Shown: piece by piece, positions 1-64,000 of the stretch | Numbering within the stretch: position 1 is the first letter of the stretch | Layout: the number at the start of each line of letters is the position of its first letter | NCBI GenBank assembly: GCA_035620695.1 | Contig: DASPGI010000126.1 | Coordinates: 509-64,508 of the forward strand | Length of the DNA: 64,000 bases | Direction of reading: 5' to 3' | Origin: Alphaproteobacteria bacterium | GTDB taxonomy: Bacteria; Pseudomonadota; Alphaproteobacteria; JAREAF01 | The notes under the pieces: generated by a model | What the model saw: the letters and a program-made list of their open reading frames with translations, nothing else | Databases searched by the model: none | Told to the model about the DNA's origin: nothing | Program-made: the position numbers and the translations under genes

Positions 1-297
1 CCTGAGCCGTTGCTCGCCCGCATCCGTCATGCCGGCGCCATCTTTCTGGGCCGGTATGCGCCGGAGGCGATCGGCGACTATGTCGCGGGTCCAAGCCATG
101 TGTTGCCGACCGGCGGGGGCGCCCGCTTCGCATCGGGCCTTGGCGTGCTCGATTTCCTCAAGCGGACTTCGATAATCGGACTGGATCGCGCCGCGCTGGA
201 TCGCGTGGGACCGGTTGCGCGCATCTTGGCGCAGGCCGAGGGGTTGCATGCGCATGCCCGTTCGGTCGCGCTCAGACTGGACCCTGGGGCGCGGTGA
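1..297 (+). CDS. hisD: Histidinol dehydrogenase, C-terminal part (5'-truncated by window edge)
   Basis: [10 protein letters not shown]...[18 protein letters not shown]...[10 protein letters not shown] is the HisD C-terminus; the frame is open from base 1. Confidence 0.95.
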
Positions 298-809
298 ACG
301 GGCGTACAGCCGAGCCCAAGCCGAGCCAGGCCGCGGCGGGGCAGCGTCACCGCATCGCCAAGGTCACGCTCGACGAGCGAACCGTCGTCCGTCGCAATCC
401 GGATGTCGAGCATGAGCGGGCGGTTGCGATCTTCGACCTCTTGGAGGAGAACAGCTTCCAGCCCGCCGACCTTCCCTCCGGCCCCTACGATCTTCATCTG
501 GGCATCGAGGAGGATCGGTTGGTCTTCGACATCCGCAGCGCACGCGGCAAGAACCTTGGAAAGATCATGCTGGCCCTGGCGCCGTTCCGCCGGATCGTGA
601 AGGACTATTTCACCGTCTGCGAAAGCTATTTCGCCGCGATCAAGACCGCCTCGCCGAGCCGCATCGAAGCCATCGACATGGGTCGCCGCGCCCTGCACGA
701 CGAAGGTTCGATCCTTCTGCAGGAGCGGCTGGCCGGAAAGGTCGAGATCGACCACAATACCGCTCGGCGATTATTCACGCTGCTCTGCGTTCTCCATATC
801 CGCGGGTGA
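294..809 (+). CDS. UPF0262 family protein
   Basis: [31 protein letters not shown] and TARRLFTL motifs; usual position after hisD in Alphaproteobacteria. Confidence 0.9.
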
Positions 810-813
810 GGCA

Positions 814-1257
814 ATGGCGAGGCTGCCGGAGGCCGTGCTCTTTGCCTGCACTCGCAACTCCATCCGTTCGCCGATGGCCGAGGCGCTGCTGAAGCATCTG
901 CACGGTAGCCGCATCTATGTGCAGTCGGTCGGGGTCCGTCCGGCTCCGGTCGATCCCTTCGCGGTAGCGGCGATGGAGGAGATGGGCATCGACATCTCCC
1001 GCCACCGGCAGCGCGGTTTCGAGGATCTGGAGGATGACAGCTTCGATCTGGTGATTTCGCTTTCGCCCGAGGCTCAGCACCGGGCGGTCGACATGACCCG
1101 GCACATGGCCTGCGAGGTCGAGTTCTGGAACACGTTCGACCCCTCCCTGGCCGAGGGAAACCGCGAGATGCGCCTGGACGCCTATCGCGAGGTCCGGGAC
1201 AGCCTGATGCGACGGATCATCGAGCGATTCCCGCGGCATCCCATGGGTTCCGGCTGA
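814..1257 (+). CDS. Low-molecular-weight phosphatase / ArsC-like arsenate reductase family protein
   Basis: P-loop CX5R motif (FACTRNSIRS), plus SVGV and DP motifs. Confidence 0.85.
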   Translation: MARLPEAVLFACTRNSIRSPMAEALLKHLHGSRIYVQSVGVRPAPVDPFAVAAMEEMGIDISRHRQRGFEDLEDDSFDLVISLSPEAQHRAVDMTRHMACEVEFWNTFDPSLAEGNREMRLDAYREVRDSLMRRIIERFPRHPMGSG

Positions 1258-1282
1258 CATCGGACGGCCGGATCGCCGCCCT

Positions 1283-1311
1283 TTGTTCCCATCGTGATCT
1301 TCTAGTATGAT
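1283..1311 (+). promoter_or_regulatory. Putative sigma70 promoter for infA
   Basis: TTGTTC (1283-1288), 17-bp spacer, TATGAT (1306-1311). Confidence 0.5.
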
Positions 1312-1375
1312 CCGCCGCCCTGGCGCTTCGCGGCAGCGGGCGGCATTGATCCAGGGCCACAATGATGGAGGGCCA

Positions 1376-1594
1376 ATGGCGAAAGAGGATCTTTTGGAGT
1401 TTGCCGGCACTGTTACCGAGCTTCTGCCCAACGCAATGTTCCGGGTGAAGCTCGACAATGACCATGAGGTGCTCGCCCACACCTCGGGCAAGATGCGCAA
1501 GAACCGCATTCGAGTGCTCGCCGGCGATCGGGTCAATGTGGAGATGACTCCCTATGATCTGACCAAGGGGCGCATCACCTTCCGCTTCAAGTAA
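1376..1594 (+). CDS. infA: Translation initiation factor IF-1
   Basis: MAKED...[12 protein letters not shown]...[17 protein letters not shown]...[13 protein letters not shown]; ATG at 1376 follows a GGAG RBS. Confidence 0.97.
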
Positions 1595-1608
1595 CACGGC
1601 CCGAATCC

Positions 1609-2199
1609 ATGCCGGCAGCCTCCCGGCCCCGGCTTGTTCTTGCCTCGGCTTCGCCCCGGCGGCTGGAGTTGTTGCGCCAGATCGGCATCGAACCCGATGC
1701 CGTCGACCCGTCCGAGATCGACGAAACGGTTCTGAAGGGAGAGCTGCCGCCCGATCATGCCAAGCGAATGGCGCTCGCCAAGGCCATGGCCGTGCGGGCG
1801 CGTCGGGCGGAGGGTTTCATCCTTGCCGCCGACACGGTCGTTGCCTGCGGACGGCGCATTCTGCCGAAGGCCGAGGATGCCGATACCGCACGCCGCTGCC
1901 TTGCATTGCTGTCGGGTCGGCGTCACAGGGTGCTTGGCGCGATCGTTGCGATCACACCCGACGGACGGCGTGCCGCACGCCTTGTGCGCAGCATCGTCAG
2001 CTTCGAGCGCCTTCCACCTGCACGCATCGCCGCCTATCTCGACAGCGGCGAGTGGCGCGGCAAGGCCGGGGGTTACGCAATCCAGGGCCGCGCCGCAGCC
2101 TTCGTGCGCGCCTTGAGCGGCTCTTACAGCAACGTTGTCGGCCTGCCGCTTTACGAGACCGCGCAACTGTTGCGCGGTCTGGGCTACCCGATCCTCTGA
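1609..2199 (+). CDS. maf: Maf family nucleoside triphosphate pyrophosphatase
   Basis: LVLASASPRR, ILAADTVV, GKAGGYAIQG and SNVVGLP motifs. Confidence 0.95.
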   Translation: MPAASRPRLVLASASPRRLELLRQIGIEPDAVDPSEIDETVLKGELPPDHAKRMALAKAMAVRARRAEGFILAADTVVACGRRILPKAEDADTARRCLALLSGRRHRVLGAIVAITPDGRRAARLVRSIVSFERLPPARIAAYLDSGEWRGKAGGYAIQGRAAAFVRALSGSYSNVVGLPLYETAQLLRGLGYPIL

Positions 2200-2208
2200 G
2201 CCCGACCG

Positions 2209-3621
2209 ATGCGCCGCTTTCTCATAGAGCATGGATTGGGCCAGACACGGCTGGCGCTGATTGAAGGCGAGCGCCTGGTCGAGTTCCGGCTGGCCGAGGG
2301 AGAAGATCGCCATCGGCCGGGCAGCCTGCATCTCGGGCGGGTGATCTCGGTCGATCCCGGCTTGGCCGCCGCCTTCGTCGAGATCGGAGCCGATCGGCCG
2401 GGGCTCCTGCCGCTTCGCGATGCCAGGCGGACACCGCCCTCGACGGGCGACGCCATCCTGGTCCAGGTCACCCGTGCATCGCTCGAGGATAAGGGCGTGC
2501 GCTTATCGGCCCGGCCGGTGCTGGCGGGGCGTGGCATTGCATTGCGGCCGGGGCGCAGCGGGATTGCCTTCGCCGCCAATCTCTCCGATCCGCCGGAACG
2601 CGAGCGCATCCGCGAGCTGCTGCGTTCGGAGTTTGCGGTGGGCCTCGGCCTGAACGTGGACCGCCGCGCGCTCGACCTGCCGGCGGGACGGTTGCGGGCG
2701 GAGGCGCGGCGGTTGATCGGGGTGTGGAGGGCCATCGCCGATCGGCAGGCGTCGGTCTCTCCGCCCGCGTTGCTTTGGGATGGTCCGGATGCGGTCGGGC
2801 GCGCTTTGCTCGACTGGGCGGTGCCCGGGATGGAGATCGTTTGCAACGACAGCGCCCTCGCGGCCTCGGTGGCGGCGCGTCTGGTCGAGGACTTGGCCGA
2901 CGCAAAGGCGACCCCGCGCCTTGATCGATCGCCTATGCTGCTCGAGAAAGAAGGCGTGGAAGAGCAGCTCGAGGCGGCGCTGCGACCGGAGGCGCCAATA
3001 CCGGGAGGCGGCCTCCTTCTGATCGAGCCGGGGCGGACGCTGACGGCGGTGGATGTCAATTCGGCAGGCGCCGACCGGCGTCCGCGCGAGGTGAATCTCG
3101 CCGCCGCTGAGGAGATCGCCCATCAACTGCGCTTGCGCGCCATCGGCGGGCTGGTGGTGATCGACTTCATCGATCTGCGCACACCCAGCGCCCGCGGCGC
3201 GGTGCTGGAGCGCTTGGCCCAGAGCCTTTCGCGCGACCCGGTGGGCTGCGAGTTGGCTGGCGCCACCCGGCTGGGCCTGGTCGAATTGACGCGCCGTCGA
3301 GCGGGACCGAATCTCGCCGAGCTTTTGACCGAGCCGTGCGGCCTCGGCGGTAGCGGACGCGTGCGCCGGGTGGAGGCGATCGGCGGCGAGCTCCTGCGGC
3401 GGATCGCGACCGAGGCGCTGGCCAGGCCGGGAGGGCGCTTTGCGCTCGTCTGCGCGCCCGAGATTGCGCAGGCCTTCATGGGGCCGTTGGCCGAAGGCCG
3501 GGCCGAATTGGAACGGCGGCTCGGACGGCGCATCGAGATCGCGGCCGACCCTTCCCTGCCGCGCGAGGGCTCCCATATCAGCGCGAGGTCGGCGGGCGGT
3601 CAGGAGCAGGACGGCGCATGA
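2209..3621 (+). CDS. Ribonuclease E/G family protein (RNase G-like)
   Basis: S1-like [36 protein letters not shown] and ELTRRR motifs. Confidence 0.88.
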
Positions 3622-3839
3622 GCGAGGCGGAGAAGGGGCTGGCGGCGCGACGGGCGCGCAAGAGCGGACGCCGACGCGGCTGCCCGCTCTGCGGCAAGCC
3701 ACCGGTCGAAGAGCACCGGCCCTTCTGCTCGGTGCGCTGCAAGCAGATCGATCTCGGCCGCTGGCTCGGCGAGAACTACCGCATCGAAAGCGAGGAACGG
3801 CGCGAGGGCGAACCCACCCCCGAGGAGGGCAAGGAATAG
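3618..3839 (+). CDS. yacG: DNA gyrase inhibitor YacG
   Basis: CPLCGK...[15 protein letters not shown] zinc finger. Confidence 0.93.
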
Positions 3840-3876
3840 AGGCCCGTTGGGCGGGTGCAGGCGGACCGCGCCGGGC

Positions 3877-3905
3877 TGGACAGGACCGGCCGAATTTCCT
3901 ATAAG
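3877..3905 (+). promoter_or_regulatory. Putative sigma70 promoter for tRNA-Phe
   Basis: TGGACA (3877-3882), 17-bp spacer, TATAAG (3900-3905), about 80 bp upstream of the tRNA. Confidence 0.65.
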
Positions 3906-3985
3906 CCCTGCCTCTGCCATAGGCCGCCCCCGGGATTTCGTACGCGGGGGCCGCGGCCCGCTTCCTCGACCAGAGAAGCCCCGGC

Positions 3986-4061
3986 GCCCAGGTAGCTCAG
4001 TTGGTAGAGCACGTGACTGAAAATCACGGTGTCGGTGGTTCGATTCCGCCCCTGGGCACCA
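3986..4061 (+). tRNA. tRNA-Phe (anticodon GAA)
   Basis: 76 nt GCCCAGGTAGCTCAGTTGGTAGAGC...GGTTCGATTCCGCCCCTGGGCACCA; anticodon stem CGTGA/TCACG with loop CTGAAAA; encoded CCA end. Confidence 0.98.
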
Positions 4062-4106
4062 TTGGTGCACTGCATCCTAATGATTCCAATGGGTTACCAC
4101 CCCGAT

Positions 4107-4146
4107 TTGTCCCACCCGCCCGTTCGGAATCTCCAAGGTGGGACAA
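4107..4146. repeat. Inverted pair of putative integrase arm-type sites (left end of element 1)
   Basis: TTGTCCCAC (4107-4115) and GTGGGACAA (4138-4146) are exact reverse complements; the motif recurs at 6482 and 8098. Confidence 0.6.
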
Positions 4147-4240
4147 TCGGTTCGTAAAACGTACTCAGTTCTGCCGTCGGCCCCTGCTCGTTTTGCTGAT
4201 CGTCTAGCCCTGGCGACACATTCGAAAGTGGCGCACGCTG

Positions 4241-4783
4241 TTGCCCGCTAAGACTGTGGTCGGGCGTGTGATGCAAAACTTCCGGGAGGTGCGCCGCATC
4301 TCGAATGCCTATGCCAGCGGAATCGGGCGTGTCATTTCGCGATGGGCATATCTGGAGTGGCTGCTGACCGATATTACCCATCGGGTGCTTGGGATGGGTC
4401 CGAAGCAAGGGAGGTTGGTGGTCAGGGATGCTCGCGCCTATGAGCGCGTTGAGACGATCGACACGCTCATGCGATTGCGGCAGTTGAAAACGAGCGTCGA
4501 CCTGAAACAACTCGCCAGTGACCTGAAATCCGCAGAGAGCGATCGGAATTTGCTCGCTCATGGGATGTGGATCAAGCACCCACGCACGGGCAAGCTGCAC
4601 GTATGGTTCATCAGAGGAAACTGGCGCCCCGATCCGAAACAGCCCAAGGTCAGTAGGAAGATCAAACCTGAAGCGGTGCGGAAGGCGCCTGCGGATCTGA
4701 GGGCTTGCTATAAGGCGATCGATCGCCTGATTGGCGAGCTGAGGAATCTGCAGGCGGAAGTCGAGAAGGCTGTCACACCTTAA
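4241..4783 (+). CDS. Hypothetical protein with HEPN-like R-x4-H motif
   Basis: Predicted all-helical; IGRVISRWAYLE N-terminal helix and DRNLLAHGMW motif; start may be 4270. Confidence 0.6.
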   Translation: MPAKTVVGRVMQNFREVRRISNAYASGIGRVISRWAYLEWLLTDITHRVLGMGPKQGRLVVRDARAYERVETIDTLMRLRQLKTSVDLKQLASDLKSAESDRNLLAHGMWIKHPRTGKLHVWFIRGNWRPDPKQPKVSRKIKPEAVRKAPADLRACYKAIDRLIGELRNLQAEVEKAVTP

Positions 4784-4827
4784 AGGGGCGAGGGCGTGAT
4801 CGGCATCCAAGGGGAGGAGAAATCGCG

Positions 4828-5295
4828 ATGCTTCGACGCACGATGATAGGTGTTCTTGCACTTTGCGCCTTTGCAGCGTCTGCCGTTGTATATGCCCAAA
4901 CCGCCCAGTTCGGCACGCCTGAAGAAGCTCGGGCCCTGCTCGACAGGGCTGTCACAAGTATGAAGGCAGATCCGGCCAATACGATTGCTCAGATCAACAA
5001 AGGTGAAGGGGGGTTCAAAGATCGCGATCTCTATGTGTTCTGCTATGCCGATGGCAAGGTTGTCGCTCACGGAAATGACCCCACGCGGGTCGGCATGCTA
5101 ACAAAAGACCTGAAGGACACATCTGGAAAGCTGTATGGCGAGGAAATGCTCAGGGCTGCAGAAGAGGGCAAGATCGCGGAAGTCAGTTACATGTTTCCAC
5201 GGCCCGGATCTGATACGACGCCTGTGTCAAAAGTTGCGCTTGTGACCAAGGTGACTGATCACGTGTGTGCGGTAGGATACTACAAGCAGAACTAG
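4828..5295 (+). CDS. Secreted stand-alone single Cache-domain protein
   Basis: Signal peptide (MLRRTMIGVLALCAFAASAVVYA); TPEEARALL...FKDRDLYVFC...VVAHG...LKDTSGK...VSYMFPRPG...K...VCAVGYY Cache pattern; GGAGGAG RBS. Confidence 0.85.
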   Translation: MLRRTMIGVLALCAFAASAVVYAQTAQFGTPEEARALLDRAVTSMKADPANTIAQINKGEGGFKDRDLYVFCYADGKVVAHGNDPTRVGMLTKDLKDTSGKLYGEEMLRAAEEGKIAEVSYMFPRPGSDTTPVSKVALVTKVTDHVCAVGYYKQN

Positions 5296-5317
5296 AACCT
5301 TAGCCGGCATATCGCGG

Positions 5318-5803
5318 ATGACGGAGGGGTCTATATTGCCCAGCCAACCGGCAGTGTCGAAAAAGAGCACTCGACTTCTTCCGGTCACTACCCTGAGCGA
5401 GCCCGCATTGACGGCCATCGGCGATGTGGTCGCGGAATTTGGACGGATCGAATATGATACGAAGCTGGCGATAAAAAACATGGTGGGCGATTTCACCAAA
5501 GGCTTAATCGAAGCCGAGAAGCTGCACCGTTTCAGTGCAATCGCCGATCACGCTATTGCGAAGGCAGAAAAGCAATTTGGCGCTAAGAAGGCAAAGCGCC
5601 TAATTGGCCTAATCAAAGCCGCGAAAAAGCTGACGCCTTTCCGCAATGACGTAGTGCATGGCTGCTGGTTCGCGGATGATCGATTGGTGCGAATGGAATT
5701 CAAGAAACCCCATAGCCTAAAGCACCACAACTACATTGTTCGACTGGACGAATTGCAAGCTCTTGCTGACCGGCTTCGGGCGACCCGTCTGGAAATTCAC
5801 TGA
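5318..5803 (+). CDS. Hypothetical protein with HEPN-like R-x4-H motif (paralog-like to 4241-4783)
   Basis: AIGDVVAEFGRIE helix and FRNDVVHGCW motif at similar spacing to the first ORF. Confidence 0.6.
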   Translation: MTEGSILPSQPAVSKKSTRLLPVTTLSEPALTAIGDVVAEFGRIEYDTKLAIKNMVGDFTKGLIEAEKLHRFSAIADHAIAKAEKQFGAKKAKRLIGLIKAAKKLTPFRNDVVHGCWFADDRLVRMEFKKPHSLKHHNYIVRLDELQALADRLRATRLEIH

Positions 5804-5890
5804 GAGCGCTTTTTGATCTTCGGGCAGAAGCCGCCCGAGGAACAAAATCAGGCTGGGCCATGATCGGCTATACCATGGATTGCCAGTCGG

Positions 5891-6415
5891 TCATACGTAG
5901 ATGCCGAACTCCCAAGGCTGCTTGCCGGCTTCGCGAAGCCGGTCATTCGCATCTCGAAGCATACGCCTCAAGCGGTCTTGCTCCTTACGCACGAGATCGG
6001 CGTCTCGACGGATTTGGCCGCTGTTGCGCAGCATTGAAACGATCAACTCCCAGCTTGGCGCATCCTTATCACAAAAGGGGAGCGGGGACGACGGTTCGCC
6101 TGCCTCCCTCAGCGATTTCAATCAGTCCTGCCCAATCGGGGATCTCCTCTGTCTTGAGGAGGGCGGGCGGCGTCACATAGTAGAAGCGGTCACTGAACAG
6201 CGAGCTTCGCGCTGCTTGTTGTAGGTGTCCCGACGATAGTCCGCCCGCGATACTTTGATCTCGTAGGCTGTCGCCAGATAGCCCTTCGACTGCCACGGCG
6301 CGATTGTCCAGAAGTCGCATCGACGATCGCCGGTTGAAAGCGCGAGTTCGCTGGCCCAAATCATGCTGTCGTCACAGCTTGCGATAAGTGAATCGAGAAT
6401 GTCTTCTGCGGTCAT
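5891..6415 (-). pseudogene. MmcB-like PD-(D/E)xK nuclease pseudogene with two frameshifts
   Basis: Three frames join: MTAEDIL...RRCDFWTI...YEIKVSRADYRRD..KQREA / LFSDRFYYVTPP...EEIPDWAGLIE...VPAP / CDKDAPSWELIVSMLRN; shifts near 6200 and 6075. Confidence 0.7.
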
Positions 6416-6481
6416 GTCCTCGCATAACGCGATGTTACACGGTGCGCAACGAATAAGTGCAAAAGCCAAAGATCGCATGCG

Positions 6482-6591
6482 GTGGGACAAAACGGTTTGT
6501 AAGCCCTTGAAACACTATGGGACGAATCGCAGTCCCACCGGCCTGTATGTGATTGAAATACAAGACTTTATGCAGACCGCCCCTGGGCACC
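6482..6591 (+). repeat. att-like right end of element 1 (arm motifs plus tRNA-Phe 3' core)
   Basis: GTGGGACAA 6482-6490, TGGGACGAA 6518-6526, GTCCCAC 6532-6538, core CCGCCCCTGGGCACC 6577-6591. Confidence 0.75.
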
Positions 6592-6689
6592 GCTATAGGG
6601 CAGCGCGCCATACCGCGCAACAGTGCTGACGTCGTACAAAGTGATATCCAGGGACTTGTCCATCCCCTGCTAAGTCTCCGATTGTAAGA

Positions 6690-7110
6690 GGGGATATGCC
6701 CGTTCCAGAGCGCGCGTGCCGATAGTAGTCGGCAGATCGCGTGAAGATTTCAGCCAGGTTTAGGCTTTCCCATCCGAAAATCGCCATGAGCCGGTGCAAA
6801 TCCCGATTGGTGAGGGCGAGCTAAGCCACGTGGTCATAAGCCTCTGTGCCGCGCCGATTCCGGACGCGGTCTCGCTCAGACCATCAAGGATTTGGAGAAA
6901 GCTGCCGGTCTTGAAACGGCTGCGCCCGCAGGCGATGTGGCGAGCGTGTCCGGTGCGCCGTATTGGGATGGTTCCGTTCGTCATCGAAAAAACTTATGAA
7001 GCCAAAAGCTCATAGTGGCCACTCGGTCGAGCAAACTCGGCGAACACCCAAATTCCTCATGCCTCCGGCAATGTGGACATAGCGATTCTGACCCGAGGAC
7101 GTAACCGCAT
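6690..7110 (-). pseudogene. Decayed tyrosine recombinase (phage integrase) C-terminal remnant
   Basis: LHRLMAIFGWESLNLAEIFTRSAD resembles the integrase box II pattern (LMAIFGW...AExYTR); upstream DGLSE resembles an eroded HGLRK; several frameshifts, boundaries approximate. Confidence 0.65.
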
Positions 7111-7703
7111 CGGGAGCATATTATTACACGTTGCTGAACCTTCGGAGTTTGCTGCTCCATGTAAAGCGCTTTCCGCGCTACGGCGCCTGTGCTGTCGGGC
7201 CTTTAGTTCAACGATCCGATATGCCGGTTTCGCAACGTAACTCCCCTAATGACTGGATATGCGCACGTGCATCAAGAACGTCAACCAAGATTGGAAAAAT
7301 GCTGTCGAGGGGGCCACCGGCGGCAACGGGCCGCCGCTCGCCTTCAAGGCCCTGGAGCAGGCAAACACGGCGGGGCGCGGCTGGCGAGCATGCCGGGTGC
7401 GAGCCCAGAGCGGTGCCGTTGGACCGGGGGCCACCCTCGGTCACCTCTGCGAATCTCAATCCATCGGCGAGGATCGTCTATCGCTTCGGCTAGGCTGAAG
7501 ATTGTCCGACTGCGGGCGTATGGTTCCTGTCGCAACTTTGGCGCTACGGTGACTGATCCGGCGGTCAGAGTTGTGCTGGCCCCGTGCAGGGTCTGGCCGG
7601 GGATACATGGCCTCGCCCCGTGGGCGGCGGGCTTCCAATGGCGGCAGTAGCACGAGGTCTTGCCTGGCGCGAACATGAACCTGAGCCGCACTAGGGTGCA
7701 AGC

Positions 7704-8009
7704 ATGAGAGCATACGTCATAGTTCAAGAGACGATCAAAGACGAGGGTATGTTCGCTTTGTACCGGAACGGCGTGGTCGCCACCCTGCGGGAATATGGCG
7801 GCCGTTTCATTGTGCGCGGGGGCAGGCTGACTGTGATCGAGGGCGAGTGGCCGCATCCTCAACTGGTTGTGATTGAGTTCCCTTCGAGAGAAGCAGCTGA
7901 AGGATGGTATCAGTCCCCAGCCTACCAGAAGCTATTGCCATTACGGCTAAACAGTTCGGTCGGGAACTTCATCATTGTCGACGGAGCGATCGGAATTGAC
8001 TTCGTGTAA
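7704..8009 (+). CDS. DUF1330 domain protein
   Basis: AYVIV...YGGRFIVRGG...EGEW...VVIEFPSREAAEGWYQSPAYQ...LR. Confidence 0.9.
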   Translation: MRAYVIVQETIKDEGMFALYRNGVVATLREYGGRFIVRGGRLTVIEGEWPHPQLVVIEFPSREAAEGWYQSPAYQKLLPLRLNSSVGNFIIVDGAIGIDFV

Positions 8010-8097
8010 ATCTGCTGGCACCCCGATCTGTTTCCGCTCTGCCAAATCTCAGTGGTGGTTTCCGGTTCGCGTGTTGTGCTGGAAATCTACTCGCTGC

Positions 8098-8214
8098 GTG
8101 GGACAATTTTGTAAGTGCTTGATCCAGGATCCAGGATGGGAGAAGTTCTGCCCCTCCACCACCCGCCGCTAAGTGCTCGGATTAGGCCGTTACCTAAACC
8201 GCCCCTGGACACCA
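8098..8214 (+). repeat. att-like right end of element 2
   Basis: GTGGGACAA 8098-8106 followed by GTAAGTGCTTGA, then core CCGCCCCTGGACACCA 8199-8214; spacing close to that at 6482-6591. Confidence 0.7.
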
Positions 8215-8508
8215 TCTCTCCAAGGTATGAAGGCAACGGCCCGTCCGAAGCCCAGCAAGGCGTTCCCAAGTCCTGCAGGCATCCGAAAAGGCATGGGGCG
8301 AAGGTCCGGGCTCCGGCCTGGAGCCCTCTACATAAGGTACCGATCCGGGCTGTCGCACTCGATGCTTCGGTGCCGCAGCGGTCCATCTAGACGAAATCTA
8401 CGGTGAATTTCCTGCAATAAAAAAAATTGCAACGCTAGAACCCTGTCGCCGTTTCGTCATTCGATTCGACCCTTTGTCGACTTATCTGTCAATGTGTGGA
8501 GCGTGACG

Positions 8509-8949
8509 ATGCTGTTGGACCACCTGCGTCGAGATCATAGAGAAGTGCTTGATCTTCTGAAGGTGATAGGCGAAAGCGATGATGCCAGGGAGTGCGGTGC
8601 GCTTTTCAATGAATTCCGCAACAAAATGCTGGCGCATGCTCATGCCGAGCAGAAAGTTTTATATGCGCCCATGAGGCGCGACGAAGAATTCGAGGATACC
8701 ATTCTCGAAGCAATCGTCGAGCATGAGGTAGCTGAGGATCTCATTGAGCAGTTGTCGCGTGCCCGGGGAAAGGCGTCGGCGGAATGGCACGCCAAATGCA
8801 CGGTACTGAAGGAGATGATCGAGCATCACGTCGAAGAAGAAGAGAGTGAAATCTTTCCTGCCGCGCAGAACATGTTCGATGCACGGGAGCTGGAGGAAAT
8901 GGCCGAGAAATTTCAGGGCATGAAGGAGAAGGAGCAGCGCGCGGCGTAA
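8509..8949 (+). CDS. Hemerythrin/HHE cation-binding domain protein
   Basis: DH...HAHAEQ...EH...HHVEEEE repeated HHE motifs. Confidence 0.85.
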   Translation: MLLDHLRRDHREVLDLLKVIGESDDARECGALFNEFRNKMLAHAHAEQKVLYAPMRRDEEFEDTILEAIVEHEVAEDLIEQLSRARGKASAEWHAKCTVLKEMIEHHVEEEESEIFPAAQNMFDARELEEMAEKFQGMKEKEQRAA

Positions 8950-9312
8950 CAGACCTGAACCTTGTCCGGTACCGAAGTTTGCTCCGCTCAAGCCGAGAGA
9001 GACGAGTGATCACCGGATCGCAGCACCGCGCATGCCACATGGGATCTGCGAAAAGGTCGATCAGCCGTTAATCCATTGCGGATCGGCGTCCATGCTGTTG
9101 TGAAATCTGGAATGCGCTCAACGCTCGGCCGGAATGGCGATATGAATATCTGCGCCTGCGGTACTCCTTCAGCAGGATGATCTCGGCGGTATGCCTGCGG
9201 GCAAAAGGAATGGCCCTGGCACGCCACGATTGATCAATTGGCAGAATGAATGGAAGGACCAGAAATCCACAATAAGTGCCGATATAGAAGAAGGGAAACT
9301 TCATAGCCACGC

Positions 9313-9371
9313 ACCTCTGTCAAACCTCTGTCAAACAAGGCCTCCAAAGCCTCGCAATGAGTTGTCACAAC
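9313..9371. repeat. 11-bp tandem direct repeat plus 11-bp palindrome
   Basis: ACCTCTGTCAA x2 (9313-9334) and GTTGTCACAAC (9361-9371) in an AT-rich intergenic stretch. Confidence 0.5.
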
Positions 9372-9404
9372 GAAGCGCAGGAACTGGTTATCGAAATTTG
9401 GAAA

Positions 9405-9800
9405 CTAAACATGTGATCCGGGCCTTATGGATGGAAGGTCCATATTCATATTGCCACCGGAGGGAATTCCAAGCTGGCGGGGGTTCAGTTCCTGCCAGGA
9501 CTCACCCGTGGCGACCAGACAGCTCACGCCACCCGGTTGGCTCAGCATGATGCTCCAGGTCGAGCCGTCTTCGTTGGTTAGAACCTCTACCAGGGTGCCA
9601 TCATGGGCAAGGCCGACCGCGGCGGGAGTTTCTCTGTATTTTTCATGTAGTTGCGCCAGGATATCGTTGCGCGGGCCGCAGCTCGCTGGCGCTGCTTTCA
9701 CCGCGGATGGAACGGTAACTACGGCCGAGAGCGTAATTATTCCGACGTTTATGAGTTTGTTCTTCGCCTCAAATAAGGGCCCCTCAAATTCCTTCGGCAT
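9405..9800 (-). CDS. Conserved alphaproteobacterial secreted hypothetical protein
   Basis: Hydrophobic N-terminal segment, then CGPR...L...Y.E.P...GL...G.LVEV...G.TWSI...P.G.SCLVATGESW with two Cys; start uncertain. Confidence 0.65.
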   Translation of the reverse strand: MPKEFEGPLFEAKNKLINVGIITLSAVVTVPSAVKAAPASCGPRNDILAQLHEKYRETPAAVGLAHDGTLVEVLTNEDGSTWSIMLSQPGGVSCLVATGESWQELNPRQLGIPSGGNMNMDLPSIRPGSHV

Positions 9801-10218
9801 TTTTACCTCCTACACAGGAAAATTGCCGACGACATTGCGATTGCTTCACTATTTCGTTTGAGAGCCATTACACTACGTTTCAACGATCCATCTACAGAAC
9901 GACGATCGAAAGAACGCGTTTCGATTTTATAGGAATTTTATGAAAGGCTGTGCTGTGGGGTACATTCGCTCGGGAATGGCAAAAGCGAGAGAGCCGCGAG
10001 CTGCTCGCGCGCCCGATCAGAAATGCGCTACCGATCTTCGCATGTGTTCCGACCTCCGCATCGTCGCGTTCTTCATCGGTCACAGGAATTGACGAAGCGG
10101 AGGAGAGGCGATGCAGAGCATGGCGTGGTCACCATCATGCACAGCCTCGGCGATTGGACGAAGATCGGTTCGAGATTGGCACGAGGGGGGGAGGCGGATC
10201 GATCGCAACTGTGCGTTC

Positions 10219-11040
10219 TCAGCGAGCCGATCTATGTCCCTGGACAATTTCCCGTATGAGCGAATTTACGATGTCGGGGCGATGACCGAATGCCGAGCCG
10301 TGCCCGAGGCCTTCCAGGAGATGGAACTGGCCCTGCGGCGCGGCATCGGCGATGACTTTGCCGCGCGCCGGCGGCGTCTGCACGTCGTGTGAGAACGCCA
10401 CTACGTGCAACGGTACCTTGCAGGACGGCAGGCGCGGCAGCGAGTCATAGTCCACGCACGCCTGCCACTGTTCGGCGAGCGCCGCGCCGTCGCGGTTTCC
10501 GTAATCGCGGGCCACCACGGGGCGCACCTTCGACCACATCTCGTCGTCGCCCAGCACCTCGGCCGGATACATGAGAACAGCGTAGTGAGCGAGGGCGAAC
10601 TCGCGCGAAAGAGTTCCACCGGCGCGGCGGAACTCGATCTCCGCATCCTCCCATTCCTTGATGAAGCCCGTCTTGCGCGCGCAGGTGCCCATGATGATCG
10701 CGGCTCGAACCAGATCGGGACGGGTAAGCGATACCTCTTGCGCGATCAGCGATCCCATCGACAGACCGACCAGGAACACGGGCGGCTTGCAGCATCTCTC
10801 GATCAGCTGCGTGCAGTCGGCGGCATGGACCTCGATGGGCCATGGTGGCGGCATGTGGGAGATTGTGCGTCCCACGCCGCGCGCGTCCCAGGTCGTGTTC
10901 CTGAAATCCGCGAATGCGGGCAGCTGATACTCGTGCCAGCTCGCTCCCGGCATGTCGCCGGCGGCGAGCCATACGATGTCCACTCCAGCGCCTGTTTGAT
11001 CGTACCAAATTCTCGCCTGTGGAAGATCGAGGTAGGCCAT
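10219..11040 (-). CDS. Alpha/beta fold hydrolase
   Basis: WDARGVG, nucleophile elbow GLSMG, C-terminal Asp (HDVQ) and His (LGHG). Confidence 0.88.
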   Translation of the reverse strand: MAYLDLPQARIWYDQTGAGVDIVWLAAGDMPGASWHEYQLPAFADFRNTTWDARGVGRTISHMPPPWPIEVHAADCTQLIERCCKPPVFLVGLSMGSLIAQEVSLTRPDLVRAAIIMGTCARKTGFIKEWEDAEIEFRRAGGTLSREFALAHYAVLMYPAEVLGDDEMWSKVRPVVARDYGNRDGAALAEQWQACVDYDSLPRLPSCKVPLHVVAFSHDVQTPPARGKVIADAAPQGQFHLLEGLGHGSAFGHRPDIVNSLIREIVQGHRSAR

Positions 11041-11222
11041 GGCGCTCTTGCCCCGCCGAAACGTTGACTCTCATCACCGACTATAGTCTTATTGGAATAT
11101 TACTTCTTTTACTCGAAGCGGTAGGACAGAATCAAACCGAACAGCTTGCTTCGAGCGCCAGGCGTTTTCTCGTTCCGGTAACGCGATCAGCCCCAGGGAG
11201 TTCTGCTCGGCAGAATATCGGC

Positions 11223-12782
11223 ATGAGCGACAGAAACAGACAAGCCAGCATACGCGGTCCGAAGTTCACGAGGCGCCAGATGATGGGCGCCACGCTTGCC
11301 GGCACGGCGCTCTACACTGTCCCCGGTCTTTCCCCCGCGGCAGCGGCAAAGAAGGGTGGTGTGCTGAGTGTCGGAGCGACCGGTGGCGGAGCCAAGGATC
11401 ACCTCGACGCCCACAATCCCGTCGGATATCCGGATATCGCGCGCACCTACGCCCTTTACGAGCCGCTGCTGAATCGCAATCCCAACTACGAGTATGAGCT
11501 GTTGCTGGCGGAGGAGATCTCGGCCAATCCAAGCGCCGATGTGTGGACTATTCGCCTCAAGCAGGGCACCGAGTTCCACAACGGCAAGACTGTGACGGCG
11601 GATGATGCCATCTCGTCCATCCAGCGGATCATCAACCCGGAGAATCCGAAGGTTGGCGCCGCGGGCCTGACCGACATCGATCCGCAGGGTTTCAAGAAAC
11701 TCGACGAACGCACCTTTTCAATTCAGCTCAAGCAGCCATTTGCGGTATTCGACGAGCAACTGGGCCAGTACTTCAATGGCATCGTTCCGACAGACTATGA
11801 CCCGAACAATCCTGTCGGCACGGGCCCCTTCAAGTTTGGAAGCTTCACGCCCGGAGAGCAAAGCCGCTTTCCCGCCAATCCAAACTACTGGAGAGAAGGC
11901 GAGCCCCATGTTGACGAGCTCGTGATCATCGACTTTCCGGACGACACAGCGCGCGTGAATGCTCTACTCAGCGGCCAGGTGCAAGCCATCGACAATTTGC
12001 CGCTTGGGCAGCTTCGGGCGGTGGAGGCGACCCCGGAGCTGAAGGCGCTCGTCGCGAACACCGGCGCTTGGCTGCCGTTCACGATGCGCGTGGACCAGCC
12101 TCCGTTCGACGATGTGCGGGTGCGCCAGGCCTTCCGGCTTATCGTCGATCGCCAGCAGATGATCGACCAGGCGCTCGCCGGTCAGGGCTGGATCGGCAAC
12201 GATCTCTACTCGCCATTCGATCCGTGCTACGCCTCGCATCTGCCGCAGCGCCAACAGGACCTTGAGAAGGCGAAGGCTTTGCTGAAGGAAGCGGGCAAGG
12301 AAAATCTGGTGGTCGAGCTGGTGACGTCGCCGGTGGCGGCGGGAGTCGTGGAAGCGGCACAGGTGTTCGCCGAACAGGCCAAAGGTGCGGGCGTCACGGT
12401 CAACATCCGCAAGGTCGACAGCGGGGTGTTCTACGGCGACGACTATCTCAAATGGACCTTCGCGCAAGACTTCTGGTTTACGCGCGATTACATTCCGCAG
12501 GTCGCCCAGGGCAGCCTGCCGACGGCGCCATACAACGAGACGCACTGGGCCGACCCGACCTTCATCCAGCTCATCGATCAGGCCCGTGGCACGCTCGATG
12601 GGGCCAAGCGCTGCGAGCTGCTGCACCAAGCCCAGCAGATCGAATATGAGAGCGGCGGCTACATCATCTGGGGTTTCCGCAATCAAGTGGACGCCCATAG
12701 CGCGAAGATCGATGGATTCGTGCCGGCGAAGACGGGAACGCCCCTCGGTAACTACGCCTTTGGAAAGGTCTACTTCGTGTAG
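11223..12782 (+). CDS. ABC transporter substrate-binding protein, family 5 (peptide/nickel), Tat signal
   Basis: TRRQMMG twin-arginine leader; FHNGKTVTADD, PVGTGPF and DVRVRQA motifs. Confidence 0.92.
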   Translation: MSDRNRQASIRGPKFTRRQMMGATLAGTALYTVPGLSPAAAAKKGGVLSVGATGGGAKDHLDAHNPVGYPDIARTYALYEPLLNRNPNYEYELLLAEEISANPSADVWTIRLKQGTEFHNGKTVTADDAISSIQRIINPENPKVGAAGLTDIDPQGFKKLDERTFSIQLKQPFAVFDEQLGQYFNGIVPTDYDPNNPVGTGPFKFGSFTPGEQSRFPANPNYWREGEPHVDELVIIDFPDDTARVNALLSGQVQAIDNLPLGQLRAVEATPELKALVANTGAWLPFTMRVDQPPFDDVRVRQAFRLIVDRQQMIDQALAGQGWIGNDLYSPFDPCYASHLPQRQQDLEKAKALLKEAGKENLVVELVTSPVAAGVVEAAQVFAEQAKGAGVTVNIRKVDSGVFYGDDYLKWTFAQDFWFTRDYIPQVAQGSLPTAPYNETHWADPTFIQLIDQARGTLDGAKRCELLHQAQQIEYESGGYIIWGFRNQVDAHSAKIDGFVPAKTGTPLGNYAFGKVYFV

Positions 12783-12916
12783 CGCTCGGCAGCGGCGAGA
12801 GGGGTAGGGAACAGCCAGAGCGCTCCGGGCGGGGGCGCCTCAGGGTACGCGAGGACGGCGCGTCCGATCGCGCCGTATCGGCGTGTGATTACTCCACCAT
12901 ATGGGATCATAGCGGC

Positions 12917-13870
12917 ATGATCCGCCTGATCTTGCGTCGCTTGGGACTGGGCATTCTCACGCTCTGGTTCGTGTCTCTCGTGGTGTTCGCGGCGACGCAG
13001 GCCCTATCGGGGGACGCCGCCACGGCTCTGCTGGCCAGAACCGCTACGCCCGAGCGGCTTGCGGCGCTGCGTGCGCAACTGCATCTCGACGACCCGGTCT
13101 GGCTGCAATACGTCAAGTGGTTGGGCGGATTGGTCACCGGCGATCTAGGCCGGTCCATGGCAACGCAGAAGCCGGTGGCGGAGCTGATCGGTTTGCGGAT
13201 CGGCAACTCCGCGTTCCTTGTTCTTGTTGCGGCGTTGATCGCCATTCCCGCTTCGATGGTGATAGGGATTGCCAGTGCCGTGCGCCGCGACCGCGGCGTC
13301 GACCACGTGCTCACGATGCTGTCGCTAGTGCTGGCCGCGCTCCCTGAGTTCGTGATTGGCATAGCTCTTATCCTGATCTTTGCCACCGGCTTCTTTCATG
13401 TGCTGCCTGCCGTGGCCTTGCTCGATGACACCCGTCCAATCTGGCAGCAGTTCGATCAGATTCTCCTTCCCGCCCTTACCCTCGACCTCGCGGTGATTCC
13501 ATACATGGCCCGTATCATGCGTGCATCGATGGTTGAGGTGCTGGAAAGCGAGTATGTACAAATGGCGCGGCTCAAGGGCCTGCCGCAGCGGCTGGTGATC
13601 CTGCGCCACGCACTGCCCAATGCGATCGTTCCGGCCGTGCAGGTTACGGCCTTGCAGCTTGCATGGCTCGCCGGCGGCGTGGTCGTGATCGAGTATGTGT
13701 TCCGTTACCCCGGCATCGGCCAAAGCCTGATCGACGGCGTCGCCAATCGGGATCTCCCGGTTGTGCAGGCGTTGAGCCTGCTGGTCGGCGGACTTTACGT
13801 GGCGTTCAACTTATTGGCGGACGTGGTCACGATCCTCGTGACGCCGAAACTGCGGACGAGCCTGCAATGA
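12917..13870 (+). CDS. ABC transporter permease (DppB/OppB-like)
   Basis: GDLGRS and EAA loop (EVLESEYVQMARLKGL), multiple TM helices. Confidence 0.92.
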   Translation: MIRLILRRLGLGILTLWFVSLVVFAATQALSGDAATALLARTATPERLAALRAQLHLDDPVWLQYVKWLGGLVTGDLGRSMATQKPVAELIGLRIGNSAFLVLVAALIAIPASMVIGIASAVRRDRGVDHVLTMLSLVLAALPEFVIGIALILIFATGFFHVLPAVALLDDTRPIWQQFDQILLPALTLDLAVIPYMARIMRASMVEVLESEYVQMARLKGLPQRLVILRHALPNAIVPAVQVTALQLAWLAGGVVVIEYVFRYPGIGQSLIDGVANRDLPVVQALSLLVGGLYVAFNLLADVVTILVTPKLRTSLQ

Positions 13871-14769
13871 GCGGCATCCCAGGCGTGCAGGTGGCAGCTC
13901 CAACAGCAGGACCGAAAGCCCTCCGGGCTCCCTGGCTGCAAACCCTGCTCGCATCGTCGCGTTTCGCGCGCACATGGATCGGGTTGGGCATCACGGCGGC
14001 GGTCGTCGCGGTGGCGCTTCTGGGACCTGTGTTCGCTCCCTACTCTCCCACCGAGTTCGTGGCACCGCCCTATGAGCCGCCGTCGAGCGAGGCGTGGCTT
14101 GGCACCGACAATCTCGGCCGCGACGTGCTCAGCCGGTTCCTGTGGGGCGGGCGCTCGGTGCTAGGGCTTTCCATCCTCGCAACTGTGTTCGGGCTGGGTC
14201 TTGGCATTCTGGTTGGGTTGATATCGGCCTATACGCGCAATTGGATCGACGATGTCTTGATGCGCGCGATGGACGTTCTGCTCGCCTTTCCGCAGATCGT
14301 GTTCGTGCTGCTGTTGATCTCCAGCGTAGGGCCGCAGCTTTGGCTGATAGTGGTCACGGTGGGTCTGTCGCATGCGCCGCGCGTCGCTCGTGTCACCCGC
14401 GGTGCTGCGCTGGAGGTGGTCGAGCGAGATTTCGTCAGGTCCGCCGAGGCGTTGGGAGAAACGCGTTGGAGCATCCTGGTGGGTGAGCTTCTGCCGAACA
14501 TCTCTTCTCCGCTGCTTGTGGAGTTTGGGCTGCGCCTGACCTACTCCATCGGGCTGGTTGCCGCCGTCAGTTTCCTGGGATTTGGGCTGCAGCCGCCGGC
14601 AGCGGACTGGGGATTGATGATCAATGAGAATCGGATCGGCCTTACGATACAGCCCTGGCCGGTGGCGCTGCCCGTGATCGCCGTCGGCCTCCTGACTGTC
14701 GGGACCAATCTGATTACGGATGGGATTGCGCGCGCCGCTATCGGCATAGGTCGGAGCAGCGCCGCGTGA
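13867..14769 (+). CDS. ABC transporter permease (DppC/OppC-like)
   Basis: WLGTDNLGRDVLSR, DFVRSAEALG and LGFGLQPP.ADWG motifs; ATGA overlap with the upstream gene. Confidence 0.92.
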   Translation: MSGIPGVQVAAPTAGPKALRAPWLQTLLASSRFARTWIGLGITAAVVAVALLGPVFAPYSPTEFVAPPYEPPSSEAWLGTDNLGRDVLSRFLWGGRSVLGLSILATVFGLGLGILVGLISAYTRNWIDDVLMRAMDVLLAFPQIVFVLLLISSVGPQLWLIVVTVGLSHAPRVARVTRGAALEVVERDFVRSAEALGETRWSILVGELLPNISSPLLVEFGLRLTYSIGLVAAVSFLGFGLQPPAADWGLMINENRIGLTIQPWPVALPVIAVGLLTVGTNLITDGIARAAIGIGRSSAA

Positions 14770-16577
14770 ACATGCCCGTCGTGAAGATAGCCGGTTTGCG
14801 CATCGGCCTTGCCGGCTCGGCCTTCGATATCGTCGACGAAATCGATTTCCAGATCGGACAGGCCGAGATCGTGGGGCTCGTAGGCGAATCGGGCTCCGGC
14901 AAGACGACGGTCGGCCTCGCCCTGTTGGGATTTTGCCGACGCGGCGGAACGATCGAGGCCGGCCACATCACCATCGCCGGACGCAGCCTGCTCGAGCTGG
15001 GAACGGCTGCGCTGAATGCCGCACGCGGCCAAACCGTGGCCTACATCCCGCAGGATCCCTCGGCCGCACTTAATCCGGCTCTTCGGATCGGCCTGCAGCT
15101 CGAGGAGATGCTCGCGGTTCACCAGCCCGGTCTCGACGACGCCGAGCGCCGCAAGCGCGTGCTCGAGATGCTCGAGGAAGTCAAGCTGCCGACGCAAGAG
15201 CCCTTCCTGAAGCGCTACAAGCATCAGCTATCCGGCGGCCAGCAGCAACGGGTGGCGCTGGCCATGGCGTTTGCCTGTCGGCCGACGGTCATCGTGCTCG
15301 ACGAGCCGACAACCGGTCTTGACGTGACCACCCAGGCCCATGTGCTCGAAACCGTTCGAACCTTGTGCCGCCACTACGGCGTGGCTGCACTGTATGTAAG
15401 CCACGATCTCGCCGTCGTGGCGTCGCTGGCCGACCGGGTGCTGGTGATGTATGCGGGCCGCATCGTGGAGTCGGGCCCGGCCGCCGTGCTTTTTCGCAAT
15501 CCAGCCCACCCCTATACGCGAAGGCTGATCGCCGCGATTCCCGATCTGCACAGGAGACGCAATCTTGTCGGCATCCCGGGCCATGCGCCCTCGCCTGCGC
15601 AGCGCCCCTTGGGCTGCACTTTCGCGCCGCGCTGCGACTATGCGACCGGCGAGTGTCGCGCCCAATTTCCATCGGTTGAGATCATAGCGGCGCACCACTC
15701 CGTACGCTGCTGGCATCACGCGCGCGTTCAGGCCCGTGGCGATGCGCTTTCGGGGAGCGTGGGGGGCGCCGCAAGCCGGGCGTCGGCTGACCCAACCTCT
15801 CCGTTGCTTGCCGTCCGCGATCTTTCTGCCTGGTACGGTCGCCAGCCGGTACTTCACAAAGTGAGCCTGACGCTGGAAGCCGGTGAGTGCATGGCAGTGG
15901 CCGGTGAATCCGGAAGCGGCAAGACCACGTTGGCGCAATGCGTCGCCGGATTGCATCCGACTTTCTCGGGAGAGGTGATGCTCGCGGGCAAGGTGCTGGA
16001 GCCTCAGGCCCGGCGACGGCCGCGTTCGGTGCGCCGGGCGATTCAGTATGTGTTCCAAAGCCCTTATGCTTCGCTCAATCCGCGTCGCACCGTCGGCCAG
16101 ATCGTCGCGCGTCCTCTATACGTGTTCTTCGACGTCGGACACCGGCAAGCGCGGGAACGCGTGGCCGCCCATCTTGAGCGGGTGGCGTTGAGCCCGGCCT
16201 TGATCGACCGGTACCCGGATCAGTTGAGCGGTGGCGAGCGCCAGCGTGTCGCGCTTGCGCGCGCGCTCGCGGCCGACCCGCAGGTCCTTGTGTGCGATGA
16301 GGTGACATCGGCGCTGGACGTTTCTGTGCAGGCTGCCCTTGTCGAGTTGCTGGCGGAACTGCAGCGCAGCATGAATCTGGGCTTGTTGTTCATCACCCAC
16401 AATCTCGCATTGATCCGCACCATCGCCGACCGGGTTGCGGTCATGAGCGGTGGGCGCATCGTCGAAAGCGCTGAGGTTGAATCGGTTTTCGGCTCACCGA
16501 AGGCGGACTATACGCGAGAGCTTCTGGCCAACAGCCCCAGCCTGGATTCGCATGCCCCGATCAGCCAATCTGTATGA
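14766..16577 (+). CDS. Fused double-ATPase ABC subunit (DppD/F-like)
   Basis: Two Walker A motifs (GESGSGKT), two LSGG signatures, DEPT/DEVT Walker B. Confidence 0.93.
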   Translation: MNMPVVKIAGLRIGLAGSAFDIVDEIDFQIGQAEIVGLVGESGSGKTTVGLALLGFCRRGGTIEAGHITIAGRSLLELGTAALNAARGQTVAYIPQDPSAALNPALRIGLQLEEMLAVHQPGLDDAERRKRVLEMLEEVKLPTQEPFLKRYKHQLSGGQQQRVALAMAFACRPTVIVLDEPTTGLDVTTQAHVLETVRTLCRHYGVAALYVSHDLAVVASLADRVLVMYAGRIVESGPAAVLFRNPAHPYTRRLIAAIPDLHRRRNLVGIPGHAPSPAQRPLGCTFAPRCDYATGECRAQFPSVEIIAAHHSVRCWHHARVQARGDALSGSVGGAASRASADPTSPLLAVRDLSAWYGRQPVLHKVSLTLEAGECMAVAGESGSGKTTLAQCVAGLHPTFSGEVMLAGKVLEPQARRRPRSVRRAIQYVFQSPYASLNPRRTVGQIVARPLYVFFDVGHRQARERVAAHLERVALSPALIDRYPDQLSGGERQRVALARALAADPQVLVCDEVTSALDVSVQAALVELLAELQRSMNLGLLFITHNLALIRTIADRVAVMSGGRIVESAEVESVFGSPKADYTRELLANSPSLDSHAPISQSV

Positions 16578-16604
16578 CACCGACGGCACAGCGCTCTGCG
16601 GACA

Positions 16605-17591
16605 ATGACCATGGAACGATACAACATGCTCCAGGACGAAGGTATCCGCCGATTCGTGCTGGAGTCGGAATCATTGCGTCCCGCATACGCTGCCGGCGCC
16701 GCGATCGCCGAGCAGCGGATTTTCTACGACCGGCTATGCAGGCATTTTCGACGGCCGCGGCCGATTGGAATAGAGGTTCAAGACCTCTTCGTGAATGGTC
16801 CTGATGCAAGTGTATCGATTCGGCTCTACCGTCCAATGACCATAGGTTCGCTGCCCGCTCTGCTCTATTTGCATGGCGGCGGCTATATGCTGGGCGGTCT
16901 GGACAGCCATGACGATATTTGCGCCGAGATCGCCGACCGGGCCGGCGTTGCCGTCATCGCCATTGCCTACCGGCTTGCGCCGGAAGACCTGTTCCCGGCC
17001 GCCTTTGAAGACTGCCGGGCGGTACGCGATTGGGTCGCTTGCAGCGGTGCGGAACACGGCATCCGTTCCGACACCATCGCCATCGCAGGCGACAGCGCCG
17101 GAGGCGGTTTGGCGGCGGCTTTGGCGCTCGATGCCCGGGATAGAGGGGCGCCGCGGATCTCGGGGCAAATCTTGGTCTATCCCGACCTTGGCGGTGATAC
17201 GAGCAAGGGCTCTTATGTGGAACATGCCCAGGCGCCCGGCCTCACCACTGACGATGTCCGCTGTTATCGCTCAGCCTATCTCGGATCTTCCGTGGACCCC
17301 GCGCTGGGGAGCAAGTTCGCTCATCCCTTGAGGGAAAGCAGCTTTGACGGCGTTGCTCCGGCCTTTCTGGTCGCGGCCGAATGGGACCCCTTGCGCGACG
17401 ATTGCTTCGAATATGCCGGGCGTCTGCAAGCTTGCGGGGTTCCCGTCACCGTGCGACACGAGCCGCTGCTCGTGCATGCATTCTTGCGCGCGCGCCACAT
17501 GAGCAAACCCGCCGCCGAAAGCTTCACCGCCATTGCGGCAGCGGTTCGGTCTCTTGCCTACAAGAAGGAGCTGCCGTTGCAGGCCGCTTAG
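16605..17591 (+). CDS. Hormone-sensitive-lipase family esterase (alpha/beta hydrolase_3)
   Basis: HGGG oxyanion motif, GDSAGG nucleophile, DPLRDD, HAF. Confidence 0.9.
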   Translation: MTMERYNMLQDEGIRRFVLESESLRPAYAAGAAIAEQRIFYDRLCRHFRRPRPIGIEVQDLFVNGPDASVSIRLYRPMTIGSLPALLYLHGGGYMLGGLDSHDDICAEIADRAGVAVIAIAYRLAPEDLFPAAFEDCRAVRDWVACSGAEHGIRSDTIAIAGDSAGGGLAAALALDARDRGAPRISGQILVYPDLGGDTSKGSYVEHAQAPGLTTDDVRCYRSAYLGSSVDPALGSKFAHPLRESSFDGVAPAFLVAAEWDPLRDDCFEYAGRLQACGVPVTVRHEPLLVHAFLRARHMSKPAAESFTAIAAAVRSLAYKKELPLQAA

Positions 17592-18142
17592 GTCCGGATC
17601 GAGGCGAAGAGCGCTTCGACCGTGCCCTTGTGCTTGTCGAAATAGTGCAGGCGCGCCCCGGTATAGAGAATGAGATGGAGCCCGCCGTCTCGGCGCGCGC
17701 CTAGGACCGTGCCGAGCCCGTCCAATCCGCTTGGATACTGGAAGGAGAGATCGAACCGGAATCCGGGCCAGGCCCCAAACGGCGCGGGGCGCAAGTTGGC
17801 GGCGGTGACGGAATGCGCTCCGGTCGAGATCAGGCTGTCGACGACGAACTCCATGATCTCGCTTTCGCTCATCGTGGGGCGATAGGTGGGCGCATGCTTC
17901 TCGCCGAGGACACGGTAGAGGGTGTCGCCTTCCTCGAGCCCCGTTATGAATCCGAGTTGCTCCAATAGCGGCCCGTCAACGGTCCAGGTTTCGCGCTTGC
18001 CGTCTTGGGTTCGGCTCCAAGCTATCTGCGGATCGATGCTGTAGGCGTCTTTGATCGTGATCCGGGTCGGCGCGACCTCGGCATAGCTCGTGCAGCCGGC
18101 TAGGAGGAGGATCGCCATTACCAGGGACAGGCAGCGAAACAT
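17588..18142 (-). CDS. Hypothetical lipoprotein
   Basis: Lipobox LLLAGC; co-transcribed downstream of the M48 gene. Confidence 0.7.
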   Translation of the reverse strand: MFRCLSLVMAILLLAGCTSYAEVAPTRITIKDAYSIDPQIAWSRTQDGKRETWTVDGPLLEQLGFITGLEEGDTLYRVLGEKHAPTYRPTMSESEIMEFVVDSLISTGAHSVTAANLRPAPFGAWPGFRFDLSFQYPSGLDGLGTVLGARRDGGLHLILYTGARLHYFDKHKGTVEALFASIRT

Positions 18143-18153
18143 CGAGCGCTCCG

Positions 18154-19311
18154 TCAGGATGGGGAGGCAAGCCAGGCTTCGATCATCGCGCGGTCGGGTG
18201 CGTCGGGCGCCAGTCGGAGATACTCGGTGAAGGCCGCGCGCGCCTCCTCGGGCTTCCCCATCCGACGATAGACTTCGCCAAGACCGCGCCGCGCCTCGGC
18301 CGGCCCGTCCGGTTGGGCGAGCGCAGCCTGATATGCCTCGACGGCCTTGCGCTCATCGCCGTCCTCCCCGCGTAGCCGGTACAGTTCGCCCCGGTAGTAA
18401 GCGATCTCGCCACGATTGCGGCCGGCATGGTCCAGATGATCGAGCACGACTTCCGTTCGCCCGAAATTCCGCCGCCGCAGCTCGTCGCGCAACCACTTGC
18501 CTCTGAACGGCAAGGTCGCCGCCAGATACGCATCCTCGTTGGTCGCACCTTCCGTCGCGGCCGCGATTGCGGCAAGGGCGCCGAGGTTCTTCACGCGCTC
18601 TTGCATGCCCGGATGGGTGGCGAAGAAAAAGAACGGCTGATTCTCCTCGCCGGCCTCGCTCTCCTCGATCAGCGCTTGCCAAAGTGCCACTGCCTCGTCG
18701 GGATCGTACCCGGCCTGGACCATGCGCTCGAAGCCGATGGCGTCGGCCTCGCGCTCATGGTCCCTGCCATAGGCCATAAAACCGCCGACCGCGGCCAGAT
18801 CGACCGCATAGCCGGCAACGCCGACGCCCGCCCCTGCCAGGACGATGTTCGCGAACAGCATGAAGTTTGAGGTGTCCTTGGCCGCACGCCACTGCTTGAC
18901 CGTATGCCGGCGCTGATAGTGGCCGATCTCGTGCCCCAGGATATAGGCGAGCTGCGCCTCGTTCCGGCAGCGCAGCATCAGGCCAGTCCATACCGACATG
19001 AACCCGTTCGGGGCCATGCTCGCGTTGAATTCGGGAACTTCGACGAGATAGATGCGGATATCCGCACACAGCTCCGGTGCGACCTTGCAGGCGACGGAGC
19101 GCAGATAGGCGTTGAGGGCGGGGTCCTCAACCACGCGGCCGGAGCTGCGCAGATTGGCTTCCGCCCGCTCCATGACCAGCCAGAGCCCCGCTTCGTCGCT
19201 TTGTTCGGCGGGCCGGTCCCCCGGCGCGATGTCGGCGACCTTCGCGGCGCTGACGCATCCGGCAAGCAGCAGGCCAAGGATCGCGGCGCGGCCGACCCTT
19301 CCCCTCGTCAC
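18154..19311 (-). CDS. M48 family Zn metalloprotease lipoprotein with C-terminal TPR
   Basis: Lipobox LLAGC; NASMAPNG, HEIGH, E.EAD and THP motifs; TPR-like C-terminus. Confidence 0.9.
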   Translation of the reverse strand: MTRGRVGRAAILGLLLAGCVSAAKVADIAPGDRPAEQSDEAGLWLVMERAEANLRSSGRVVEDPALNAYLRSVACKVAPELCADIRIYLVEVPEFNASMAPNGFMSVWTGLMLRCRNEAQLAYILGHEIGHYQRRHTVKQWRAAKDTSNFMLFANIVLAGAGVGVAGYAVDLAAVGGFMAYGRDHEREADAIGFERMVQAGYDPDEAVALWQALIEESEAGEENQPFFFFATHPGMQERVKNLGALAAIAAATEGATNEDAYLAATLPFRGKWLRDELRRRNFGRTEVVLDHLDHAGRNRGEIAYYRGELYRLRGEDGDERKAVEAYQAALAQPDGPAEARRGLGEVYRRMGKPEEARAAFTEYLRLAPDAPDRAMIEAWLASPS

Positions 19312-20063
19312 AAAGGGATGCCCTCCAACAGCGTCTCGATGCTTTTTCTGGCAGGTTCCCGTTCCCGAAGATCCAAGGTCTCGCTGAAGAGAACGTTGAA
19401 CCAGACGATGTCGCCGGTCTTGAGGTCGACGAGCGAGGCAAAACCTTGCTGTTGCCCGCCGGGCATGCCGATTCCTAGAACTGCCATCCCGATTATCATT
19501 GCCGTTCGTCCCGCGCTCGAATAGCTGTCGCGCAGGAAGACGAAGAGCGCGTAGTCGGCGCCAAAATCGCGCTGCAACGCGGCAGCCTCCGTACCCAGGG
19601 TCCAGTCGAACTGCCCCTTCTTTCCGGGCAGCTGGGCAAATCCGCTGTGCTGATGCAGCAGAATGGAGTTGCCCACCGCCTCGTGCAGTTTCACCAGTTG
19701 CGTATGCTGACGCTCGCGCTCAAGGTCGCCTTGCGGGGGTTGATAGGCGATCAGGTTCGCATCGCGCGCGCCGATCAGATCGTCGAGCGCGCTCCCCACA
19801 TGATCCTTGGCCGCGGCCGTCCAGTCGGCCCGTGGCTCGACAAGGCCGCTCGCGGTCAGAAGGTAGAGCTCGATATCCGGAGGCATGAGGAGGATGCGCG
19901 CCGTTTCGGCCGGCCGCGCCGCGACGGTCGTCGGGCCATAGTCATGGGTCCGCGTGCAGGCGGCAAGCGCGATGAGGATCAGAAGCAGATGCGCAACTCG
20001 GCGCGCCCAACAGGTCCACGCCGACGGCACATCAACCGCACCAGGTGCAACGCCCCCCGACAT
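19308..20063 (-). CDS. Hypothetical lipoprotein
   Basis: Lipobox IALAAC; ASLVDLKTGDIVW C-terminal motif; start uncertain (20063 or GTG 20030). Confidence 0.7.
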   Translation of the reverse strand: MSGGVAPGAVDVPSAWTCWARRVAHLLLILIALAACTRTHDYGPTTVAARPAETARILLMPPDIELYLLTASGLVEPRADWTAAAKDHVGSALDDLIGARDANLIAYQPPQGDLERERQHTQLVKLHEAVGNSILLHQHSGFAQLPGKKGQFDWTLGTEAAALQRDFGADYALFVFLRDSYSSAGRTAMIIGMAVLGIGMPGGQQQGFASLVDLKTGDIVWFNVLFSETLDLREREPARKSIETLLEGIPL

Positions 20064-20314
20064 GGCACGGCACATCCGAGGAATTGATTGTGCAACTTTA
20101 GCGGAATCAGCGGATTGCGACAAGATTCCTACAGTCGTTGCAAACGGTTTACCCAAGCAGTGCCGCGGGTACCCCATCCGCCAGAAGCTAAAGGCACCTG
20201 GACAAGGCCCATGTCCCTGATTTGCCCGGCGTGGATCCAGCCTCCACGAGTACGGGACAAATTGGATTGGAGAGTTTTCGATGGGCTTTCTGCTATAGCT
20301 TGCGTGACCCCTAG

Positions 20315-20341
20315 GGTGTCGGTGGATCGATTCCGCCCCTG
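20315..20341 (+). repeat. Degenerate copy of tRNA-Phe 3' half (attR-like)
   Basis: 26/27 identity to 4028-4054. Confidence 0.8.
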
Positions 20342-20364
20342 TGTATCACAGCCATCTCCGCCAA

Positions 20365-20961
20365 ATGTCTTCGAACGCCATGGACGTAGCCTTGCGCCGA
20401 GCGGTTCGCCTGGTTGCGCTCTTGAACCTCGGATATTTCGGGGTCGAGTTCGCCGTGGCGCTCGCCATCGGCTCGGTGTCGCTATTCGCGGACAGCATCG
20501 ACTTCCTTGAGGATGCCTCCATAAACCTGCTGATCCTTGCGGCGCTTGGATGGACGGCGGCGGCGCGCGCCAGAGTGGGAATGATGCTTGCAGGCATCCT
20601 CCTAGTCCCGGGCTTCGCCGCTCTTTGGACCGCCTGGGAGAAGTTCAACCTGCCTCTGCCGCCAGAGCCGGTGCCGCTGACGCTCGCCGGCGCGGGCGCG
20701 TTCGCGGTCAATATGACCTGCGCTCTCCTCCTTGCCCGCTATCGCGAACATCGCAGCAGCCTCAGCCGCGCTGCATTCCTCTCGGCCAGAAACGACGCTC
20801 TGGCCAATCTGGCCATCATCGCCGCCGGCGTGACGACCGCGTATACGCTGACAGCATGGCCGGACCTCATCGTCGGATTGGGCATTGTTCTGATGAACGC
20901 AGATGCAGCACGAGAGGTATGGACGACCGCCCGCGAGGAGCGCAAAGCCGCGCGGCCGTGA
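20365..20961 (+). CDS. Cation diffusion facilitator family transporter (short, no CTD)
   Basis: GSVSLFADSIDFLED and SARNDALAN motifs, about 5-6 TM helices. Confidence 0.85.
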   Translation: MSSNAMDVALRRAVRLVALLNLGYFGVEFAVALAIGSVSLFADSIDFLEDASINLLILAALGWTAAARARVGMMLAGILLVPGFAALWTAWEKFNLPLPPEPVPLTLAGAGAFAVNMTCALLLARYREHRSSLSRAAFLSARNDALANLAIIAAGVTTAYTLTAWPDLIVGLGIVLMNADAAREVWTTAREERKAARP

Positions 20962-21010
20962 CGGCCAGCGGAAACGGTGGGCGCGCGGGACAGCGAGGAA
21001 TACCCCAGCC

Positions 21011-21961
21011 TCACTCCGTGCGCTCGCGGGTCCGCGCCGCCTCGCGCCGGAACACGTAGACGCCGCTGCCAACCACCAGCGCGATGCCGAGCCAGAGCCA
21101 GGGATCCGGAAAGTCCGACCAGATCACCCAGCCCCATAGGACCGCCCAGGGGAGCGAGGAATATTCGAACGGGGCGACCGATGGTGCGGGCGCCGTGCGA
21201 TAGGCTTGCGCCAGGCAGGTGAAGCCGATCGCGGCGATCAGGCCGCACAGGGCGAACAAGGCGAAATCGCCGGGCGTCGGCCAGCTCCAGGCACGCAGCA
21301 GGAAGGCGATTTCGGGCTCATTGCTTCCGGCGAGCCTGCCGTCGCCGAGCGTCAGCCCTGCCACGAGGGCCAAGGCCACATAGACGAGGCTCGCGCTCAT
21401 CGCCATGCTCTCGGCGCTGTCGCCGGCGCCGATGCGGCGGGTGATGAGCGCCGAAAATGCATAGGTCGCCGCCGAGGCGACCGCGAGCAGCGCCGCCAGC
21501 GATAGCTCGCCCTGCGGCCTCAGAATCACCAGAACGCCGAGGAAGCCCACGGCAACCGCGCTCCAGCGGCGAACGCCCGGATACTCGCCGAGGAGCGGGC
21601 CTGAGAGCGCCGTCATGAAGAGCGGCGCGGAGTAGAAGATCGACACCGCCTCCGCCAACGGCAGTGCGGCCAGCGCCATATAGTAGGTCACGTAGGAGAG
21701 GAACATGACGAGACCGCGCAGCGCCTGCTGGAGCGGATGGCGCGGCCACAACGCCGCTCGGCCGCCGCGCAGGCTTGCCAGCGCGAAGAGCAATGGCAGC
21801 GACACCACGCTCCGCACAAAGACGATCTCGAGAACCGGATAATCTCCGCTTAAGAGCTTTATGATGACGTCCTGCGTCGTGAACACCGTCACGCCGGCGA
21901 TCACGAAGGCGATGCCGGCGAGGGGTCGGTCGAGGCGGGCGGTCGTCGTAGCCTGTGTCAT
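21011..21961 (-). CDS. DMT/EamA family transporter
   Basis: About 10 TM helices; LPLAEA...PLF...LLGE and APFEY motifs. Confidence 0.88.
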   Translation of the reverse strand: MTQATTTARLDRPLAGIAFVIAGVTVFTTQDVIIKLLSGDYPVLEIVFVRSVVSLPLLFALASLRGGRAALWPRHPLQQALRGLVMFLSYVTYYMALAALPLAEAVSIFYSAPLFMTALSGPLLGEYPGVRRWSAVAVGFLGVLVILRPQGELSLAALLAVASAATYAFSALITRRIGAGDSAESMAMSASLVYVALALVAGLTLGDGRLAGSNEPEIAFLLRAWSWPTPGDFALFALCGLIAAIGFTCLAQAYRTAPAPSVAPFEYSSLPWAVLWGWVIWSDFPDPWLWLGIALVVGSGVYVFRREAARTRERTE

Positions 21962-21982
21962 GAGGGGTTCGTCTGTCGCGCG

Positions 21983-22966
21983 TTAGTCGAGCGCGACCAG
22001 GACTTGGCCGAGCTTGTTCCCGGCCTCGACCGCCTCATGGGCCGCCGCAATCTCGACGAGCGGAACGCGCGCGGCGATCGGGTGGGTGAGGGCGCCGGCA
22101 GCGAGCGCGGCGGTCAGATTTGCGATCGCGCGGCGCCGCGCTTCCGGCGTAAGGATGTAGACCAGCACCAGCCGCAGCGTCACCGCCTTGAACATCAGGG
22201 GATAGAAGGGCAGCGTCGGGGCCGGCGCGGCCATCGAAGCATAGGCGGCGATGGTGCCGTTCTCCTTGACGACAGCGAGGCTGGTTTCGAGATTGCCGCC
22301 GAACTCGACCTCGACGACGCGATCGACGCCCGCTCCGCCGCTTGCCTCCATTACAAGCTCGGCGACGCGCTCGCGCTTGTAGTCGATTACCAGATCCGCC
22401 CCTGCCTCGCGGCAGGCGGCGATGCTCTCCCGCCGCCCCGCCGTGGCGATCACTCTGGCGCCGCCCCACTTGGCGAGCTGGATCGCATAGTGCCCGACCG
22501 CTCCAGCGCCGCCGGTCACGAGCACGGTCTTGTCGGCAAGCGGCCCATCCGAGAAAAGGCATGCCTCCGCGGTCATCGCCGGAATGCCGAGGCAGGCGCC
22601 AGCCTCGAACGAGACGCCATCCGGCAACCGCACCGCCTGCGCGGCGGGCAGCGCGATCAGCTCAGCCGCCGTGCCCCAGGGGCGCCGCCATTGCCCGTTC
22701 CAGAGCCAGACCCGCTCCCCGATGCGGCGCGGCTCGACCCCGGGGCCGACCGCCTCGATCATGCCTGCGCCATCGCTGTGCGGCACGATCTTCGGGAAGG
22801 CCATGCCGCCGCGAGCCCCCGCCCGGCTTTTCACGTCCGATGGATTGACGCCGGAGACTTTCATCCGAACCAGCACCTCTCCGGGGCCAGGAGTGGGATC
22901 GGGCAGATCGCCGACCGTCAGAACCGACCGGGCGGGTCCGTTCCGTTCATACCAAGCCGCTTTCAT
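21983..22966 (-). CDS. NADPH:quinone oxidoreductase (MDR family)
   Basis: GVNPSD, PHSDGAG and GGAGAVG motifs. Confidence 0.9.
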   Translation of the reverse strand: MKAAWYERNGPARSVLTVGDLPDPTPGPGEVLVRMKVSGVNPSDVKSRAGARGGMAFPKIVPHSDGAGMIEAVGPGVEPRRIGERVWLWNGQWRRPWGTAAELIALPAAQAVRLPDGVSFEAGACLGIPAMTAEACLFSDGPLADKTVLVTGGAGAVGHYAIQLAKWGGARVIATAGRRESIAACREAGADLVIDYKRERVAELVMEASGGAGVDRVVEVEFGGNLETSLAVVKENGTIAAYASMAAPAPTLPFYPLMFKAVTLRLVLVYILTPEARRRAIANLTAALAAGALTHPIAARVPLVEIAAAHEAVEAGNKLGQVLVALD

Positions 22967-23102
22967 GGGGCGATTGGCTCCAAACCAGATGCGAATTTCA
23001 TGGGGAGCATAGCAGTGAGACGCCGGGCGTGATTTAGATCAAAGCGCCACCGTGCCATCTGCTGGCGTCATGGCGCGGGGAAGGAATTCGACGGAGGAAA
23101 CG

Positions 23103-23528
23103 ATGGAGACGTTCACGCCCATATCGGCGCTGGTCGGCGGCATCATCATCGGCGGATCGGCAATCCTGCTCATGGTGCTCCTCGGCCGTATCGCCGGCAT
23201 CAGCGGCATCGTCGGCGGGCTCTTGCCCCCACCGGCTGGAGAAGCCGGCTGGCGCCTCGCCTTCCTCTTCGGGCTGGTCGCCGGGCCGGTGCTCTGGGGA
23301 TTGGTCGGAGGGTTCGTGCCGCCGGTCGAGGTGACGAGCGCAATCCCGGTGCTCATCGCCGGCGGGCTTCTGGTCGGGTTTGGCACCAGCCTCGGCAGCG
23401 GCTGCACCAGCGGTCACGGCGTCTGCGGCTTGGCGCGGCTCTCGCCGCGCTCTCTCGTAGCCACGCTGACCTTCATGGCGGTCGCGGTGGCGACCGTCTT
23501 CGTGACCCGCCATGTCATCGGAGGCTGA
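23103..23528 (+). CDS. YeeE/YedE family sulfur transporter subunit 1
   Basis: GRIAGISG and GSGCTSGHGVCG motifs. Confidence 0.9.
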   Translation: METFTPISALVGGIIIGGSAILLMVLLGRIAGISGIVGGLLPPPAGEAGWRLAFLFGLVAGPVLWGLVGGFVPPVEVTSAIPVLIAGGLLVGFGTSLGSGCTSGHGVCGLARLSPRSLVATLTFMAVAVATVFVTRHVIGG

Positions 23529-23532
23529 GACG

Positions 23533-23970
23533 ATGAACCGCATCCTCGCCGCCTTCGTCGCCGGCCTCGTCTTCGGGGTCGGCCTCACCGTCGCGCAGAT
23601 GACCAATCCAGCGAAGGTGCTGGCCTTCCTCGACCTCTTTGGCAACTGGGATCCCAGCCTCGCCTTCGTCATGGGCGGAGCAGTCGCGGTCACCTTCGTC
23701 GGTTACCGCTCCCTTCGCGGCCGGCATGCCCCGGTCTGTGACATGTCGATGCGCTGGCCGACGACGACCGCCATTGATGGCCGGCTGGTCGGTGGGGCGG
23801 CCCTTTTCGGTCTTGGTTGGGGCCTGGTCGGGCTATGCCCCGGGCCCGCGGTCGCTTCGCTCGGCATCGCACCTCAGCGCACGATACTGTTCGTGATCGC
23901 CATGCTGGTAGGGATGGCGCTGGCTCGGTGGTTCGGAGAGCGCCGGTCGCCCGCTGCTGCGTCGGCATAA
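23533..23970 (+). CDS. YeeE/YedE family sulfur transporter subunit 2
   Basis: KVLAFLD...WDPSL and GWGLVGLCPGP motifs. Confidence 0.9.
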   Translation: MNRILAAFVAGLVFGVGLTVAQMTNPAKVLAFLDLFGNWDPSLAFVMGGAVAVTFVGYRSLRGRHAPVCDMSMRWPTTTAIDGRLVGGAALFGLGWGLVGLCPGPAVASLGIAPQRTILFVIAMLVGMALARWFGERRSPAAASA

Positions 23971-24064
23971 GCCGTCCTCGAGCGGATTTGAGACGCGGCG
24001 CCGCTTTTTCCAATGGGGCGGCGGGGCGTATGCTCGGACTTGACAGCGGAAGGAGAGCCGCAGA

Positions 24065-26491
24065 ATGGCCGCGGAGATTCCCTCAACGGCGCGCGTAGTG
24101 ATCGTCGGCGGCGGTGCCGTCGGCTGCAGCGCGCTCTATCACCTGGCGAAGCTCGGCTGGACCGATTGCGTGCTCCTGGAGAAGAACGAGCTCACCTCCG
24201 GCTCGACCTGGCATGCCGCCGGCAACTGTCCGAACTTCTCGACCAACTGGGGCATCATGAAGCTGCAGAACTATTCGACGCGGCTCTATGCCCGGCTCGG
24301 CGACGAAGTCGGCTATCCGATGGGTTACCACGTCACCGGCTCGATCCGGCTCGCCCATCATCGCAGCCGCATGGAGGAGTTCCACCACGTCACCGGCATG
24401 GCGCGCTATCAAGGCATCGAGTTTGCGATGCTGAGCCTGCGGGACATCAAGGAGCGCTATCCCTTCATCGAACTACACGATCTCGAGGGCGGCCTCTGGG
24501 ATGCGACAGACGGCGATGTCGACCCGGCGCAGCTCACCCAGGCGCTGGCCAAGGGCGCCCGTGACCTCGGCGCGCGCGTGATCCGCTTCTGCCCGGTCAT
24601 AGGTATCCGGCGTGAGAAGGGAGAATGGATCGTCTCGACGCCGCAAGGAGATATCCGTGCCGAGATCGTCGTCAACGCCGCCGGTTATCGCGCGCCCGAA
24701 GTCGGTGCCATGGTCGGCCGCGAGGTTCCTTCCGTCGCCATGTCGCACCAGTATCTGGTCACCGAGCAGATTTCGGAGTTGGCGGAGCGGAAAGAGAAGC
24801 TTCCGCTCCTACGCGACCCCGATGTCAGCTACTACCTGCGCCAGGAACGCCAGGGCCTTTTGCTCGGCCCTTATGAATGGGACTGCAAGGCGATGTGGCT
24901 CGACGGCGTCCCTGAGGATTTCTCCTTCCAGCTCTGGGCTGACGATCTCTCGCGCCTCGAGCGCTATATCGAGGATGCCTGCCGGCGCGTGCCGATCCTG
25001 GGCTCGGTCGGCATCACCCGCGTCATCAACGGACCCATCCCCTATACGCCTGACGGCAATCCCCTGATCGGCCCCGCGCCGGGCCTCGCGAATTTCTACG
25101 AAGCGTGCGTCTTCTCCTTCGGCATCGTGCAGGCCGGCGGCGCCGGCAAGGCGTTGGCCGAGTGGATCGTCGAGGGCGAGCCGGAATGGGATCTGTGGTC
25201 GCTCGATCCGCGCCGCTACACCGGCTATGTGACCAAGTCCTATGTCGCGGCGCAGGCGATCGAGCTTTACCAGAACGAATACGCGATCGGCTTTCCGACG
25301 CTGGAGCGCCAGGCCGGCCGTCCGGCCAAGACCTCGACCGTCTATGGTCTGCTCAAATCCAAGGGCGCGGTCATGGCGGCGCGCGGAGGCTGGGAACGCG
25401 CGGTATGGTTCCCGCGCCCGGGCGATGATCCGAAGGCGCCCGCGACTTTCCACCACGGCGCTTGGTTCGAGGCGGTCGGCGAGGAGTGCCGCGCGGTCCG
25501 GGACGCCGCAGGACTGCTCGATCTTCCCGGGATCTCGCGCTTCGAGGTGAGCGGGAAAGATGCCGCCGCCTGGCTCGACGGCTTGATCCTAACCCGGCTG
25601 CCGCGCGCGGGGCGCTGCGGCCTCGGCTATTTCCTCTCGCCGAAGGGCGGTGTGCTGGCGGAAGCATCAATCGCCGCGCTTGGGTCGGATCGCTATTGGG
25701 TGATGTCGGGCGCCACCGCCGAGTGGCATGACCGGGACTGGCTTACCGCGCGCCTGCCGAAGGAGGGCGGCGTGGCGCTCACAAATGTGACGCCTCATTA
25801 CGACACGCTCGTGTTGGCAGGACCGAAGTCGCGCGACATCCTCGCCCGAGTCACCGACGCCGATCTTTCCACCCCTGCCTTCCCCTGGATGACGTTGCGC
25901 GAACTCACGATCGGCTCGGCGCCGGTCACGGCGATGCGCATGACCGAAACCGGCGAGCTCGGCTACGAGTTGCATCCGCCGATCGAATATGCCGCCGCCG
26001 TCTATGAGGCGCTGATGGAGGCGGGCGTCGATCTGGGCCTCAAGGATTTCGGGCTCTACGCGCTCGATTCCTTGCGTCTGGAGAAGGGCTACCGCGCCTG
26101 GAAATCCGACCTGATGCTGGACCAGCCAGTGACGGCGGTCGGCATGGACCGCCTTTTGCGCCTCGACAAGCCGAATTTTGTCGGCCGCGAGGCGGTAACC
26201 TCCAACACCGGGCGCAATCCGAAGCTGGTCTCCGTTCTGCTGCTGGTCGATGCGGACAGCGCCGACGCGCTGCCTTTCGCAATCGTCCATGATGGCAAGA
26301 AACGGGTGGGGTTTGTCACCTCCGGCGGTTACGGCCACCGCATCGGCCGCTCGCTGGCGCTGGCCTTCGTCGAGCGCGCCGTTGCCAAGCCGGGGATACG
26401 TTTGCAGGTGGATATCTTCGGTGAGGCGCGCCCGGCCAGCATTGTCGATGGCGTACCTTACGATCCCGACAACAGCCGCATGAGGGTCTGA
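24065..26491 (+). CDS. GcvT-family FAD-dependent N-demethylase (dimethylglycine dehydrogenase-like)
   Basis: GGGAVG, TWHAAG covalent-FAD motif, YTPDGNP, THF-binding GELGYE and SLRLEKGY motifs. Confidence 0.9.
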   Translation: MAAEIPSTARVVIVGGGAVGCSALYHLAKLGWTDCVLLEKNELTSGSTWHAAGNCPNFSTNWGIMKLQNYSTRLYARLGDEVGYPMGYHVTGSIRLAHHRSRMEEFHHVTGMARYQGIEFAMLSLRDIKERYPFIELHDLEGGLWDATDGDVDPAQLTQALAKGARDLGARVIRFCPVIGIRREKGEWIVSTPQGDIRAEIVVNAAGYRAPEVGAMVGREVPSVAMSHQYLVTEQISELAERKEKLPLLRDPDVSYYLRQERQGLLLGPYEWDCKAMWLDGVPEDFSFQLWADDLSRLERYIEDACRRVPILGSVGITRVINGPIPYTPDGNPLIGPAPGLANFYEACVFSFGIVQAGGAGKALAEWIVEGEPEWDLWSLDPRRYTGYVTKSYVAAQAIELYQNEYAIGFPTLERQAGRPAKTSTVYGLLKSKGAVMAARGGWERAVWFPRPGDDPKAPATFHHGAWFEAVGEECRAVRDAAGLLDLPGISRFEVSGKDAAAWLDGLILTRLPRAGRCGLGYFLSPKGGVLAEASIAALGSDRYWVMSGATAEWHDRDWLTARLPKEGGVALTNVTPHYDTLVLAGPKSRDILARVTDADLSTPAFPWMTLRELTIGSAPVTAMRMTETGELGYELHPPIEYAAAVYEALMEAGVDLGLKDFGLYALDSLRLEKGYRAWKSDLMLDQPVTAVGMDRLLRLDKPNFVGREAVTSNTGRNPKLVSVLLLVDADSADALPFAIVHDGKKRVGFVTSGGYGHRIGRSLALAFVERAVAKPGIRLQVDIFGEARPASIVDGVPYDPDNSRMRV

Positions 26492-26495
26492 AGCC

Positions 26496-28958
26496 ATGGC
26501 CGAGATCACGCTGCCTAAGCACGCCCGTGCCGTCATCATCGGCGGTGGGGTGGTCGGCTGTTCCGTCGCCTACCACTTGGCCAAGCTCGGCTGGACCGAC
26601 ATCGTGCTCCTGGAGCGCAAGCAGCTCACTTGCGGCACCACCTGGCACGCCGCCGGTCTGATCGGCCAGCTCCGCGCCACGCAGAACCTGACCATGCTGG
26701 CGAAGTACTCGGCCGAGCTTTATGCCGGGCTGGAGGCGGAGACCGGCGTCGCCACCGGCTATCGCCAGGTTGGCTCCATCGGCGCGGCCTTGAGCCATGA
26801 GCGGCTGGAGGAATTCAAGCGCGGCGCCTCGATGGCGAAAACGTTCGGACTCGAGGTCGAGACGCTGGGGCCGGGCGAGATCAAGAGACGCTACCCGTTG
26901 CTCGAAACGAAAGACGTGGTCGGCGGCGTCTATCTCGCCAAGGACGGACAGGCCGACCCGGCCAACATCGCGCTGGCATTGGCCAAGGGCGCGCGCCAGA
27001 AGGGCGCCAGGATCTTCGAGGGCGTCAAGGTCACGGGCATTCTCACGGAGAAAGGTCGCGCGGTCGGCGTGGAGACCGCGCAAGGGCCGATCCGCGCCGA
27101 GCATGTCGTCAACTGCGCCGGCATGTGGGGGCGCGAGGTGGGGCGCATGGCGGGAGTCTCGGTGCCGCTCCAGGCGTGCGAGCATTTCTACATTGTCACC
27201 GAGCCCATCGCCGACCTGCCGCGCGGGCTTCCCGTGCTGCGCGTGCCGGACGAGCAGAGCTATTACAAGGAGGATGCCGGCAAGCTCCTCGTCGGATGCT
27301 TCGAGCTCGAGGCCAAGCCTTGGGCGCTCGAGGGCATACCGGAGGAGTTCTGCTTCGACCAGCTTCCCCCCGACATCGACCATTTCCAGCCGATCCTGGA
27401 GAAGGCGATGGGCCGGCTGCCGATCCTCGAAAAAGCCGGCATCCATACCTTCTTCAACGGGCCGGAGAGCTTTACTCCCGACGACAGATACCTTCTCGGC
27501 GAGGCGCCGGAGCTGAGGAATTTCTGGCTCGCCTGCGGCTTCAACTCGATCGGGATCCAGTCGGCGGGTGGAGCGGGAAAGGCGCTTGCGGAATGGATGC
27601 AAGCCGGCGAGCCGAGCATGGACCTGTGGGATGTCGACATCCGCCGCATGCAGCCCTTCCAAGGTAACCGTCGCTATCTGATCGCGCGGGCGCAGGAGGC
27701 CTTGGGCCTGCTCTATGCCGACCACTTCCCTTATCGTCAGGTGGTGACCGCGCGGGGCGTGCGCACCTCGCCCTTGCACGAGCGGCTGGCGGCGGCAGGC
27801 GCCTGCTTCGGCGAGGTCGCGGGCTGGGAACGCGCCAACTGGTTTGCACCGAAGGGCGTCGAGCCCGTCTACCGCTATAGCTGGAGGCGCCAGAACTGGT
27901 TCCACCACAGCGCAGCCGAGCATAAGGCGGTGCGCGAGGCGGTCGGGCTCTTCGACATGAGCTCCTTCGCCAAGTTCCGCGTCGAGGGCCGCGAAGCCGA
28001 GGCGGCGTTGCAACGCATTTGTGCAAACGATGTGGCGGTGGAGCCCGGCCGCATCGTCTACACGCAATGGCTGAACGAGCGCGGCGGGGTCGAGGCGGAT
28101 CTGACGGTGACGCGGCTTTCCGAAAGCGCCTATCTGGTGGTGACGGCCGCGGCTGGCGCCACGCGCGACCGCGCCTGGCTTGCGCGCCACATTCCGGAGG
28201 ATGCTCATTGCATTGTGACCGACGTCACCGCGGGCGAGGCGGTGATCGTGGTGATGGGACCGAATTCGCGGCTGCTGCTGCAGTCCTTGACCGACACCGA
28301 CCTCTCGAACGCAGCCTTCCCGTTTGGCACCGCCAGGGAGATCGAAATCGGGATGGGCCTCGCGCGCGCCCATCGCATCACCTATGTCGGCGAGCTAGGC
28401 TGGGAGCTGTACGTTCCCTCCGACATGGCGCGGCTTGTCTTCGATACCATCGTCGAGGCGGGGGCCGCGCATGGGCTCAAGCTCGCCGGCCTGCACGCGC
28501 TCAACTCGCTGCGCATCGAGAAGGCCTATCGGCATTTCGGGCACGACGTGACCGATGAGGATCATGTGCTCGAAGCGGGTCTGGGCTTCGCAGTGAAGCT
28601 CGACAAGCCGCGCGGGAAATTCGGCGACTTCATCGGGCGCGAGGCGGTCTTGCGCAAGAAGGAGCGGGGACTGAAAAGCCGGCTCCTGCAATTCAAGCTC
28701 ACCGAGCCTGAGCCGCTCCTTTATCACAACGAGCCGATATGGAGGGAGAAGCGCATTGTCGGCCAGGTGCGCTCCGGCGCCTACGGCCACACGCTGGGCG
28801 GCGCAATTGCGCTCGGCTACGTTGCGTGCGAGCCTGGCGAAACACCAGAGGACCTGGCCGGCCAGGCTTACGAGATGGAGATCGCCGGCGAGCGCTTCCC
28901 CGCGGTGGCCTCGGCACGGCCGATGTATGACCCGAAAGGGGAGAGAATCAGGGGGTAA
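26496..28958 (+). CDS. GcvT-family FAD-dependent N-demethylase (sarcosine dehydrogenase-like)
   Basis: GGGVVG, TWHAAG, ESFTPD, GELGWE and SLRIEKAY motifs. Confidence 0.9.
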   Translation: MAEITLPKHARAVIIGGGVVGCSVAYHLAKLGWTDIVLLERKQLTCGTTWHAAGLIGQLRATQNLTMLAKYSAELYAGLEAETGVATGYRQVGSIGAALSHERLEEFKRGASMAKTFGLEVETLGPGEIKRRYPLLETKDVVGGVYLAKDGQADPANIALALAKGARQKGARIFEGVKVTGILTEKGRAVGVETAQGPIRAEHVVNCAGMWGREVGRMAGVSVPLQACEHFYIVTEPIADLPRGLPVLRVPDEQSYYKEDAGKLLVGCFELEAKPWALEGIPEEFCFDQLPPDIDHFQPILEKAMGRLPILEKAGIHTFFNGPESFTPDDRYLLGEAPELRNFWLACGFNSIGIQSAGGAGKALAEWMQAGEPSMDLWDVDIRRMQPFQGNRRYLIARAQEALGLLYADHFPYRQVVTARGVRTSPLHERLAAAGACFGEVAGWERANWFAPKGVEPVYRYSWRRQNWFHHSAAEHKAVREAVGLFDMSSFAKFRVEGREAEAALQRICANDVAVEPGRIVYTQWLNERGGVEADLTVTRLSESAYLVVTAAAGATRDRAWLARHIPEDAHCIVTDVTAGEAVIVVMGPNSRLLLQSLTDTDLSNAAFPFGTAREIEIGMGLARAHRITYVGELGWELYVPSDMARLVFDTIVEAGAAHGLKLAGLHALNSLRIEKAYRHFGHDVTDEDHVLEAGLGFAVKLDKPRGKFGDFIGREAVLRKKERGLKSRLLQFKLTEPEPLLYHNEPIWREKRIVGQVRSGAYGHTLGGAIALGYVACEPGETPEDLAGQAYEMEIAGERFPAVASARPMYDPKGERIRG

Positions 28959-28960
28959 AC

Positions 28961-29022
28961 CCCCTCGCCCGCGCGAGCGGGAGAGGGGGGGACCCGTCGC
29001 GTCAGCGACGGGAGGGTGAGGG
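28961..29022. repeat. REP-like double-hairpin unit (orientation B)
   Basis: CCCCTCGCCC..GGGAGAGGG hairpin, second hairpin, then GGGTGAGGG; 5 bp from the DUF559 stop codon. Confidence 0.85.
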
Positions 29023-29027
29023 CCTGT

Positions 29028-29369
29028 TTACTTCCTCGATTGCTCGATCAAAGCGAGATGGATCGTCTCCAGAATGCCTTCCGTATTGGCGAGGACTTCT
29101 GGGTTCCAGAAGCGAAGAACACGATAGCCCCTGCCGGCGAGGTAGGTGTCCCGGCGCTTGTCATACTCGCTCCCATGCTGACCGCCATCCAGCTCGACCA
29201 CCAGCCTGGCTGCCCGGCAAGCGAAGTCCGCGATATAGGGGCCAATCGGAAGCTGCCGCACGAAACGCACGCCCAAGCCATGGTTGCGCAACTTCGACCA
29301 CAGGCGTCGTTCGGCCTCGGTTGGCTCTCGGCGCATCTGGCGAGCGCGGGTGATCAAGTCGCGAGGCAT
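29028..29369 (-). CDS. DUF559 (Vsr-like) endonuclease
   Basis: RARQMRREPTEAERRLW...RQ.PIGPYIADF.C...LVVELDGGQH...RD..L...GYRVLRFWN; alternative starts at 29393 and 29417. Confidence 0.9.
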   Translation of the reverse strand: MPRDLITRARQMRREPTEAERRLWSKLRNHGLGVRFVRQLPIGPYIADFACRAARLVVELDGGQHGSEYDKRRDTYLAGRGYRVLRFWNPEVLANTEGILETIHLALIEQSRK

Positions 29370-29410
29370 ACTCAAAAAAACGCAAACCACCATGCGTTGC
29401 AAGGGAACCG

Positions 29411-29533
29411 CCCTCACCCGGCTCGGGGCTCAACGCCCCTCGCCGACCTCTCCCGCGATGCGGGAGAGGTAATGGACCCCTCGCCCCGCGGATGCGGGGA
29501 GAGGGTGCCGAGCGCAAGCGAGGCGGGTGAGGG
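29411..29533. repeat. Inverted pair of REP-like units (A 29411-29469, B 29477-29533)
   Basis: CCCTCACCC...GACCTCTCCC..GGGAGAGG followed by its approximate reverse complement. Confidence 0.88.
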
Positions 29534-29536
29534 AAG

Positions 29537-30352
29537 TTACACCGCCACGGTCCGCCCGAGTGCGCGGATATGCACCTCGCGGTTGAACATCATCCCGGGC
29601 TTGCGGTCATAGCTGAAAAGCGCGATGAGGCGCGGGCGAGTGCCTTCGACTTCGGTCACGTGATGGAGCGAGCGGCGGCCGCGGAAGAGGGCGAGGCAGC
29701 CGGGCGTGATCGCGCCGGTGCGCTTCAGGCCCGGCTCGTCGTCCAGCATGCGGGCCACGCCTTGGTAATTCTCGTCGTCCTCCGAGCGGATGTTGGGCGC
29801 GTATTCGAACGCGCCGCCACGCTCGGCCGCTTGCAGGAGCAGACTTACCACGAAGTCGTTCTGGTCATAGTGCCAGGCATGCGTGTCGCCGGGCTGGAGC
29901 ACGGTAATGACACATGAGGCGAGCGGGTCGGCGCAGGTGTAAAGCTCTGCCTCTCCCGTCACCGCGGCGATGAAGCGCGTCAGCGCCGGACATTCATAAA
30001 GTGCCCGCGTGACCGAGTCGGCCGGCAGCAAATCGTAGGCAATCGCGCCCATCGAGGAACGGAACCGCCGCCGGCGCGCATGGCCCTCCGGGAGATCGGC
30101 ATCGCCCTTGTTGTTCTCGTAGGAATAGATGCTGTACCACTCGTCCCGGCGAAACGCGCGCGGGACAAGCGCCTCGGCCTCCGCCGCCATCGCCGCCAAG
30201 GCTTCGGAGGCGATGAAACCCGGGAACAGCGCAAGCCCGTCTCTCGCCAGCGCCGCGCGCCCTTCGGCGATCACCGCCTGCGCCTGTGACGATTCGAGGT
30301 CGTCGATCGGATAGCGCTTCAGATCGACCGCTGCGTAGCGGCTCGGGTTCAT
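29537..30352 (-). CDS. Fe(II)/2-oxoglutarate-dependent dioxygenase, BesD/HalD-like fold with HxD triad
   Basis: THAWHYD, GGAFEY, LFRGRRSLHHVT and R.IALFSY motifs; ATG 30352 overlaps the upstream stop. Confidence 0.75.
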   Translation of the reverse strand: MNPSRYAAVDLKRYPIDDLESSQAQAVIAEGRAALARDGLALFPGFIASEALAAMAAEAEALVPRAFRRDEWYSIYSYENNKGDADLPEGHARRRRFRSSMGAIAYDLLPADSVTRALYECPALTRFIAAVTGEAELYTCADPLASCVITVLQPGDTHAWHYDQNDFVVSLLLQAAERGGAFEYAPNIRSEDDENYQGVARMLDDEPGLKRTGAITPGCLALFRGRRSLHHVTEVEGTRPRLIALFSYDRKPGMMFNREVHIRALGRTVAV

Positions 30353-31308
30353 CTCTGCCTGCTCCGGCGGTCGCGGTCCGCTTTCAACCACCGGATCAAC
30401 TCTGCTCGCCGCACGGCCAGCAGCGCCTCGCCGTCGCGCTTCGTCCAGTCATAGATACCGCCGCCTTGCCCGATGCTCTTGCGTCCCTGCCGCACCAGCT
30501 CGCCGATGACGCCGGGCGGCTCGGGCGCCACGTCGAGCGTGGGCTGTAGGAACCGCGCGAAATTGTACATGGTCTCGAGCCCGCCGAGATCGGCCGATTC
30601 GATCGGCCCGGTGACGCCGAGCCGGCGGCCGATCGAGTTGCGGACCACGGCGTCGATGGCCTCGGCCGAGGCGACGCCCGAGGCCCAGAGAGCCCAGGCC
30701 TCGCGAAGCGCCGCGAACTGGATACGGTTGCCGATGAAGCCCGGCACCTCGCGGTCGATCACCACCGGCTCCTTGCCGGCCTCGCGTAGGACCTCACAAG
30801 TCCAGGTCACCACCTCGGGAGCCGTCGCAGGTCCGCCGCAGACTTCGACCAAAGGCAGAAGCTGCGGCGGATACCAGAAATGCGCGGCGATGACGCGCTC
30901 GGGGCGTCCGACCCTCTCTACCAGCTCGCTCGCCGGATGGCCGCTGGACGAAGCCAGCACGGCCGGCGGCGGGCAAATGGAATCGAGCCGCCCGAAGATC
31001 CCGCGCTTGAGCTCCATATTCTCCGGCACCGCCTCGACCACAAGCTGAGCGTCGCGGGCGTCCTCAAGCCTGGTTGAGATTTCCACCCGCGCCAGCGCCG
31101 CCTCGGCGTCGCTTTCCGCAATCAGTCCGTTCTCCCTGAAAAGAGCGAGACCCTCGGAGATCAGCGCCTTCGCGCGCTTCAAGCTGTCAGCGCTGCGGCC
31201 GATCAAACGCACCCGTTTACCGGACATGGCGAAGACCTGCGCCACGCCATGGCCGATGATGCCATTTCCGATCACGGCAACCGTATTGAGAGAGCGGGGG
31301 ACGGCCAT
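30349..31308 (-). CDS. 3-hydroxyacyl-CoA dehydrogenase family protein
   Basis: GNGIIGHG Rossmann motif, EAVPEN..LK, HFWYPP..LPLVE and PGFIGNRIQ motifs. Confidence 0.9.
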   Translation of the reverse strand: MAVPRSLNTVAVIGNGIIGHGVAQVFAMSGKRVRLIGRSADSLKRAKALISEGLALFRENGLIAESDAEAALARVEISTRLEDARDAQLVVEAVPENMELKRGIFGRLDSICPPPAVLASSSGHPASELVERVGRPERVIAAHFWYPPQLLPLVEVCGGPATAPEVVTWTCEVLREAGKEPVVIDREVPGFIGNRIQFAALREAWALWASGVASAEAIDAVVRNSIGRRLGVTGPIESADLGGLETMYNFARFLQPTLDVAPEPPGVIGELVRQGRKSIGQGGGIYDWTKRDGEALLAVRRAELIRWLKADRDRRSRQR

Positions 31309-31389
31309 GGGAACGTTCCTGAATAAGAGGGCGAGGAGTCTGGCGGGTCGCGCGCATGCTAGAATGCCGCAGCGAACGGGGGCATAGGA

Positions 31390-32178
31390 ATGGCCGCAAA
31401 GGGAGAATCGGCTGCGACGCTGCAAGAGCGGGCCTATCGCTGGGTGGAGCCGAGGGCCTGGCCCAAGGGCCTGTCGCCGTTCAACCGGGTGGTCCTGGTC
31501 CTGATTGTGGTGGCCAGCGCCTTGGCCGTGATCGAGACCGAGGACACCGTTGTCGCGCCCGCTCCGAAGCTTTTCGTCGGGTTGGACCTCGCCTTCGGCG
31601 TCATCTTCCTGATCGAGCTGGCCCTGCGTTTCTGGGTGGCGGGTGTCGATCCGCGCTGGGCTGGGCTTTCCGGACGGCTGCGCTGGCTCTTGCGGCCGAT
31701 TTCAATCATCGACCTGATTGCGATCTTGCCCTCCTTCCTTCTCCTCGGCGGCACCGATACCTTCATGCTGCGCTTGATCCGGCTGGCGCGCATTTTGCGG
31801 ATCGCCCGGCTCGGCCAGTTCAGCGAAGCGAGCCTGATGCTCTATGAGGCGATTCGTTCGCGCCGCTACGAGTTGACGGTCAGCTTGCTCGCGGCGGGCA
31901 TCGTCCTGATGGTCTCTGCAACCCTGCTCTACCTGATCGAGGGCGAGGTCCAGCCGCAGGCCTATGGCAGCATCCCGCGCGCGCTGTGGTGGAGCATCGT
32001 CACGCTGACCACGGTCGGATACGGCGACGTTTATCCGGTCACTCTGCTCGGGCGGATCTGTGGCGCGTTCACCGCGCTGGCTGGGATTGGGCTGATCGCG
32101 ATGCCGACCGGTATCCTGGCCGCCGCCTTCAGCGACGTCTTCCAGAAGCGCCGGACCCAGAAGCACGGCGGCGAGTGA
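31390..32178 (+). CDS. Voltage-gated potassium channel-like ion transporter (6TM)
   Basis: S4 RLIRLARILRIARL and selectivity filter TTVGYGD. Confidence 0.92.
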   Translation: MAAKGESAATLQERAYRWVEPRAWPKGLSPFNRVVLVLIVVASALAVIETEDTVVAPAPKLFVGLDLAFGVIFLIELALRFWVAGVDPRWAGLSGRLRWLLRPISIIDLIAILPSFLLLGGTDTFMLRLIRLARILRIARLGQFSEASLMLYEAIRSRRYELTVSLLAAGIVLMVSATLLYLIEGEVQPQAYGSIPRALWWSIVTLTTVGYGDVYPVTLLGRICGAFTALAGIGLIAMPTGILAAAFSDVFQKRRTQKHGGE

Positions 32179-32182
32179 CGGT

Positions 32183-33379
32183 TCAGCCAGCGGAATTCCA
32201 CCGCTCCCCCGCTTCAGGCAACGGATATTTGAGGCCGCTGGCGCAGTTGAACAGCATCACGCGTTCGTCTCGCGAGACCCGGTTCTCCGCGAGTGCTTGT
32301 TTCCAAGCGGCGTAAGTGGCGGCGCCTTCGGGTGACAGCAATAGGCCCTCGGCTTTCGCCACCTCGGCGCGTGCGGCGAGGATGGCCTGGTCGGTCACGG
32401 CGATCGCGAAGCCTCCGCTTTCGCGAACCGCCCTCAGGATCAGAAAATCGCCAATCGCGGCCGGCACGCGGATGCCGGCGGCGACGGTCGCAGCATTCCG
32501 CCAGAGCGCAGCATGTTCAACACCATCATCGAACGCCTTGACGATCGGCGCGCAGCCCGCCGCCTGCACGGCGATCATCCGGGGGCGGTGCGTGTCGATC
32601 CAGCCGAGGCGGCCAAGTTCCGCGAAAGCCTTCCACATGCCGATAAGGCCGGTGCCGCCGCCGGTCGGATAGAAGATCGCATCGGGCAGCTTCCAATCGA
32701 GTTGGTCGGCGAGCTCCAGCCCCATCGTCTTCTTCCCCTCGATGCGATAGGGCTCCTTGAGCGTCGACATGTCGAACCAGCCCATCCGCTCCGTGCCCTC
32801 GGCGACCAGGCGGCCGCAGTCGTTGATGAGGCCATTGACCCGCCACACCGTGGCGCCTTGTGCGGCGATCTCGCGGATGTTCACCTCGGGCGTGTCCTCG
32901 GGACAGAAGACGAAGCACTCTATTCCTGCCCGCGCGGCATAAGCGGCAAGCGCGGCCCCCGCATTGCCGTTGGTCGGGATCGCCACGCGCCGGAGTCCGA
33001 ATCCCTGGGCCATGGTTACCGCCATTGCTAGCCCGCGCGCCTTGAAGGAGCCGGTCGGCAGCCTTCCTTCGTCCTTCACCGTAAGCGCGCGCGCGCCCGC
33101 ATCGGCGGCGAGCCTCGTCAGCGGGATCAGCGGCGTCTGCACCTCGCCTAGCGAGACAATCGCGTCCGGATCGGAGACGGGAAGCAGCGGGAGATAGCGC
33201 CACATCCCCGGTGGATGCTGTCGCAGGCGGTCGCGATCGATCGCGCGACCCAGCGCCTCGAGGTCATAGCGCACGAGCAAAGGTTTCCCCGCGCGCGACA
33301 GGTTGTAGGGTCGGCCGGCTTCATACCGTTCACCAGTGGCCGAGCATTCGAGATGGGAGAGGAATGATGGGTGGTGCAT
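32183..33379 (-). CDS. Threonine synthase-like PLP enzyme (short type)
   Basis: PTGSFKARG PLP lysine, TNGNAG, EGKKTMG, PTGGGTG and SPEGAA motifs. Confidence 0.85.
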   Translation of the reverse strand: MHHPSFLSHLECSATGERYEAGRPYNLSRAGKPLLVRYDLEALGRAIDRDRLRQHPPGMWRYLPLLPVSDPDAIVSLGEVQTPLIPLTRLAADAGARALTVKDEGRLPTGSFKARGLAMAVTMAQGFGLRRVAIPTNGNAGAALAAYAARAGIECFVFCPEDTPEVNIREIAAQGATVWRVNGLINDCGRLVAEGTERMGWFDMSTLKEPYRIEGKKTMGLELADQLDWKLPDAIFYPTGGGTGLIGMWKAFAELGRLGWIDTHRPRMIAVQAAGCAPIVKAFDDGVEHAALWRNAATVAAGIRVPAAIGDFLILRAVRESGGFAIAVTDQAILAARAEVAKAEGLLLSPEGAATYAAWKQALAENRVSRDERVMLFNCASGLKYPLPEAGERWNSAG

Positions 33380-33430
33380 CGTCAGTCTGAAGGAATCCTT
33401 GTGCGTGATTGGAACGGTCTCGTCACCCCA

Positions 33431-33559
33431 CCCTCACCCAGCTCGGGCTCACGCCCTCGCTGACCTCTCCCGCAAGCGGGAGAGGTGAAAAACCCCTCGC
33501 CCCGCGGAGCGACGCGGAGCGGGGAGAGGGCGGCCGAGCGTAAGCGAGGCGGGTGAGGG
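33431..33559. repeat. Inverted pair of REP-like units (A 33431-33485, B 33493-33559)
   Basis: Same family and A-B arrangement as 29411-29533. Confidence 0.88.
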
Positions 33560-33606
33560 GTGATAGCGCAATGTGCGATTCAGTCTCGTGAAGCGCACCT
33601 CACGCC

Positions 33607-34830
33607 TCACTCCTCCGCAAGTTCGCGCAGCACTTCGGCCAGCACCTCAGCGCCGGCGGCGAGGTGCTCCGGCTCGACGGCTTCGGCCTCGTTGTGGCTG
33701 ACCCCGCCGCGGCAGGGAATGAAGATCATCGCCGTCGGGCACAAGCCCGCCATGAACTTGGCGTCGTGGGTGGCGCCGGAGAGGATGTCCTTTGGTTCGA
33801 GTCCCAACCGCCGCGTCGCGCGGCGCACGCGCTCGACCATGGCGGGAGCGAAAACCACCGGGCTTGAATCCAGGATTTGCCGGACCTCGGCCGTGCAGGG
33901 CGAAGCCTCGCTGCGGCAGATCTCGGCAATGCCATGGGTGATGCGATCGAGCAAGACGGCATCGGGATGGCGCAGGTCGATCGTGAACTCGACACGGGCC
34001 GGCACGGTATTGGGCGAGCCCGGCGCCAGCATGAATCTGCCGATGGTGAAGCGGGTGATCTCGGAGGGATCCGCGACCAGCTTGTAAAGCGCGCCGACAA
34101 TGCGGTGAGTGGTCGCGAAGGCATCCTTGCGGCGCGAGGCGGGAGTGGTGCCCGCATGCGCCTCCTCGCCCTCGACGGTGATCGCGAACTGGCGCAGACC
34201 TTGAATTCCGGTGACGGCGCCGATAACGCGGCCCTCCGCCTCCAGCACCGGGCCTTGCTCGATATGCGCCTCTACATAGGCGAAGGCGGCGCGGCCAAGC
34301 GGCCTTGGACCCGCCCCGGACAGAGCCGCGCGCTGCACCGCCAACGCCGCGCCGAAGGTGGCGCCGCTCGCATCGGTTGCGTTCAATGCATCCTCAAGCG
34401 TTATTGCGCCCGCATGCACGGCCGAGCCCATGGTCGCAGGTTGGAAGCGTGCGCCCTCCTCATCGGCCCAGACCACGAGCTCGATCGGCCGCCGCGTGGC
34501 GATGTCCTTCTCGATGAACCCCTCCAACACCTCCAGCCCGGCCAGCACGCCGTAGATTCCATCGTACTTGCCGCCAGTCGGCTGGGTGTCGAGATGCGAG
34601 CCGGTCCAGAGGGGTAAGAGATCTGGCTCGCGCCCCTCGCGTCGCAGGAACAGATTGCCGACCGGATCGAGCGTGGCCGCCAAGCCCAGTCGCTCGCTCC
34701 AGTTGATGAGGAGGGCCCGCGCCGCCGTATCCTCGGGCGAGAGCGCCAAGCGGCACACGCCGCCGCGGCCGGTCGCTCCGATCTGGGCCATCTTTTCGTG
34801 CCTGTGCCAGAGCCGGTCCGCGCTCACCAT
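33607..34830 (-). CDS. M20 family Zn-dependent amidohydrolase (N-carbamoylase/allantoate amidohydrolase-like)
   Basis: GSHLDTQP.GG.YDG, DEEG.RF, EAHIEQG, HAGT and SGATHDA motifs. Confidence 0.9.
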   Translation of the reverse strand: MVSADRLWHRHEKMAQIGATGRGGVCRLALSPEDTAARALLINWSERLGLAATLDPVGNLFLRREGREPDLLPLWTGSHLDTQPTGGKYDGIYGVLAGLEVLEGFIEKDIATRRPIELVVWADEEGARFQPATMGSAVHAGAITLEDALNATDASGATFGAALAVQRAALSGAGPRPLGRAAFAYVEAHIEQGPVLEAEGRVIGAVTGIQGLRQFAITVEGEEAHAGTTPASRRKDAFATTHRIVGALYKLVADPSEITRFTIGRFMLAPGSPNTVPARVEFTIDLRHPDAVLLDRITHGIAEICRSEASPCTAEVRQILDSSPVVFAPAMVERVRRATRRLGLEPKDILSGATHDAKFMAGLCPTAMIFIPCRGGVSHNEAEAVEPEHLAAGAEVLAEVLRELAEE

Positions 34831-35016
34831 GCAAGCGACCCTAGGGGACTATCTTCCGCCGCGGAATAAAATATGGACCAGGCTCATATATGCGCAACTT
34901 CATAACATTGGGATCGATTATTCTCCGAAGATGCAAGGAACTTTGTTGTCTATACAATTCATCACTCATATATTCCAGCAAGTTTGTCCTGTTCGTGCCG
35001 AGGGATGGAAAGAGCC

Positions 35017-37224
35017 ATGGCGCGCGGTTCCATTTGGACCATCACCTCCGGTCTGTCGGCGTTCGACCAGCCCGCGCGGCGGCCTGCAAAGAAGGGCCCT
35101 GCTGCGACATCTTCTGCCGGCGAAGAGGTCGTCGTACAGCAAGTTCCGGGCAGGGTCGTCGTCGGCACCGGTGGCAATGATACCCTCTATGGTGGCGTCA
35201 ATGACGATACGTTGTTCGGGCAAAGTGGCAATGACACGCTGTTCGGATTAGCCGGCAACGACACTTTGTACGGCGGGGCAGGAGGGGACACGTTCTACGG
35301 CGGCGCCGGCATCGACCTAGTCAGCTACAGCAGTTTAACGCAAGCCATCACCGTTGCCCTCGACGGGAGCCCCGCGTCCGGGGCAGCCGAGGTCCGAAAC
35401 GATCGGTTATTCCAGATCGAGCATTTGATCGGGTCGCAAGCAGGCGATCTCCTCATCGGCAGTTTCAATGCCGAAACCCTCGACGGTCATCTCGGCAACG
35501 ACACGCTGTATGGCGGGGCCAGCGATGACAGACTCGATGGCGGCCTTGGCAACGATACGCTCTTTGGCGGGGCGGGCGCAGATGCGCTGTTCGGTGGCGA
35601 AGGCATCGATATTGCCGACTACTCCGCTTCCGCCGGAGTGACTGTGAACCTTGCCACTGGCATGGGAACCGGCGGTGCGCTGGGCGACACCTTCGCTTCC
35701 ATCGAAGCTTTGATCGGCTCGGGCACCGACGGCGATGTGCTCGTTGGCGACGCCAACGCCAACACTCTCATCGGCAATGGCGGCAACGATACACTGATAG
35801 GGGGGTCCGGAGGCGACACTCTCTATGGCGGGGCGGGCGTCGATGCCGTGTCCTTTGCGGCATCTGCCGCGGGCGTCAGCGTGGATCTGGGCAGTGGACT
35901 CGCCGTCGGCGGCGATGCCCAGGGCGATGTTTATTCGAGCATCGAGGTGCTTATCGGGTCGGCCTTCGATGACATCTTGATCGGCCAATCGCCCGTAAGC
36001 GATACCGTCTACGGGGGCGACGGCAATGACACCGTGGGCGGAAATGGCCTTATCGGCGGCGACCCGAATGGCGACCTCCTTTACGGAGGCGCTGGTTTGG
36101 ACACGGTTTCCTACTCTGGCGGCGGACCCGGAATAACCATCTCGCTTGATGGCAACCCAGGTCTAAGTGGAAACGCCCTCAATGATCGACTGTTCGAGAT
36201 CGAGGCGCTGTTCGGCTCGTTGAATGACGACCTGCTGGGCGCCAGCGGGGCTCTCGGCTTCAATGTGACGATTGCCGGTCTGACCGGGAACGACACCATC
36301 AACGGCGGGCTCGGCAATGACTTGCTGCTGGGTGGCGACGGCAACGACCGCCTAACCGATCTAACTGGCGCCGATTCGATCTTCGGCGGCAACGGCAACG
36401 ACACCGTGCAATTCAGCAACCAATCCTTCATTCTCGATGGCGGCATCGGCACCGACACGCTCCTCGGCACCGCGGGCGCCGACCGCATCGATTTGAGCGC
36501 GGCGCGGTTCGCCGGCGGCGGTGACGGCAACGCTTTTACCGCGAACAGCCGCGCCGGCGCCTTCGAGGTGTTCGAGCTCGGCGACGGCAACGACGTGCTG
36601 TTCTATTCGTTCCCCAGCTTCGATAACGTAGCTTCGACCGTCTATGGGGGCTTGGGCGACGACCAGATCGCGATGCTCGACGGCGGTGCCGCGCTGGGCA
36701 GCAGCCAAACGCTCTATGGCGGCGACGGCGTCGACCGGATCTGGGCCGGCTGGTTCGGCAGCGGCGGCAGCTCGACGGTGTTCGGCGGCGCCGGCGACGA
36801 TTTCCTCTATGCCGGCGCCGGGGCGGCGGGGCCCGGAGGCTTCGACGACACGCTCTATGGCGGAGACGGGTTCGACAACTATTACTGGTCGCCCAACAAT
36901 GGCGGGTTCGGCACCGACCTTATCTTCGATTCCGCCCCGGGCGGAAACGGGTTGGTCATCTTCGGCGGCAACACCGCCCCCGCCTCCGGCTTCCCGGACA
37001 CAGGCGCTCCCGACAATGATCCGGTCAACGGTCAAGTCAACCTTGTCGATCTCGGCGGCGGCATGTTCAGGATCCAGGACAAGAACGATCCGACCGACTC
37101 GATCACCTTCCGCGGCGGCGACATCACCGTGATCAATTTGCACAGCCGCCCCGGCGGCCAAGGGACAGGTGAAAACTTCATCTATACCTGGGACGGAAGC
37201 GGCTGGGTGGATCAGAACGGCTGA
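35017..37224 (+). CDS. RTX-type (hemolysin-type Ca-binding) repeat protein
   Basis: Many GGxGNDTLYGG/DTLFG nonapeptide repeats over about 600 aa, no Sec signal, acidic Gly-rich C-terminus; no catalytic domain recognised. Confidence 0.88.
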   Translation: MARGSIWTITSGLSAFDQPARRPAKKGPAATSSAGEEVVVQQVPGRVVVGTGGNDTLYGGVNDDTLFGQSGNDTLFGLAGNDTLYGGAGGDTFYGGAGIDLVSYSSLTQAITVALDGSPASGAAEVRNDRLFQIEHLIGSQAGDLLIGSFNAETLDGHLGNDTLYGGASDDRLDGGLGNDTLFGGAGADALFGGEGIDIADYSASAGVTVNLATGMGTGGALGDTFASIEALIGSGTDGDVLVGDANANTLIGNGGNDTLIGGSGGDTLYGGAGVDAVSFAASAAGVSVDLGSGLAVGGDAQGDVYSSIEVLIGSAFDDILIGQSPVSDTVYGGDGNDTVGGNGLIGGDPNGDLLYGGAGLDTVSYSGGGPGITISLDGNPGLSGNALNDRLFEIEALFGSLNDDLLGASGALGFNVTIAGLTGNDTINGGLGNDLLLGGDGNDRLTDLTGADSIFGGNGNDTVQFSNQSFILDGGIGTDTLLGTAGADRIDLSAARFAGGGDGNAFTANSRAGAFEVFELGDGNDVLFYSFPSFDNVASTVYGGLGDDQIAMLDGGAALGSSQTLYGGDGVDRIWAGWFGSGGSSTVFGGAGDDFLYAGAGAAGPGGFDDTLYGGDGFDNYYWSPNNGGFGTDLIFDSAPGGNGLVIFGGNTAPASGFPDTGAPDNDPVNGQVNLVDLGGGMFRIQDKNDPTDSITFRGGDITVINLHSRPGGQGTGENFIYTWDGSGWVDQNG

Positions 37225-37230
37225 TAAGGA

Positions 37231-37367
37231 CCCTCGCCCCACGGTAGTGGGGAGAGGGCGGCCGAGCGTGAGCCGAGGCGGGTGAGGGAGGGGTGCTTGC
37301 GCCTCGCATCACCCTCACCCGCTCGGGGCTGACTGCCCCTCGCGACCTCTCCCGCGAACGGGAGAGG
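37231..37367. repeat. Inverted pair of REP-like units (B 37231-37288, A 37312-37367)
   Basis: B-A orientation with a 23-bp spacer, between convergent genes. Confidence 0.88.
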
Positions 37368-37375
37368 TGATTACT

Positions 37376-38170
37376 TCAATCCATCACCTCGCCGCGATCG
37401 ACATGCAGGCTTTGGCCGGTGATGTTGCGCGCTGCATCCGAGGCGAGAAACAGATAAGCGTCGATCAGATCGGTCGGTTCGAGCATTCCGGGGAAGGCCT
37501 GGCGCGACAGGATTTCCTCGGCCATCGCCTCCTCCGAAAGGCCGCGGCGTTGTGCTTCGTCGGCGAGGCTCTTCAGCGCCGGCTCGGTGCGGATCCACCC
37601 TGGGCACACTGCATTCACGGAGATGCCGCGCGGGCCCAACTCCTGTGCGAGCGAGCGCATGAAGCCGAGATTGGCGTGCTTAGAGGCGCAATAGGCGCTG
37701 AAGAAGCCGACGGCGGTTTTGCTCCAGACCGAGGCGGTGATGACGATCCGGCTGCCCGGACCCATGCGCGCCACCGCCTCGCGGGCGACGTAGTAGGTGC
37801 CGAGCACATTGACCTCGACGATACGGCGAAACAACGCCTCGGCCTCGGCGCCCGGCGCGTCGATCGGCGTCATGCGCTCGATACCTGCATTGGCGATCAG
37901 CACATCGAGCCGATCGATTCCGGAGAAGGCGCCGGCCACCGCTTCGCGATCGGCGATGTCGCAGAGAAGGCCCCGCACTTGGCGTCCGCCGGCCATCCCG
38001 CTCAACGCTCCGGCGGCCTCCTCGATCTTTGGATCGTCGGCGAGGATCGTCAGATCCGCACCGGCGCGCGCAAATCCGCTTGCCACGCCGTAGCCAATGC
38101 CACGGCTGCCGCCGGTGACCAGAACGCTCTCGCCCTCGAAGCTCCAGCGACCCGCTCCCGCCTGTGCCAT
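37376..38170 (-). CDS. SDR family oxidoreductase
   Basis: TGGSRGIG, NAG, YCASK and AVCPG motifs. Confidence 0.92.
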   Translation of the reverse strand: MAQAGAGRWSFEGESVLVTGGSRGIGYGVASGFARAGADLTILADDPKIEEAAGALSGMAGGRQVRGLLCDIADREAVAGAFSGIDRLDVLIANAGIERMTPIDAPGAEAEALFRRIVEVNVLGTYYVAREAVARMGPGSRIVITASVWSKTAVGFFSAYCASKHANLGFMRSLAQELGPRGISVNAVCPGWIRTEPALKSLADEAQRRGLSEEAMAEEILSRQAFPGMLEPTDLIDAYLFLASDAARNITGQSLHVDRGEVMD

Positions 38171-38280
38171 GAACCTGGACCCCGATCTTGATTGACGTCG
38201 AGGGAGCTCTCCCGCCGGCCCCCGCTTTCGGCGATAAATGCTAGGGGCCGGAGCGGCCCGGCACAATGGAGGGAAGGGGC

Positions 38281-39042
38281 ATGCAGACGACGCGCTTTCA
38301 GGGACGCATCGGCATCGTTACCGGCGCGGCGTCGGGCATCGGCCTTGCAACCGCCCGGCGGCTGGCGCGGGAGGGCGCAAGGCTGGTCCTTGCGGATATT
38401 CAAGACGCCGATGCGATCGCCGAGGAACTTGCCGCCGAAGGCGCCGAGTCCGTCTTCCACCGCACCGATGTTGCTGTTGCCTCCGAGTGGACGAGGCTGA
38501 CCCAGTCGACCATTGCGAGGTTCGGTGGATTGGACTTCCTGATCAACAATGCCGGAATCCCTTTGGCCAAGACCGTGCTCGAGACGTCCGAGGCGGAGTG
38601 GGACCGTGTGATCGCAGTCAATCTGAAGAGCGTTTTTCTGGCTTGCCGGGCCGCTGTTCCGTTCCTGCGCGGACGGCCCGGCGCCGCGATCGTTAATGTC
38701 GCATCGGAACTGGGGTTGGTCGGTCATGCCACCGCTGCGGCCTATTGCGCTTCCAAGGGCGGAGTGGTCCAACTCACACGCGCCATGGCCATAGACCATG
38801 CCGCGGACGGCATTCGCATCAATGCTGTCTGCCCTGGGCCGGTGGATACCCCGCTCCTCGACGCGTTCAATCAGGCTGAGCAGGGACGCACTGCCGTCCT
38901 CGAGAACGAAGCGGTCCCTTTGCTTGGTCGAATCGGCCGCCCGGAGGAAGTGGCCGCGGCCATCCTTTTCCTTGCCTCGGAGGATGCGGGCTTCATCACC
39001 GGATCAGCCTTGCTGGTCGATGGCGGATTGACGGCGCGTTAA
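38281..39042 (+). CDS. SDR family oxidoreductase
   Basis: TGAASGIG, NNAG, YCASK and NAVCPG motifs; GGAGG RBS. Confidence 0.92.
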   Translation: MQTTRFQGRIGIVTGAASGIGLATARRLAREGARLVLADIQDADAIAEELAAEGAESVFHRTDVAVASEWTRLTQSTIARFGGLDFLINNAGIPLAKTVLETSEAEWDRVIAVNLKSVFLACRAAVPFLRGRPGAAIVNVASELGLVGHATAAAYCASKGGVVQLTRAMAIDHAADGIRINAVCPGPVDTPLLDAFNQAEQGRTAVLENEAVPLLGRIGRPEEVAAAILFLASEDAGFITGSALLVDGGLTAR

Positions 39043-39113
39043 GAATTGGGAAATCGATTGAGGTCTATAACTGTTCGACAGGCTCTGCAGATTTCCCTAA
39101 TGACGATGCGATG

Positions 39114-39147
39114 GAGGCCCGTTCCGCTCTCCCCGGGACGGGCCTTC
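39114..39147. terminator. GC-rich hairpin after the SDR gene (possible terminator)
   Basis: GAGGCCCGTTCC...GGGACGGGCCTTC stem; weak U tract. Confidence 0.4.
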
Positions 39148-39192
39148 GGTCATTTACCATTCATAAAACCGACACACCCGATAACTATATTT

Positions 39193-40701
39193 ATGGCGGG
39201 CGCCGATTCCAGCACGACTGACAAATATGCTCAAATCGGCGGGCTGGACGGCACGCAATTGCTCGGGCCGGAGGAGCTCGCTTGGCGGATCGCCGCCGAG
39301 CAAGTTCGTCTGTTGCATCGCAATGCCCCGCCCGCGCTGATTGCCAATGTAGCGATGGCGGTCGGCGCCGCCTTGGCGCTCTGGAGCGAGGTCCCTCACG
39401 CCCGCACGGGCCTTTGGATCTGGCTGGTCATCGCGCTTTCCGCGGCGCGCACCGCAACCTGGTTGATCTTTCCGGGCAAGGGGGTGGCCGGCCCCCGGGA
39501 GGTTCGCCGCTGGTGCAATCTGATTACCGTCGGCGCAGCCCTTTCTGGCTGCGCCTGGGGCGCAATCGCGCTGTTGCTGATGCCGCCCGACGCGCTCTTG
39601 CCGGAGCTGTTCCTGGGCGCGGCCATCGCGGCCATCGCCGCTGCAACCTTGTCTTCGCTTGCCCATCGCGTCGGCCCATTCCTGGCCTTTCTGCTTCCCT
39701 CCATCTTGCCCTATGGGGCGGCGATGGCGGTGAGCGGAGACGATTTGCACCTGATGATCGCCTTGGCGGCGGTGGGCTATGGTGGCGGGCTGATCGCCAT
39801 CGCCTGCAATTTCGCCCGATCCAGCGCCGCGACGATAAAGCTTCAGGTCGAGAACGAGTGGCTCGTCGGGGGGCTGCTTGCCGCGCGAGATGAGGCGCTG
39901 TCGGCAGCCCGCAACGCAGAGGCTGCAAACCTAGTCAAGACGGAGCTGTGCGACACGCTGGACCGGAGCCGGCGCGAGGCGGAGGATGCCAGCCGGGCGA
40001 AATCACACTTCCTCGCCGCCATGAGCCACGAGCTGCGGACGCCGCTCAACGCCATCATCGGCTTCTCCGACATCATGGCCACACAGGTGCTCGGCCCGGT
40101 TGGAAATGCGAAATATCTCGAATATGCCTGCGACATCCGCGTCAGCGGCCAGCATCTGCTGGCGATCATCAACAACGTGCTCGACCTGTCGAAGGTCGAG
40201 GCCGGCCGATTCGAGTTGCATGAAGAGGAAGTCCAGCTTCTTGCCGTTGTTGCTGCCGCTCAGAAGCTGGTGAAACAACAAGCGAACGACAGCGGCCTTG
40301 CGCTCGAAGCGCAGGTCGCTTCCGATCTGACGCTTCTCGCCGACGAGCGCGCTCTGAAGCAGATCGTCATAAATCTGCTGTCCAACGCCGTCAAATTCTC
40401 GCGCGAGAACGGCTCGGTCTCGGTGAATGCGTTCTTGGACGAGGGCAGTGGGCTGGTGCTCTCGGTCAGGGACGACGGCATCGGCATCTCGCAGAAGGAT
40501 GTCGATCGGCTGCTCGAGCCGTTCCGCCAGGCAGACGAGCCGCTGATCCGCAAGCACACCGGGACCGGCCTCGGACTGGCCCTGGTCAAGTCGCTGGTGG
40601 AGCTGCATGGCGGCTCGATCCGGCTCGACAGCGTCTTTGGGACCGGCACCACCGTCAGCGTGCGCTTTCCCCCCTCGCGCGTGCGTCGTCGCGCCGCATA
40701 G
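39193..40701 (+). CDS. Membrane sensor histidine kinase (PleC/DivJ-like HisKA + HATPase, no receiver)
   Basis: About 5-6 N-terminal TM helices; H-box MSHELRTPLNAIIG; N-box NLLSNAVKF; G boxes DDGIGI and GTGLGL. Confidence 0.92.
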   Translation: MAGADSSTTDKYAQIGGLDGTQLLGPEELAWRIAAEQVRLLHRNAPPALIANVAMAVGAALALWSEVPHARTGLWIWLVIALSAARTATWLIFPGKGVAGPREVRRWCNLITVGAALSGCAWGAIALLLMPPDALLPELFLGAAIAAIAAATLSSLAHRVGPFLAFLLPSILPYGAAMAVSGDDLHLMIALAAVGYGGGLIAIACNFARSSAATIKLQVENEWLVGGLLAARDEALSAARNAEAANLVKTELCDTLDRSRREAEDASRAKSHFLAAMSHELRTPLNAIIGFSDIMATQVLGPVGNAKYLEYACDIRVSGQHLLAIINNVLDLSKVEAGRFELHEEEVQLLAVVAAAQKLVKQQANDSGLALEAQVASDLTLLADERALKQIVINLLSNAVKFSRENGSVSVNAFLDEGSGLVLSVRDDGIGISQKDVDRLLEPFRQADEPLIRKHTGTGLGLALVKSLVELHGGSIRLDSVFGTGTTVSVRFPPSRVRRRAA

Positions 40702-40703
40702 CG

Positions 40704-42698
40704 CTAGGCGAGCCGTGGGCGTCCCGCGGCGGTTGCGAGGATGCTGCTTTCGATGAACAGATCCTGACCGAAGTTGCGCACAACCGTATCCTTGCGCTCG
40801 ACCGTGATCTCGACCGTCTCGGCACCGGCTGCGAGGGCGCGTGCGCGCGCCGCGTCCCGGGCCTCTTCGATGGCGTGAGCCGCCGCCTCGGCGAGCGTGC
40901 CAAAATCGGTCACGTGACGCGGCCCATGGACGCGAAATCGATCCTCCCGCAAAGCGCTGATGGTGATCAGCACCGTCTCGAAAACACCACCCGCGACCGC
41001 ACCCACGGCGTTGGTGACGTCGTGATGTTCGGGCACCACCAGTCTCGTGCCGAGCCGCTGCGCCACCTGGGGGTAGTAGGTTAAGATCGGCGCCCCGATC
41101 GCGACCAGCGGCCTGGCCAGCTCGATGGACACACGGTAAAGAGCATTCGGGTCGGCCTTCTTGGAGGAGGCCAGGTCGATAAGCACGGTCCCTAGAGGCT
41201 CGGTTCGCCGCACAGGCGGCCCTCCGGAGGCTTCGACAGTGGAGGCGATCAGGGCCTCGCAAGTCTGTGCGGCGACGCGATCAATCACCGCCGTGGCAAA
41301 CGCTTCCACGGCGAAGCCCCCGATCCAGCCGCGCTCTCCCGGGCGGCGGCGCCATAGCTCCGCCCCAAGCCGCGCCGCCTCGACCGACCAGGAGGTATGC
41401 AAGCCCAGTATGTGCGCTGCATCGCTAGGGGTAAAGGCAGCGATCTGCACAAGTCCGCGTTCGATCAGGCGGCGAAGCGGACGCTCGGGCCCTCTGCCGC
41501 CGAGCAGTTCGGCAAGCGGCGTCGGCGTCTTGTCGATCGCCTCCCACATGCGCCGCTCCGCGCCGCTCAGGCTCGCTTCATCGCTGCCGAGCGAACGCGT
41601 GCGCAGCGCAAACCGGCCATGCAGTGCTCCCACCAAGGTCTCGTGCGTCTGCCGACGCAGGATCGCCAGGCTCTCAGGATATTGATGCGCCAACAGGCTC
41701 AAGGGGATGACACGTCGCGGCCCGACCAAAAGCCCGCGTTCCGGATCGACATGCACCTCGCTGTCGCCGCCGAGACCGAAGGTATACACCGCGATTGCCT
41801 CGACCATGGTACGCCAGCCGCCAACGGTGGCGCCGTCGTGGTTCAGTACGGGCCGGCCGTCCTTCAGAAAGGCGATGTCGGTCGTCGTGCCGCCCATGTC
41901 GGAGACCACGACATCGCGTTCCTGCGTCAGCGCCATGGCTCCCACCACGCTTGCCGCAGGGCCTGAGAGAATGGTTTCGACGGGCCTGGTCAAGGCGTCG
42001 GCCGCGGCGATCAGCGCGCCGTCGCCCTTGACCACCATCAGCGGCGCTTCGATGGCGAGCTCTCGCAGCTGCCGCTCGACCGCTTGGATCAGCCTGTCGA
42101 GAAGGGAAATCAGCCGTGCGTTGAAGAGCGCCGTCAGCGCCCGGCGAGGCGCGTCGAGATGGTGGCTGAGCTCATGGGCGCAAGTCACCGGGTGGCGCGT
42201 GAGTTCGCGAATCAGATCGCGGGCCGCCAGCTCGTGGCTTGGGTTGCGCACCCCGAAATAGCCGGCGACGGCGAAGGCTGATACTCGGGGGGCGAAGTCC
42301 TGGATGGCCCTGCGCAAAGCATCATGGTCCAACGGCTGCTGCTCATCGCCGAGAGCGCCATGCCCGCCGCCGATGAACGCAACCGGGTCGCCTTTCAGCG
42401 CCGCGCCCAGCCCGGAGCGGCCAAGCGCTCCCCCGTCATATCCGAGAAGCAAGAGGGCGGCGGGACTGCCCTGACCCTCCACCAGCGCGTTGGTTGCGAG
42501 CGTGGTAGACAGGGAGACCAGGCGAATGCGGCTCGGTTCGGCCTTCGCCAGCACGCCGGCAATGGCAGCACTCACCCCCACGCTCAGATCATGACGAGTT
42601 GTCAGCGCCTTCGCGGCGGCGATGACGCCAAGCGCGGGGTCGTAAAGAACGGCATCGGTATATGTGCCGCCAGTGTCGATGCCAAGGGAAAGGGCCAA
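40704..42698 (-). CDS. Hydantoinase/oxoprolinase family protein (subunit A type)
   Basis: GIDTGGTYTD, TTLATNA, ILSGPAAS, DMGGTTTD and GLGGDS motifs; TTG start. Confidence 0.88.
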   Translation of the reverse strand: MALSLGIDTGGTYTDAVLYDPALGVIAAAKALTTRHDLSVGVSAAIAGVLAKAEPSRIRLVSLSTTLATNALVEGQGSPAALLLLGYDGGALGRSGLGAALKGDPVAFIGGGHGALGDEQQPLDHDALRRAIQDFAPRVSAFAVAGYFGVRNPSHELAARDLIRELTRHPVTCAHELSHHLDAPRRALTALFNARLISLLDRLIQAVERQLRELAIEAPLMVVKGDGALIAAADALTRPVETILSGPAASVVGAMALTQERDVVVSDMGGTTTDIAFLKDGRPVLNHDGATVGGWRTMVEAIAVYTFGLGGDSEVHVDPERGLLVGPRRVIPLSLLAHQYPESLAILRRQTHETLVGALHGRFALRTRSLGSDEASLSGAERRMWEAIDKTPTPLAELLGGRGPERPLRRLIERGLVQIAAFTPSDAAHILGLHTSWSVEAARLGAELWRRRPGERGWIGGFAVEAFATAVIDRVAAQTCEALIASTVEASGGPPVRRTEPLGTVLIDLASSKKADPNALYRVSIELARPLVAIGAPILTYYPQVAQRLGTRLVVPEHHDVTNAVGAVAGGVFETVLITISALREDRFRVHGPRHVTDFGTLAEAAAHAIEEARDAARARALAAGAETVEITVERKDTVVRNFGQDLFIESSILATAAGRPRLA

Positions 42699-42771
42699 GG
42701 AAAGGTCTTAGAGTGGTGTTCTCGAGAAGCCTGCTGATAGCAGGGGCTGCCGCTTCAGGCAACCGGAAGGG

Positions 42772-43758
42772 TCAGCTGCGCGGCCGCGCGCGCTCCGACG
42801 CCTTGCGCGCCTGCGCGGCGACGGCCACGGCAATTACCGATAGGGCGAGCCCGGCCAGCGCCCAGATCAGCAAGAGCTTCGAGCTGCGCTCGCGCCATGG
42901 CACCAGCAGCGCGTCGGCGGGCAGGCCGATCGCAACGACCATCGGATAGTTCTGGACGGTGCGATAGGTTGTGACCCGCTCGACGCGATCGTCGACCGCG
43001 ATCTCATGATAGGTCCCGGGTCGGAGCCGAGGTGAGAACTGCACGAACATCGTATCGGTCGCCAGCGAGCGACCAACCCAATCTTCGCCGCCGGGGCGGC
43101 GCAGGAGCACCGTTCCATCCTCTTTGAGCAACATCATGCTGGCGCCGCTCGGAAGCGTGGCTTCCTCGGCGAACCGGTCGAGGGTTTCATTGTCGAGGCT
43201 GCCATAGGCGATGCCGATCAAGGCGCCGGCATCGTCGGTGACGCGACGGGCGACGCCGACGGAAGCATCCCGGTCGAGCAAGGCGCCTGGACCAACGAAC
43301 AGACCTTCGCTCGGTTCGGACAGAGCTTCGCGGATGAGATCGCGGCCGGACAGATCGAGCCCTCGGCGCACCGGGACCGTCGAGCTGCTGACCAGATGAC
43401 CCGCCGAGTCGATGAGCGCAAGCTGGCTGTCATGGAGCAGCCGCGCTTGCAGGGAGCGCAATCGGATATCGATCGGTTCGGGCGAATCCTGCACCTGCTC
43501 CAGCCCCTCTCCAATCGTTGTCAAGGCTCCTTCAAGCTCGGCGAGGGTCCGGCCGACATGCCGTTCGAACGCAAGGGTGAGAACCTGACTGATGCGGTCG
43601 GCCCCCGCCATAGCGCTGGTCCGATCCACCCAAGCGAGAACCACCATGACTGCGCCGACAAGGACTACGGAAGCGAGGGTCAGCAGTCCGAGCGGCCGCC
43701 GGGCGAGCCAAAACCGTCGTCGTCGGGGTCGTACGGTTTCAGTGGCGGTTAGCAGCAT
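42772..43758 (-). CDS. Membrane-anchored Cache-type sensor domain protein with no cytoplasmic output domain
   Basis: TM, periplasmic dCache-like domain (DLSGRDL, L..DGTVLLRRP, D.VERV..YR....YP.VV.IG), second TM, then stop about 14 aa later. Confidence 0.75.
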   Translation of the reverse strand: MLLTATETVRPRRRRFWLARRPLGLLTLASVVLVGAVMVVLAWVDRTSAMAGADRISQVLTLAFERHVGRTLAELEGALTTIGEGLEQVQDSPEPIDIRLRSLQARLLHDSQLALIDSAGHLVSSSTVPVRRGLDLSGRDLIREALSEPSEGLFVGPGALLDRDASVGVARRVTDDAGALIGIAYGSLDNETLDRFAEEATLPSGASMMLLKEDGTVLLRRPGGEDWVGRSLATDTMFVQFSPRLRPGTYHEIAVDDRVERVTTYRTVQNYPMVVAIGLPADALLVPWRERSSKLLLIWALAGLALSVIAVAVAAQARKASERARPRS

Positions 43759-43976
43759 GACCCCCCGTTCCTCCCTCGGTGCGGGGTGAGCGACAAGCAC
43801 CGACCCGCTTCTCCCCTGCACAGTCGAACCAACACCCAAGGCTGCCCCTTGTCGCTACCTCTTTGGAAGTGTGGCGGGTTCGGATCGCACTTGTATGCCC
43901 GCCCCCTTTGCTGCGGGTGCAGCTTCTCGGCCGAGGCGGATGCGGTCGGTTTCGTTGCTCGGCGGCGAAGTTCCGA

Positions 43977-44801
43977 TCAGGCGATCGGTTCCGAAAGCAG
44001 GATCTCGCCCCTACCGTCAACGGCAAGATCGCCGGAGGCGCGACGCATCGGCCGTCCGGTGATGAGGGGCGCCAGCCAAGGGGCCGCATGGCGGAGGCGA
44101 CAAGCCAAGAGGCTGAGGATAGTCAGCTCGGTTTGGCCGGTTTGGACAAAAGTATCCGGTATGCCCTGCACAGCCCGCGAAGCGAGGATCGTGCCGCGCC
44201 GCATGCGCAATCCGGGTGAGGCGCCGAGCCCTCCGCCAACCGCCACGGTGCCGGCGACCATCCGTGCGCCACAGCAATCGCCCGCATCGCCGGTGATCAG
44301 GATCGTGCCCCGGCGCATGCGCTCGCCAGCACGAGGACCCGCACCGCCACGAACGATGACGAGGCCGCCGCGCATGCCGAGCCGCGCGCCGGGCGGCGGC
44401 CCACCAAGAAAGGATCCCGCGCCTCCCTCGATGGTCAGCATGCCCCCTCGCATGCCTGCTGCAGCATGGTCGCCGACCGATCCTGTGATGTGGATGCTGC
44501 CGCCCGACTGGCTTGCGCCGGTTCCATACCCGGCATCGGCGTCGACACGGATCTCGCCCTGTACAAGTCCACGTCCGATCCCGTCCAGTCGTTCGCAAGC
44601 TCCAGCCAGGACCAGAAGCGGCCCTGGTCCTCCTTCCACCCGGAAGAGATCCGCCAGGGCGACCGTGCGCCGGCCAAGCCACAGCGGAATTCGCTCAAGC
44701 TTGGCCGCAGAGGCATGGGCGAGCGTTTCCGGGCTGAGGCAGCCCACCTCGACCGGCAGAGGCGGCCGATTGCGCAAGGTCAATTTCCAACCTTCCATCA
44801 C
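43977..44801 (-). CDS. fhcC: Formyltransferase/hydrolase complex subunit C (FwdC-like)
   Basis: Gly-rich GXGXG beta-helix repeats (GMRGG, RMRRG); cluster context. Confidence 0.93.
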   Translation of the reverse strand: MMEGWKLTLRNRPPLPVEVGCLSPETLAHASAAKLERIPLWLGRRTVALADLFRVEGGPGPLLVLAGACERLDGIGRGLVQGEIRVDADAGYGTGASQSGGSIHITGSVGDHAAAGMRGGMLTIEGGAGSFLGGPPPGARLGMRGGLVIVRGGAGPRAGERMRRGTILITGDAGDCCGARMVAGTVAVGGGLGASPGLRMRRGTILASRAVQGIPDTFVQTGQTELTILSLLACRLRHAAPWLAPLITGRPMRRASGDLAVDGRGEILLSEPIA

Positions 44802-45694
44802 GAGGCGATCTCTCGCAATCGGAACTGGAATGGGCCGAGCTTGCCGCCGTAGTTACCCGCACCTATCCGGCGTACGCCTCCCGCGGCCCCGACCTCGCAT
44901 AGCGCCAGGATGCCGGCACGCATGGCGGCTGCAACGTCTTCCTCGGTCAAGCCGTCGATGACGATCTCCAGTACGGATTCGATTCCCGGTTCGAGCCGGC
45001 TTGCTACGACGCCCTTCAGGCTCGGGCAATAGGCGTCGTTGGTCGAGGCGGGGAGCCCCTTATAGCGTGCGCCGACCTTCGATCCCGATCGCACGATGCC
45101 GCCGGGAAAGGGCAGGATGACATTGGGCAGCCTGCGGATTGCGGCGACCGCGTGTTCGCTCGCGGCGAGCACTTCCGCCCGGCTCTCGCCGAGGATGAGG
45201 AGATTGCCTCCTCCTACGGCGCGTACCATGCCGACGCTGTCCTCCACCAGAAACTCGCCATCCATGACCGGCACCCGCCAGTAACGGCGGCCGAGAATCT
45301 GCTTGGAGGCCTGAAACCCGTCTCCAAAGAAGCGTAAACTCCGCCCGAGTGGAATCGTGTCTGGCGTATCGAGGCCGGAATAGCAGGCCGAACCGGCGGT
45401 GGTCAGGACGCTTTGGCCTACGCGCGCCAGCACCTGCTTGGCGAGCTCGGCCGAGTTGACTGCGAAAATCAGCACCGACACGCCTGGCCGTCCGTCCGGT
45501 GTCTCTGCCGGCGCAACCAGGCGCTCGATGCCAGCCTCGCAGCCGCAGCCGATCACCGAGGTGGCGAAGCCGGTGAGACTTTCCGCGGCCCTCGTGGCCC
45601 ACGCGGCACTATCGGCGGTGATTACAAGCCGGGTGGCCCGCATGCCGAACGCCTCGGCGAAGGTATCCTCGATGACGACGCCGTTGACGATCAT
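44798..45694 (-). CDS. fhcD: Formylmethanofuran:H4MPT formyltransferase (Fhc subunit D)
   Basis: DTFAEAF, GFATSVIGCGCEAG, TPDGRPG, RSGSK and GNYGGKLG motifs. Confidence 0.96.
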   Translation of the reverse strand: MIVNGVVIEDTFAEAFGMRATRLVITADSAAWATRAAESLTGFATSVIGCGCEAGIERLVAPAETPDGRPGVSVLIFAVNSAELAKQVLARVGQSVLTTAGSACYSGLDTPDTIPLGRSLRFFGDGFQASKQILGRRYWRVPVMDGEFLVEDSVGMVRAVGGGNLLILGESRAEVLAASEHAVAAIRRLPNVILPFPGGIVRSGSKVGARYKGLPASTNDAYCPSLKGVVASRLEPGIESVLEIVIDGLTEEDVAAAMRAGILALCEVGAAGGVRRIGAGNYGGKLGPFQFRLREIAS

Positions 45695-47367
45695 GCAGCA
45701 CCGCTCCGACGCCGGGTCGGTCGCACCTGAATGCGGCTGCCGCGTCCTTCGATTTCTCCATCCGATATTCTGAGATGCGGCAGGCGCATCGTCATGTGCT
45801 CGGAGAAGAAGCGTTCGACAACAGTGACGATCGCACCGTCATGCTCGGGGCGGACTACATTGGTCGCACCGAAGCTCTCGAGAAGAATCTTGCCCTCCCG
45901 CACCAAGAGGCGGCCGTCCTTGAAGACGAGCATGGGGTTGCCAAACATTCGCTCGCGATCCTTGTCCTCCACATAGACTGCGATGTCAGCAGCGGCGCCC
46001 GGGCCCAGATGGCCGCGCTCGGCCAGTCCCAGCGCGCGTGCCGGGCCGGCGCGCGTCAGGATCGCGATTTCCGAGAGCGTGTATTCGCGCCTTATCTCGC
46101 GGAGCGCGGAATGGCGAGCCGCTGCGGGATGCAAGTGGGACAGCATCTCGGCCCGGAACTCCCGATCCATCAGCAGCCGGATCAGGCGCGGATAGAAGGC
46201 GAACGGCGCTCCGTTCGGATGATCGGTGGTGAGCAGGACGCGCCAGGGGTCGGGCGCCGTCAGGAACAGTTCCAGGCCGATCGACCATTGCAGGGCGTTG
46301 ACGAAGGAGCGATCGCGATAGCGAAACGGCACGAGCCCGCATCCGCTTTCGCATTCGATATCCATGGACAGCCAGCGCCCCGGCTCGGCAAGAACGCGGT
46401 TGCGATACTGAGCCATGGTGTCGCCGGACTCGGTCATGGTTTGTCCGAACATCACCTGTCCGACGTCGATGCTGACATTCGGATGCCCTTGCAGCGCTTC
46501 GATGATGCGCCCCGCGCCGGAGGAGAAACGTCGATCGCCTTCCGTGCCATAGCTGTGGAACTGGATATGCGTGAGATGAACAGGCCAGCCTTCGGCGGCT
46601 TTCATGGTCTTCAGCGTGGTCTCGACGTTCCCGGGCACGCCGAGATTGTTGCAGTGGACGTGCAGTGGATGGGCAAGTCCCAACTCGGTTACCGCACGGG
46701 CGAGCTTCACCAGGATCTGCCGTGGCGTGATGCCGTAATGCGCGTTCGGCTCGTCCAGATCGAGCTTGCGTTGGTTGAACTTGAACGCGCTGATACCGCC
46801 GGGGTTGACCAGCTTTACCGCCACCGCCTGCGTGGCCGACAGCATGAAGGCCACGTAATCGTTGATATCCTCCTGATCGGCGCCGGACTGGATGAGACGC
46901 AGCAGCAGATCGTCGTTGCCGAGCATGGCATAGGCGCCCTTGTCGATCATCGGCGTATCGGCAAGCTCGAGATGCGCGTGGCGCGCGTTGGCCGGAACCA
47001 TCGCCGGCTCGAAGGCGGCGGTGTATCCCATCAGCGCATAGCGGTGCCCCGCCGAAAATGTGGACGGCGTGGCAAGGCCGCTACCCGATCTGAGCCCGCC
47101 AAGCCGGCCATGTGCATGGTCGCAATGATCCTCCGGCAGCAGCGAGCGCCCGAGATTGACCTTGCCGCCGGCGATATGGCTGTGCAGGTCGATGGCGCCG
47201 GCCATGACGACTGCGCCCGTCACATCGACACGCTCATGCCGGGGCGACGAGGGGCCGGGATCGGCGATAATGTGCCCGTCTTGGATCCAGAGGTCGCGCA
47301 CCGCTCCATCGATCCCATTCGCCGGATCGTAGATGCGCCCGCCAACGAGGCGAACGATGCCGCTCAT
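45691..47367 (-). CDS. fhcA: Formyltransferase/hydrolase complex subunit A (amidohydrolase)
   Basis: DLHSHIAGGKVN, KLVNPGG, HVHCNNLG, HLTHIQFHSY and LTTDHPNG metal ligands. Confidence 0.95.
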   Translation of the reverse strand: MSGIVRLVGGRIYDPANGIDGAVRDLWIQDGHIIADPGPSSPRHERVDVTGAVVMAGAIDLHSHIAGGKVNLGRSLLPEDHCDHAHGRLGGLRSGSGLATPSTFSAGHRYALMGYTAAFEPAMVPANARHAHLELADTPMIDKGAYAMLGNDDLLLRLIQSGADQEDINDYVAFMLSATQAVAVKLVNPGGISAFKFNQRKLDLDEPNAHYGITPRQILVKLARAVTELGLAHPLHVHCNNLGVPGNVETTLKTMKAAEGWPVHLTHIQFHSYGTEGDRRFSSGAGRIIEALQGHPNVSIDVGQVMFGQTMTESGDTMAQYRNRVLAEPGRWLSMDIECESGCGLVPFRYRDRSFVNALQWSIGLELFLTAPDPWRVLLTTDHPNGAPFAFYPRLIRLLMDREFRAEMLSHLHPAAARHSALREIRREYTLSEIAILTRAGPARALGLAERGHLGPGAAADIAVYVEDKDRERMFGNPMLVFKDGRLLVREGKILLESFGATNVVRPEHDGAIVTVVERFFSEHMTMRLPHLRISDGEIEGRGSRIQVRPTRRRSGAA

Positions 47368-48641
47368 CCGGCGACCCCGGGCAACGCCCGGAGAATGGCG
47401 GAGAGCAGCTCGGCCGCATTTCGACGAGGAGCGGAGCGAACCGGCGCAAGCGGAAGGGCGACCAGCCCGTCGGTCCTGAACATAACGCCGCCATGATCCA
47501 CGCCCGGCACGCCGACCGAAAGGAACACCGAAGGCGTGCGTGCAAAACGCGTTTGCGGATGGGCAAGGGCGATCAGGGGAACCGGACTGTCTGGCGGTGG
47601 TGTCGGTCGAAGCGCCGAGATCCACAACAGAAGATCGGCTTCGCTTTCCGCCAGCAGGCGCTGGGTGGAATACCGATACGGATCGAAGCGCGGCCCCATG
47701 GCGTCGAAGCGACTACGCAGGGGCAGGCCGCTCTGCCACAACATCGCCTGCGCGGCGCCGACCAGCCCGTCTCCCCCGGCAATCGGCAGCGCCGCCCAAC
47801 GTGTGACGCGGTTCAATTCCCGTACCAGGTGAAGCATGGCGGAGATTGCAGGCTCCGCTTGCGGCCCTTCCATCAAGCCAGGAGCGAACAGAGCAACGCC
47901 ATAGCGAGCCTGCCGCAATTGTTGTGCCAGCTCATCGAGGCGCTCCACAGCAACTCCGGCGATTTCAGGTCTCCGAAGCGGCCCACCGGAGGACAAGCGC
48001 ACCAAAGCTCCGACAAGTTCCGCCAGCCGCCCCGCGGGAGCGGAAATGGTGTCGCAGACAAGATGTGCGGGCAGCTCCGCCTCGGGTGCGTCGCCGAGGA
48101 AGATGAGCCGGCGTTTCGCGCCTGAGGGAAGGAAAAGACCGGCGGGCGGAAGCACTCGCTCGAGAAGGCGCGGAGCTAGACGGCGCGGATCGGGACCGAG
48201 CACGAGAACGAAATCGGCTCGGTTGCGTACCTCGCTCAAGGAGGTCTGAACGGCGCCGCCTTCGATCAGCGGTAGAAGCAGCCGTATCAGTCCTTCGGAC
48301 TGCAGATGGTCGACGGCGGCGCCGCAAGCATCGGCCAACGCGAGGGCGGCGCGCACGCCGTCGACATCCACGGCCATACCCGCCACGAGCGGCGCTGCGC
48401 TGGCAGCGATCAGTGCCGCGGCCCGTTCGATCGCGGCGCGTTCCGTGGCCGGTTCGCCGTCTATCGAGGGCGGCTGATCTATTGGCGCCGCGGCCTGGGC
48501 ATAGCCGGAGCGTGCAATCGGGCACTCTGGACCGATCAGCGTGACGGCGCCGTCTGCGGATCTTTCCAGCCGAAGATCGTCGCACAGCAGGCTGCAGAAC
48601 GGACAAACCGCTTCATCCAGCCACATCTCTCCGGCATTCAT
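47364..48641 (-). CDS. fhcB: Formyltransferase/hydrolase complex subunit B (FwdB-like)
   Basis: CPFCSLLCDDL, SLSEVRNRAD and PGVDHGG..FRTDG motifs. Confidence 0.92.
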   Translation of the reverse strand: MNAGEMWLDEAVCPFCSLLCDDLRLERSADGAVTLIGPECPIARSGYAQAAAPIDQPPSIDGEPATERAAIERAAALIAASAAPLVAGMAVDVDGVRAALALADACGAAVDHLQSEGLIRLLLPLIEGGAVQTSLSEVRNRADFVLVLGPDPRRLAPRLLERVLPPAGLFLPSGAKRRLIFLGDAPEAELPAHLVCDTISAPAGRLAELVGALVRLSSGGPLRRPEIAGVAVERLDELAQQLRQARYGVALFAPGLMEGPQAEPAISAMLHLVRELNRVTRWAALPIAGGDGLVGAAQAMLWQSGLPLRSRFDAMGPRFDPYRYSTQRLLAESEADLLLWISALRPTPPPDSPVPLIALAHPQTRFARTPSVFLSVGVPGVDHGGVMFRTDGLVALPLAPVRSAPRRNAAELLSAILRALPGVAG

Positions 48642-48680
48642 GGCGCCGCCGGCCTGGTCCGAAATCGGTCACTCTCCGGC

Positions 48681-49055
48681 TCAGTCATACTTGATATAGG
48701 CGAAGCGCTGGTCGGTGCTGGGTGTGCCTTCGAGCGGGCCTCCTTCCTTGCCGGGCTGCCATCCAACGACGTCTTCGATCTTGCGGGCGAGGGCGAAGTC
48801 CTTGTCGGTGATTCCCTTCGCTGCGTGATTCTGCAGCTTGACCTCCACCCAGGCATAGGATGCGGCGATGTCCGGGTGGTGCCAGGCCGCCTCCGCCAAA
48901 TGTCCGACGGTGTTGATTACCATCAGCGTCGACTTCCAGGAGTGCGTCTTGTAGCGCCGTCGGATCCAGCCATTCTCGTAGCGCCACTGCGGCAGCTCGC
49001 GGGCCAGCCGCTCGGCGATCTCCGTTTCGTTATAGGTGCGTTCCTCGCGTGCCAT
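48681..49055 (-). CDS. Pterin-4-alpha-carbinolamine dehydratase family protein
   Basis: AWHHPDI and H..GIT.KDFALA motifs. Confidence 0.9.
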   Translation of the reverse strand: MAREERTYNETEIAERLARELPQWRYENGWIRRRYKTHSWKSTLMVINTVGHLAEAAWHHPDIAASYAWVEVKLQNHAAKGITDKDFALARKIEDVVGWQPGKEGGPLEGTPSTDQRFAYIKYD

Positions 49056-49179
49056 GCCGGCGCTCCTTTCTCGTCAAATATGGCCGTGGCGCGGGGTCGC
49101 GGACCCTGTGCTAAGGTTTTCAGCAAGGCCTCGGGGCCACGCCGAACGAGCATAAGAGTAGATTTCGAGCGCGGGCAAT

Positions 49180-50202
49180 ATGGACGGCAGATGGGAGGCT
49201 GGGAGGATCGAGGCGCCGTCCGGAGCGGCCGGGGGCGTACGCGTCGTCGCGCCTGCGCGCCTGCATCTGGGATTCCTCGACCTCCATGGCGGGCTCGGAC
49301 GGAAGTTCGGAGGCATCGGCATAGCCTTGGCGGAGCCTTGCACCGTGTTGACGGTGCGCCGCGCCGAGCGGCTGTCGGTCAGCGGTCCTTCGGCGGAACG
49401 CGCGCGTCAGACCGCGCTTCGCCTTATCGACGGGATGCGGATCGAGGGCGGCTTCGAAATCGCTTTGGAGCAGGCGATTCCAGAGCATGCCGGCCTCGGA
49501 TCCGGCACCCAACTCGCTTTGGCCCTCGGGGCAGCGCTCGCCTGCTGCGCTGGTCAACCGGTCTATCCGCATGAGATTGCCTCGCTGGCGCGACGGGGTG
49601 CGCGCTCGGGGATCGGTATTGGCGCCTTCTCGATGGGCGGGGTGATCGTCGATGGGGGCCGCACGGAAGAGGACGAGAAGCCTCCCCCAATCGTAAGCCG
49701 CTTGGCGTTTCCGGAGGACTGGCGCGTCGTACTGCTCCTCGACCCGAGGGGCGGAGGCTTGCATGGACCGGCCGAGCACGAAGCCTTCCACCTGCTGCCG
49801 CGGTTTCCCGAAAGGCTTGCCGCCGAGCTGTGCCGCCTTGTGCTGATCCAGGCGCTTCCCGCCCTCGCAGAGGCAGACCTGCCGCGCTTCGGCGAGGCGG
49901 TGACGGAGTTGCAGCGTCGGGTCGGGGACTATTTCGCCCCCGCGCAGGGCGGCCGCTTCTCCAGCCCGCAAGTCGCTGCTGCGTTGGCCTGGCTGGAGGC
50001 CGCCGGCGTCGCCGGCTTCGGCCAGAGCTCCTGGGGGCCGACTGGCTTCGCACTTGCCGCCAGTCAGGCCGAAGGCGAGGCGTTGATGGCTGAGGCGGAG
50101 CGGCGTTGGGGTGGCAGTCTGCGCTTCCGCCTGGTGCGAGGGCGCAACCGCGGCGCCGAGATCGGCCCGCTCGACCCGGGCCCCGAGGCAAGGCAAGGAT
50201 AA
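49180..50202 (+). CDS. mptG: Beta-ribofuranosylaminobenzene 5'-phosphate synthase (GHMP family)
   Basis: APARLHLGFLD, HAGLGSGTQ, RGARSGIG and GQSSWGPT motifs. Confidence 0.92.
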   Translation: MDGRWEAGRIEAPSGAAGGVRVVAPARLHLGFLDLHGGLGRKFGGIGIALAEPCTVLTVRRAERLSVSGPSAERARQTALRLIDGMRIEGGFEIALEQAIPEHAGLGSGTQLALALGAALACCAGQPVYPHEIASLARRGARSGIGIGAFSMGGVIVDGGRTEEDEKPPPIVSRLAFPEDWRVVLLLDPRGGGLHGPAEHEAFHLLPRFPERLAAELCRLVLIQALPALAEADLPRFGEAVTELQRRVGDYFAPAQGGRFSSPQVAAALAWLEAAGVAGFGQSSWGPTGFALAASQAEGEALMAEAERRWGGSLRFRLVRGRNRGAEIGPLDPGPEARQG

Positions 50203-50217
50203 CTCACGGAGGAGCTC

Positions 50218-51108
50218 ATGGAGCGGCCGGCCATATTGCACATGATCAGCCCGCAAAAGCATGTCAGCCCCTTCGATCTGAACATGGCGGCGGACGCAGG
50301 ATTTGAGGTGATCGCCACCTATGGCGAGGTCGACCTTGCGGAAGTCGCGGGGCTGGTGCAGGACATGATCTTCTCGCGTGCGCCGAAGGATTCGCGCCGT
50401 ACTGCTCTGTTCATAGGTGGGCGCGATGCGGGGCTGGCGCTCGACATGCTGGCCAAGGCGAAGAAGGCGATGATGCCGCCCTTCGCCATATCCGCCTTCG
50501 CCGATCCATCGGGCTCTTTCACCACCGCGGCGGCGATGATGGCGCTGATCGAAAAGGAGCTGCGCGAGGAAGGGGGCTTGCGTGGCCGCAGCGTGACCGT
50601 GTTCGGCGCGGGAGGCACCGTGGGCATAGCCGCCGCCGCGCTGGCGGCGCAGGCCGAGGCGAAGGTCACCTTGGCCAGCCATCGCGGCCGGCTTGCCGCC
50701 GAGCAGCGCGCGGGCGAACTCGAGACGCGCTTCGGTGTCGAGGTTGTACCGGTGGACGGCTCCAGCTCGCAAGCCAAGTCGGCGGCGATCCGAGACGCCG
50801 AGATCGTCATCGCCGCCGGTCCCGCCGGCGTGCGGATTCTGGGCCGCGAAGAACTTTCCGGCGCCCGCGCGCTCAAGCTCGCGGCCGACGTCAACGCCGT
50901 GCCTCCGGCCGGCATCGAGGGGCTCGGCCCTTCCGACATGGCAAAGCCCATCGCGGGCGGTCGGGCAGTGGGTTTCGGGCCGCTCGCGATCGGCAACATC
51001 AAGTTCAAGACCCAGAACAAGCTGCTGCGGATGATGCTTGAAAGCGACCAGCCACTGGTCCTGGAATTCCAGGAGGCCTATCGCGTGGCGCGGGCAATCG
51101 CAGGCTGA
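50218..51108 (+). CDS. mtdB: NAD(P)-dependent methylene-H4MPT dehydrogenase
   Basis: ILHM..P.KH.SPFD.NMA.DAGF, IFSRAP and FADPSGSFTT motifs typical of MtdB. Confidence 0.92.
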   Translation: MERPAILHMISPQKHVSPFDLNMAADAGFEVIATYGEVDLAEVAGLVQDMIFSRAPKDSRRTALFIGGRDAGLALDMLAKAKKAMMPPFAISAFADPSGSFTTAAAMMALIEKELREEGGLRGRSVTVFGAGGTVGIAAAALAAQAEAKVTLASHRGRLAAEQRAGELETRFGVEVVPVDGSSSQAKSAAIRDAEIVIAAGPAGVRILGREELSGARALKLAADVNAVPPAGIEGLGPSDMAKPIAGGRAVGFGPLAIGNIKFKTQNKLLRMMLESDQPLVLEFQEAYRVARAIAG

Positions 51109-52262
51109 TGGAATCAGGCCGAAACGCGACTGTGGCGATCGTCGCCGTCACCGCGCGCGCACTTGCCGAGGCCGCTCGGCGCTCGCCGGGCTTTGCTCAA
51201 GCCCGGCTCGTCGGCCTCGACTGGTTCGCCGACCGCGACCTTCTCGCCGCCGCCGATGTGGCCGAGGCGGTCCCGACCCGCCGCATCGGGGGCTTTGCCG
51301 AGCGTCCCCTTCTGCGCGCGGTGCGGCGGCTCGTTCCGGAGCGAAGCCTGCTGGTAACCGGCTCCGGGTTCGAATCCCGCTTGTCCCTGCTGGCGAGGCT
51401 CGCAGCCGACTATCGGCTCGCCGGGAACGCGCCCGCCGTGCTGGCCCGCGTCAAGGACCCGGCGCAATTCTTCGAGGCGTCGGTGCGGCTCGGCATCCCG
51501 CATCCCGAGATCGCGCGTGAGGTGCCGCCCAATACAAGGGGCCAGTGGCTTCTGAAGCGCATCGGCGCAGCGGGGGGAGGGCATATCCGCTGGGCGCGGC
51601 GGGCGGGCGTTGTTCCGGTGCGCTCCTATGCGCAGCGAAGAGTGGGCGGGCGGCCGGTTTCGATCGCATTCCTGTCGGATGGCGCGCATATCGAGCCGGT
51701 CGGCTTCACAGAGCAATGGCCAAGCTCCGCTCCGGGCCGGCCCTTTCGTTATGGCGGCGCCGCACTCCCGGCGGCACTGCCGCGGGGGCTGGCCGAACGG
51801 ATGACGGAGTGGAGCTTGCGCCTGGCCCGCGAATTCTCTCTCGTCGGCCTCAACAGCGCCGATTTTCTGGTGGACGGCGAGCAAGCCTTGCTTTTGGAGG
51901 TAAATCCGCGCCCAGGCGGCACCTTGGACCTGCTCGACCGCATGCGACCCGGACTGTTCGAGGCGCATGTCGAGGCTTGTTTCGGGCGTCTGAGACTGCC
52001 GCTGATTGCCCCCGGGCCTGCGCGCGCGGCGTGCGTCCTCTATGCCGACCTGGGTCCGGCCGTCATCGGCATCGAGGGCTGGCCGGCCTGGGCGGCGGAC
52101 CGGCCGCATGTGGGGAGCACGATCCCGGCCGGCGGCCCGATCTGCACCCTGTTCGGCGAGGGTCCCGATGCCGCTTCGGCCCGAGCCTGCGCCCAGCATC
52201 GCGCCGTTGGCATTGTCGAGCGGCTTGGGGCGGCGGCCGATCTTGTTCCGACACGGCTGTAA
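51108..52262 (+). CDS. myfB: ATP-grasp protein OrfY (methylofuran biosynthesis)
   Basis: ATP-grasp motifs (WLLK...GG..I, LNSADF, LLEVNPR); canonical position between mtdB and mch. Confidence 0.8.
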   Translation: MESGRNATVAIVAVTARALAEAARRSPGFAQARLVGLDWFADRDLLAAADVAEAVPTRRIGGFAERPLLRAVRRLVPERSLLVTGSGFESRLSLLARLAADYRLAGNAPAVLARVKDPAQFFEASVRLGIPHPEIAREVPPNTRGQWLLKRIGAAGGGHIRWARRAGVVPVRSYAQRRVGGRPVSIAFLSDGAHIEPVGFTEQWPSSAPGRPFRYGGAALPAALPRGLAERMTEWSLRLAREFSLVGLNSADFLVDGEQALLLEVNPRPGGTLDLLDRMRPGLFEAHVEACFGRLRLPLIAPGPARAACVLYADLGPAVIGIEGWPAWAADRPHVGSTIPAGGPICTLFGEGPDAASARACAQHRAVGIVERLGAAADLVPTRL

Positions 52263-52421
52263 GCCATTGTGCCACCCCTCCGCTTCCCAAATGCGACGCG
52301 CGGCTCCTTGCAATCGGCCGCCCCACCACCTGTAAAGGTGCGCGGACAGGTGAAATTGGTATTCTACGAACCCCGCTTACATTCGTGTCCGAGCCCGATC
52401 CATCGGGAGGAACCCAAGAGC

Positions 52422-53402
52422 ATGCCCCGTACGGACTGGCCCAGCATTGGCGAACGGTCGCGGCCCTTGGTTCAGAGGCTGGTCGCCGACGCCGCCATGC
52501 TCGGGATTGGCGTGGGCCGGGCACCCTCAGGGGCGGTTCTGGTCGATGCGGGCATTGACCGACCCGGCGGGCTCGAAGCCGGTCGGCGCATCGCCGAGAT
52601 TTGCATGGGCAGCCTCGGCCGTGTGCTGCTCACTGGCGGGAGCGGGTTGCGGCATTGGCCGATACTGGTCTCGGTATCGGTAGCTCAACCGGTCCTCGCC
52701 TGCCTCGGCAGCCAGTATGCGGGCTGGAGCCTTTCCAGCGGGGAGGGTGGCGCATTCCATGCACTCGCTTCCGGCCCGGGCCGCGCGCTTGCCCGGCGCG
52801 AGGAGCTGTTTCGGGAACTCGACTATGCCGACAAGGCCGACGAGGCCTGCTTTGTCCTGGAAGTCGGGGCCCTGCCGCCATCTGCGGTTCTGGACAGAAT
52901 GGCCGAAGCCTGCGGCATCGCACAGGACAGGCTGACGGTCATCTGCACGCCCACACAGAGCCTTGCCGGCGCGGTCCAGATCGTCGCGCGCGTGCTTGAG
53001 GTGGCGTTGCACAAGGCTCATGCCCTCGGCTTCAATCTGAAGGATGTGGTGGACGGGGTGGGTTCGGCACCGCTGCCGCCGCCCTCGCCATCCTTCCGCA
53101 CGGCGATGGGGCGTACGAACGACGCAATCCTTTATGGCGGACGGGTTCATTTGTTCGTCACCGGCGGCGAAGAGCGGGCGGCCGATCTGGCGCGACGGCT
53201 GCCGAGTGCCGCCTCGCGCGACCATGGCCGGCCGTTCCGGGAGGTGTTCGAGGCCTATGAGGGTGATTTCTACAAGATCGATCCGCTTCTCTTCAGCCCA
53301 GCCGAGGTCACCGTGACCGCGCTTGACACCGGCCGCAGCTTCTCCACGGGCCAAGTGGACGAGGCCATGATCGACCGATCCTTCGGCCATGAGGCGGTTT
53401 GA
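52422..53402 (+). CDS. mch: Methenyl-H4MPT cyclohydrolase
   Basis: ICMGSLG, CLGSQYAGW, SGPGRALA, GRTNDAILYGG and FYKIDP.LFSPA motifs. Confidence 0.96.
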   Translation: MPRTDWPSIGERSRPLVQRLVADAAMLGIGVGRAPSGAVLVDAGIDRPGGLEAGRRIAEICMGSLGRVLLTGGSGLRHWPILVSVSVAQPVLACLGSQYAGWSLSSGEGGAFHALASGPGRALARREELFRELDYADKADEACFVLEVGALPPSAVLDRMAEACGIAQDRLTVICTPTQSLAGAVQIVARVLEVALHKAHALGFNLKDVVDGVGSAPLPPPSPSFRTAMGRTNDAILYGGRVHLFVTGGEERAADLARRLPSAASRDHGRPFREVFEAYEGDFYKIDPLLFSPAEVTVTALDTGRSFSTGQVDEAMIDRSFGHEAV

Positions 53403-54363
53403 AAGCGTGCCTCCTTCGCTGGCCGTCCAGGAGGACGGGCGCAGGGCAAAGGGTCGAACACCCCCGCAGATCCTCATCTTCGCCGATCGGGCCGACTGGC
53501 ATGTTCGCGAGTTGATGAAGGGCTTCTCGGCCGTCGGGGCGCGGGCGGAGGCGGTATCGTTGCGGCGCTGCGCTCTGTCGGTGGGACAGGACCGGGTGCG
53601 GTTTCTCTTGCCCGAACCAAGGCTGCGCCCGCCGGATTTGGTCATCGTCAAGACCATTTCCGCTGGAAGCTTCGAGGAGGTGACGCTCAGGCTCGGCATC
53701 TTGCACGGGCTGGAGGCGGCCGGCTCCGTGGTCGTCAATTCGGCGCCGTCAATCGAACGCTGTGTCGACAAGGCACAGACCAGCCTCCGCCTGTCGCTGG
53801 CGGGGCTGCCGACACCGCCGGCCTGGGTCGTTCAAAGCCGCGAGGCGGCATGCGCGGTGGTGGCGGCCGAAGCGGCGCTGGGGTTCGATCTGGTGCTGAA
53901 GCCGCTGTTCGGAGCGCAGGGGCGCGGATTGCTACGGCTCTCCAGTGCTGAAGGCGTGCCGGAGCCGGAGGCGGTGGCCGGCATCTACTATCTACAACGT
54001 TTCGTGCCGCCTGCCGGGGCGGGTTTCCGAGACTGCCGTGTCCTTGTCAGCGCCGGGCGCGCCCTTGCGGCGATGGTGCGCGAGCATGAGAGCTGGATCA
54101 CCAATGTCCATCAGGGCGCACGCTGCACCGCCGTCACGGCCGAAGGAAGGGTTGCCGAGCTCGCCGTTGCGGCCGCCGTCGCGGTTGGCGCATTCCATGC
54201 CGGGGTGGATCTGATCTGCGATGCCACAGGGGCGTGGCAGATCCTTGAGGTCAATTCCATGCCCGCCTGGAAGGGGCTGCAAAGCGTCACCTCCTTCCCC
54301 ATCGCGCCGATCATCGCCACCGATGCCTTGCGGGTGCTCGCATTTGGGGAGCCGGTCTCGTGA
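53389..54363 (+). CDS. myfA: RimK-family glutamate ligase Orf5 (methylofuran polyglutamate synthesis)
   Basis: CVDK, VLKPLFGAQG.G, WITNVHQG, GVDL and EVNSMP.W motifs. Confidence 0.85.
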   Translation: MRRFESVPPSLAVQEDGRRAKGRTPPQILIFADRADWHVRELMKGFSAVGARAEAVSLRRCALSVGQDRVRFLLPEPRLRPPDLVIVKTISAGSFEEVTLRLGILHGLEAAGSVVVNSAPSIERCVDKAQTSLRLSLAGLPTPPAWVVQSREAACAVVAAEAALGFDLVLKPLFGAQGRGLLRLSSAEGVPEPEAVAGIYYLQRFVPPAGAGFRDCRVLVSAGRALAAMVREHESWITNVHQGARCTAVTAEGRVAELAVAAAVAVGAFHAGVDLICDATGAWQILEVNSMPAWKGLQSVTSFPIAPIIATDALRVLAFGEPVS

Positions 54364-55265
54364 GGGCCCCGACCGAGGCGGCCGAAGCCGGTCGTATCGC
54401 CGAGGCCTATCGCCAGGCCTGCCTTGCCGAGTTGCGCGCACTCAAACCTGGCAACGTTCATATCTTCGCCGATGGCCACGGCATGACCGTCGCCCAGCTC
54501 GAGGCGAGCGCGGCGGCCTCAGCCCCGGTCATTGCCGCGCCCGGCCTCAGGGTCGGCCAGCGCATTCTCAAGGCGGTGGAGGCGACACGCGCGGCGGTTG
54601 GGCTCAACACCAATCTCGGCATCGTGCTTTTGGCCGCGCCTTTAATCGCCGCCGCCTGGCGGCCGGAGCGCGGCAGCCTTCGCGAGCGCGTATCGGCAGT
54701 CGTCGATGCGCTCGACCGCGCCGATTGCGAGCAGACCTATGCGGCAATCCGGCTGGCCTCCCCCGCCGGGCTTGGTCACAGCGCCGTCGAGGATGTGTTT
54801 GCTCCGCCCACCGTGACGCTGAAAGTGGCGATGGCGCTTGCGGCCGAGCACGATCGTGTCGCATGCCAATATACGACAGGCTTCGCCGACATTTTCGAAA
54901 TCGGGTTGCCGAGACTGAGGCAAGCCTTCGCCTCGGGCATGGTGGCGGAGGAGGCGGTCGCAGCCGTGCATATGCGCTTCATGGCTGCTTTCCCCGACAG
55001 TCATATCCGGCGCAAATATGGAGCCGCTACGGCCGAGGCCGTGCGCGGCGAGGCCGATCTACTCGATCGGGAGTGGCTCTGGCAGGGCCCGTGGGTCGAA
55101 CGACGCCGACGGCTGCTGGCATTCGATACCAAGCTGAAGTCGCGCAACCTCAACCCCGGCACCAGCGCCGACCTTACGGTTGCTTGCTTGCTGGCTCAGA
55201 GGCTGGACGATATGATCGGCCTGCCTCCTCATTGCGGACCGGAACGGGCGCAGGTCAGGGGTTGA
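54360..55265 (+). CDS. CitG-family protein Orf7 (triphosphoribosyl-dephospho-CoA synthase-like)
   Basis: KPGNVH, NTNLG, DSHI.RK.G and NPGTSADL motifs. Confidence 0.88.
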   Translation: MRAPTEAAEAGRIAEAYRQACLAELRALKPGNVHIFADGHGMTVAQLEASAAASAPVIAAPGLRVGQRILKAVEATRAAVGLNTNLGIVLLAAPLIAAAWRPERGSLRERVSAVVDALDRADCEQTYAAIRLASPAGLGHSAVEDVFAPPTVTLKVAMALAAEHDRVACQYTTGFADIFEIGLPRLRQAFASGMVAEEAVAAVHMRFMAAFPDSHIRRKYGAATAEAVRGEADLLDREWLWQGPWVERRRRLLAFDTKLKSRNLNPGTSADLTVACLLAQRLDDMIGLPPHCGPERAQVRG

Positions 55266-55334
55266 AGTTCACCGAACAGGCTGGGGCGCGCCCGCCTCGA
55301 AGCCCCGCTGCAGCAGATTTCTGGGAGTTTCGAA

Positions 55335-55844
55335 ATGGCCAAGATCACCAAGACGTTGGTCGGCGAATCGCTGATCGGCGACGGCAACGAGGTCGCGCAT
55401 ATCGATCTGATCATGGGGCCGCGTGGCAGCGCGGCCGAAAGCGCCTTCTGCAATGCGCTGACGAACAACAAGGACGGTTTCACCAGTCTTCTCGCCGTGA
55501 TCGGCCCCAATCTGCAGTGCAAGCCGAACACCATCCTGTTCAACAAGGTGACGATCAAGAACGCCAAGCAGGCAGTCCAGATGTTCGGGCCGGCGCAGCG
55601 CGCGGTGGCGACGGCGGTGGCCGATTGCGTGGCCGACGGCACCATCCCGGTCGAGGAAGCGGACGATGTCTTCATTTCCGTCGGCGTTTTCATCCATTGG
55701 GATGCGGCCGACGACAAGAAAATCCAGCAATACAATTATGAAGCTACCAAGCAGGCTATTCAGCGCGCCGTGAAGGGCGAGCCGAAGGCGAAGGAGACCC
55801 TGGAGAAGCGGAAGACGGTAAAGCATCCGTTCGCACCTTCCTAA
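55335..55844 (+). CDS. fae: Formaldehyde-activating enzyme
   Basis: [35 protein letters not shown] and NYEATK motifs. Confidence 0.97.
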
Positions 55845-55865
55845 CGCACTTCGACGGCTCTGCCC

Positions 55866-55903
55866 GAAGGGGCGGCCCTTGCAGGAGGTCCACCCCTTCT
55901 TTT
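55866..55903 (+). terminator. Putative intrinsic terminator after fae
   Basis: GAAGGGG...CCCCTTC stem followed by TTTT. Confidence 0.55.
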
Positions 55904-56167
55904 CGCGCGAGCACCCTGCGCAATAAGTCGGTTTGCAGAGTTCGTTCACCTGCCTCGTAGGCGTTGATCATGGATCCCGCCCGGCCAGGTGCCACGGGCG
56001 ATATCGAAGCCACCTGCTTTTATGCCGGGCAGCCCGTTGGGTTGGTTCGCGACATTCCGCCAGCCAGCGAACAGCCCCCGGCTCGCTTGCGCTCGCCCTG
56101 ATCGTCCGTCCGTCGCAAGTGGCCGCTGCGAGTGTTCTCCGGTGCGGGCCGGCTGTGGCGATTCCGG

Positions 56168-56875
56168 TCAGCGGCTGTGCCGCCGGATCGCCTCCTCGGA
56201 AATTGCGCCGTCGTGCAGGGCACTCGCGAGCAAGACGCCGGTGGCTCCGGACCTCTCCAGGCGCACCAGGTCTTCCTCGCCCCGAACGCCGCCGGCGGCG
56301 TAGAAGCTTAGCTGGGGCGCGCGTCGCTTCAGGTCCGCGAGCAGCCCGAGATCTGCTCCGGCACCGCTGCCGACGCGCTCAAGGTTCATGCAGATGACAC
56401 GGTCGGGCCAGGCCGTGGCCCTCTCCAGAAGAGCTGGAGGGCCTAGGAACTGCGACCCGCGGAAATCGAGCGACAGCAGCAGGCGGTCCGCCGTGGCCCG
56501 GGCGGTCAGCGCGTTCAAAATCGTCAGGTCGCTCTGGCTCTCGCTGCCGAGCACCAGATGATCGCTGTTTTGCGAAAGCCAGGATCGGCACTCCGCCTCG
56601 CGGCTCAGCCCGCAATCGACCCAGAACGTGACCTGCGGCTGAGAGGCTCTGAGCCGCCGCAGCACCGTTGCGTTCGAGCCCCGCCGCTCGATTGCATCAA
56701 GATCGGCGATATAGACGGTGCGAAACGGATAAAGCTTCAACAGGGCCGTCAACACCGCTTCGGGCTCCGGGCTGGGCGACAGAGGGGAGGAGAGCGGCCG
56801 ATAGCGCGTGCGGTCGCCGCGCTCGGCCCTGACCACCTTCGCGCCGATGAGATCGATGACCGGGATCAGCTCCAT
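56168..56875 (-). CDS. HisA/HisF-related TIM-barrel protein of H4MPT clusters (orf17-like)
   Basis: IPVIDL..G/KVVRA.RGDR..YRP, YIADLDAI and AAGGVRG motifs. Confidence 0.85.
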   Translation of the reverse strand: MELIPVIDLIGAKVVRAERGDRTRYRPLSSPLSPSPEPEAVLTALLKLYPFRTVYIADLDAIERRGSNATVLRRLRASQPQVTFWVDCGLSREAECRSWLSQNSDHLVLGSESQSDLTILNALTARATADRLLLSLDFRGSQFLGPPALLERATAWPDRVICMNLERVGSGAGADLGLLADLKRRAPQLSFYAAGGVRGEEDLVRLERSGATGVLLASALHDGAISEEAIRRHSR

Positions 56876-56938
56876 CGCCTCTCTATTGCACCTCGCGCCG
56901 CCCTCCGGCAATAACGACGGTGAAGGAAGAGCGATCGA

Positions 56939-57964
56939 ATGGCGGCTATCATCGGCTGGGATGTCGGCGGCGCGCATCTGAAAGCGGCGCGGGTCGAGAA
57001 TGGGCGTCTGTGCGAGGTCGTGCAGCTTCCTTGCACGCTTTGGCTCGGTCTCGAACATCTCGATCGCGCCCTAGGTCAGGCGCGAGACCGGTTGGGCACC
57101 GCCGAAGCGCATGCCGTGACCATGACCGGCGAGCTGGTGGACTACTTTCCCAACCGTGCGGAAGGGGTGCGACGCCTCACTGACTTCCTGACGGAGCGGC
57201 TTCGGGGATTGCAAGTCTGGGCCGGTTCGCTGGCCTTTCTGCCACCCGAGCGCGCGCGCGCCGAGGCGCGGGCCGTTGCTTCGGCGAACTGGCTGGCGAG
57301 CGTGGCGTGGACGGCGGGGCGCCTGCCAAGCGGGCTTTTCGCCGATATGGGCAGCACCACGACCGACATGGTGCCGTTCTCGGATGGGGCAAGCCGCCAC
57401 AGGGGCTTGACCGATGCCGAGCGCCTGGGCGAGGGGGAGTTGATCTATACCGGCGCCGTTCGCACTCCGTTGATGGCGGTCGCGCGGACAATTCCTTTCC
57501 GCGGACGCCTCCATGGCGTCATGGCCGAGTATTTTGCGACCATCGCTGACGCGCATCGACTGAGGCGTGCGCTGCCCGAGGGTCTTGATCTGCACGATAC
57601 CGCCGATCGCCGCGGCAAGTCCGAGGAAGAGAGCGCGGCACGGTTGGCGCGGATGGTCGGCTGCGATTTCTGCGATGGCACGATGGAAGAATGGCGCGTG
57701 CTTGCCGATGCCTTCGCGCGCACGCAGCTCGAGCAGCTGAAATCAGGAGCCGAGCGAATGCTCTCCCGGGGCAGGGTCGATCCAGGCGCGCCTCTTGTCG
57801 GGGCCGGAGCGGGCCGATTTGTGCTGCGCGAGCTGGCGGCCTGTCTCAGCCGGCCCTATCGCGATTTCGCCGAGCTCGTCGACGGCACGCCCGAGGCGCG
57901 AGAGGCGGCGGCGATCAGCGCTCCCGCCGCGGCAGTGGCGCTCCTTGCCTGGTCCAGCTCCTGA
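56939..57964 (+). CDS. H4MPT-linked C1 pathway protein orf9 (MfnF-like, hydantoinase/ASKHA family)
   Basis: GWDVGGAHLK, TMTGEL.D, ASANW, DMGSTTTD and GVRT-like GAVRTP motifs. Confidence 0.85.
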   Translation: MAAIIGWDVGGAHLKAARVENGRLCEVVQLPCTLWLGLEHLDRALGQARDRLGTAEAHAVTMTGELVDYFPNRAEGVRRLTDFLTERLRGLQVWAGSLAFLPPERARAEARAVASANWLASVAWTAGRLPSGLFADMGSTTTDMVPFSDGASRHRGLTDAERLGEGELIYTGAVRTPLMAVARTIPFRGRLHGVMAEYFATIADAHRLRRALPEGLDLHDTADRRGKSEEESAARLARMVGCDFCDGTMEEWRVLADAFARTQLEQLKSGAERMLSRGRVDPGAPLVGAGAGRFVLRELAACLSRPYRDFAELVDGTPEAREAAAISAPAAAVALLAWSSS

Positions 57965-58620
57965 CGGACCGCGCGGACCCGCGCGGCCTCGATCCGGCTT
58001 GTGCGCGCCTCTCTGCAAAGCGCTCCGCGGAAACCGAGATAGTCCGGCTGGAGCGTGACCAAGGGCGCGATATGTTCCAGCCGCAAGGATCCGGCAAGGC
58101 CCGTCATCAGGCCGAAGGACCGGCAGCGCTCCACGAACAGGGCCAAGCGTTCCGCGGGCAGATGGTCCGGGAGCGCGCCGCCGTCCTTGCTGGCAGTATC
58201 CAGCATGGCGCCGGCAAAGCCCGCGCCGGCCAACCGGTCGAGCAGGGCAATGTCCGGCCCTCGATCAGCGAACAGGACTGCAACCAGCCGCACGCCCTCG
58301 GTGGCAAGATGGCCCAATGCGGCAATGCATCCTCGTACATCGCCGTCTGGAAAGATCCCGACCTTGACATAGTCGACACCGGCCGCAGTGGTCCGGCGCG
58401 CGGCATCGGCCAGGAGCGAGGCCTCCATGGGCAGATCGCCCAAGGTCGCGCTGACCCGCCGTTGGCCGGCGACAGCCTCCACAACTGTACGGACGGTTTC
58501 GCCGCTGGCTGCGCCGAGGGCGCCCATCGAGGGGTCCTTCACATCGATGAGATCGGCGCCGCCTTCCAGCACCGGCGTAAGTTCCTCCGAGGATGCGATG
58601 CTGGCGAGAAAGCCCGTCAT
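57856..58620 (-). CDS. (5-formylfuran-3-yl)methyl phosphate synthase-like (DUF556/MfnB)
   Basis: ADLIDVKDP..GALGA, SATLGD, DYVKVG, MLDTASK, GLAGSL and GFRGALC motifs. Confidence 0.87.
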   Translation of the reverse strand: MTGFLASIASSEELTPVLEGGADLIDVKDPSMGALGAASGETVRTVVEAVAGQRRVSATLGDLPMEASLLADAARRTTAAGVDYVKVGIFPDGDVRGCIAALGHLATEGVRLVAVLFADRGPDIALLDRLAGAGFAGAMLDTASKDGGALPDHLPAERLALFVERCRSFGLMTGLAGSLRLEHIAPLVTLQPDYLGFRGALCREARTSRIEAARVRAVRQELDQARSATAAAGALIAAASRASGVPSTSSAKSR

Positions 58621-59195
58621 CGGCCGGCAACCCGTTCGGGCAGACCCGGATAGGCCTCGATCATCTCCTTCAACCAGGACCAGGCCTCGCGCTCGCGCGG
58701 CCCGGCGGTCTTCTCGATGGCGATCGCCAGGTAGGCGATCTCCCGCTCGATCTTCTCGCGGGGCAGGAGGGACAGGCGGCTGGCCAGGATCGCGGCTTCA
58801 ATGACAGAACCTTGCGCGCGATTGAATCCGTGAAAAGGCGCGCTGATCGCGGCATGCACGGTCCGGCAGAGGAGGCGAGGGCGCTCAGGGTGGTCGCGGA
58901 CCTCAGTCAACTCAACCTCCTCATGCGTGAGTGCGGCCTCGAGCACGGCGCCTTTGATCCGCTCCGCCGGTCGTGTCGGCCAATCGCGCCGGCGGCCCGT
59001 TATGCAGCCCGCGAAGATCCGGACATCGTCCGTGTAGTTCACCACCGCCTGCTTGCGGGCAAGAAGATTGTCGAGCGTGGAGGATGGTCGAAACGGGGCC
59101 ACGACGAGGCCTGTCGGCTCGACGATAACGCCGATCGGCGCAATGTGCGGAGCCCCGTTCGGATTTAGCGTGATGACGATGCTCTCGCGGATCAT
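58617..59195 (-). CDS. DUF447 family protein (flavin-reductase-like fold)
   Basis: E.IVIT......PHIAPIG, FNRAQ..VIEAAILASR and KTAG..E motifs. Confidence 0.85.
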   Translation of the reverse strand: MIRESIVITLNPNGAPHIAPIGVIVEPTGLVVAPFRPSSTLDNLLARKQAVVNYTDDVRIFAGCITGRRRDWPTRPAERIKGAVLEAALTHEEVELTEVRDHPERPRLLCRTVHAAISAPFHGFNRAQGSVIEAAILASRLSLLPREKIEREIAYLAIAIEKTAGPREREAWSWLKEMIEAYPGLPERVAGR

Positions 59196-60601
59196 TCTTC
59201 CTCGGGCTCCCGCGACCGGTCGCGCGCCAAGGTCGTTCCCGGCGCCGAAAATCGGTCCAACGCCTCCGCCGCGCGAGGCACGGCCACCCCCCAGTCAAGC
59301 TCCCTGTCCTGAACATAGCGCTTACCGAGTTGGAAAGCGATCTGCGCCCGCGCCAATTCCACCCCTAGATAGAAGGCATGCGAGGCATCCACCTCGCTCC
59401 GCAAGGTGGGAAAGAAAGCGAAAGGGTCGGTAGCGATCTGGTGGTGATCGCGATTGTAGAGATGGATCCCCGCCGCGCTCGCTTCGATCCGCCAATTGCG
59501 GTCGCTGATTTCATGCTGCAGCTCGGCGATCTCCTCGGGCGTGTTGGGGAAGGGCCGGCGCTCATGCAGCGCGATTAGCGCATCGGATATGTCCATCGGC
59601 GGCGCTTCGAGCTCGCGCGCGGCATGGAACAAACGACGCGCGGCGTCCGCCTCTTCGATCGCGCGGCGGCAATGCGGGCTCACCCGCACGACTAGGAGAT
59701 TGCGAATACGCAGCTCTGAGCAGATGCCGGAGAGCAGAGCAGTGACGCCTGCGGAATCGGCGTCCGTCAGCTCGGTCAGATTGCCGATGCCCATGAGTAT
59801 TTCGATCTCGGGATATTGCCCCCGCAGTTCTCGATACCGGAACAGGCTGTCGATGAACCCGGAATGGATCGGGTCGAGGACGGGATCGGCCAGGAAAGGT
59901 CGCCCGAGTTTCTGCATCGCGTCCACGGCGCGACAGAGCGAGTTCATCTCGCCGGGCTCGGCTGGGATCAGCACCGGCACCGCCTCGCCTTCTTCGGCGA
60001 TATCCAGGTTCCGTTCGGTCAGGCTGAACAGAAAGCCGGCTCCGGCCCGCTGGCCGCGCCGCAACTCCTCGGCATCGCCGGAATCGACGCTGACTTCGTG
60101 CCCCGCCCCGCGCAGCGCCTCGACCGCCTGCTCCAGGTGGGGAAAGGGCGTGCCCGGCAGGCAGCCGAGATCGATCACATCCGCTCCGGCCGCCCGATAT
60201 TCCGCCGCGATCGCCAGGATCCGATCCAGGCAGAGCTCGGGCGCCTCCACGATCTCGGCGAAGATGCGCATGTCGTGACGGCTCAGATCGGGCTGCGAGC
60301 CGGCCCTGCCGAAATGCCGCGGCAAATCCTTCAGATCGTCCGGCCCGCGCTCGAAGGTAGCGCCGAATTCGTCGGAAAGAGCCGTCAGGTCCACGCGCGA
60401 GCGACCCGGCAGAAGGACACGCGTGGCACCACCGAGATTTTTCAACCTTCGCCGGATGATCTCGGTAGTCATCAAGGCGGCGACCTTGACGCCGATCGGG
60501 CGTACCTCCCAATCGAATTCCTGGGGCGACAGGCCTTCGAGCGCGCGACGAAGCCGGCGTTCGGCCAGGCTGCCAGTCAGGAAAAGAATGCGCTCTGCCA
60601 T
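59192..60601 (-). CDS. Dihydropteroate synthase-related protein of H4MPT clusters (orf20-like)
   Basis: LFLTGSLAE, VAALMT, IFAEIV, DVIDLGC.PG, SVDS, ADPVLDP, GIGNLTEL and FYLGVEL motifs. Confidence 0.87.
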   Translation of the reverse strand: MAERILFLTGSLAERRLRRALEGLSPQEFDWEVRPIGVKVAALMTTEIIRRRLKNLGGATRVLLPGRSRVDLTALSDEFGATFERGPDDLKDLPRHFGRAGSQPDLSRHDMRIFAEIVEAPELCLDRILAIAAEYRAAGADVIDLGCLPGTPFPHLEQAVEALRGAGHEVSVDSGDAEELRRGQRAGAGFLFSLTERNLDIAEEGEAVPVLIPAEPGEMNSLCRAVDAMQKLGRPFLADPVLDPIHSGFIDSLFRYRELRGQYPEIEILMGIGNLTELTDADSAGVTALLSGICSELRIRNLLVVRVSPHCRRAIEEADAARRLFHAARELEAPPMDISDALIALHERRPFPNTPEEIAELQHEISDRNWRIEASAAGIHLYNRDHHQIATDPFAFFPTLRSEVDASHAFYLGVELARAQIAFQLGKRYVQDRELDWGVAVPRAAEALDRFSAPGTTLARDRSREPEEE

Positions 60602-60694
60602 GCGTTAGACCACTGCATCGGGCGCATCTTAATGAAGTACGGGCGGGCCACCAGCGAATACCGGGTTCGGACCCTCTCGGGCAGGGATGAATGT

Positions 60695-61327
60695 TCAGGC
60701 GGATCGGATCGGAAAGCCGAAATCACGACCCTGGGCCAGAGCTATCGCGGCAACGGCGTGCTGGGCGGCTGCGATGCAGGCCGCCTTGCCTCGGAACCGG
60801 GTCAGAAAGCTGGGAAACGCCGGGTCGACATAACCGGCCTTCGCGAGCATCGCGGCCCCGCGCGGTTGCGGAGGTGGTGTCGATTTCACTAGAACAAGGC
60901 GGCGCGCGCAGATCTCCTCTGCCAGCCAACAGGCGAGGCTGTCGGAAGTTACCTCCCAGCTTTCCGGCAGGTCCGGCCGACCCAGCGCCATGATGCTTGG
61001 GCGCCAGATGACCGCTTCCTTGCGGATCAACGCGCGCTCGATCGTGATCGGGGAGGAGGCCATGCTGAGGCGCGGCTCCATTCCGGCCATGGCGACGGCA
61101 AATTGCTCCATTGCCAAGAGCGCCATGCGATGCGCCGGGCCATCGCCGAAACCCAGCTTTCGCTGCGTCCGACGCACTTGCTCGGCGAAGGGACCGCCTC
61201 CCGGCACGATGACGATCGCCCGCCCGCCATGGTCGGCGGCGAGCCTCAGCCAGGGGCGAAGATGGTCGCCCTCGACAAGGCTGCCACCGATCTTCAAGAC
61301 GAGCGGCCGTGACGCCAACCGGTTCAA
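60695..61327 (-). CDS. Amino acid kinase family protein (MfnE/orf21-like)
   Basis: VLKIGGSL, VPGGGPFA, AHRMAL.AM, SWEVTSDS and VDPAF motifs. Confidence 0.85.
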   Translation of the reverse strand: MNRLASRPLVLKIGGSLVEGDHLRPWLRLAADHGGRAIVIVPGGGPFAEQVRRTQRKLGFGDGPAHRMALLAMEQFAVAMAGMEPRLSMASSPITIERALIRKEAVIWRPSIMALGRPDLPESWEVTSDSLACWLAEEICARRLVLVKSTPPPQPRGAAMLAKAGYVDPAFPSFLTRFRGKAACIAAAQHAVAAIALAQGRDFGFPIRSA

Positions 61328-61791
61328 GCCCGATCCGGCAAGGGCGGAAATGCGGCGGCTTCGTCGGCGGAAGCGTCGGACCGACGCCGCTCGATCTCGA
61401 CACCGACCCCGCCGGCCTCGACGATCACGTCCGGCTTTTCCACACGGACACGGACGATCACCACGCGCGGATCGGTCAGGCAGAGATTCGCCACCCGCTC
61501 GGCGAGGGTTTCGACCAGATTGATATGAGCCTCGCCTGCGATCGTCTTGATCCCAGTCACGAGATCGTCATAGGAAACGACTTTGGCGATGTCGTCCGAG
61601 AGGGCCGCACCCGGTTCGCGCGCGGTCACATCGACATTGATGCGCACCCGTTGCGGCGCGAGTTTTTCGTGATCGTAGACACCGATCGAGCAAGACAAGA
61701 CCAAATCCCGAATGAAGATCCGGTACACCCCCGGCTGCGCCTCGACGCGCTGATAAGGAATTTGGCCGGCCAGGATGCGTTCGATCGACAT
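61324..61791 (-). CDS. folB: Dihydroneopterin aldolase
   Basis: IGVYDHEK...QRVRINV, VSYD, LVETLAE and VEKP motifs; alternative start 61836. Confidence 0.9.
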   Translation of the reverse strand: MSIERILAGQIPYQRVEAQPGVYRIFIRDLVLSCSIGVYDHEKLAPQRVRINVDVTAREPGAALSDDIAKVVSYDDLVTGIKTIAGEAHINLVETLAERVANLCLTDPRVVIVRVRVEKPDVIVEAGGVGVEIERRRSDASADEAAAFPPLPDRA

Positions 61792-61920
61792 CGGTTCCAC
61801 CAGAATTTCGCCGAGGGGGAGCCCCGGCCATGTCAATAGTTGCGCTTCCGCGCGACGTCTGTCCTTTCCACGCCGCGAGGGGCTAGACTAGCACGAAGCC
61901 TGAAAGAGAGCGCCGGTGTC

Positions 61921-62367
61921 ATGATTCCGATCATCTGCAAGCCCGCGGAGGAGGACTGCTCCGGTTGGGGCTCGCTGTTCGAGCGCTATGCGGCGTTCTA
62001 TCGGATGCCGATGGACGAGGCCACGGCGGGACGGGTGTGGGGCTGGCTTCAGGACCCGCATCATCCGGTCATGGGCGTGATCGCCAAGACGCCTGACGGG
62101 CAAATTCTCGGTCTTGCGCATTATCGGCCGATGCCGAGCCCACTACAGGGAGCGGATATCTGCTTCCTCGACGATCTCTTCGTCATTCCCGAGGCTCGCG
62201 GCCAGCGTATCGGCGAGGCCTTGATCCAGGCGGTGGTGCAGGAGGCACGGGCGCGCGGCTGGCCGGCGGTTCGCTGGATCACCGCCGAGGACAATGATCG
62301 CGCCAGACGGCTTTATGACCGGGTCGCGAAGAAAACGCATTGGGTGACCTACGAGGTCAGAACATGA
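61921..62367 (+). CDS. GNAT family N-acetyltransferase
   Basis: LDDLFV.PEARGQRIG acetyl-CoA motif; WITAEDN..ARRLYD. Confidence 0.9.
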   Translation: MIPIICKPAEEDCSGWGSLFERYAAFYRMPMDEATAGRVWGWLQDPHHPVMGVIAKTPDGQILGLAHYRPMPSPLQGADICFLDDLFVIPEARGQRIGEALIQAVVQEARARGWPAVRWITAEDNDRARRLYDRVAKKTHWVTYEVRT

Positions 62368-62696
62368 GCAAGTTCCATCATGGCACTCTGGAAGAGATGC
62401 TGAAACAAACCGTCGGTCGGAATGAGGGCTGGGCGGTCGCCTTCAGCCACGGGACCTTGGAGCTTGGGCTCTATGCTCCGCGCGGAGAGGACCGGCAGAC
62501 GCCCCACGAGCAGGACGAGGTCTATGTGGTCATGCAGGGTCAGGGCGCCTTTGTGGTCGGCGACGAGCGGCACGAGTTCGGGCCCGGCGATACGCTGTTC
62601 GTCCCGGCGGGTCTTGCCCATCGTTTCGAGGAGTTCACGCCCGATCTTGCCGCCTGGGTGGTGTTCTACGGGCCCAAGGGTGGCGAGCGCGGGTGA
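62364..62696 (+). CDS. Cupin domain protein
   Basis: QTPHEQDEVYVV..G.G and GD.LFVPAG..HRF motifs. Confidence 0.88.
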   Translation: MSKFHHGTLEEMLKQTVGRNEGWAVAFSHGTLELGLYAPRGEDRQTPHEQDEVYVVMQGQGAFVVGDERHEFGPGDTLFVPAGLAHRFEEFTPDLAAWVVFYGPKGGERG

Positions 62697-62712
62697 GGGG
62701 GAAGGGTCCGGG

Positions 62713-63579
62713 ATGAATCTGCGCCTTCGCGAGCGCTTCGATTGGGGCGCCCGAACCTATGTCATGGGCATCTTGAACGTGACCCCCGATTCCTTCTCCG
62801 GCGACGGGCTGATCAGAGGCGAGAACTGGGTCGCCCGCGCGGTGGAGCAGGGGCTGGGCCACATCGCCGACGGGGCGCACATTCTCGATGTCGGGGGCGA
62901 AAGCACGCGGCCCGGCGCCACCCCGATCCCGGTCGAGGAGGAGATCCGCCGAGTGGTGCCGGTGATCGAGGGTCTTGTGCGGCATGCCGACGTGCCGATC
63001 TCGATCGACACCTCAAAGGCCGAGGTCGCGCAAGCGGCCCTCGATGCCGGTGCGGTCATGATCAACGATGTCTGGGGCCTCCGCCTGGACCCGGGCCTGG
63101 CGGCGCTTGCCGCGGAGAGGCGTTGCCCGGTCATCCTGATGCACAATCGCTCGCGCCCGCAGGATGCGCGGTTCGAGCAGCGGCTCGGCGGGCGTTATGT
63201 GGGCGCGCGCTATGAGAATTTGCTCGAGGACGTGGCGCGCGAGATGATGGAGTTGGCCGATGCCGCCATGCAGGCAGGGGTCGATCGCGGGCAGATCGTG
63301 TTGGATCCGGGCATCGGCTTCGGCAAGACCGTCGAGCAGAATCTGGAGCTGATCCGAAGTTTCGATCGTTTCAGGGCGCTCGGCTTTCCGCTCCTGTGCG
63401 GTCCCTCGCGCAAATCCTTCATCGGCTACACGCTGGATTTGCCGGCCGAGGAGAGGGTGGAGGGCACGGCCGCCGCGGTGGCGATCGCGATCGCGCGTGG
63501 AGCCGATATCGTCCGCGTCCACGACGTCAAGCCCATGGCGCGGGTGGCGCGGATGTGCGACGCGATTTTGCGCCGCTAG
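62713..63579 (+). CDS. folP: Dihydropteroate synthase
   Basis: MGILNVTPDSFSGDG, DVGGESTRPG, SIDTSK, LDPGIGFGK, GPSRKSF and RVHDV motifs. Confidence 0.95.
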   Translation: MNLRLRERFDWGARTYVMGILNVTPDSFSGDGLIRGENWVARAVEQGLGHIADGAHILDVGGESTRPGATPIPVEEEIRRVVPVIEGLVRHADVPISIDTSKAEVAQAALDAGAVMINDVWGLRLDPGLAALAAERRCPVILMHNRSRPQDARFEQRLGGRYVGARYENLLEDVAREMMELADAAMQAGVDRGQIVLDPGIGFGKTVEQNLELIRSFDRFRALGFPLLCGPSRKSFIGYTLDLPAEERVEGTAAAVAIAIARGADIVRVHDVKPMARVARMCDAILRR

Positions 63580-63603
63580 CCCTAGGCAGTCGGAACAGAG
63601 CAA

Positions 63604-64000
63604 ATGACCGAGCTCGTTCACGCTGTCGAGATTTCCTATCACGGCGCGCCGTTATCGCATCTTGCGCGATTCTCGCAGGAGCCCTATGCCGCCTTGCTTG
63701 ACAGCGCCAAAGTGGCGGACCGGTTTGGGCGATATTCTTTCCTTGCGGTCGATCCGTTCTCGGTGCTGGAGGCGAAGAACGGGCGCGTCACCATCGACGG
63801 CCGGAGTTTCGAGGGCGACCCGTTCGCCGTGCTGGCGGAGCGCTTGTCGGCCTATCCGTTGACCCATCGCGCCGGCCTGCCCCCCTTCCAGACCGGGGCG
63901 GTCGGCTTTCTTTCCTATGATCTCTGCCACCATCTGGAACGGCTCCCGCGACCGCGCGCGGACGATATGCGATTCCCCGATCTGGCGCTCGGATTCTATG
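63604..64000 (+). CDS. pabB: Aminodeoxychorismate synthase component I (3'-truncated by window edge)
   Basis: LLDSA...GRYSFLAVDP and PFQTGAVGFLSYDL; open to the window end; adjacent to folP (TrpE not fully excluded). Confidence 0.8.
   Translation, partial: MTELVHAVEISYHGAPLSHLARFSQEPYAALLDSAKVADRFGRYSFLAVDPFSVLEAKNGRVTIDGRSFEGDPFAVLAERLSAYPLTHRAGLPPFQTGAVGFLSYDLCHHLERLPRPRADDMRFPDLALGFY

Follow-up and report, generated by a model that had tools for sequence, protein, structure and literature searches.

A probable tandem array of decayed CIME-like elements at the tRNA-Phe gene of an uncultured soil alphaproteobacterium

The DNA that follows an intact tRNA-Phe gene (4062-20348) in the window, the whole 64-kb stretch of contig analysed here, is in all likelihood a tandem array of decayed CIME-like elements, two certain and one probable, which were inserted at the tRNA gene by tyrosine integrases and have lost those integrases (Table 1). 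It is a familiar genomic-island hotspot and involves no new mechanism. In the model that we favor, a tyrosine integrase would have inserted each element into the 3' end of tRNA-Phe, restoring that end at attL and leaving a partial copy of 16 to ~50 nt at attR, and the integrase would then have been lost by deletion to leave a CIME-like remnant. The parent elements would come from a widespread alphaproteobacterial family with the integrase on the strand opposite the tRNA and its stop codon ~30 bp from the tRNA end. The newest element would adjoin the tRNA, or else an attR copy may have served as the insertion site, and any mobility today would depend on an integrase from elsewhere. A preliminary description had proposed three elements stacked at a tRNA-Phe hotspot. 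The hotspot and the reading of the repeats as element ends stand, given the integrase relics in elements 1 and 2, arms conserved in relatives and a matching gap in the closest relative, but element 3 is weak and may be composite.

Table 1. Features of the tRNA-Phe array and its right flank (window positions; L081, L085 and L114 are related genomes, X2 and X4 soil metagenome runs)
Feature	Positions	Strand	Details
tRNA-Phe(GAA), intact	3986-4061	+	ARAGORN; Rfam RF00005, 71.8 bits; single tRNA-Phe there
att core	4046-4061	+	last 16 nt of tRNA-Phe, CCGCCCCTGGGCACCA; forms attL of array
Element 1, integrase-less	4062-6591		2530 bp, between tRNA-Phe and exact 15-bp copy; GC 0.53-0.58
tRNA-proximal (P') arm, element 1	4062-4248	-	conserved in L081 (80%) and L085 (70-77%)
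Cargo ORFs, element 1	4241-4783, 4828-5295, 5318-5803, 5860-6224		single Cache domain in 4828-5295
Distal (P) arm, element 1	6479-6576	+	GGTGGGACAA 6481-6490; TGGGAC 6522-6527; GTCCCACC 6532-6539, inverted
Core copy 1	6577-6591	+	exact 15/15; attR of element 1
Element 2, integrase-less	6592-8214		1623 bp, between core copies 1 and 2; GC 0.56-0.60
Tyrosine-integrase 3' relic	6596-6820	-	just right of core copy 1; reads '..HRLMAIFGWESLNLAEIFTRSAD..'
~100-bp segment of tRNA-proximal arm, element 2	6600-6700		inverted relative to L114 and strains in runs X2 and X4
Distal arm of element 2 and core copy 2	8090-8214	+	GTGGGACAA at 8098
Core copy 2	8199-8214	+	15/16
Element 3, possibly composite	8215-20348		~12.1 kb; Pfam genes; GC 0.52-0.55 over 8.2-10 kb, 0.57-0.66 beyond
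Hemerythrin, element 3	8494-8949		Pfam
Alpha/beta hydrolase, element 3	10219-11040	-	Pfam
Opp/Dpp-type ABC transporter, element 3	10914-16577		Pfam
Esterase, element 3	16605-17591		Pfam
M48-TPR protease with flanking ORFs, element 3	18154-19311	-	Pfam
Right end of element 3	20254-20348	+	GGGACAA at 20254, then long tRNA-Phe 3' copy
Core copy 3, tRNA-Phe 3' end including T-arm	20315-20348	+	26/27 to 20341; 30/34 to 20348
Cation-efflux (CDF) gene, conserved right flank	20365-20961	+	Pfam PF01545

An intact tRNA gene whose 3' end is directly repeated on the opposite side, atypical composition and absence from close relatives are among the marks of a tRNA island, and these are found here. The coordinates given earlier for the three tRNA-Phe 3'-end copies were confirmed throughout, as were those of the motif: GTGGGACAA lies at 6482 as well as before copy 2, and an inverted pair follows the tRNA gene (4107-4113 on the minus strand, 4140-4146 on the plus). 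A possible extra CGTGAC at 20303-20308 would match the anticodon stem of tRNA-Phe. The 15-mer repeats alone are weakly significant at 2 mismatches, as 3 of 100 shuffles give three matches, but the conserved arms beside them, taken with the integrase relics, make them convincing. With seven GGGACAA in 64 kb against 5.4 expected there is no overall enrichment in the window. The motif is nonetheless clustered near the cores, as had been suggested: 110 bp or less separates five of the seven from a core copy (binomial P = 1e-8), and GTGGGAC behaves similarly (5/10 near core copies, P = 1e-7). The GC profile over 4-20 kb also behaves like that of an island, with 0.70-0.73 on the upstream side, a fall to 0.52-0.60 across 4.0-10 kb, 0.57-0.66 across 10-20.5 kb, and 0.66-0.70 beyond.

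It had been noted that no intact integrase is present, and this is true of the 64-kb window by Pfam and by a six-frame HMM search. Integrase remains had escaped notice, however, at 6596-6820(-) and, weaker, at 4102-4152(-). The first of these, at the tRNA-proximal end of element 2, is the sole significant match of the HMM search (E = 7.6e-5, HMM positions 319-348). It has Phe at the catalytic Tyr position and stop codons upstream, and was also recovered by tblastn with four metagenome integrases as queries (E from 2e-6 to 3e-3). Positions 6703-6797 share ~76% nucleotide identity with the integrase 3' end adjoining tRNA-Phe in relative L114, while 6613-6700 align to the same genome plus/minus at 72%. 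The corresponding joints between opposite strands (6599/6698 and 6601/6701) were seen in runs X2, X4, X10 and X17 and in minor contigs of X1 and X3, and an imperfect inverted repeat (6593-6608 / 6710-6725) lies at this position. The sole recognisable gene of element 2 encodes a DUF1330 protein (7704-8009, E = 3e-29).

At the left end of element 1 the P' arm is probably a relic of the final ~60 codons of an integrase gene. Its tail, reading '..NRLSHL..GGTN..' (4102-4152), gives only a weak match to integrase C-termini (tblastn E = 0.28). The arm holds the inverted pair TTGTCCCACC (4106-4115) / GGTGGGACAA (4137-4146), which forms a hairpin of -22.5 kcal/mol (z = -2.3; z = -3.6 for the counterpart in relative L085). 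The distal arm likewise folds as an inverted pair (z = -3.7), and is akin to the arm preceding copy 2 as well as to a decayed arm found in the closest relative, L081. Between the arms sCache_2 is the sole Pfam match, NCBIfam gives only Cache-region matches below threshold (on 4828-5295), and PADLOC found nothing on this element. Over 4-21 kb, Pfam, NCBIfam, PADLOC and the integrase HMM returned nothing of integration or transfer genes beyond the relics, and the relics argue for derivation by deletion. Elements 1 and 2 both retain attL and attR as core plus arms; element 3 has only a core and a weak distal arm.

Comparison with relatives bears out the accessory nature of the array. The tRNA-Phe gene is 100% identical in L081, L082, L085 and L087, and, as the preliminary description had led us to look for, L081 lacks window positions 4807-20359 between tRNA-Phe and the cation-efflux gene, which is conserved beyond. 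Only 1-4807 and 20359-21252 are common to both (the latter at 83% to L081 14611-15512), and L081 keeps the decayed copy of arm 1 immediately ahead of the cation-efflux gene. The sequence, together with the gene call in L081, puts the likely ATG of that gene at 20365, 17 bp past the repeat. The left 750 bp of element 1, including ORF 4241-4783, are shared with L081 at 80-88%, a host-like divergence which suggests old vertical inheritance and not recent insertion. In L085 a 2.56-kb integrase-less element matches element 1 in motif geometry and has an exact repeat of 16 bp, with homology confined to the ends and unrelated cargo; in a third relative, L083, a tRNA-Phe repeat of 46 bp encloses an integrase-less island of 3.6 kb, and other relatives have different DNA after tRNA-Phe. 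The array itself is stable across strains, being present whole in all 8 soil metagenome runs. Excised circles had been suggested as a sign of mobility, and we saw no excision, circle or empty-site joints in the contigs of these runs, which drop rare variants and so cannot exclude rare events.

The case is weakest for element 3. The HMM search gave no integrase signal in it and it has no recognisable tRNA-proximal arm, which with its mixed GC suggests that it may be composite; ~10 kb of it has GC just slightly under that of the flanks, and its right-end arm is weakly similar to that of core copy 1. The array may thus not reflect exactly three insertions, a reading to which we give limited but real weight: 20315-20348 would be an older scar from an ancestor shared with L081, and 8215-20314 a composite, either of a low-GC 1.8-kb piece and a ~10-kb transporter/hydrolase block separately gained or rearranged, or by insertion into an existing attR copy. 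The GC step at ~10 kb and the bare left end at 8215 would fit, as would the L081 stretch just ahead of the cation-efflux gene, which weakly aligns with the third copy directly after the decayed arm-1 copy. However, the third copy is the longest of all, the spacing to the preceding GGGACAA is similar (79 bp to CCGCCCCTG, versus 93 and 99 bp at the other copies), and no further core copies were found within 8215-20314 at up to 2 mismatches. We count element 3 as a probable member of the array.

Parent elements were sought in metagenomes with the pattern tRNA-end + N20-50 + ATTTGTCCCAC, which found 20 loci. At 12 of these loci (7/13 assessable distinct sequences) the tRNA is directly adjoined by a minus-strand PF00589 integrase, or by a truncated relic of one, and where the gene is intact its stop often lies ~30 bp from tRNA-Phe. 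The family is large (4217 matches at E <= 1e-40), with named members in Magnetospirillum, Azospirillum and Rhodospirillaceae. The partner arm GTGGGAC, although outside the search pattern, is present in most loci, and L085, L081, many metagenome elements and one Magnetospirillum locus have the motif at matching positions, which strengthens the earlier idea that these are arm-type sites. None of the elements recovered has both a family integrase and a GTGGGAC-bearing distal arm, so it is position and conservation that make GTGGGAC(AA), present four or five times in the conserved ~100-190-bp arms, a plausible candidate for the arm-type binding site of the family integrase. The accompanying suggestion of two integrase specificities, drawn from the unequal core lengths, finds no support: in L115 an integrase of the same family adjoins a 51-nt tRNA-Phe-like segment, so repeat length may only reflect the amount of tRNA-like sequence in each attP.

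It also should be considered that the motif has another role, which we regard as possible though doubtful. In intact elements the inverted pair falls inside the last ~20 integrase codons (..GGTN), and it forms a stable hairpin, followed on the tRNA strand by a T-rich run in about half of the distinct loci, so the pair could be a tRNA-Phe terminator or simply conserved GGTN codons of the integrase tail, with the distal copies binding another factor or being coincidental. Its loop length ranges between 8 and 22 nt without keeping to multiples of 3, a sign of constraint acting on the nucleic acid. Against this, the distal arms of window elements 1 and 2 and of the L085 element contain the same 8-9-mer at ~95 bp from the core, well away from integrase coding sequence, and L115 has a triple cluster of the motif 65-110 bp downstream of tRNA-Ser; the hairpin of the window lacks a T-rich tail and drew no call from a terminator scan. 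Arm-type sites stay the favored putative role of the motifs.

Less probable is that the L085 element and window elements 1 and 2, far from being dead remnants, are maintained ~1.6-2.6-kb integrase-less cassettes, moved in trans by a same-family integrase elsewhere. The exact or nearly exact core copies and the intact family integrases at tRNA-Phe in related genomes (L114) are consistent with this. So is the comparison of element 1 with L085: the two share ends only, homology stops at the same points, the cargo is wholly different, and the non-coding distal arm is kept at 84% where the RNase G gene stands at 73% and the yacG-tRNA spacer at 66%, the L081 arm having decayed to 63%. That comparison, however, covers ~100 bp in two genomes, the left part of element 1 diverges from L081 in a host-like manner, and the contigs of the 8 runs contain no excision or empty-site joints. 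The fuller version of the idea, which we likewise consider unlikely, is a selected cassette family with ~100-bp and ~190-bp arms each bearing an inverted GGTGGGAC pair, exchangeable cargo shuttled in trans by a common tRNA-Phe integrase, and an integrase tail doubling as the tRNA-Phe terminator. Chance matching, or chimeric assembly of this metagenome-derived contig, is an extremely improbable source of the repeats, despite the shuffle result and the unitig breaks inside the tRNA, as copies match at 15/15 and 30/34 with homologous arms ahead of them, the integrase relic sits exactly at the expected place, the junctions at copies 1, 2 and 3 are spanned in independent runs from at least 6 studies, and L081 confirms the tRNA-to-element-1 link.

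The decayed array resembles the CIMEs defined, with an accretion model, for ICESt1/ICESt3-related elements of Streptococcus thermophilus (review PMC5704250). There too integration and transfer genes are gone while attL and attR are kept, and related elements lie head-to-tail at the 3' end of one gene; decay followed by new integration would explain the array in the window. It differs in its setting, a soil alphaproteobacterial MAG, in its tRNA-Phe target and integrase family and in having no functional partner within the window, and the contigs of the 8 runs give no sign of its mobilisation in cis or trans. In Pseudomonas fluorescens SBW25, helper-dependent elements at the tmRNA site have a 14-bp direct repeat of the RNA gene 3' end (PMC12595487), similar in their short repeat, variable cargo, conserved end sequence and lack of transfer genes, but those islands keep an integrase (intY) and alpA and span tens of kilobases.

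We also considered membership in the ICESym/IntS group. The family integrases have only PF00589 and a weak PF22022 match, with no Arm-DNA-bind_3. IntS is expected to carry a P4-type domain. Its attP measures 283 bp and has five P/arm-type sites, none of them dispensable for integration; its arm motif is TGKTGGTATC, and it is encoded immediately downstream of attL (PMC11963761). The alphaproteobacterial tRNA-Phe 3' end target and a ~280-300 bp attP with about five arm-type motifs flanking the core are common to both. However, the motif here is GGTGGGACAA, the integrases related to the relics face the tRNA with their 3' end on the minus strand, and the decayed elements span 1.6-12 kb against a 502-kb ICE. 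On arm motif, integrase orientation and domain content we reject membership.

The array documents the build-up of decayed islands at a tRNA hotspot of an uncultured soil alphaproteobacterium, and its repeats are linked to one particular family of tyrosine integrases that is very abundant and uncharacterised, for which GGTGGGACAA now offers a candidate arm-site motif together with an attP layout. For annotation, 16 kb of ordinary-looking genes (Cache protein, DUF1330, hemerythrin, peptide ABC transporter, esterase, M48 protease) are to be read as accessory DNA, and the cation-efflux gene may be expressed from upstream sequence of island origin.

The preliminary description took the 3' end of the tRNA-Phe gene to be a hotspot for integrative elements, and this stands: what follows the tRNA is a stack of decayed elements without an integrase. 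All three downstream recurrences of the tRNA end (core copies 1, 2 and 3) were confirmed by sequence comparison, and they delimit element 1 (4062-6591), element 2 (6592-8214) and element 3 (8215-20348). CGTGAC at 20303-20308 is a possible anticodon-stem counterpart ahead of core copy 3. GC content is 0.70-0.73 ahead of the tRNA, falls to 0.52-0.60 at 4-10 kb, and reads 0.57-0.66 at 10-20.5 kb and 0.66-0.70 beyond. Searching the cargo of elements 1 and 2 against Pfam, NCBIfam and PADLOC gave just sCache_2 and DUF1330 above threshold, and the ORFs at 4241-4783 and 5318-5803 had no match in any of the three. The Cache product is a stand-alone protein of 155 aa. At the far end, the short distance from core copy 3 to the CDF start codon means that the promoter lies in island-derived DNA or that the gene and the tRNA once shared a transcript; this start agrees with the gene call in L081, a contig of the closest relative.

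Features of the tRNA-Phe array and its flanks
Feature	Coordinates	Orientation	Position and remarks
Maf, RNase G, YacG	RNase G 2209-3621		Upstream of tRNA-Phe
tRNA-Phe(GAA)	3986-4061	+	Sole tRNA gene in the window (ARAGORN, Rfam)
Four small ORFs	4828-5295 for the one with a family match		Between tRNA and core copy 1; family match in 4828-5295 alone (single Cache domain)
Core copy 1	6577-6591	as tRNA	Exact, 15/15
DUF1330 gene	7704-8009		Sole recognisable gene between core copies 1 and 2; small stand-alone protein
Core copy 2	8199-8214	as tRNA	15/16
Hemerythrin	8494-8949		Between core copies 2 and 3; small stand-alone cargo protein
Alpha/beta hydrolase			Between core copies 2 and 3
Opp/Dpp-type ABC transporter	10914-16577		Between core copies 2 and 3; complete
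Esterase			Between core copies 2 and 3
M48-TPR protease and flanking ORFs			Between core copies 2 and 3
Core copy 3	20315-20341	as tRNA	26/27; extended to 20348, 30/34
Cation-efflux (CDF) gene, short	probable ATG 20365		Directly after core copy 3; ATG 17 bp past the repeat

That the window lacks an intact integrase was borne out by ORF, tblastn and HMM searches. None of the ORFs in 4-21 kb is recognised by an integrase model. tblastn with integrases from metagenomes, together with an HMM built from them, gave a single significant match in the 64 kb (minus strand, 6596-6820, E = 7.6e-5). It covers the block around the catalytic tyrosine, where the window reads HRLMAIFGWESLNLAEIFTRSAD, with the tyrosine changed to phenylalanine and stop codons upstream. 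The relic match begins to the right of core copy 1, at a distance of ~115 bp, which is exactly the position expected for the 3' end of an element 2 integrase, and window 6703-6797 is ~76% identical to the intact-looking integrase 3' end beside tRNA-Phe in a relative, L114. The 187 bp after the tRNA in element 1 read ..NRLSHL..GGTN.. on the minus strand, with a weak likeness to integrase tails (E = 0.28), and we take this stretch to be a more decayed integrase relic. No relic was found in element 3 by tblastn and HMM over the 64-kb window.

A metagenome scan for the tRNA end with ATTTGTCCCAC within 20-50 nt returned 20 contigs, and most of these carry the partner arm GTGGGAC 8-22 nt further on, though it was absent from the search pattern. 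In twelve contigs (7 of the 13 assessable distinct sequences) the minus strand encodes a protein of 360-390 aa, in full or truncated, whose stop codon lies ~30 bp from the end of the tRNA. This protein is a tyrosine integrase (PF00589). Its family is very large, with 4217 matches at E <= 1e-40, and includes named proteins from Magnetospirillum, Azospirillum and Rhodospirillaceae. The inverted motif pair falls within the final ~20 codons of the integrase gene (..VPP....SGGTN.., then the stop), and GGTGGGACAA therefore reads Gly-Gly-Thr-Asn. The same element was seen in different metagenomes with its integrase at full length (L111) or with the last ~78 residues retained (L099 and L100). A search for an intact element that combines the integrase with a distal arm, the conserved stretch before the core copy, recovered none; the Magnetospirillum locus L115 has no second copy within reach. 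Another metagenome contig, L094, has the tRNA end at 5364 and a second exact 16-bp copy 5346 bp downstream, making a 5.3-kb element; the integrase HMM gave no match in it, and of the motif pair it has the first half alone.

The motif positions first reported near the cores are correct, namely GTGGGACAA at 6482 and 8098, GGGACAA at 20254 and the inverted pair after the tRNA (4107-4113 on the minus strand, 4140-4146 on the plus strand). GGGACAA clusters near the cores, with five of its seven occurrences within 110 bp of a core copy (binomial P 1e-8), but over the whole window it is not commoner than expected (7 found, 5.4 expected); for GTGGGAC, 5/10 lie within that distance (P 1e-7). The ~100-bp stretch before the core copy in elements 1 and 2, and in the element of the more distant relative L085, carries GGTGGGACAA, TGGGAC and an inverted GTCCCACC. 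Counting the pair after the tRNA, the reconstructed attP would hold four or five GTGGGAC motifs in ~300 bp. The layout of arm-type sites is similar to that in the 283-bp attP of ICEMlSymR7A, which has five (PMC11963761), whereas the motif there is TGKTGGTATC. The distal arms of the window and L085 are 84% identical, as against 73% for the RNase G genes and 66% for the yacG-tRNA spacer, and the decayed arm in L081 is down to 63%. Over the ~100 bp compared, this is a hint that the arm is under constraint or that the elements share a more recent ancestor. By blastn against all fetched loci, the distal arms matched in L085 and L081 alone. An Rfam scan of 3800-21000 found the tRNA alone, the conserved arms matching no described RNA family, and scanning for terminators and promoters yielded no more than expected from shuffled sequence. 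Four viral contigs with the inverted-pair pattern proved to be unrelated palindromes, with no tRNA and no other similarity, and the distal-arm pattern had 0 matches in viral contigs. The weak points of our reading are the putative function of the GTGGGAC motif, the unity and origin of the third, 12-kb segment, and the lack of any sign of current mobility in the metagenome contigs.

The differing core lengths had been taken to suggest at least two integrase specificities. A second specificity may exist but need not be invoked, given the repeats at two other loci. In Magnetospirillum sulfuroxidans (GCA_018224925.1, L115 8768-11212), tRNA-Ser(GCT) and an inverted tRNA-Phe fragment of 51 nt enclose 2.4 kb that hold an integrase of the tRNA-Phe metagenome family, a weak MobC match and two small ORFs; beyond lie a P4-type integrase and genes for conjugation. 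The fragment, which spans anticodon stem to CCA, comes after the 3' end of the enclosed integrase, and the motif forms a triple cluster 65-110 bp after tRNA-Ser (GTGGGACAA-TA-GTGGGACAA...TTGTCCCA). In L083, a 72% relative, a 3.6-kb integrase-less island at tRNA-Phe (8059-11725) with an AbiEii/DUF6088 toxin-antitoxin-like pair is bounded by a 46-bp tRNA-Phe repeat, from anticodon loop to CCA with a similar 10 nt beyond. Given these two cases, long and short repeats can plausibly arise in one integrase family, depending on the tRNA-like sequence left of the crossover in attP.

At least 20 metagenome runs from soil and fertilizer contain near-identical DNA. In contigs from eight runs (at least six studies), all three segments are covered and the junctions at core copies 1, 2 and 3 are bridged. 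No excision, circle or empty-site joints occur in these contigs, from which rare variants drop out, so that low-frequency excision may still take place; the array is nonetheless fixed in all sampled strains. A segment of ~100 bp (6600-6700), lying after core copy 1 and before the integrase relic, is inverted relative to L114, which window 6613-6700 matches in inverted orientation; on either side of it stands one half of an imperfect inverted repeat of 16 nt (6593-6608 and 6710-6725). Contigs from runs X2, X4, X10 and X17 have the piece in the L114 orientation and those from X1 and X3 have both forms, and we therefore regard this as a small polymorphic inversion within the relic arm.

Relatives were found by a homologous-protein search and then through the contigs encoding those proteins; a separate contig scan with RNase G gave ~30%-identity matches alone, because one peptide pattern was too common, and produced no close relatives. 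The window is part of a metagenome-assembled contig. Its closest RNase G match in the protein collection has 84% identity, and an exact look-up of the RNase G ORF gave no match. L081 aligns only to window 1-4807 (86%) and 20359-21252 (83%); in place of 4807-20359 it has 2 kb encoding a solute-binding protein that is unrelated (26% identity). Just before its CDF gene, the ~100-bp sequence that precedes core copy 1 in the window persists in decayed form (63%). Over the leftmost 750 bp of element 1, which include ORF 4241-4783, divergence from L081 is about that of the flanking core genes, which argues that at least this part is old. L085 (RNase G 73% at the nucleotide level) has an exact 16/16 tRNA-end copy 2.56 kb downstream, the same inverted GTGGGAC pair after the tRNA, and GGTGGGACAA 93 bp ahead of the second copy. 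Its 2.56-kb element has no integrase and is homologous to element 1 at the ends alone (77.5% over window 4000-4248, 84% over 6479-6591), the cargo being unrelated. Beyond the tRNA, L082, L087 and L112 each have different DNA. In L112 the ~45 nt that adjoin tRNA-Phe (6857-6900, against window 4062-4106) are 89% identical to the window, without a mismatch in the first 28 nt, and GTCCC...GGGAC stands in place of the motif pair; its RNase G gene is 74% identical to that of the window.

The elements of the window are similar to CIMEs, cis-mobilizable elements in the sense of PMC5704250. What is added here is two integrase relics, the parent integrase family and its orientation, the motif pair within the integrase tail, related elements in relatives, and the 100-bp inversion polymorphism. 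The differing DNA after tRNA-Phe in L081, L085, L083, L082, L087 and L112 makes this tRNA gene an integration hotspot across the lineage of the window organism.

What the first reader, a model, noticed from the sequence alone, without database searches (positions are those of the whole stretch)
4241..5803. HEPN-like / secreted Cache / HEPN-like cassette on a 2.5-kb tRNA-integrated mini-element
Seen: three co-oriented ORFs fill most of an element bounded by exact 15-bp tRNA-Phe repeats. The two outer ORFs are divergent but share an IG-x-V-x3-[WF]-x2-[LI]E helix and an RN-x2-[AV]-H-G-x-W motif at similar spacing (DRNLLAHGMW, FRNDVVHGCW). The middle ORF is a signal-peptide Cache domain with no transmembrane or output domain. 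Established: R-x4-6-H is the HEPN RNase active-site motif, HEPN domains work as dimers and are common in anti-phage and toxin systems, and Cache domains bind small extracellular ligands. Inference: this may be an undescribed defence or toxin module, possibly a heterodimeric HEPN RNase. The Cache gene could be part of it or a passenger.
Basis: partly seen in the sequence, partly recalled or inferred. Interest (0 to 1): 0.75.

Follow-up and report, generated by a model that had tools for sequence, protein, structure and literature searches.

The report
Stranded HEPN-like genes, not a cassette
The three genes are real, but they are a mosaic beside a tRNA gene and not one system: the two outer genes are distant members of a large unnamed protein family with an RNase-like (HEPN-type) signature that often travels as cargo of IS1595 jumping genes, and the Cache gene between them is an unrelated passenger.

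Summary
The three co-oriented ORFs, the tRNA-Phe gene and the exact 15-bp repeat are all present, and the two outer proteins are truly homologous (hhalign probability 98%, E 3e-13).

ORF1 belongs to a large family with no Pfam or NCBIfam model: 715 clusters at 50% identity, invariant R...R-x4-H. ORF3 belongs to a shorter, rare subfamily of it. HEPN is the best reading, but it rests on the motif and on many sub-threshold hits to HEPN models. The fold was not verified.

The triad is not a unit:
- The ORF1|Cache boundary (4807/4808) is a recombination joint.
- A related genome keeps ORF1 alone at the same tRNA, with core-like divergence (Ks 0.44, Ka/Ks 0.12).
- Another strain joins Cache-ORF3 to a different upstream sequence at 4808.
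- The only divergent ORF3 homologue has no Cache gene directly upstream.
- None of 31 family loci holds a Cache gene or a second full paralogue.

In 10 of 19 informative loci the family gene is instead right-end cargo of IS1595-family elements, with terminal inverted repeats and an 8-bp target duplication. The window copies have no transposase and no such repeats.

The "mini-element" is the first segment of a 16-kb composite tRNA-Phe island. Interest is modest.

The parts
3986..4061 (+). tRNA-Phe (GAA). Its last 15-16 nt (4046-4061) are the reference copy of the direct repeats.
   Evidence: ARAGORN; repeat family D2
4062..4807 (+). ORF1 module: a 180-bp leader plus ORF1 plus 24 bp. It is shared with relative L001 at the same tRNA (86.6% nt) and, from 4123, with metagenome contig L002 (75% nt). 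GC is 0.576 against 0.68 in the core.
   Evidence: blastn; junction sequences; GC; Ks 0.44 and Ka/Ks 0.12, the same as the flanking core genes
4271..4783 (+). ORF1, 170 aa from the conserved ATG (the TTG at 4241 gives 180 aa). It is a member of a large unannotated family with invariant R48, R92 and H97 (DRNLLAHGMW). HEPN-like.
4807..4808 (.). Recombination joint between the ORF1 module and the Cache-ORF3 module.
   Evidence: L001 diverges after 4807. L037 (98% nt) diverges before 4808. Run X3 has contigs of both forms.
4828..5295 (+). Secreted stand-alone sCache_2 protein, 155 aa, with a signal-peptide-like N-terminus. It is an unrelated passenger, linked to ORF3 only in close strain variants.
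   Evidence: Pfam PF17200 E 4.8e-11; contigs L035-L038; no Cache homologue in the other family loci
5318..5803 (+). ORF3, 161 aa. It belongs to a short, rare subfamily of the same superfamily (FRNDVVHGCW). It keeps G, E, R-x4-H and W, but lacks the family's invariant G-R (R48) and the roughly 20-residue hairpin insert.
   Evidence: Ka/Ks 0.115 against L003
6069..6490 (-). MmcB-like (PD-(D/E)xK-type) gene broken by a 1-nt frameshift near 6200. Soil contigs carry one extra C there and read through.
   Evidence: Pfam PF06319 E 1.7e-6 on the read-through product
6577..6591 (+). DR2: exact 15-nt copy of the tRNA-Phe 3' end.
8199..8214 (+). DR3: 15/16 copy of the tRNA-Phe 3' end.
20315..20341 (+). 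DR4: 26/27 copy of the tRNA-Phe T-arm region, marking the far end of the composite island. Synteny with L001 resumes at 20359 (Cation_efflux gene).

Best explanation
The region is a mosaic, not a system.

Shown:
- ORF1 and ORF3 are two distantly related members (about 20% identity) of one large unannotated family of 160-200-aa proteins.
- The family's only invariant residues are one Arg and an R-[ND]-x3-H-G-x-W motif.
- Elsewhere the family gene is solitary. In about half of the informative loci it is the right-end cargo gene of IS1595-family transporter insertion sequences. It lies downstream of, and co-oriented with, the transposase, inside the terminal inverted repeats, and the unit is flanked by an 8-bp target duplication.
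- The two window copies have no transposase and no such repeats. They sit in low-GC DNA at the tRNA-proximal end of a 16-kb composite tRNA-Phe island.
- ORF1 has been at this tRNA since before the split from a related species and is under purifying selection as strong as on its housekeeping neighbours.
- Cache plus ORF3 is a separate segment joined to it at 4807/4808.

Inferred: each protein acts on its own, probably as a homodimeric HEPN-type RNase. It would serve as a single-protein toxin or anti-phage effector that mobile elements carry and hosts sometimes keep. The secreted Cache protein is an unrelated passenger.
For: Family size and invariants: 715 cluster representatives at E<=1e-3. R48, R92 and H97 are invariant in 90 sequences.

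ORF1-ORF3 homology.

IS1595 link:
- Pfam DDE_Tnp_IS1595 (E 2e-36) and Zn_ribbon_IS1595.
- The transposase lies upstream and co-oriented in 10 of 19 loci with at least 800 bp of upstream sequence.
- Inverted repeats of 24-39 nt enclose the transposase and the family gene in L010, L014, L016 and L020.
- L020 has an exact 8-bp target duplication, TCCGTGCG, and L016 has 7/8.
- Neither the repeat consensus nor a transposase occurs in the window.

Mosaic structure: L001 holds ORF1 only, L037 joins Cache+ORF3 to another upstream sequence, and both joints occur in run X3. L003 shows no Cache upstream in the 98 bp held. No Cache homologue and no second full paralogue occur in the other loci.

Selection: Ka/Ks 0.12. 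ORF1's Ks of 0.44 matches RNase G, YacG and Maf at 0.37-0.46.

HEPN-like reading: weak hits fall on the R-x4-H stretch and go to Csm6, Csx1, CARF_HEPN, PD-T4-2_B, HEPN_RiboL-PSP and HEPN_Cthe2314, at E 0.002-0.06.

Cargo-type evolution: the family gene diverges faster than its transposase (39% against 75% identity between L016 and L020).
Against: - No HEPN model is matched at a significant level.
- No solved structure is hit by sequence.
- The AlphaFold models are unreliable (pLDDT 44 and 47). Foldseek on them gives only noise, with MarR-like and helical-bundle hits at E>0.6.
- The family has features not required of HEPN: an invariant G-R and a beta-hairpin insert.
- No regulator or antitoxin is evident for a supposedly toxic RNase.
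- Cache and ORF3 are only 22 bp apart and stay together in close strain variants, so a two-gene link cannot be fully excluded.
- RNase activity, toxicity and defence are all untested.
Confidence: 0.7

Rival explanations
1. ORF1, Cache and ORF3 form one dedicated defence or toxin module. The two HEPN-like proteins form a heterodimeric RNase, possibly controlled through the Cache protein.
For: The genes are co-oriented and tightly spaced. Both proteins keep R-x4-H. HEPN RNases act as dimers (established knowledge).
Against: The joint at 4807/4808 separates ORF1 from the rest in L001 and L037. ORF1 is ancestral at the locus while the rest is variable. The L003 homologue of ORF3 shows no Cache in the 98 bp held upstream. 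None of 31 family loci has a Cache gene or a second full paralogue. Cache is predicted to be periplasmic, whereas the HEPN-like proteins have no signal peptide.
Confidence: 0.05
2. Cache and ORF3 form a two-gene unit, co-transcribed across a 22-bp gap, that moves together. ORF1 is unrelated to it.
For: The 22-bp spacing. The pair is kept together, joined to a different upstream sequence, in L037 and in run X3.
Against: All such contigs are 98-100% identical strain variants, so this is not independent evidence. The only divergent ORF3 homologue (61% identity, L003) shows no Cache coding sequence in the 98 bp upstream of it. The nearest subfamily members (L029, L030, L033) have other neighbours.
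Confidence: 0.12
3. The family is not an RNase. It is a nucleic-acid-binding regulator, for example winged-helix-like, that serves the IS1595 element by controlling transposition or copy number. The window copies would then be relics.
For: The persistent association with one IS1595 lineage across the family's whole diversity. A helix-helix-hairpin arrangement around the motif in the low-confidence model, and MarR-like top Foldseek hits.
Against: The Foldseek hits are noise (E>0.6, TM about 0.2). An invariant R-[ND]-x3-H across relatives of 20-30% identity fits a catalytic site better than a DNA-reading helix. About half of the informative loci, and both window copies, lack any IS, yet the window genes are under strong purifying selection. 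The weak profile hits go to HEPN models.
Confidence: 0.15

Closest known systems
HEPN superfamily RNases (Anantharaman et al. 2013, from memory), especially minimal single-domain members; the nearest weak model hits are Csm6/Csx1 HEPN domains, PD-T4-2_B, HEPN_RiboL-PSP (PF18735) and HEPN_Cthe2314 (PF18730)
   Same: An invariant R-x4-H with N or D after the Arg, following a run of helices. Small, mostly helical proteins. Carried on mobile elements. The weak profile hits fall on the motif region.
   Different: No significant match to any HEPN model or solved structure. The fold is unverified. There is an extra invariant G-R, a predicted beta-hairpin after the motif and a long C-terminal helix. 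No CARF, MNT or other partner domain is present.
Transporter insertion sequences (tIS) of the IS1595 family, such as tISCpe8 and MTnSag1 (PMC5704250; Siguier, Gagnevin and Chandler 2009, as cited there)
   Same: Relatives of ORF1 lie inside units bounded by terminal inverted repeats, together with a DDE_Tnp_IS1595 transposase and flanked by an 8-bp target duplication.
   Different: The known tIS carry lincosamide-resistance cargo. Here the cargo is a HEPN-like gene. The two window copies have no transposase, no terminal repeats and no target duplication.
tRNA-linked genomic islands built by tandem accretion, and integrase-less att-bounded remnants (CIME-like)
   Same: Four copies of the tRNA-Phe 3' end, low GC (0.54-0.58 against 0.68), and content that differs from the relative at the same tRNA.
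   Different: No integrase could be confirmed. The first 746 bp after the tRNA are ancestral rather than newly integrated.
HEPN-MNT (HepT/MntA) toxin-antitoxin pairs
   Same: A small HEPN-type protein with R-N-x3-H.
   Different: No nucleotidyltransferase neighbour in the window or in the related loci where neighbours were scanned.
Stand-alone periplasmic sCache_2 proteins
   Same: A signal-peptide-like leader plus a single Cache domain.
   Different: Nothing unusual. No link to the HEPN-like family beyond this strain cluster.

Membership tests
HEPN superfamily | R-x4-6-H motif with a polar residue (N/D/H) after the Arg, conserved across the family | tested here: met
   R92 and H97 are invariant in 90 sequences, consensus RDxLAHGxW. 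ORF1 has DRNLLAHGMW and ORF3 has FRNDVVHGCW.
HEPN superfamily | All-alpha up-down helical bundle, with the motif at the start of the last core helix and at a dimer interface | tested here: inconclusive
   The AlphaFold2 models were built on 2-3-sequence alignments and gave pLDDT 44 and 47. Helices precede the motif, but the models are unreliable. Foldseek gives only noise.
HEPN superfamily | Significant profile match to a curated HEPN family | tested here: not met
   Only sub-threshold hits, E 0.002-0.06, though they are enriched for HEPN-bearing models. No hit in the PDB.
HEPN superfamily | Metal-independent RNase activity that depends on the R and H | not testable with these tools
   Needs biochemistry.
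IS1595-family transporter IS (for the window copies) | Adjacent DDE_Tnp_IS1595 transposase | tested here: not met
   tblastn with two transposases finds none in the 64-kb window. It finds one in 10 related loci.
IS1595-family transporter IS (for the window copies) | Terminal inverted repeats and an 8-bp target duplication around the gene | tested here: not met
   The repeat consensus GGGRATTATAWMYTTGACAAAG is absent from the window at up to 3 mismatches. It is present in L010, L014, L016, L018, L020 and L024.
tRNA-integrated genomic island | Direct repeats of the tRNA 3' end that bound foreign-composition DNA | tested here: met
   DR at 4046-4060, 6577-6591, 8199-8214 and 20315-20341. GC is 0.54-0.58 against 0.68.
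tRNA-integrated genomic island | Tyrosine or serine integrase next to an att site | tested here: not met
   No Pfam hit for the ORFs at 6593-7160(-), even at E<=10. tblastn of the integrase-looking fragment against plasmids finds nothing.
   L001 has ORF1 alone. L037 joins Cache+ORF3 to another upstream sequence. L003 shows no Cache in the 98 bp upstream of its ORF3 homologue. The 31 family loci hold no Cache gene and no second full paralogue.
HEPN-MNT toxin-antitoxin | Adjacent minimal nucleotidyltransferase gene | tested here: not met
   The window neighbours are Cache and an MmcB-like pseudogene. The neighbours scanned in related loci are a transposase, a GNAT protein and unknowns.
sCache_2 (PF17200), for the middle ORF | Pfam match above the gathering score | tested here: met
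   43.3 bits against a cut-off of 25, E 4.8e-11.

The most novel reading that the evidence does not exclude
The ORF1/ORF3 family is a previously undescribed single-protein HEPN-type RNase defence or toxin family. Its main vehicle would be one lineage of IS1595 transporter insertion sequences. The tRNA-Phe copy would be a domesticated descendant, which the host has kept for its own benefit since before two species split (Ka/Ks 0.12, core-like Ks).
Probability: 0.3. Interest if true: 0.6.

Novelty: new member of a known kind. Interest (0 to 1): 0.3.

Why it matters
The proposed HEPN-Cache-HEPN system would have been a new defence architecture. The evidence says it is a chance juxtaposition, so that lead can be dropped.

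What remains of value is the protein family. It is large (at least 715 clusters at 50% identity), it comes mostly from metagenome contigs (the window's own stretch is in soil runs), and it has no Pfam or NCBIfam model and no PDB sequence match. It carries an invariant HEPN-type signature and is a habitual passenger of IS1595-family elements. I found no paper linking IS1595 elements with HEPN cargo.

The window adds two points to that picture. Such genes can outlive their transposon and be kept under strong purifying selection in a host chromosome. Two very divergent subfamilies can also end up side by side through island mosaicism.

If the RNase or defence role were shown, it would document insertion sequences as shuttles for minimal immune or toxin genes.

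Tried and rejected
Structure and sequence searches that gave nothing usable:
- AlphaFold2 on the only alignments available early (3 and 2 sequences) gave pLDDT 44 and 47. Foldseek on both models returned noise.
- PDB sequence and profile searches with ORF1, ORF3, A3 and A6 gave nothing meaningful.
- Pfam, NCBIfam and PADLOC on the single proteins gave no significant family for ORF1 or ORF3.
- Direct BLASTP of ORF1 against ORF3 was not significant. Homology showed only with profiles.
- tblastn of ORF1 and ORF3 against 72,556 plasmids found no match. The viral contig scan found no relative. The genome-contig scan found a single MAG locus.

Ideas I dropped:
- An integrase remnant at 6593-7000(-). 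My impression rested on an HxLR-like and a GW.S....E.FTR.AD-like stretch, and neither Pfam nor tblastn confirmed it. It stays unverified.
- A leftover IS terminal repeat downstream of ORF1. None was found.
- A small basic RRML.TPPKPH protein upstream of ORF1, of the kind seen in L005 and L012. It is absent from the window, L001 and L002.

Literature: no paper links IS1595 with HEPN cargo.
Full report
**1. What is there**

The window holds tRNA-Phe(GAA) at 3986-4061. Three co-oriented ORFs follow: 4241-4783, 4828-5295 and 5318-5803. The last 15 nt of the tRNA, CCGCCCCTGGGCACC, recur exactly at 6577-6591 and with one mismatch at 8199-8213. Dinucleotide shuffles expect 0.04 such matches, and none of 100 reached three. 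A longer fragment of the same tRNA (26/27 nt, covering the T-arm) lies at 20315-20341.

GC falls from about 0.68 in the flanking core to 0.54-0.58 between 4062 and about 10200. Synteny with a related genome (L001, 86.6% nt identity over 4.8 kb of core) stops at 4807. It resumes at 20359, just after the fourth repeat.

This agrees with the sibling note e1-5216863, and I re-derived it independently.

**2. The three genes**

The middle ORF is a secreted single-Cache protein: sCache_2, E 4.8e-11, above Pfam's cut-off, with a hydrophobic leader and no other domain.

ORF1 and ORF3 have no significant hit in Pfam, NCBIfam, PADLOC or the PDB. Word-based searches found only two close clusters for each.

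A full HMMER scan with the ORF1 alignment found 715 cluster representatives at E<=1e-3 and 380 at E<=1e-10. They are proteins of about 170-200 aa. Those looked up come mostly from metagenomes and are unnamed or "hypothetical".

In a 90-sequence alignment the only invariant residues are R48, R92 and H97, numbered from the conserved start at 4271. G19, E29, G47, L66, W100, G116 and P133 are nearly invariant. The consensus is IGRxIxRWAxLE ... PKxGRxAVR ... RDxLAHGxW.

**3. ORF1 and ORF3 are homologous**

- Direct BLASTP is not significant.
- hhalign of the family against ORF3 plus its one homologue gives probability 88%, E 3e-6.
- The family HMM hits ORF3 (E 4e-4) and its homologue in L003 (E 2e-4) among 3061 six-frame segments, with no unrelated hit.
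- ORF3 itself hits the divergent members L029, L030 and L033.
- hhalign of the family against a five-sequence ORF3 subfamily alignment gives probability 98%, E 2.9e-13 over 158 columns.

ORF3's subfamily keeps G19, E29, R-N-x3-H-G-x-W and the C-terminal helix. It lacks the invariant G-R and about 20 residues after the motif.

Both genes are under purifying selection. Ka/Ks is 0.12 for ORF1 against L001 and L002, and 0.115 for ORF3 against L003.

**4. Is it HEPN?**

The motif is the classical form: R-x4-H with N or D after the Arg. It follows a run of predicted helices.

No HEPN model is matched significantly. The weak hits, however, are not random. Among 90 members scanned against PADLOC, 11 of the 16 hits with E<=0.1 are to CARF_HEPN, Csx1/Csm6 or PD-T4-2_B models. 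The family consensus, L029, L030, L033 and ORF3 hit Csm6, Csx1 and CARF_HEPN models at E 0.002-0.06. In each case the hit places the family's R-x4-H stretch on the C-terminal HEPN part of the model. L030 also touches Pfam HEPN_RiboL-PSP and HEPN_Cthe2314, at E about 0.05.

I read this as good support at the level of the motif, not as proof of the fold. Both structure predictions were made before the deep alignment existed and are unreliable (pLDDT 44 and 47). Foldseek on them returns noise. I put HEPN-type RNase at roughly 55-60%.

**5. Where the family normally lives**

I fetched 31 further loci: one MAG and 30 metagenome contigs. None came from viral contigs.

An all-against-all comparison of the neighbours showed one recurrent partner, a protein of about 317 aa. 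Pfam identifies it as an IS1595-family transposase (DDE_Tnp_IS1595, E 2e-36, plus Zn_ribbon_IS1595). It lies upstream of the family gene and co-oriented with it in 10 of the 19 independent loci that have at least 800 bp of upstream sequence.

Terminal inverted repeats of 24-39 nt enclose the transposase together with the family gene in L010, L014, L016/L018 and L020. Their consensus is GGGRATTATAWMYTTGACAAAG. L024 has the right-end repeat. L020 is flanked by an exact 8-bp duplication, TCCGTGCG, and L016 by a 7/8 duplication.

These are therefore transporter ISs of the IS1595 family, a kind known from tISCpe8 and MTnSag1 (PMC5704250). The HEPN-like gene is their right-end cargo. What lies between the transposase and the cargo varies: a GNAT gene in L014, unrelated small ORFs elsewhere.

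The cargo diverges much faster than the transposase. Between L016 and L020 the figures are 39% against 75% identity. IS-borne members span the family's whole diversity.

I reached this reading. A later look at the scan's notes showed many earlier reports of HEPN-like cargo in IS1595 elements in other genomes. These are AI notes, not independent proof, but they are consistent. I found no paper linking IS1595 with HEPN cargo.

**6. The window copies are stranded, and the triad is a mosaic**

The window has no IS1595 transposase and no terminal-repeat consensus at up to 3 mismatches.

The boundary between ORF1 and Cache is a recombination joint at 4807/4808:
- L001 is collinear up to 4807, which is 24 nt past ORF1's stop. 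It then continues with an unrelated SBP_bac_5 gene.
- Contig L037 is 98% identical from 4808 onwards (Cache, ORF3) but has a different sequence before it.
- Soil run X3 contains contigs of both forms.

ORF1's synonymous divergence from L001 (Ks 0.44) equals that of the adjacent core genes RNase G, YacG and Maf (0.37-0.46). Its Ka/Ks of 0.12 is as low as theirs. ORF1 was therefore already next to tRNA-Phe in the common ancestor and has been kept by selection. The DNA beyond 4807 has been exchanged.

The only divergent homologue of ORF3 (61% identity, L003) shows no Cache-like coding sequence in the 98 bp held upstream of it. No family locus contains a Cache homologue. None contains a second full-length paralogue either. 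L027 has only a short inverted partial duplicate. Contigs that keep Cache and ORF3 together are 98-100% identical strain variants.

The segment also holds an MmcB-like gene on the minus strand (6069-6490). It is broken by a 1-nt frameshift here and read through in other soil strains. No integrase was confirmed.

**7. Mechanism**

Shown:
- homology of the two proteins and the invariant R...R-x4-H;
- cargo status inside IS1595 elements in relatives;
- mosaic structure of the region;
- purifying selection on both genes.

Inferred:
- Each protein acts alone, probably as a homodimer that forms a composite R/H RNase site as in other HEPN enzymes.
- It acts as a toxin or an abortive-infection-type effector that benefits the element through retention, or the host through defence.

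The main rival is a DNA- or RNA-binding accessory factor of the IS (about 15%). A dedicated Cache-ORF3 pair stands at about 12%. The full triad or heterodimer model stands at about 5%.

**8. Verdict**

The proposed three-gene system is not real as a system.

What is there is a pair of stranded members of an unannotated HEPN-like family that is typical IS1595 cargo, lying in a decaying composite tRNA-Phe island. I class it as a new member of a known kind, with modest interest (0.3). The family itself merits one decisive test: a deep-alignment structure prediction together with an RNase and toxicity assay.

Noticed in passing
window 6600-6698: A 99-bp segment directly after DR2 is found in the opposite orientation in soil-metagenome contigs of three runs (X2, X3, X6), with both joints seen and only 2 nt shared at the joints. 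Run X1 has a contig in the window's orientation. No convincing flanking inverted repeat was found. It may be an invertible segment, a strain difference or an assembly fold-back.
   Followed up: partly
window 6069-6490 (-): An MmcB-like (PF06319) gene is broken by a 1-nt frameshift near 6200. Contigs of runs X2 and X3 carry one extra C behind 6200 and give an uninterrupted ORF of about 136 aa.
   Followed up: yes
L005 1059-1247 (-) and L012 653-832 (-): A small basic ORF with the motif RRML.TPPKPH lies head-to-head with the family gene inside IS1595 elements. Earlier scan notes report the same motif. It is absent upstream of ORF1 in the window, L001 and L002.
   Followed up: partly
L016 vs L020 (and other pairs): The HEPN-like cargo gene evolves much faster than the transposase of the same element: 39% against 75% identity between L016 and L020, and 23-38% against 50-60% in other pairs.
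   Followed up: partly
L027 1840-2010 (-): An inverted partial duplicate of the family gene's N-terminal part lies directly upstream of the full gene (2212-2826).
   Followed up: no
L010 4-117 and 4903-5021: The 5-kb contig has long inverted repeats at both ends (two blocks of 57 nt, 95-98% complementary) enclosing the whole IS1595 element and its neighbours. This may be a larger composite element or an assembly artefact.
   Followed up: no
window 6593-7000 (-): Broken reading frames contain stretches that look to me like the C-terminus of a tyrosine integrase (SPHRLR..., LMAIFGWESLNLAEIFTRSAD), next to DR2. Pfam and tblastn against plasmids did not confirm it.
   Followed up: partly
window 7704-8009, 8494-8949 and 10219-19311: The rest of the island holds a DUF1330 gene, a hemerythrin-domain gene, two alpha/beta hydrolases, a complete peptide-type ABC transporter (SBP_bac_5, two permeases, a double ATPase) and an M48-TPR peptidase. 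GC rises to 0.63-0.64 from about 10200, so the outer part may be older or of different origin.
   Followed up: partly
L030 736-1890: The ORF3-like subfamily member in L030 is followed, 15 bp downstream, by a 384-aa ORF with a weak GIY-YIG hit (E 0.003).
   Followed up: no

Follow-up and report, generated by a model that had tools for sequence, protein, structure and literature searches.

Association of DUF559 nuclease genes with inward-facing repeat units of the TMECO/BoxC type

Genes of the DUF559 family are associated with short repeat units: units bracket both sides of 51 of 74 DUF559 genes as opposed to 1 of 243 other small ORFs, an excess on which an earlier sequence-only reading of the DNA described here had made its proposal depend. 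That DNA is a 64-kb stretch of an alphaproteobacterial contig, analysed as a whole and called the window below, in which a DUF559 gene lies between two units whose tags face it. DUF559 is a very large family of unassigned function, comprising some 25,000 clusters at 50% identity. We know of no origin or enzyme for the BoxC/TMECO repeats, which have been orphans for about 30 years. BoxC and PIT (Hoyne 2000) are names that we take to be grouped with the TMECO intrastrand-triplex repeats. A physical link between DUF559 and such repeats that is specific and far from random joins two open questions; a search of the literature found no paper linking DUF559 to repeats, and one on RIME gave nothing sequence-specific.

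Repeat units in the window

Seven repeat units at three loci had been described in the order B-[DUF559]-A-B, then A-B, then B-[23 bp]-A, and all of their coordinates were verified. They are listed with the gene and the adjoining stretches.

28961..29023, plus strand: U1, subtype B'; DNA fold -25.6 kcal/mol, z -4.4, tag unpaired
29028..29369 (stop codon included), minus strand: DUF559 gene, Pfam PF04480
29370..29410, minus strand: 41-nt stretch between the G-tag of U2 and the ATG
29411..29469, minus strand: U2, subtype A, immediately upstream of DUF559; fold -22.7 kcal/mol, z -5.1
29477..29533, plus strand: U3, subtype B; ends 3 nt from the stop of a HalD-like gene
33431..33487, minus strand: U4, subtype A, without gene; fold and profile
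33495..33559, plus strand: U5, subtype B with longer loop, without gene; profile
37231..37288, plus strand: U6, subtype B, without gene; begins 6 nt past the stop of an RTX-repeat gene
37289..37311, no strand: 23-bp spacer between the inward-facing tags of U6 and U7; cassette-like geometry, no gene
37312..37367, minus strand: U7, subtype A, without gene; ends 8 nt from the stop of an SDR gene

The repeat family exceeds chance expectation. Its G-rich tag, GGGTGAGGG, occurs nine times in the window against 0.71 expected, the matches at 22084 and 62691 being ordinary sequence rather than units. A structure-based detector found these seven units alone in 64 kb and none in five shuffles, and an nhmmer profile built from the seven matched the same seven alone in the window (E 8e-12 to 2e-6). 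U2 and U3 form an A-B dimer with tags facing outward (29411-29533), which folds at -51 kcal/mol (z -7.1), and U4 and U5 form a gene-less A-B dimer; the fold of U5 by itself is no better than that of shuffles (z -0.6). The units had also been said to abut stop codons. Four of the six outer edges do so, at 2-8 nt from a stop (U1 begins 2-3 nt past that of a DAO/GCV_T gene and lies 4-5 nt past that of DUF559), but the locus of U4 and U5 does not: 51 nt separate it from a start codon and 47 nt from a stop.

Analysis of the units revealed a common anatomy: a hairpin of one pyrimidine and one purine arm is followed by a small spacer hairpin and a free tag. The tag follows the arm after 19-27 nt, the intervening stretch forming the separate spacer hairpin, and is left unpaired in the predicted folds (ViennaRNA, which cannot model triplexes). 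In U1 the main hairpin is CCCCTCGCCCGC/GCGGGAGAGGGG with a G.A opposition, the spacer hairpin CCCGTCGC/GCGACGGG and the tag again GGGTGAGGG; in U2 the main hairpin, CCTCTCCCGC/GCGGGAGAGG, is perfect, the spacer hairpin is GGGGC/GCCCC, and the same tag points at the DUF559 gene. B units read CCCTCGCCCC-(loop)-GGGGAGAGGG and A units CCTCTCCC-(loop)-GGGAGAGG, with U1 assigned to a separate subtype, B', as its spacer hairpin differs from that of the dispersed B units. The description of A and B as reverse complements is not simply so: when both are followed in the hairpin-to-tag direction, they prove to be two variants of a single unit type. The seven repeats are best explained as copies of that one type, with a tag that appears to mirror the purine arm.

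The C-rich arm, the 3-6 nt loop and the G-rich arm of TMECO/BoxC (CCCTCNCCC / GGGNGAGGG) are all present in the window units. The two share the same arm and tag sequences (CCCTCNCCC, GGGNGAGGG, GGGNGAGGG), the order of C-rich arm, G-rich arm and G-rich tag (here an apparent mirror of the arm), and the G.A opposition CCCTCGCCCC/GGGGAGAGGG; both are intergenic, multi-copy and found as inverted pairs. They differ in the arm-to-tag loop, which has 3 nt in TMECO/BoxC and 19-27 nt with a hairpin of its own here. The window host is an alphaproteobacterium, unlike that of the E. coli TMECO, and a DUF559 gene is flanked both here and at E. coli ycjD. At other loci with asymmetric arms, mirror tags outnumber direct ones by 97 to 19, a count uncorrected for relatedness; in the window the purine arm is itself mirror-symmetric, so that the triplex reading is here indistinguishable from a direct repeat. 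Given the match of arms and tag and this mirror count, the earlier term 'double hairpin' is better replaced by a triplex-type hairpin with an apparent mirror tag, of the TMECO/BoxC class. The sequences follow the logic known from purine-motif intrastrand-triplex repeats.

Logan contigs from eight soil metagenome runs, compared with the three loci, contained no joints and no empty-site forms. U7 is matched by many other contigs of soil metagenomes. The assemblies break at the repeats, which shows only that the units are multi-copy there. The host of the window cassette is a soil alphaproteobacterium.

The DUF559 gene and its cassette

The gene between U1 and U2 had been read as DUF559 and Vsr-like, and both parts agree with what was found. 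The intact ORF, with a likely start at ATG 29369, encodes 113 aa and matches PF04480 with 125.8 bits (cut-off 20.6; E 8.7e-37; profile positions 4-107 of 109); its other Pfam match, MTES_1575, is below the gathering score, and there is no transposase domain. PDB 3HRL matched the protein at E 1.6e-21. With the AF2 model (pLDDT 90) as query, Foldseek ranked 3HRL (TM 0.75) ahead of the catalytic domain of I-Bth0305I (TM 0.68, E 1.3e-4) and Vsr (1VSR, E 0.03). Across 35 homologues there is no variation at D48, E59, D61 and H65, conservation at E20 and D70 is at least 90%, and the spacing is that of the VsrA residues listed in PMC12907096. By its predicted structure, the DUF559 protein has a Vsr-like PD-(D/E)XK nuclease fold. 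The YcjD equivalog model NF007294 gave 99 bits, below its cut-off of 218 bits, and an exact look-up of the protein matched no record. PADLOC returned nothing but a weak DpdF fragment match, hence no known defence system.

The ORF is free-standing between convergent genes and is not inside an intron or intein; Rfam at a permissive threshold gave no match and no intron over 27000-39000. Ahead of the ATG lies a terminator-like hairpin with a T-run (29398-29379), and the stretch 29370..29410 holds a TTGCAA box that is also found in the homologues' cassettes; a sigma-70 consensus scan gave no promoter. This stretch may have some function of its own.

Homologues at 77% identity (L081 and L082-87) carry the same upstream A and downstream B' units beside different neighbours (DNA ligase; MFS/NTP_transf_6), and similarity among the cassettes ends at the outer hairpin edges. 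In L081 and L082, too, the unit 3' of the gene is a B', its spacer hairpin showing a compensatory change. The dN/dS of 0.055-0.11 indicates strong purifying selection on the protein. Synonymous sites have reached saturation (pS 0.73-0.80) and the end units are still about 73-84% identical, as counted on the cassette alignment, in which no direct repeats (target-site duplications) were seen at the outer edges. The DUF559 gene and its two inward-facing units are best explained as a conserved cassette that was inherited and moved as one block. An IS or MITE with terminal inverted repeats was rejected, there being no transposase domain and no target-site duplications seen.

Insertion polymorphism among relatives, the absence of which would by the sequence-only reading have told against its proposal, was found. 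The HalD-like/DMGDH-like junction reads B-A-gene-B' in the window; at the orthologous junction L089 is without unit and gene, and L091 has B' without the gene. L084 and L086 have an identical DUF559 gene and differ in a unit block of roughly 150 bp. The gene-less B-[23 bp]-A pair had been described as having the geometry of the nuclease locus minus its gene, and this geometry holds. Its spacer shows no significant remnant of the gene: 9 of the 23 positions are identical to the cassette interior at the same offset (p about 0.3), and the spacer was ruled out as evidence of a remnant.

DUF559 genes and repeat units in other species

The association was observed in 1.28 Mb covering 80 DUF559 loci of other species: of the 308 units there, 191 are no more than 200-250 bp away from the gene. 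Units occur in 79% of the intergenic regions beside DUF559 as against 4.2% elsewhere (odds ratio 86, p 6e-73), with a sense unit upstream in 58/77 loci and an antisense unit downstream in 63/77. Pairs with tags inward and spacers of 11-86 bp were met 27 times in the other loci, and the DUF559-plus-repeat cassette recurs in many bacterial phyla. The 80 loci represent 56 neighbour contexts. Nine Sphingomonadales loci share one site, and synteny groups of this kind point to long vertical stability rather than mobility. The units at the gene are the sole ones in 55 of the 80 loci, with no dispersed copies within 20 kb, so that for many cassettes no spread of units is visible.

E. coli YcjD and N. 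gonorrhoeae NGO0050 (PDB 3HRL) belong to the same family as the window protein and have the same size. BoxC/TMECO units lie 3' of E. coli ycjD; in K-12 the units are downstream only and in sense orientation, with a different palindrome upstream. In an even sample of 60 E. coli genomes, confounded by phylogeny, units occupy 13-30 matched places where ycjD is present versus 1-17 where it is absent, and ycjD-less genomes of the O157/O55 type keep TMECO units at 12-17 places. The correlation between ycjD and the repeats follows phylogroups and therefore rests on few independent events. Strains lacking ycjD have TetR and RND efflux genes in its place, so this is not a clean insertion site. Holder et al. 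(2015; PMC4666352) report that the E. coli TMECO motif, the only one for which they showed it, forms an intrastrand triplex in vitro and that TMECO-type repeats number 3610 copies in 262 proteobacterial genomes; by their account, no mobility function was found near TMECO sites.

Proposed role of the nuclease and competing explanations

A gene bracketed by inward-facing units, in a cassette that recurs across phyla, makes the DUF559 nuclease a strong candidate for the missing enzymatic partner of BoxC/TMECO-type repeats. On balance we lean towards DUF559 being the cognate enzyme of the units, which would recognise or break them while repair copying keeps and spreads them. Binding, cleavage and propagation of the units would then all trace to a Vsr-like nuclease that actively nicks or cuts; in Caulobacter, a DUF559 protein has been shown to damage DNA in vivo (PMC12907096). 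The enzyme would recognise the folded unit, as an extruded hairpin or triplex and perhaps by the conserved G.A opposition, or alternatively the palindromic tag pair GGGTGAGGG...CCCTCACCC, and would break the DNA at that place. Repair of the break by recombination with another copy would keep the units alike and would occasionally copy units, unit dimers, or the gene together with its end units to intergenic positions elsewhere; the A-B and B-A pairs without gene would be non-autonomous products. If the nickase reading is true, BoxC/TMECO-type repeats would gain a partner enzyme, and should the nuclease prove to act on folded triplex or mismatched hairpin DNA, it would add to the structure-specific DNA tools one of a new kind. 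A tentative extension, which we regard as possible but rather doubtful, is that stand-alone DUF559 proteins in general serve as dedicated enzymes to a pan-bacterial class of DNA, selfish or semi-domesticated and undescribed in print, in which a Vsr-like nickase would recognise a folded unit of hairpin and third strand (or a mismatched hairpin) and would maintain and spread such units by break-induced copying.

The closest parallel in organisation is offered by REP/REPIN repeats with RAYT genes, the 'REPtrons' reportedly described by Nunvar (2010), Bertels and Rainey (2011) and Ton-Hoang (2012). The sequence-only reading had placed gene and repeat in such a REPtron-like arrangement, with the nuclease as possible mobiliser or homing factor, and it is supported in part. 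These likewise have a single small nuclease-type gene between inverted copies of a short palindromic repeat and gene-less copies that are intergenic and often inverted dimers, and their gene, like the DUF559 cassette, is largely vertically inherited. The window shows flanking of this type, U1(+)-gene-U2(-), with A-type copies at two further loci; its dispersed B units are unlike the B' unit at the gene. The REPtron enzyme is an HUH/Y1 (IS200/IS605-like) transposase, whereas here it is a Vsr-like PD-(D/E)XK nuclease, and the repeat is a hairpin with an apparent mirror tag, unlike REP, with many genomes showing just two copies, at the gene. A second comparison is with I-Bth0305I, an EDxHD homing endonuclease whose homodimer acts on a pseudopalindromic target (PMC3239194). 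Its catalytic domain has the Vsr-like fold in common with the DUF559 protein, and the tag pair would be a target of that kind. I-Bth0305I is multidomain and sits in a phage group I intron, whereas the window protein is a free-standing core of roughly 110 aa; the EDxHD homing type was rejected, as the 113-aa ORF stands by itself, outside any intron or intein.

Cognate recognition has to be weighed against a role for the host, which we consider unlikely: DUF559 would be a domesticated structure-specific repair nuclease, removing or processing hairpin or triplex DNA where repeats stall replication, the flanking units would be its own control elements (operator, insulator or terminator), and the dispersed repeats would have spread otherwise. 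The strong purifying selection on the gene would suit such a role, as would the vertical stability of the cassette at one chromosomal site within families, the many loci with just the two units at the gene, the terminator-like hairpin immediately ahead of the ATG and the link of TMECO sites to local genome instability reported in PMC4666352. It leaves unexplained why close homologues in unrelated neighbourhoods have the same end units; nor does it explain the inverted bracket, whose tags point at the gene from either side, as is typical for the ends of an element rather than for a promoter and a terminator, and no regulator is known.

It is more improbable still that DUF559 is a small selfish or homing-type gene that settled at recombination-prone repeats without specific recognition. 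The nearest characterised relative by fold is a homing endonuclease, the gene occurs in many different contexts and units exist without it, but hitch-hiking of this sort would not predict the strict polarity (sense unit upstream, antisense downstream, tags inward), the company of the same motif across phyla or end units conserved beyond neutral expectation, and most loci have no other units to land in. We give very little credence to a T:G mismatch nickase working with a solitary cytosine methyltransferase, the role suggested for Caulobacter VsrA, with the repeats irrelevant: VsrA does contain a DUF559 domain and is dependent on the ScmA methylation state (PMC12907096), and the window protein retains the predicted catalytic spacing (E, D, D-x3-H-x4-D), but no methyltransferase gene adjoins DUF559 in the window, TIGR00632 gives 23 bits against a cut-off of 97.85, by which the protein was rejected as Vsr proper, and the odds ratio for flanking units is left unaccounted for.

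The proposed partnership of enzyme and repeat is testable in E. coli K-12, which has ycjD together with about 20 TMECO copies; natural ycjD-less strains exist as well.

Repeat units and the DUF559 cassette in the window

The seven units recognized by the sequence-only reading were all confirmed, with exact coordinates, and fall into three loci:

28961–29023, U1, subtype B′, 3′ of the DUF559 gene (locus 1)
29411–29469, U2, subtype A (locus 1)
29477–29533, U3, subtype B (locus 1)
33431–33487, U4, subtype A (locus 2, gene-less)
33495–33559, U5, subtype B, long-looped (locus 2)
37231–37288, U6, subtype B (locus 3, gene-less)
37312–37367, U7, subtype A (locus 3)

The window contains nine occurrences of the motif GGGTGAGGG, where 0.71 would be expected. 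A purpose-written detector, which seeks a purine-arm hairpin and then a G-rich tag, returned the window's units alone from the 64 kb (long-looped U5 is not called separately, two cross-unit overlaps being given in its place) and none from shuffled sequence. An nhmmer profile of the seven units retrieved only those seven in the window, and an Rfam search of the unit region gave no match. The three loci have six outer edges; the description of the copies as abutting stop codons holds for four of these, at 2–8 nt from a stop, and not for locus 2, which lies ~50 nt from the neighbouring genes. A stretch of 8.4 kb around the DUF559 gene (28961–37367) contains every unit, and the other 55.6 kb none; clustering this tight for three loci is roughly estimated at ~5% by chance.

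When followed in the hairpin-to-tag direction, A and B prove to be two variants of a single unit. Its pyrimidine arm is joined by a loop to a purine arm (GGGAGAGG); a spacer of 19–27 nt, which forms a small hairpin itself, comes next, and then GGGTGAGGG. Both hairpins form in DNA folds while the tag stays unpaired, with fold z-scores of −3 to −5 in six units and −0.6 in U5. U1 differs in its spacer hairpin and represents a third subtype, B′. A G·A opposition (CCCTCGCCCC/GGGGAGAGGG) is identical in all B-type hairpins (28961–29023, 29477–29533, 33495–33559, 37231–37288). U1 and U2 enclose a DUF559 ORF (PF04480, E 8.7e-37), which probably starts at the ATG at 29369 and gives a 113-aa product. 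The cassette reads hairpin…G-tag, 41 nt, gene, 5 nt, C-tag…hairpin, with both tags pointing at the gene, and locus 2 and the U2–U3 pair are tags-outward dimers.

Arms and tag follow the sequence logic of TMECO (BoxC), a published Escherichia coli repeat class defined as CCCTCNCCC N3-6 GGGNGAGGG N3 GGGNGAGGG, with 3610 copies counted in 262 proteobacterial genomes, for which an intrastrand triplex is reported as demonstrated in vitro and whose authors state that mobility functions were never found nearby (Holder et al., 2015, PMC4666352). E. coli TMECO copies likewise keep the G·A opposition, but the second loop is N3 in TMECO and much longer in the window units. Among asymmetric arms in the 80 comparison loci described below, the tag mirrors the purine arm rather than repeating it (97 vs. 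19, binomial p 9e-14, kinship ignored); the window's purine arm is itself mirror-symmetric, so that the two readings are indistinguishable here. From their sequence, we infer that the window units would be triplex-type.

Association with DUF559 genes in other genomes

A scan of species-representative genomes, with aligned DUF559 homologues as the query, yielded 80 loci, each up to ~20 kb, from Alpha-, Beta- and Gammaproteobacteria, Binataceae, Dehalococcoidia, Thermodesulfobacteriota and others. Across this 1.28 Mb, 191 of 308 units lie within 200–250 bp of a DUF559 gene, with a sense-strand unit upstream at 58 of 77 loci, an antisense unit downstream at 63 of 77, and both at 51 of 74. Units are present in 79% of DUF559-adjacent intergenic regions vs. 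4.2% of 573 others (odds ratio 86, p 6e-73, kinship ignored), and only one of 243 other small ORFs has units on both sides. At 55 of the 80 loci, no units occur apart from those at the DUF559 gene. The gene–repeat link proposed from the sequence is thus borne out: on these counts, the view that repeats flank DUF559 genes no more often than they do other small genes clearly fails.

Far from DUF559, gene-less tags-inward pairs (G-tag, 11–86 bp, C-tag) were seen in 27 cases (comparison loci L046, L033, L022, L056 and others), and single hairpins with a tag on each side in 26; two gene-less tags-inward pairs in L046 have similar 31-bp spacers.

In E. coli K-12, three elements follow the DUF559 gene ycjD (locus L088, 5040–5840; NC_000913.3, 1351039–1351839): a CCCTCTCCC hairpin, then a ~45-nt duplication of the gene's 3′ end and, ~170 bp downstream of the gene, a full BoxC/TMECO unit. 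Of 5426 complete E. coli genomes, 3378 carry the gene and 38% lack it. In an even sample of 60 genomes searched with a composite ycjD + TMECO query, 13–30 places matched in genomes with ycjD (n = 37) and 1–17 in those lacking it (n = 23; O157/O55 types 13–16, E2348/69-like 1–4), and published TMECO counts are 1–2 in B2 strains, 11 in O157 and 19–30 in K-12, B1 and related strains (Holder table, PMC4666352). The repeats clearly persist in E. coli without ycjD, and in such strains TetR and RND efflux genes occupy the ycjD site, where no TMECO is present. These counts fit a decay of the repeats once ycjD is lost, in a pattern that tracks phylogroups with kinship ignored.

The cassette as one block

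Two homologous proteins, P0004 and P0007, are 77–78% identical to the window DUF559 protein, and their genes have an A unit upstream and a B′ unit downstream, as in the window, despite different neighbours (DNA ligase, or an MFS transporter on one side and NTP_transf_6 on the other). In the cassette alignment, similarity spans outer hairpin edge to outer hairpin edge and then ends. The protein is under purifying selection (dN/dS 0.055–0.11). The end units are ~73–84% identical (hand count) though synonymous sites are saturated, the arms of the B′ spacer hairpin have changed in a compensatory way (CCCGTCGC/GCGACGGG vs. CCCGGCGC/GCGCCGGG), and reading frames of several DUF559 homologues extend into the unit, ending …PSPSRR. 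The 80 loci represent 56 neighbour contexts, some common to several genera (e.g. nine Sphingomonadales loci), so that the cassette has been vertically stable over long periods and has also relocated.

With the HalD-like neighbour as query, a scan of metagenomes located the orthologous convergent junction in relatives. Where the window has B–A–gene–B′, relative L089 has a 190 bp unrelated spacer with neither unit nor gene, and relative L091 has a B′ unit and G-tag without the gene. L084 and L086 (JGI metagenome contigs of near-identical strains) encode an identical DUF559 protein and differ downstream by a ~150-bp block that contains a degenerate A unit, the gene's 3′ end once more and a B′ unit. 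Units are multi-copy in soil metagenome contigs, where a further B–13 bp–A pair is present and a search for empty-site joints found none. Locus 3 had been read as the nuclease locus with the gene missing; it does share the tags-inward geometry, around 23 bp, but this spacer has no significant similarity to the cassette interior and so does not indicate that a gene was deleted.

The enzyme, its possible role and its neighbourhood

The window protein matches PDB 3HRL (Neisseria NGO0050; E 1.6e-21), which is also nearest to its AF2 model (pLDDT 90). Second comes the homing endonuclease I-Bth0305I with its catalytic domain (E 1.3e-4, TM 0.68); this enzyme acts as a homodimer and cleaves at a pseudopalindromic sequence (PMC3239194). 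Vsr ranks behind. Among 35 homologues, D48, E59, D61 and H65 never vary, while E20 and D70 are kept in at least 90%, with spacing matching the residues proposed in Caulobacter VsrA, a DUF559 protein that triggers an SOS response in vivo (PMC12907096). The family comprises ~25,000 clusters at 50% identity and is listed among those with an excess of predicted inversion targets (odds ratio 14.3; Milman et al., 2023), consistent with flanking inverted repeats. Our literature search found no paper connecting DUF559 to these repeats, and no defence-system model matched beyond a weak DpdF fragment hit.

The mechanism we consider most likely, with somewhat better than even confidence, is that the nuclease would recognize the unit once folded, or the palindromic pair of tags, and break DNA there, and that repair would copy units and now and then the gene. 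If the protein is a Vsr-like mismatch nickase, the conserved G·A opposition could be what it recognizes. A less probable explanation makes DUF559 a host structure-processing nuclease with the flanking units as its own control elements. That DUF559 is a selfish gene hitch-hiking at recombination-prone repeats seems doubtful. A Vsr-type mismatch repair role unconnected with the repeats is quite improbable beside the flanking counts.

The cassette is flanked by convergent genes, DAO/GCV_T (dimethylglycine-dehydrogenase-like) and HalD-like. Directly before the DUF559 start codon is a terminator-like hairpin with a T-run (29379–29398, minus strand), and a TTGCAA box lies 8 nt after the window's upstream tag, with TTGCAC and TTGCCA 4–9 nt after tags in comparison loci L081 and L082; hairpin and box could mean that the transcript is leaderless, or that the HalD-like gene upstream is insulated from DUF559. 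Direct-repeat families D1–D3, D5 and D7 are accounted for by a 746-aa protein (34984–37224) that carries RTX calcium-binding nonapeptide repeats. A 134-nt direct repeat (75% identity; 24089–24222 and 26523–26656) has its second copy at the DAO/GCV_T gene start, which suggests a paralogous gene slightly upstream.

Follow-up and report, generated by a model that had tools for sequence, protein, structure and literature searches.

The analysed stretch of DNA (64,000 nucleotides, hereafter called the window) carries on its reverse strand a pair of adjoining genes. The first (30349..31308, 319 aa) encodes an NAD-dependent dehydrogenase assigned by Pfam to the 3-hydroxyacyl-CoA dehydrogenase (3HCDH) family, and the second (29537..30352, 271 aa) encodes an Fe(II)/2-oxoglutarate (2OG) dioxygenase of the BesD/HalD family (PF23169), predicted to be of the hydroxylase type. 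Direct reading of the sequence confirmed the overlap of the two genes on which the original prediction was built. The tetranucleotide ATGA (30349..30352, reverse strand) combines the dehydrogenase stop codon (TGA, 30351 to 30349) with the dioxygenase start codon (ATG, 30352 to 30350), suggesting translational coupling. The dehydrogenase reading frame runs from 31308 to 30349 with AGGA located 8 nt before its ATG, and GGAG is located 9 nt before the ATG of the dioxygenase. This ATG at 30352, and not the GTG at 30391, was taken as the dioxygenase start on the basis of the N-termini of its orthologues. A promoter scan of positions 28800-31600 returned no sigma-70-like promoter, such a scan being uninformative for a GC-rich organism.

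Downstream of the dioxygenase stop codon there is a perfect hairpin with an 11-bp stem (29446..29470), possibly a terminator or a REP-like element, and then a gene for a small DUF559 endonuclease-like protein of 129 aa (29028..29417, reverse strand; Pfam E-value 8.7e-37). Both are present within the 578-bp gap that separates the pair from two tandem genes on the forward strand, which encode DMGDH/SarDH-like proteins of 808 aa (24065..26491) and 820 aa (26496..28958). Each of these contains DAO, FAO_M, GCV_T and GCV_T_C domains and has the DMGDH/SarDH-type architecture, a DAO flavin domain fused to a GcvT folate-binding domain (Pfam), and the two are ~39% identical to each other as estimated from cross-hits to their orthologues in contig L088. 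On the other side of the pair, an Ion_trans channel gene (31390..32178, forward strand; Pfam) diverges from the dehydrogenase gene and is followed by reverse-strand genes for a threonine-synthase-like PLP enzyme (32183..33379; NF006050, 627 bits), a paralogue of housekeeping thrC, and for an M20 amidase of the hydantoinase/carbamoylase family (33607..34830; TIGR01879, 378 bits against a cut-off of 204).

The dioxygenase matches the HalD family of Pfam over residues 28-249 (PF23169; E-value 2.9e-18; 66.5 bits, cut-off 26) and is the single PF23169 member in the source genome. Apart from HalD, the Pfam search at E<=0.01 gave only a sub-threshold match to PhyH and none to the TauD family, and the enzyme is therefore not placed in the family of the gamma-butyrobetaine and trimethyllysine hydroxylases. 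The top 40 Foldseek matches of its AlphaFold model (pLDDT 92) are HalB, HalD, BesD, HalA and the lysine 4-hydroxylase Hydrox, with E-values down to 9e-16. Sequence identity to solved members of the family is 17-24%, and on the BesD equivalog NF042920, for which the cut-off is 450 bits, the protein reaches 24.

In the dioxygenase the active-site motif reads GDTHAWHYD. H161 and D163, which form its HxD, together with H230 and R241 are unchanged across 18 relatives, and the HxD occupies the same alignment columns as the HxG of HalB, BesD and HalD. The His-Asp-His triad is thus complete and points to a hydroxylase; a halogenase is ruled out by the presence of HYD in place of HxG. The hydroxylase-type, BesD/HalD-like character read from THAWHYD in the original prediction agrees with the Pfam, PDB sequence and fold searches, and we assign the enzyme on its sequence features to the BesD/HalD family, hydroxylase (HxD) type. 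Among the putative substrate-binding residues, the nearly invariant R94 aligns with Arg83 of HalB, which binds the substrate carboxylate (PMC10041140), and H158, the His of GDTH, aligns with H137 of BesD, a carboxylate contact (BesD numbering of PMC13244439), while BesD D143 falls on the variable position 164; the alignment to BesD and HalB in the carboxylate-binding loop carries low confidence. An invariant aspartate of the C-terminal lid, D249, aligns with the DRR of HalD.

The dehydrogenase contains the 3HCDH_N (PF02737; 182.9 bits; E-value 7e-54) and 3HCDH (PF00725; 58.1 bits; E-value 1e-15) domains. Its GxGxxG motif as well as S121/S122, H143, E155 and N194 are unchanged in 10 orthologues, and we presume that the Ser, His-Glu and Asn residues have the catalytic roles that they have in human HAD. 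The protein is thus predicted to be an NAD-dependent alcohol dehydrogenase of the 3HCDH family with an intact Ser/His-Glu/Asn set. It scores below the cut-off of every NCBIfam equivalog (best PRK06129, 224.6 against 347 bits; PRK08269, 200.3 against 427), and the named 3-hydroxybutyryl-CoA dehydrogenase equivalogs are no exception. The scores on the L-carnitine dehydrogenase models (NF005716, 128.8 against 592 bits; NF005471, 117.6 against 414) rule out that identity.

The dehydrogenase gene is located directly upstream of the dioxygenase gene in all of the close-orthologue contigs (69-85% identity) in which the upstream side can be seen (10/10). The 4-bp overlap recurs in L001, L086 and L087, and a gap of ~97 bp is present in L088 and in one further close-orthologue contig; gene order and tight spacing are kept in all 10 contexts despite differing outer flanks. 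Comparison of gene neighbourhoods upholds the proposed linkage to a hydroxyacyl-CoA-type dehydrogenase; proximity to DMGDH/SarDH-like genes was seen in 5 of 8 informative close and 1 of 80 distant loci. At 80 GTDB loci with dioxygenase relatives of 37-50% identity, tblastn with the neighbouring genes in the window found no adjacent dehydrogenase. A sample of 400 Actinomycetes genomes yielded five canonical members of the family (HxG and HxD), and no 3HCDH gene lay within 1.5 kb of any of them. At loci of relatives with 52-61% identity an M20 amidohydrolase takes the upstream place of the dehydrogenase. This M20 protein belongs to TIGR01891 and that of the window is of the carbamoylase type, which rules out M20 as a shared ancestral partner. 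The pairing is limited to one narrow lineage, the members of which are related and not independent, and within this lineage the pair is real and conserved. A literature search on clusters of 2OG hydroxylases with 3HCDH proteins returned nothing relevant.

In amino-acid side chains, the characterised hydroxylases of the BesD family target methylenes that are not activated (PMC10041140, PMC11973848). We infer that the substrate of the dioxygenase is a small molecule with both a carboxylate and a cationic nitrogen, either a free amino acid or something closely derived from one, and that the enzyme places a hydroxyl group on one of its unactivated carbons. The dehydrogenase would use NAD+ to turn this secondary alcohol into a ketone, an oxo compound that could undergo cyclisation, transamination or C-C cleavage elsewhere. 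We give a probability of roughly 0.5 to this reading as a whole, that is, to a bicistronic and translationally coupled oxidative module which takes a zwitterionic, amino-acid-like substrate from C-H through C-OH to C=O. A catabolic or salvage role seems more likely than a biosynthetic one.

Orthologues of the dehydrogenase outside this lineage raise a different possibility. The dehydrogenase subfamily is highly conserved, with orthologues of 57-72% identity across Alphaproteobacteria whose genes are either monocistronic or located ahead of a gene for an AmaA/PuuB-like FAD amine oxidase, and some of them sit among genes for CoA ligase, enoyl-CoA hydratase and acyl-CoA dehydrogenase. In L090, L091, L147, L154, L155 and L157 the AmaA/PuuB-like, DAO-family oxidase occupies the place of the dioxygenase after the dehydrogenase; in L090 and L091 it is found 4-16 bp past the dehydrogenase stop codon, with CoA-metabolism genes nearby. 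Since the dehydrogenase occurs elsewhere alone or with an amine oxidase, it may act on a common metabolite or CoA ester instead of a hydroxylase product, and its level of identity across both contexts suggests an unchanged substrate. The two enzymes could then be co-transcribed for non-consecutive steps, the dehydrogenase acting on a pre-existing 3-hydroxy acid or 3-hydroxyacyl-CoA and the dioxygenase catalysing a different step, for example hydroxylation beside a nitrogen to yield a carbonyl and an amine. In this way it would stand in, with a dependence on oxygen, for the FAD amine oxidase of other lineages. We consider this explanation unlikely, given that it departs from the unactivated methylenes used by the known BesD-family hydroxylases, that the pair occurs without CoA-metabolism genes in the window and in L086-L088, and that many orthologues of the dehydrogenase have no oxidase partner of any kind.

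The window dioxygenase is part of a proteobacterial and actinobacterial subfamily with the motif WH[YF]DxNDF, in which all members have H-[YF]-D. The subfamily spans several hundred species, with at least 482 loci among species-representative genomes, and its proteins are automatically annotated as "halogenase" despite their hydroxylase triad. Neighbouring reading frames, which in high-GC loci were called with a GC3-weighted caller, include LysR regulators (23 of 67 loci), amide hydrolases (M24 at 14 loci, M20 and CN_hydrolase), and the transporters SBP_bac_5, MFS and TonB. Such neighbours are in keeping with a role in utilising small nitrogen compounds. For the M24 neighbours found in marine members the closest model is DddP (310 bits against a cut-off of 600), and locus L043, the only one of 80 distant family loci with DMGDH-like genes nearby, encodes two such proteins together with a GMC oxidoreductase, a methyltransferase and a DMSP-lyase-like cupin. 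Both observations are weak hints of onium- or betaine-type substrates in the wider family.

Such substrates would be in line with the view that the pair opens the catabolism of an N-methylated amino acid or betaine, as in the conversion of gamma-butyrobetaine through carnitine to 3-dehydrocarnitine, and that the DMGDH/SarDH-like enzymes strip methyl groups into THF, or as formaldehyde into H4MPT. Genes of the H4MPT module are indeed present at 44.8-53.4 kb of the window (Ftr, Mch and FhcA-like), as had been noted. The convergent GcvT-fused genes recur as well: an orthologue of the 820-aa gene (80-91% identity) is convergent with the dioxygenase gene in L088, L120, L121 and L122, and with the further contig that has the ~97-bp gap the adjacency is found in 5 of 8 informative contigs (76-85% identity). 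It is lost in L086, L001 and L006, the pair itself being retained in L086 and L001. The convergence described in the original prediction is real, but the two sets of genes do not face each other directly, as the DUF559 gene lies between them; in relatives this junction holds DUF5343/HEPN genes, a histidine kinase gene or nothing, the inserts often being mobile or defence genes. Because they are convergent with the pair, the demethylase genes belong to a separate transcription unit, and their adjacency can be ascribed to block synteny since the same narrow lineage also keeps the unrelated other flank (RTX, M20 and ThrC-like genes). To judge from gene order and orientation, the neighbourhood looks like lineage synteny over separate transcription units rather than demonstrated coupling, and the proposed tie between pair and demethylases is one of local gene order only.

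No BKACE gene adjoins the pair. Four BKACE matches (three of them full-length) are found elsewhere in the genome, and one of the four adjoins another 3HCDH gene on contig C97. Considering this together with the failed carnitine dehydrogenase models, the missing TauD-family match and the rarity of DMGDH-like genes at distant loci, a betaine or N-methyl substrate that is handed on to the demethylases appears unlikely. A broader proposal, in which the HxD subfamily would comprise BesD-fold hydroxylases of zwitterionic osmolytes or betaines, joined here by the 3HCDH dehydrogenase and the two GcvT-fused dehydrogenases in an undescribed route for betaines or N-methyl amino acids with C1 units passing to THF/H4MPT, is in our estimate quite unlikely.

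The flank beyond the dehydrogenase bears on the choice between catabolism and biosynthesis. The genome has a better thrC match on contig C149, and the ThrC-like gene of the window is an extra paralogue; its synteny with the pair extends to L086, L087 and the further contig with the ~97-bp gap, and that of the M20 amidase gene to L087 and this same further contig. In L087, in this contig and in the window, the genes for M20, the ThrC-like enzyme, the dehydrogenase and the dioxygenase all point the same way. These four genes, joined in L087 by a methyltransferase gene, might form a small biosynthetic cluster for a non-proteinogenic amino acid with an oxo or hydroxy group. Models for such a product are found in DON biosynthesis, where lysine is converted to 5-oxolysine, and in the conversion of isoleucine through 4-hydroxyisoleucine to AMKP. 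The first of these is catalysed by AzpK2 and AzpJ (PMC11973848). Nevertheless, the interval between the ThrC-like and dehydrogenase genes varies, as the inserted Ion_trans gene is shared by the window and L086 and missing from L087, and a VasI gene takes its place in the further contig with the ~97-bp gap; the pair occurs without the ThrC-like and M20 genes in L001 and L088; no NRPS, ligase, exporter or diazotase-like genes were seen; and the context of the wider family looks catabolic. A biosynthetic cluster is therefore very unlikely, and sequential oxidation of an amino-acid-like substrate in catabolism or salvage remains our preferred reading.

BesD-family enzymes are valued as biocatalysts that functionalise C-H bonds in free amino acids with site selectivity, and to our knowledge few of their substrates are known (lysine, ornithine and some others). 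The window dioxygenase is a member of a far larger, unstudied HxD subfamily, and its conserved partner dehydrogenase provides a ready NADH-coupled assay for finding the substrate, as used with AzpJ. Should a methylated amino acid or a betaine turn out to be the substrate, the pair would represent a new point at which soil Alphaproteobacteria can feed C1 metabolism. For the present, the pair is an ordinary-looking two-enzyme oxidative module and a modestly interesting member of the HxD subfamily.

Several known systems combine comparable activities. In the carnitine system, gamma-butyrobetaine hydroxylase, a 2OG enzyme, is followed by L-carnitine dehydrogenase of the 3HCDH family, yielding a 3-keto acid; the window pair differs in its non-TauD dioxygenase, in a dehydrogenase that scores far below the cut-offs and in the lack of an adjacent BKACE gene. 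In Bacillus thuringiensis, L-isoleucine dioxygenase (IDO) and HIL dehydrogenase are encoded together and convert a free amino acid to a keto amino acid; these are a BsmA-type dioxygenase and an SDR, respectively, whereas both window enzymes come from other protein families. BesD, HalA, HalB, HalD and Hydrox (PDB 6NIE, 7U6H-J, 9OER-W and 7JSD) share the Pfam family and the fold of the window dioxygenase, along with GDTHxWH, the distal His, the 2OG-binding Arg and a candidate carboxylate-binding Arg and His. In the window enzyme HxD replaces the HxG of the halogenases among them, the TM-scores to the top fold matches (HalB, HalD, BesD, HalA and Hydrox) are only 0.62-0.73, and the enzyme belongs to a separate proteobacterial/actinobacterial subfamily. 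The nearest precedent is found in DON/alazopeptin-type clusters, where AzpK2, an alpha-KG-dependent lysine 5-hydroxylase related to BesD and HalB, and AzpJ, an NAD+-dependent 5-hydroxylysine dehydrogenase whose protein family is not stated, convert lysine to 5-hydroxylysine and then to 5-oxolysine (Kawai et al. 2025, PMC11973848). No AzpL diazotase or other azp-like gene was recognised near the window pair, the context of which looks catabolic and not secondary-metabolic, but the two-step logic of AzpK2 and AzpJ is the same as that proposed here.

The two genes under study are arranged in tandem on the minus strand, where a 319 aa gene coding for both 3-hydroxyacyl-CoA dehydrogenase domains (31308 to 30349) is followed by a 271 aa dioxygenase gene (30352 to 29537). 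The ATGA overlap of the dehydrogenase stop with the dioxygenase start, claimed in the original prediction, is seen in the sequence, and credible Shine-Dalgarno sequences lie ahead of both genes. The best-supported reading of this pair, with a probability of about 0.5, is a module for sequential two-step oxidation, in which the dioxygenase would hydroxylate the substrate first and the dehydrogenase would then oxidise the hydroxylated product.

The dioxygenase is the only HalD-family protein encoded in the whole genome and matches Pfam HalD (PF23169; 66.5 bits) with no other Pfam match above threshold. In the PDB, searched by sequence and by profile, the only matches are HalB, HalD, BesD, HalA and a lysine hydroxylase resembling BesD (E 5e-13 to 1e-4), and the first structures retrieved with the AlphaFold model (pLDDT 92) belong to the same BesD/HalD-family set (TM 0.62–0.73, 17–24% identity). 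The BesD equivalog model was not passed (24 bits against a cut-off of 450). W160, H161, D163, H230 and R241 are invariant in an alignment with 18 relatives (44–85% identity), and GDTHAWHYD superposes locally on the halogenase motif GDTHGWHWGD, which places D163 in the Gly position of the halogenases. These PDB matches, fold matches and D163 indicate a distant yet genuine BesD/HalD family member of predicted hydroxylase type, as had been proposed. This HxD subfamily is unlikely to have halogenase activity, given its conserved Asp ligand. Its protein-atlas clusters are automatically named 'HalD/BesD family halogenase'; such labels are probably a systematic mis-annotation.

The carboxylate ligand in HalB is Arg83 (PMC10041140), with which the nearly invariant R94 aligns, while the His of GDTH, which contacts the carboxylate in BesD (PMC13244439), corresponds to H158. 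The invariant D249 aligns with the lid of HalD. All three placements depend on weak loop alignments and are consistent with a putative substrate carrying a carboxylate and a cationic nitrogen.

The dehydrogenase retains the Rossmann motif, S121/S122, H143, E155 and N194. None of the NCBIfam equivalogs passes its cut-off (best: PRK06129, PRK08269 and FHMPC dehydrogenase), and carnitine dehydrogenase models score 118–129 bits against cut-offs of 414–592. The closest solved relatives, 3-hydroxybutyryl-CoA dehydrogenases, FHMPC dehydrogenase, PaaH and lambda-crystallin, score similarly, and membership of this family may fit substrates of either kind, CoA esters or free acids. Orthologs are unusually conserved across alphaproteobacterial families (57–72% identity) and have differing partners. 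In the ortholog loci L090, L091, L147, L154, L155 and L157 the dehydrogenase gene is tightly followed by one for an AmaA/PuuB-like FAD amine oxidase, starting 4–16 bp past the dehydrogenase in L090 (9001-11280) and L091 (9001-11253); this is a conserved, apparently undescribed pair in several alphaproteobacterial lineages. In L058 the ortholog is divergent from a PF03171 oxygenase, and in the remaining genomes it is solitary or beside unrelated genes, such as a RACo/methyltransferase pair in L146. Such conservation beside changing or missing partners raises a less probable alternative, in which the dehydrogenase would keep a fixed substrate of its own, the oxidase partner being exchangeable. 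Elsewhere in the genome (contig C97:6736-8189), another 3HCDH-family gene directly adjoins a BKACE (DUF849) gene, the classical beta-keto-acid cleavage arrangement of carnitine-type catabolism.

Apart from one congeneric MAG, all close dioxygenase orthologs (69–85% identity) are on metagenomic contigs. The dehydrogenase gene immediately precedes the dioxygenase gene, with a 4-bp overlap or a spacing of ~97 bp, in 10/10 of those with upstream sequence (L001, L086-L089, L120-L123 and a further contig, call-25), a non-independent count since the contigs come from related organisms. The coupling vanishes outside this clade: an adjacent dehydrogenase occurs in 0/80 species-representative loci with 37–50% relatives, and in L107-L109 (52–61%) a TIGR01891-type M20 amidohydrolase takes its place. 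The pair is a lineage-specific operon joining a member of a large, uncharacterised BesD/HalD hydroxylase branch to a conserved 3HCDH-type dehydrogenase.

The pair converges on two tandem plus-strand DMGDH/SarDH-like genes of DAO-FAO_M-GCV_T-GCV_T_C architecture (808 and 820 aa; 24065-26491 and 26496-28958), whose 3' ends face it. This convergence had been described correctly, apart from an overlooked DUF559 gene in the junction (28959-29536), between a perfect hairpin downstream of the dioxygenase gene and the demethylase ends. The claimed H4MPT module is also present, as a formaldehyde oxidation cluster with Ftr, Mch, FhcA-like amidohydrolase, ATP-grasp and CitG-like genes (44798-55265). Two small co-directional YeeE/YedE-type membrane protein genes (Sulf_transp, DUF6691; 23052-23970) lie directly upstream of the demethylases, an unusual combination.

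The original prediction joined pair and demethylases in a possible catabolic route for a betaine or N-methylated amino acid. An 80–91% ortholog of the 820-aa demethylase gene does converge on the dioxygenase in five relatives, at 0.2 kb in L120 and 0.13 kb in L122 with no gene inserted, at 1.35 kb in L121, at 2.3 kb in L088 (junction 2735-4920; DUF5343, defence-like HEPN_Swt1 and a hypothetical gene) and at 3.1 kb in the call-25 contig (histidine kinase and two hypothetical genes). The same relatives keep QOR and EamA beyond the demethylases, and RTX, M20 and ThrC-like genes on the opposite side. The demethylase ortholog is absent downstream of the dioxygenase in L086, L001 and L006, its position in L086 being taken by a Crp regulator and a DEAD helicase. 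The neighbourhood is conserved block synteny with an insertion hot spot at the convergent junction, and the opposite orientation means that pair and demethylases are not co-transcribed. Functional coupling is possible, but the betaine/N-methyl route appears doubtful; the original interpretation is supported in part, for the HxD hydroxylase-dehydrogenase operon, with the demethylase link no more than a possibility.

Upstream, an Ion_trans (voltage-gated-type) channel gene (31390-32178), divergent from the dehydrogenase gene, separates it from a threonine-synthase-like PLP gene (32183-33379), which adjoins a carbamoylase-type M20 amidase gene (33607-34830). Since the housekeeping thrC lies on another contig (C149), the ThrC-like protein encoded here is accessory, which would suit a small biosynthetic cluster of pair, PLP enzyme and amidase. 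Synteny of the ThrC-like and M20 genes extends to L087 and the call-25 contig, and the ThrC-like gene also lies upstream of the pair in L086; the upstream flank of L001 holds a peptide-type ABC transporter and a PhyH dioxygenase. The inserts before the pair vary, however: the channel gene is shared with L086 (95% identical), absent in L087 and replaced by a VasI-domain gene in the call-25 contig. This disfavours a single operon, and we consider such a cluster quite improbable.

Across 67 loci with a called dioxygenase ortholog, the commonest neighbour is a divergent LysR regulator (23/67). A downstream M24 creatinase-fold hydrolase recurs as well (14/67; e.g. L051:2175-3458), often together with such a regulator. 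In marine members this hydrolase is closest to the DMSP lyase DddP (310 bits, under the 600 cut-off). SBP_bac_5 binding proteins (8/67), CN_hydrolase, MFS transporters and, in gammaproteobacterial MAGs, a TonB receptor also recur. Neighbours of this kind suggest that small nitrogen compounds, or amide conjugates of them, are used. In a Hyphomicrobiaceae MAG (L043:4166-16774), a HalD-subfamily gene is surrounded by two DMGDH-like genes and by genes for a GMC oxidoreductase, a DUF2200 protein, an Ldh_2 dehydrogenase, a methyltransferase and a DMSP-lyase-like cupin; the locus resembles a catabolic island for osmolytes or onium compounds.

The enzymology of the hydroxylase-dehydrogenase module is as expected, and its chief value is the tractable access that it gives to an unstudied subfamily, one probably mislabelled as halogenase in databases. 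Other protein families serve the same hydroxylate-dehydrogenate logic in two further pairs, BBOX/carnitine dehydrogenase and IDO/HILDH. In 400 sampled Actinomycetes genomes, canonical BesD/HalD family members were without 3HCDH neighbours. An AzpL-like gene, as in the AzpK2/AzpJ-type pathway, was not recognised at this locus. AzpK2/AzpJ is the nearest published case to the pair: BesD/HalB-related alpha-KG dioxygenases give (5S)- or (5R)-5-hydroxylysine, which stereospecific NAD+ dehydrogenases then turn into 5-oxolysine (PMC11973848).
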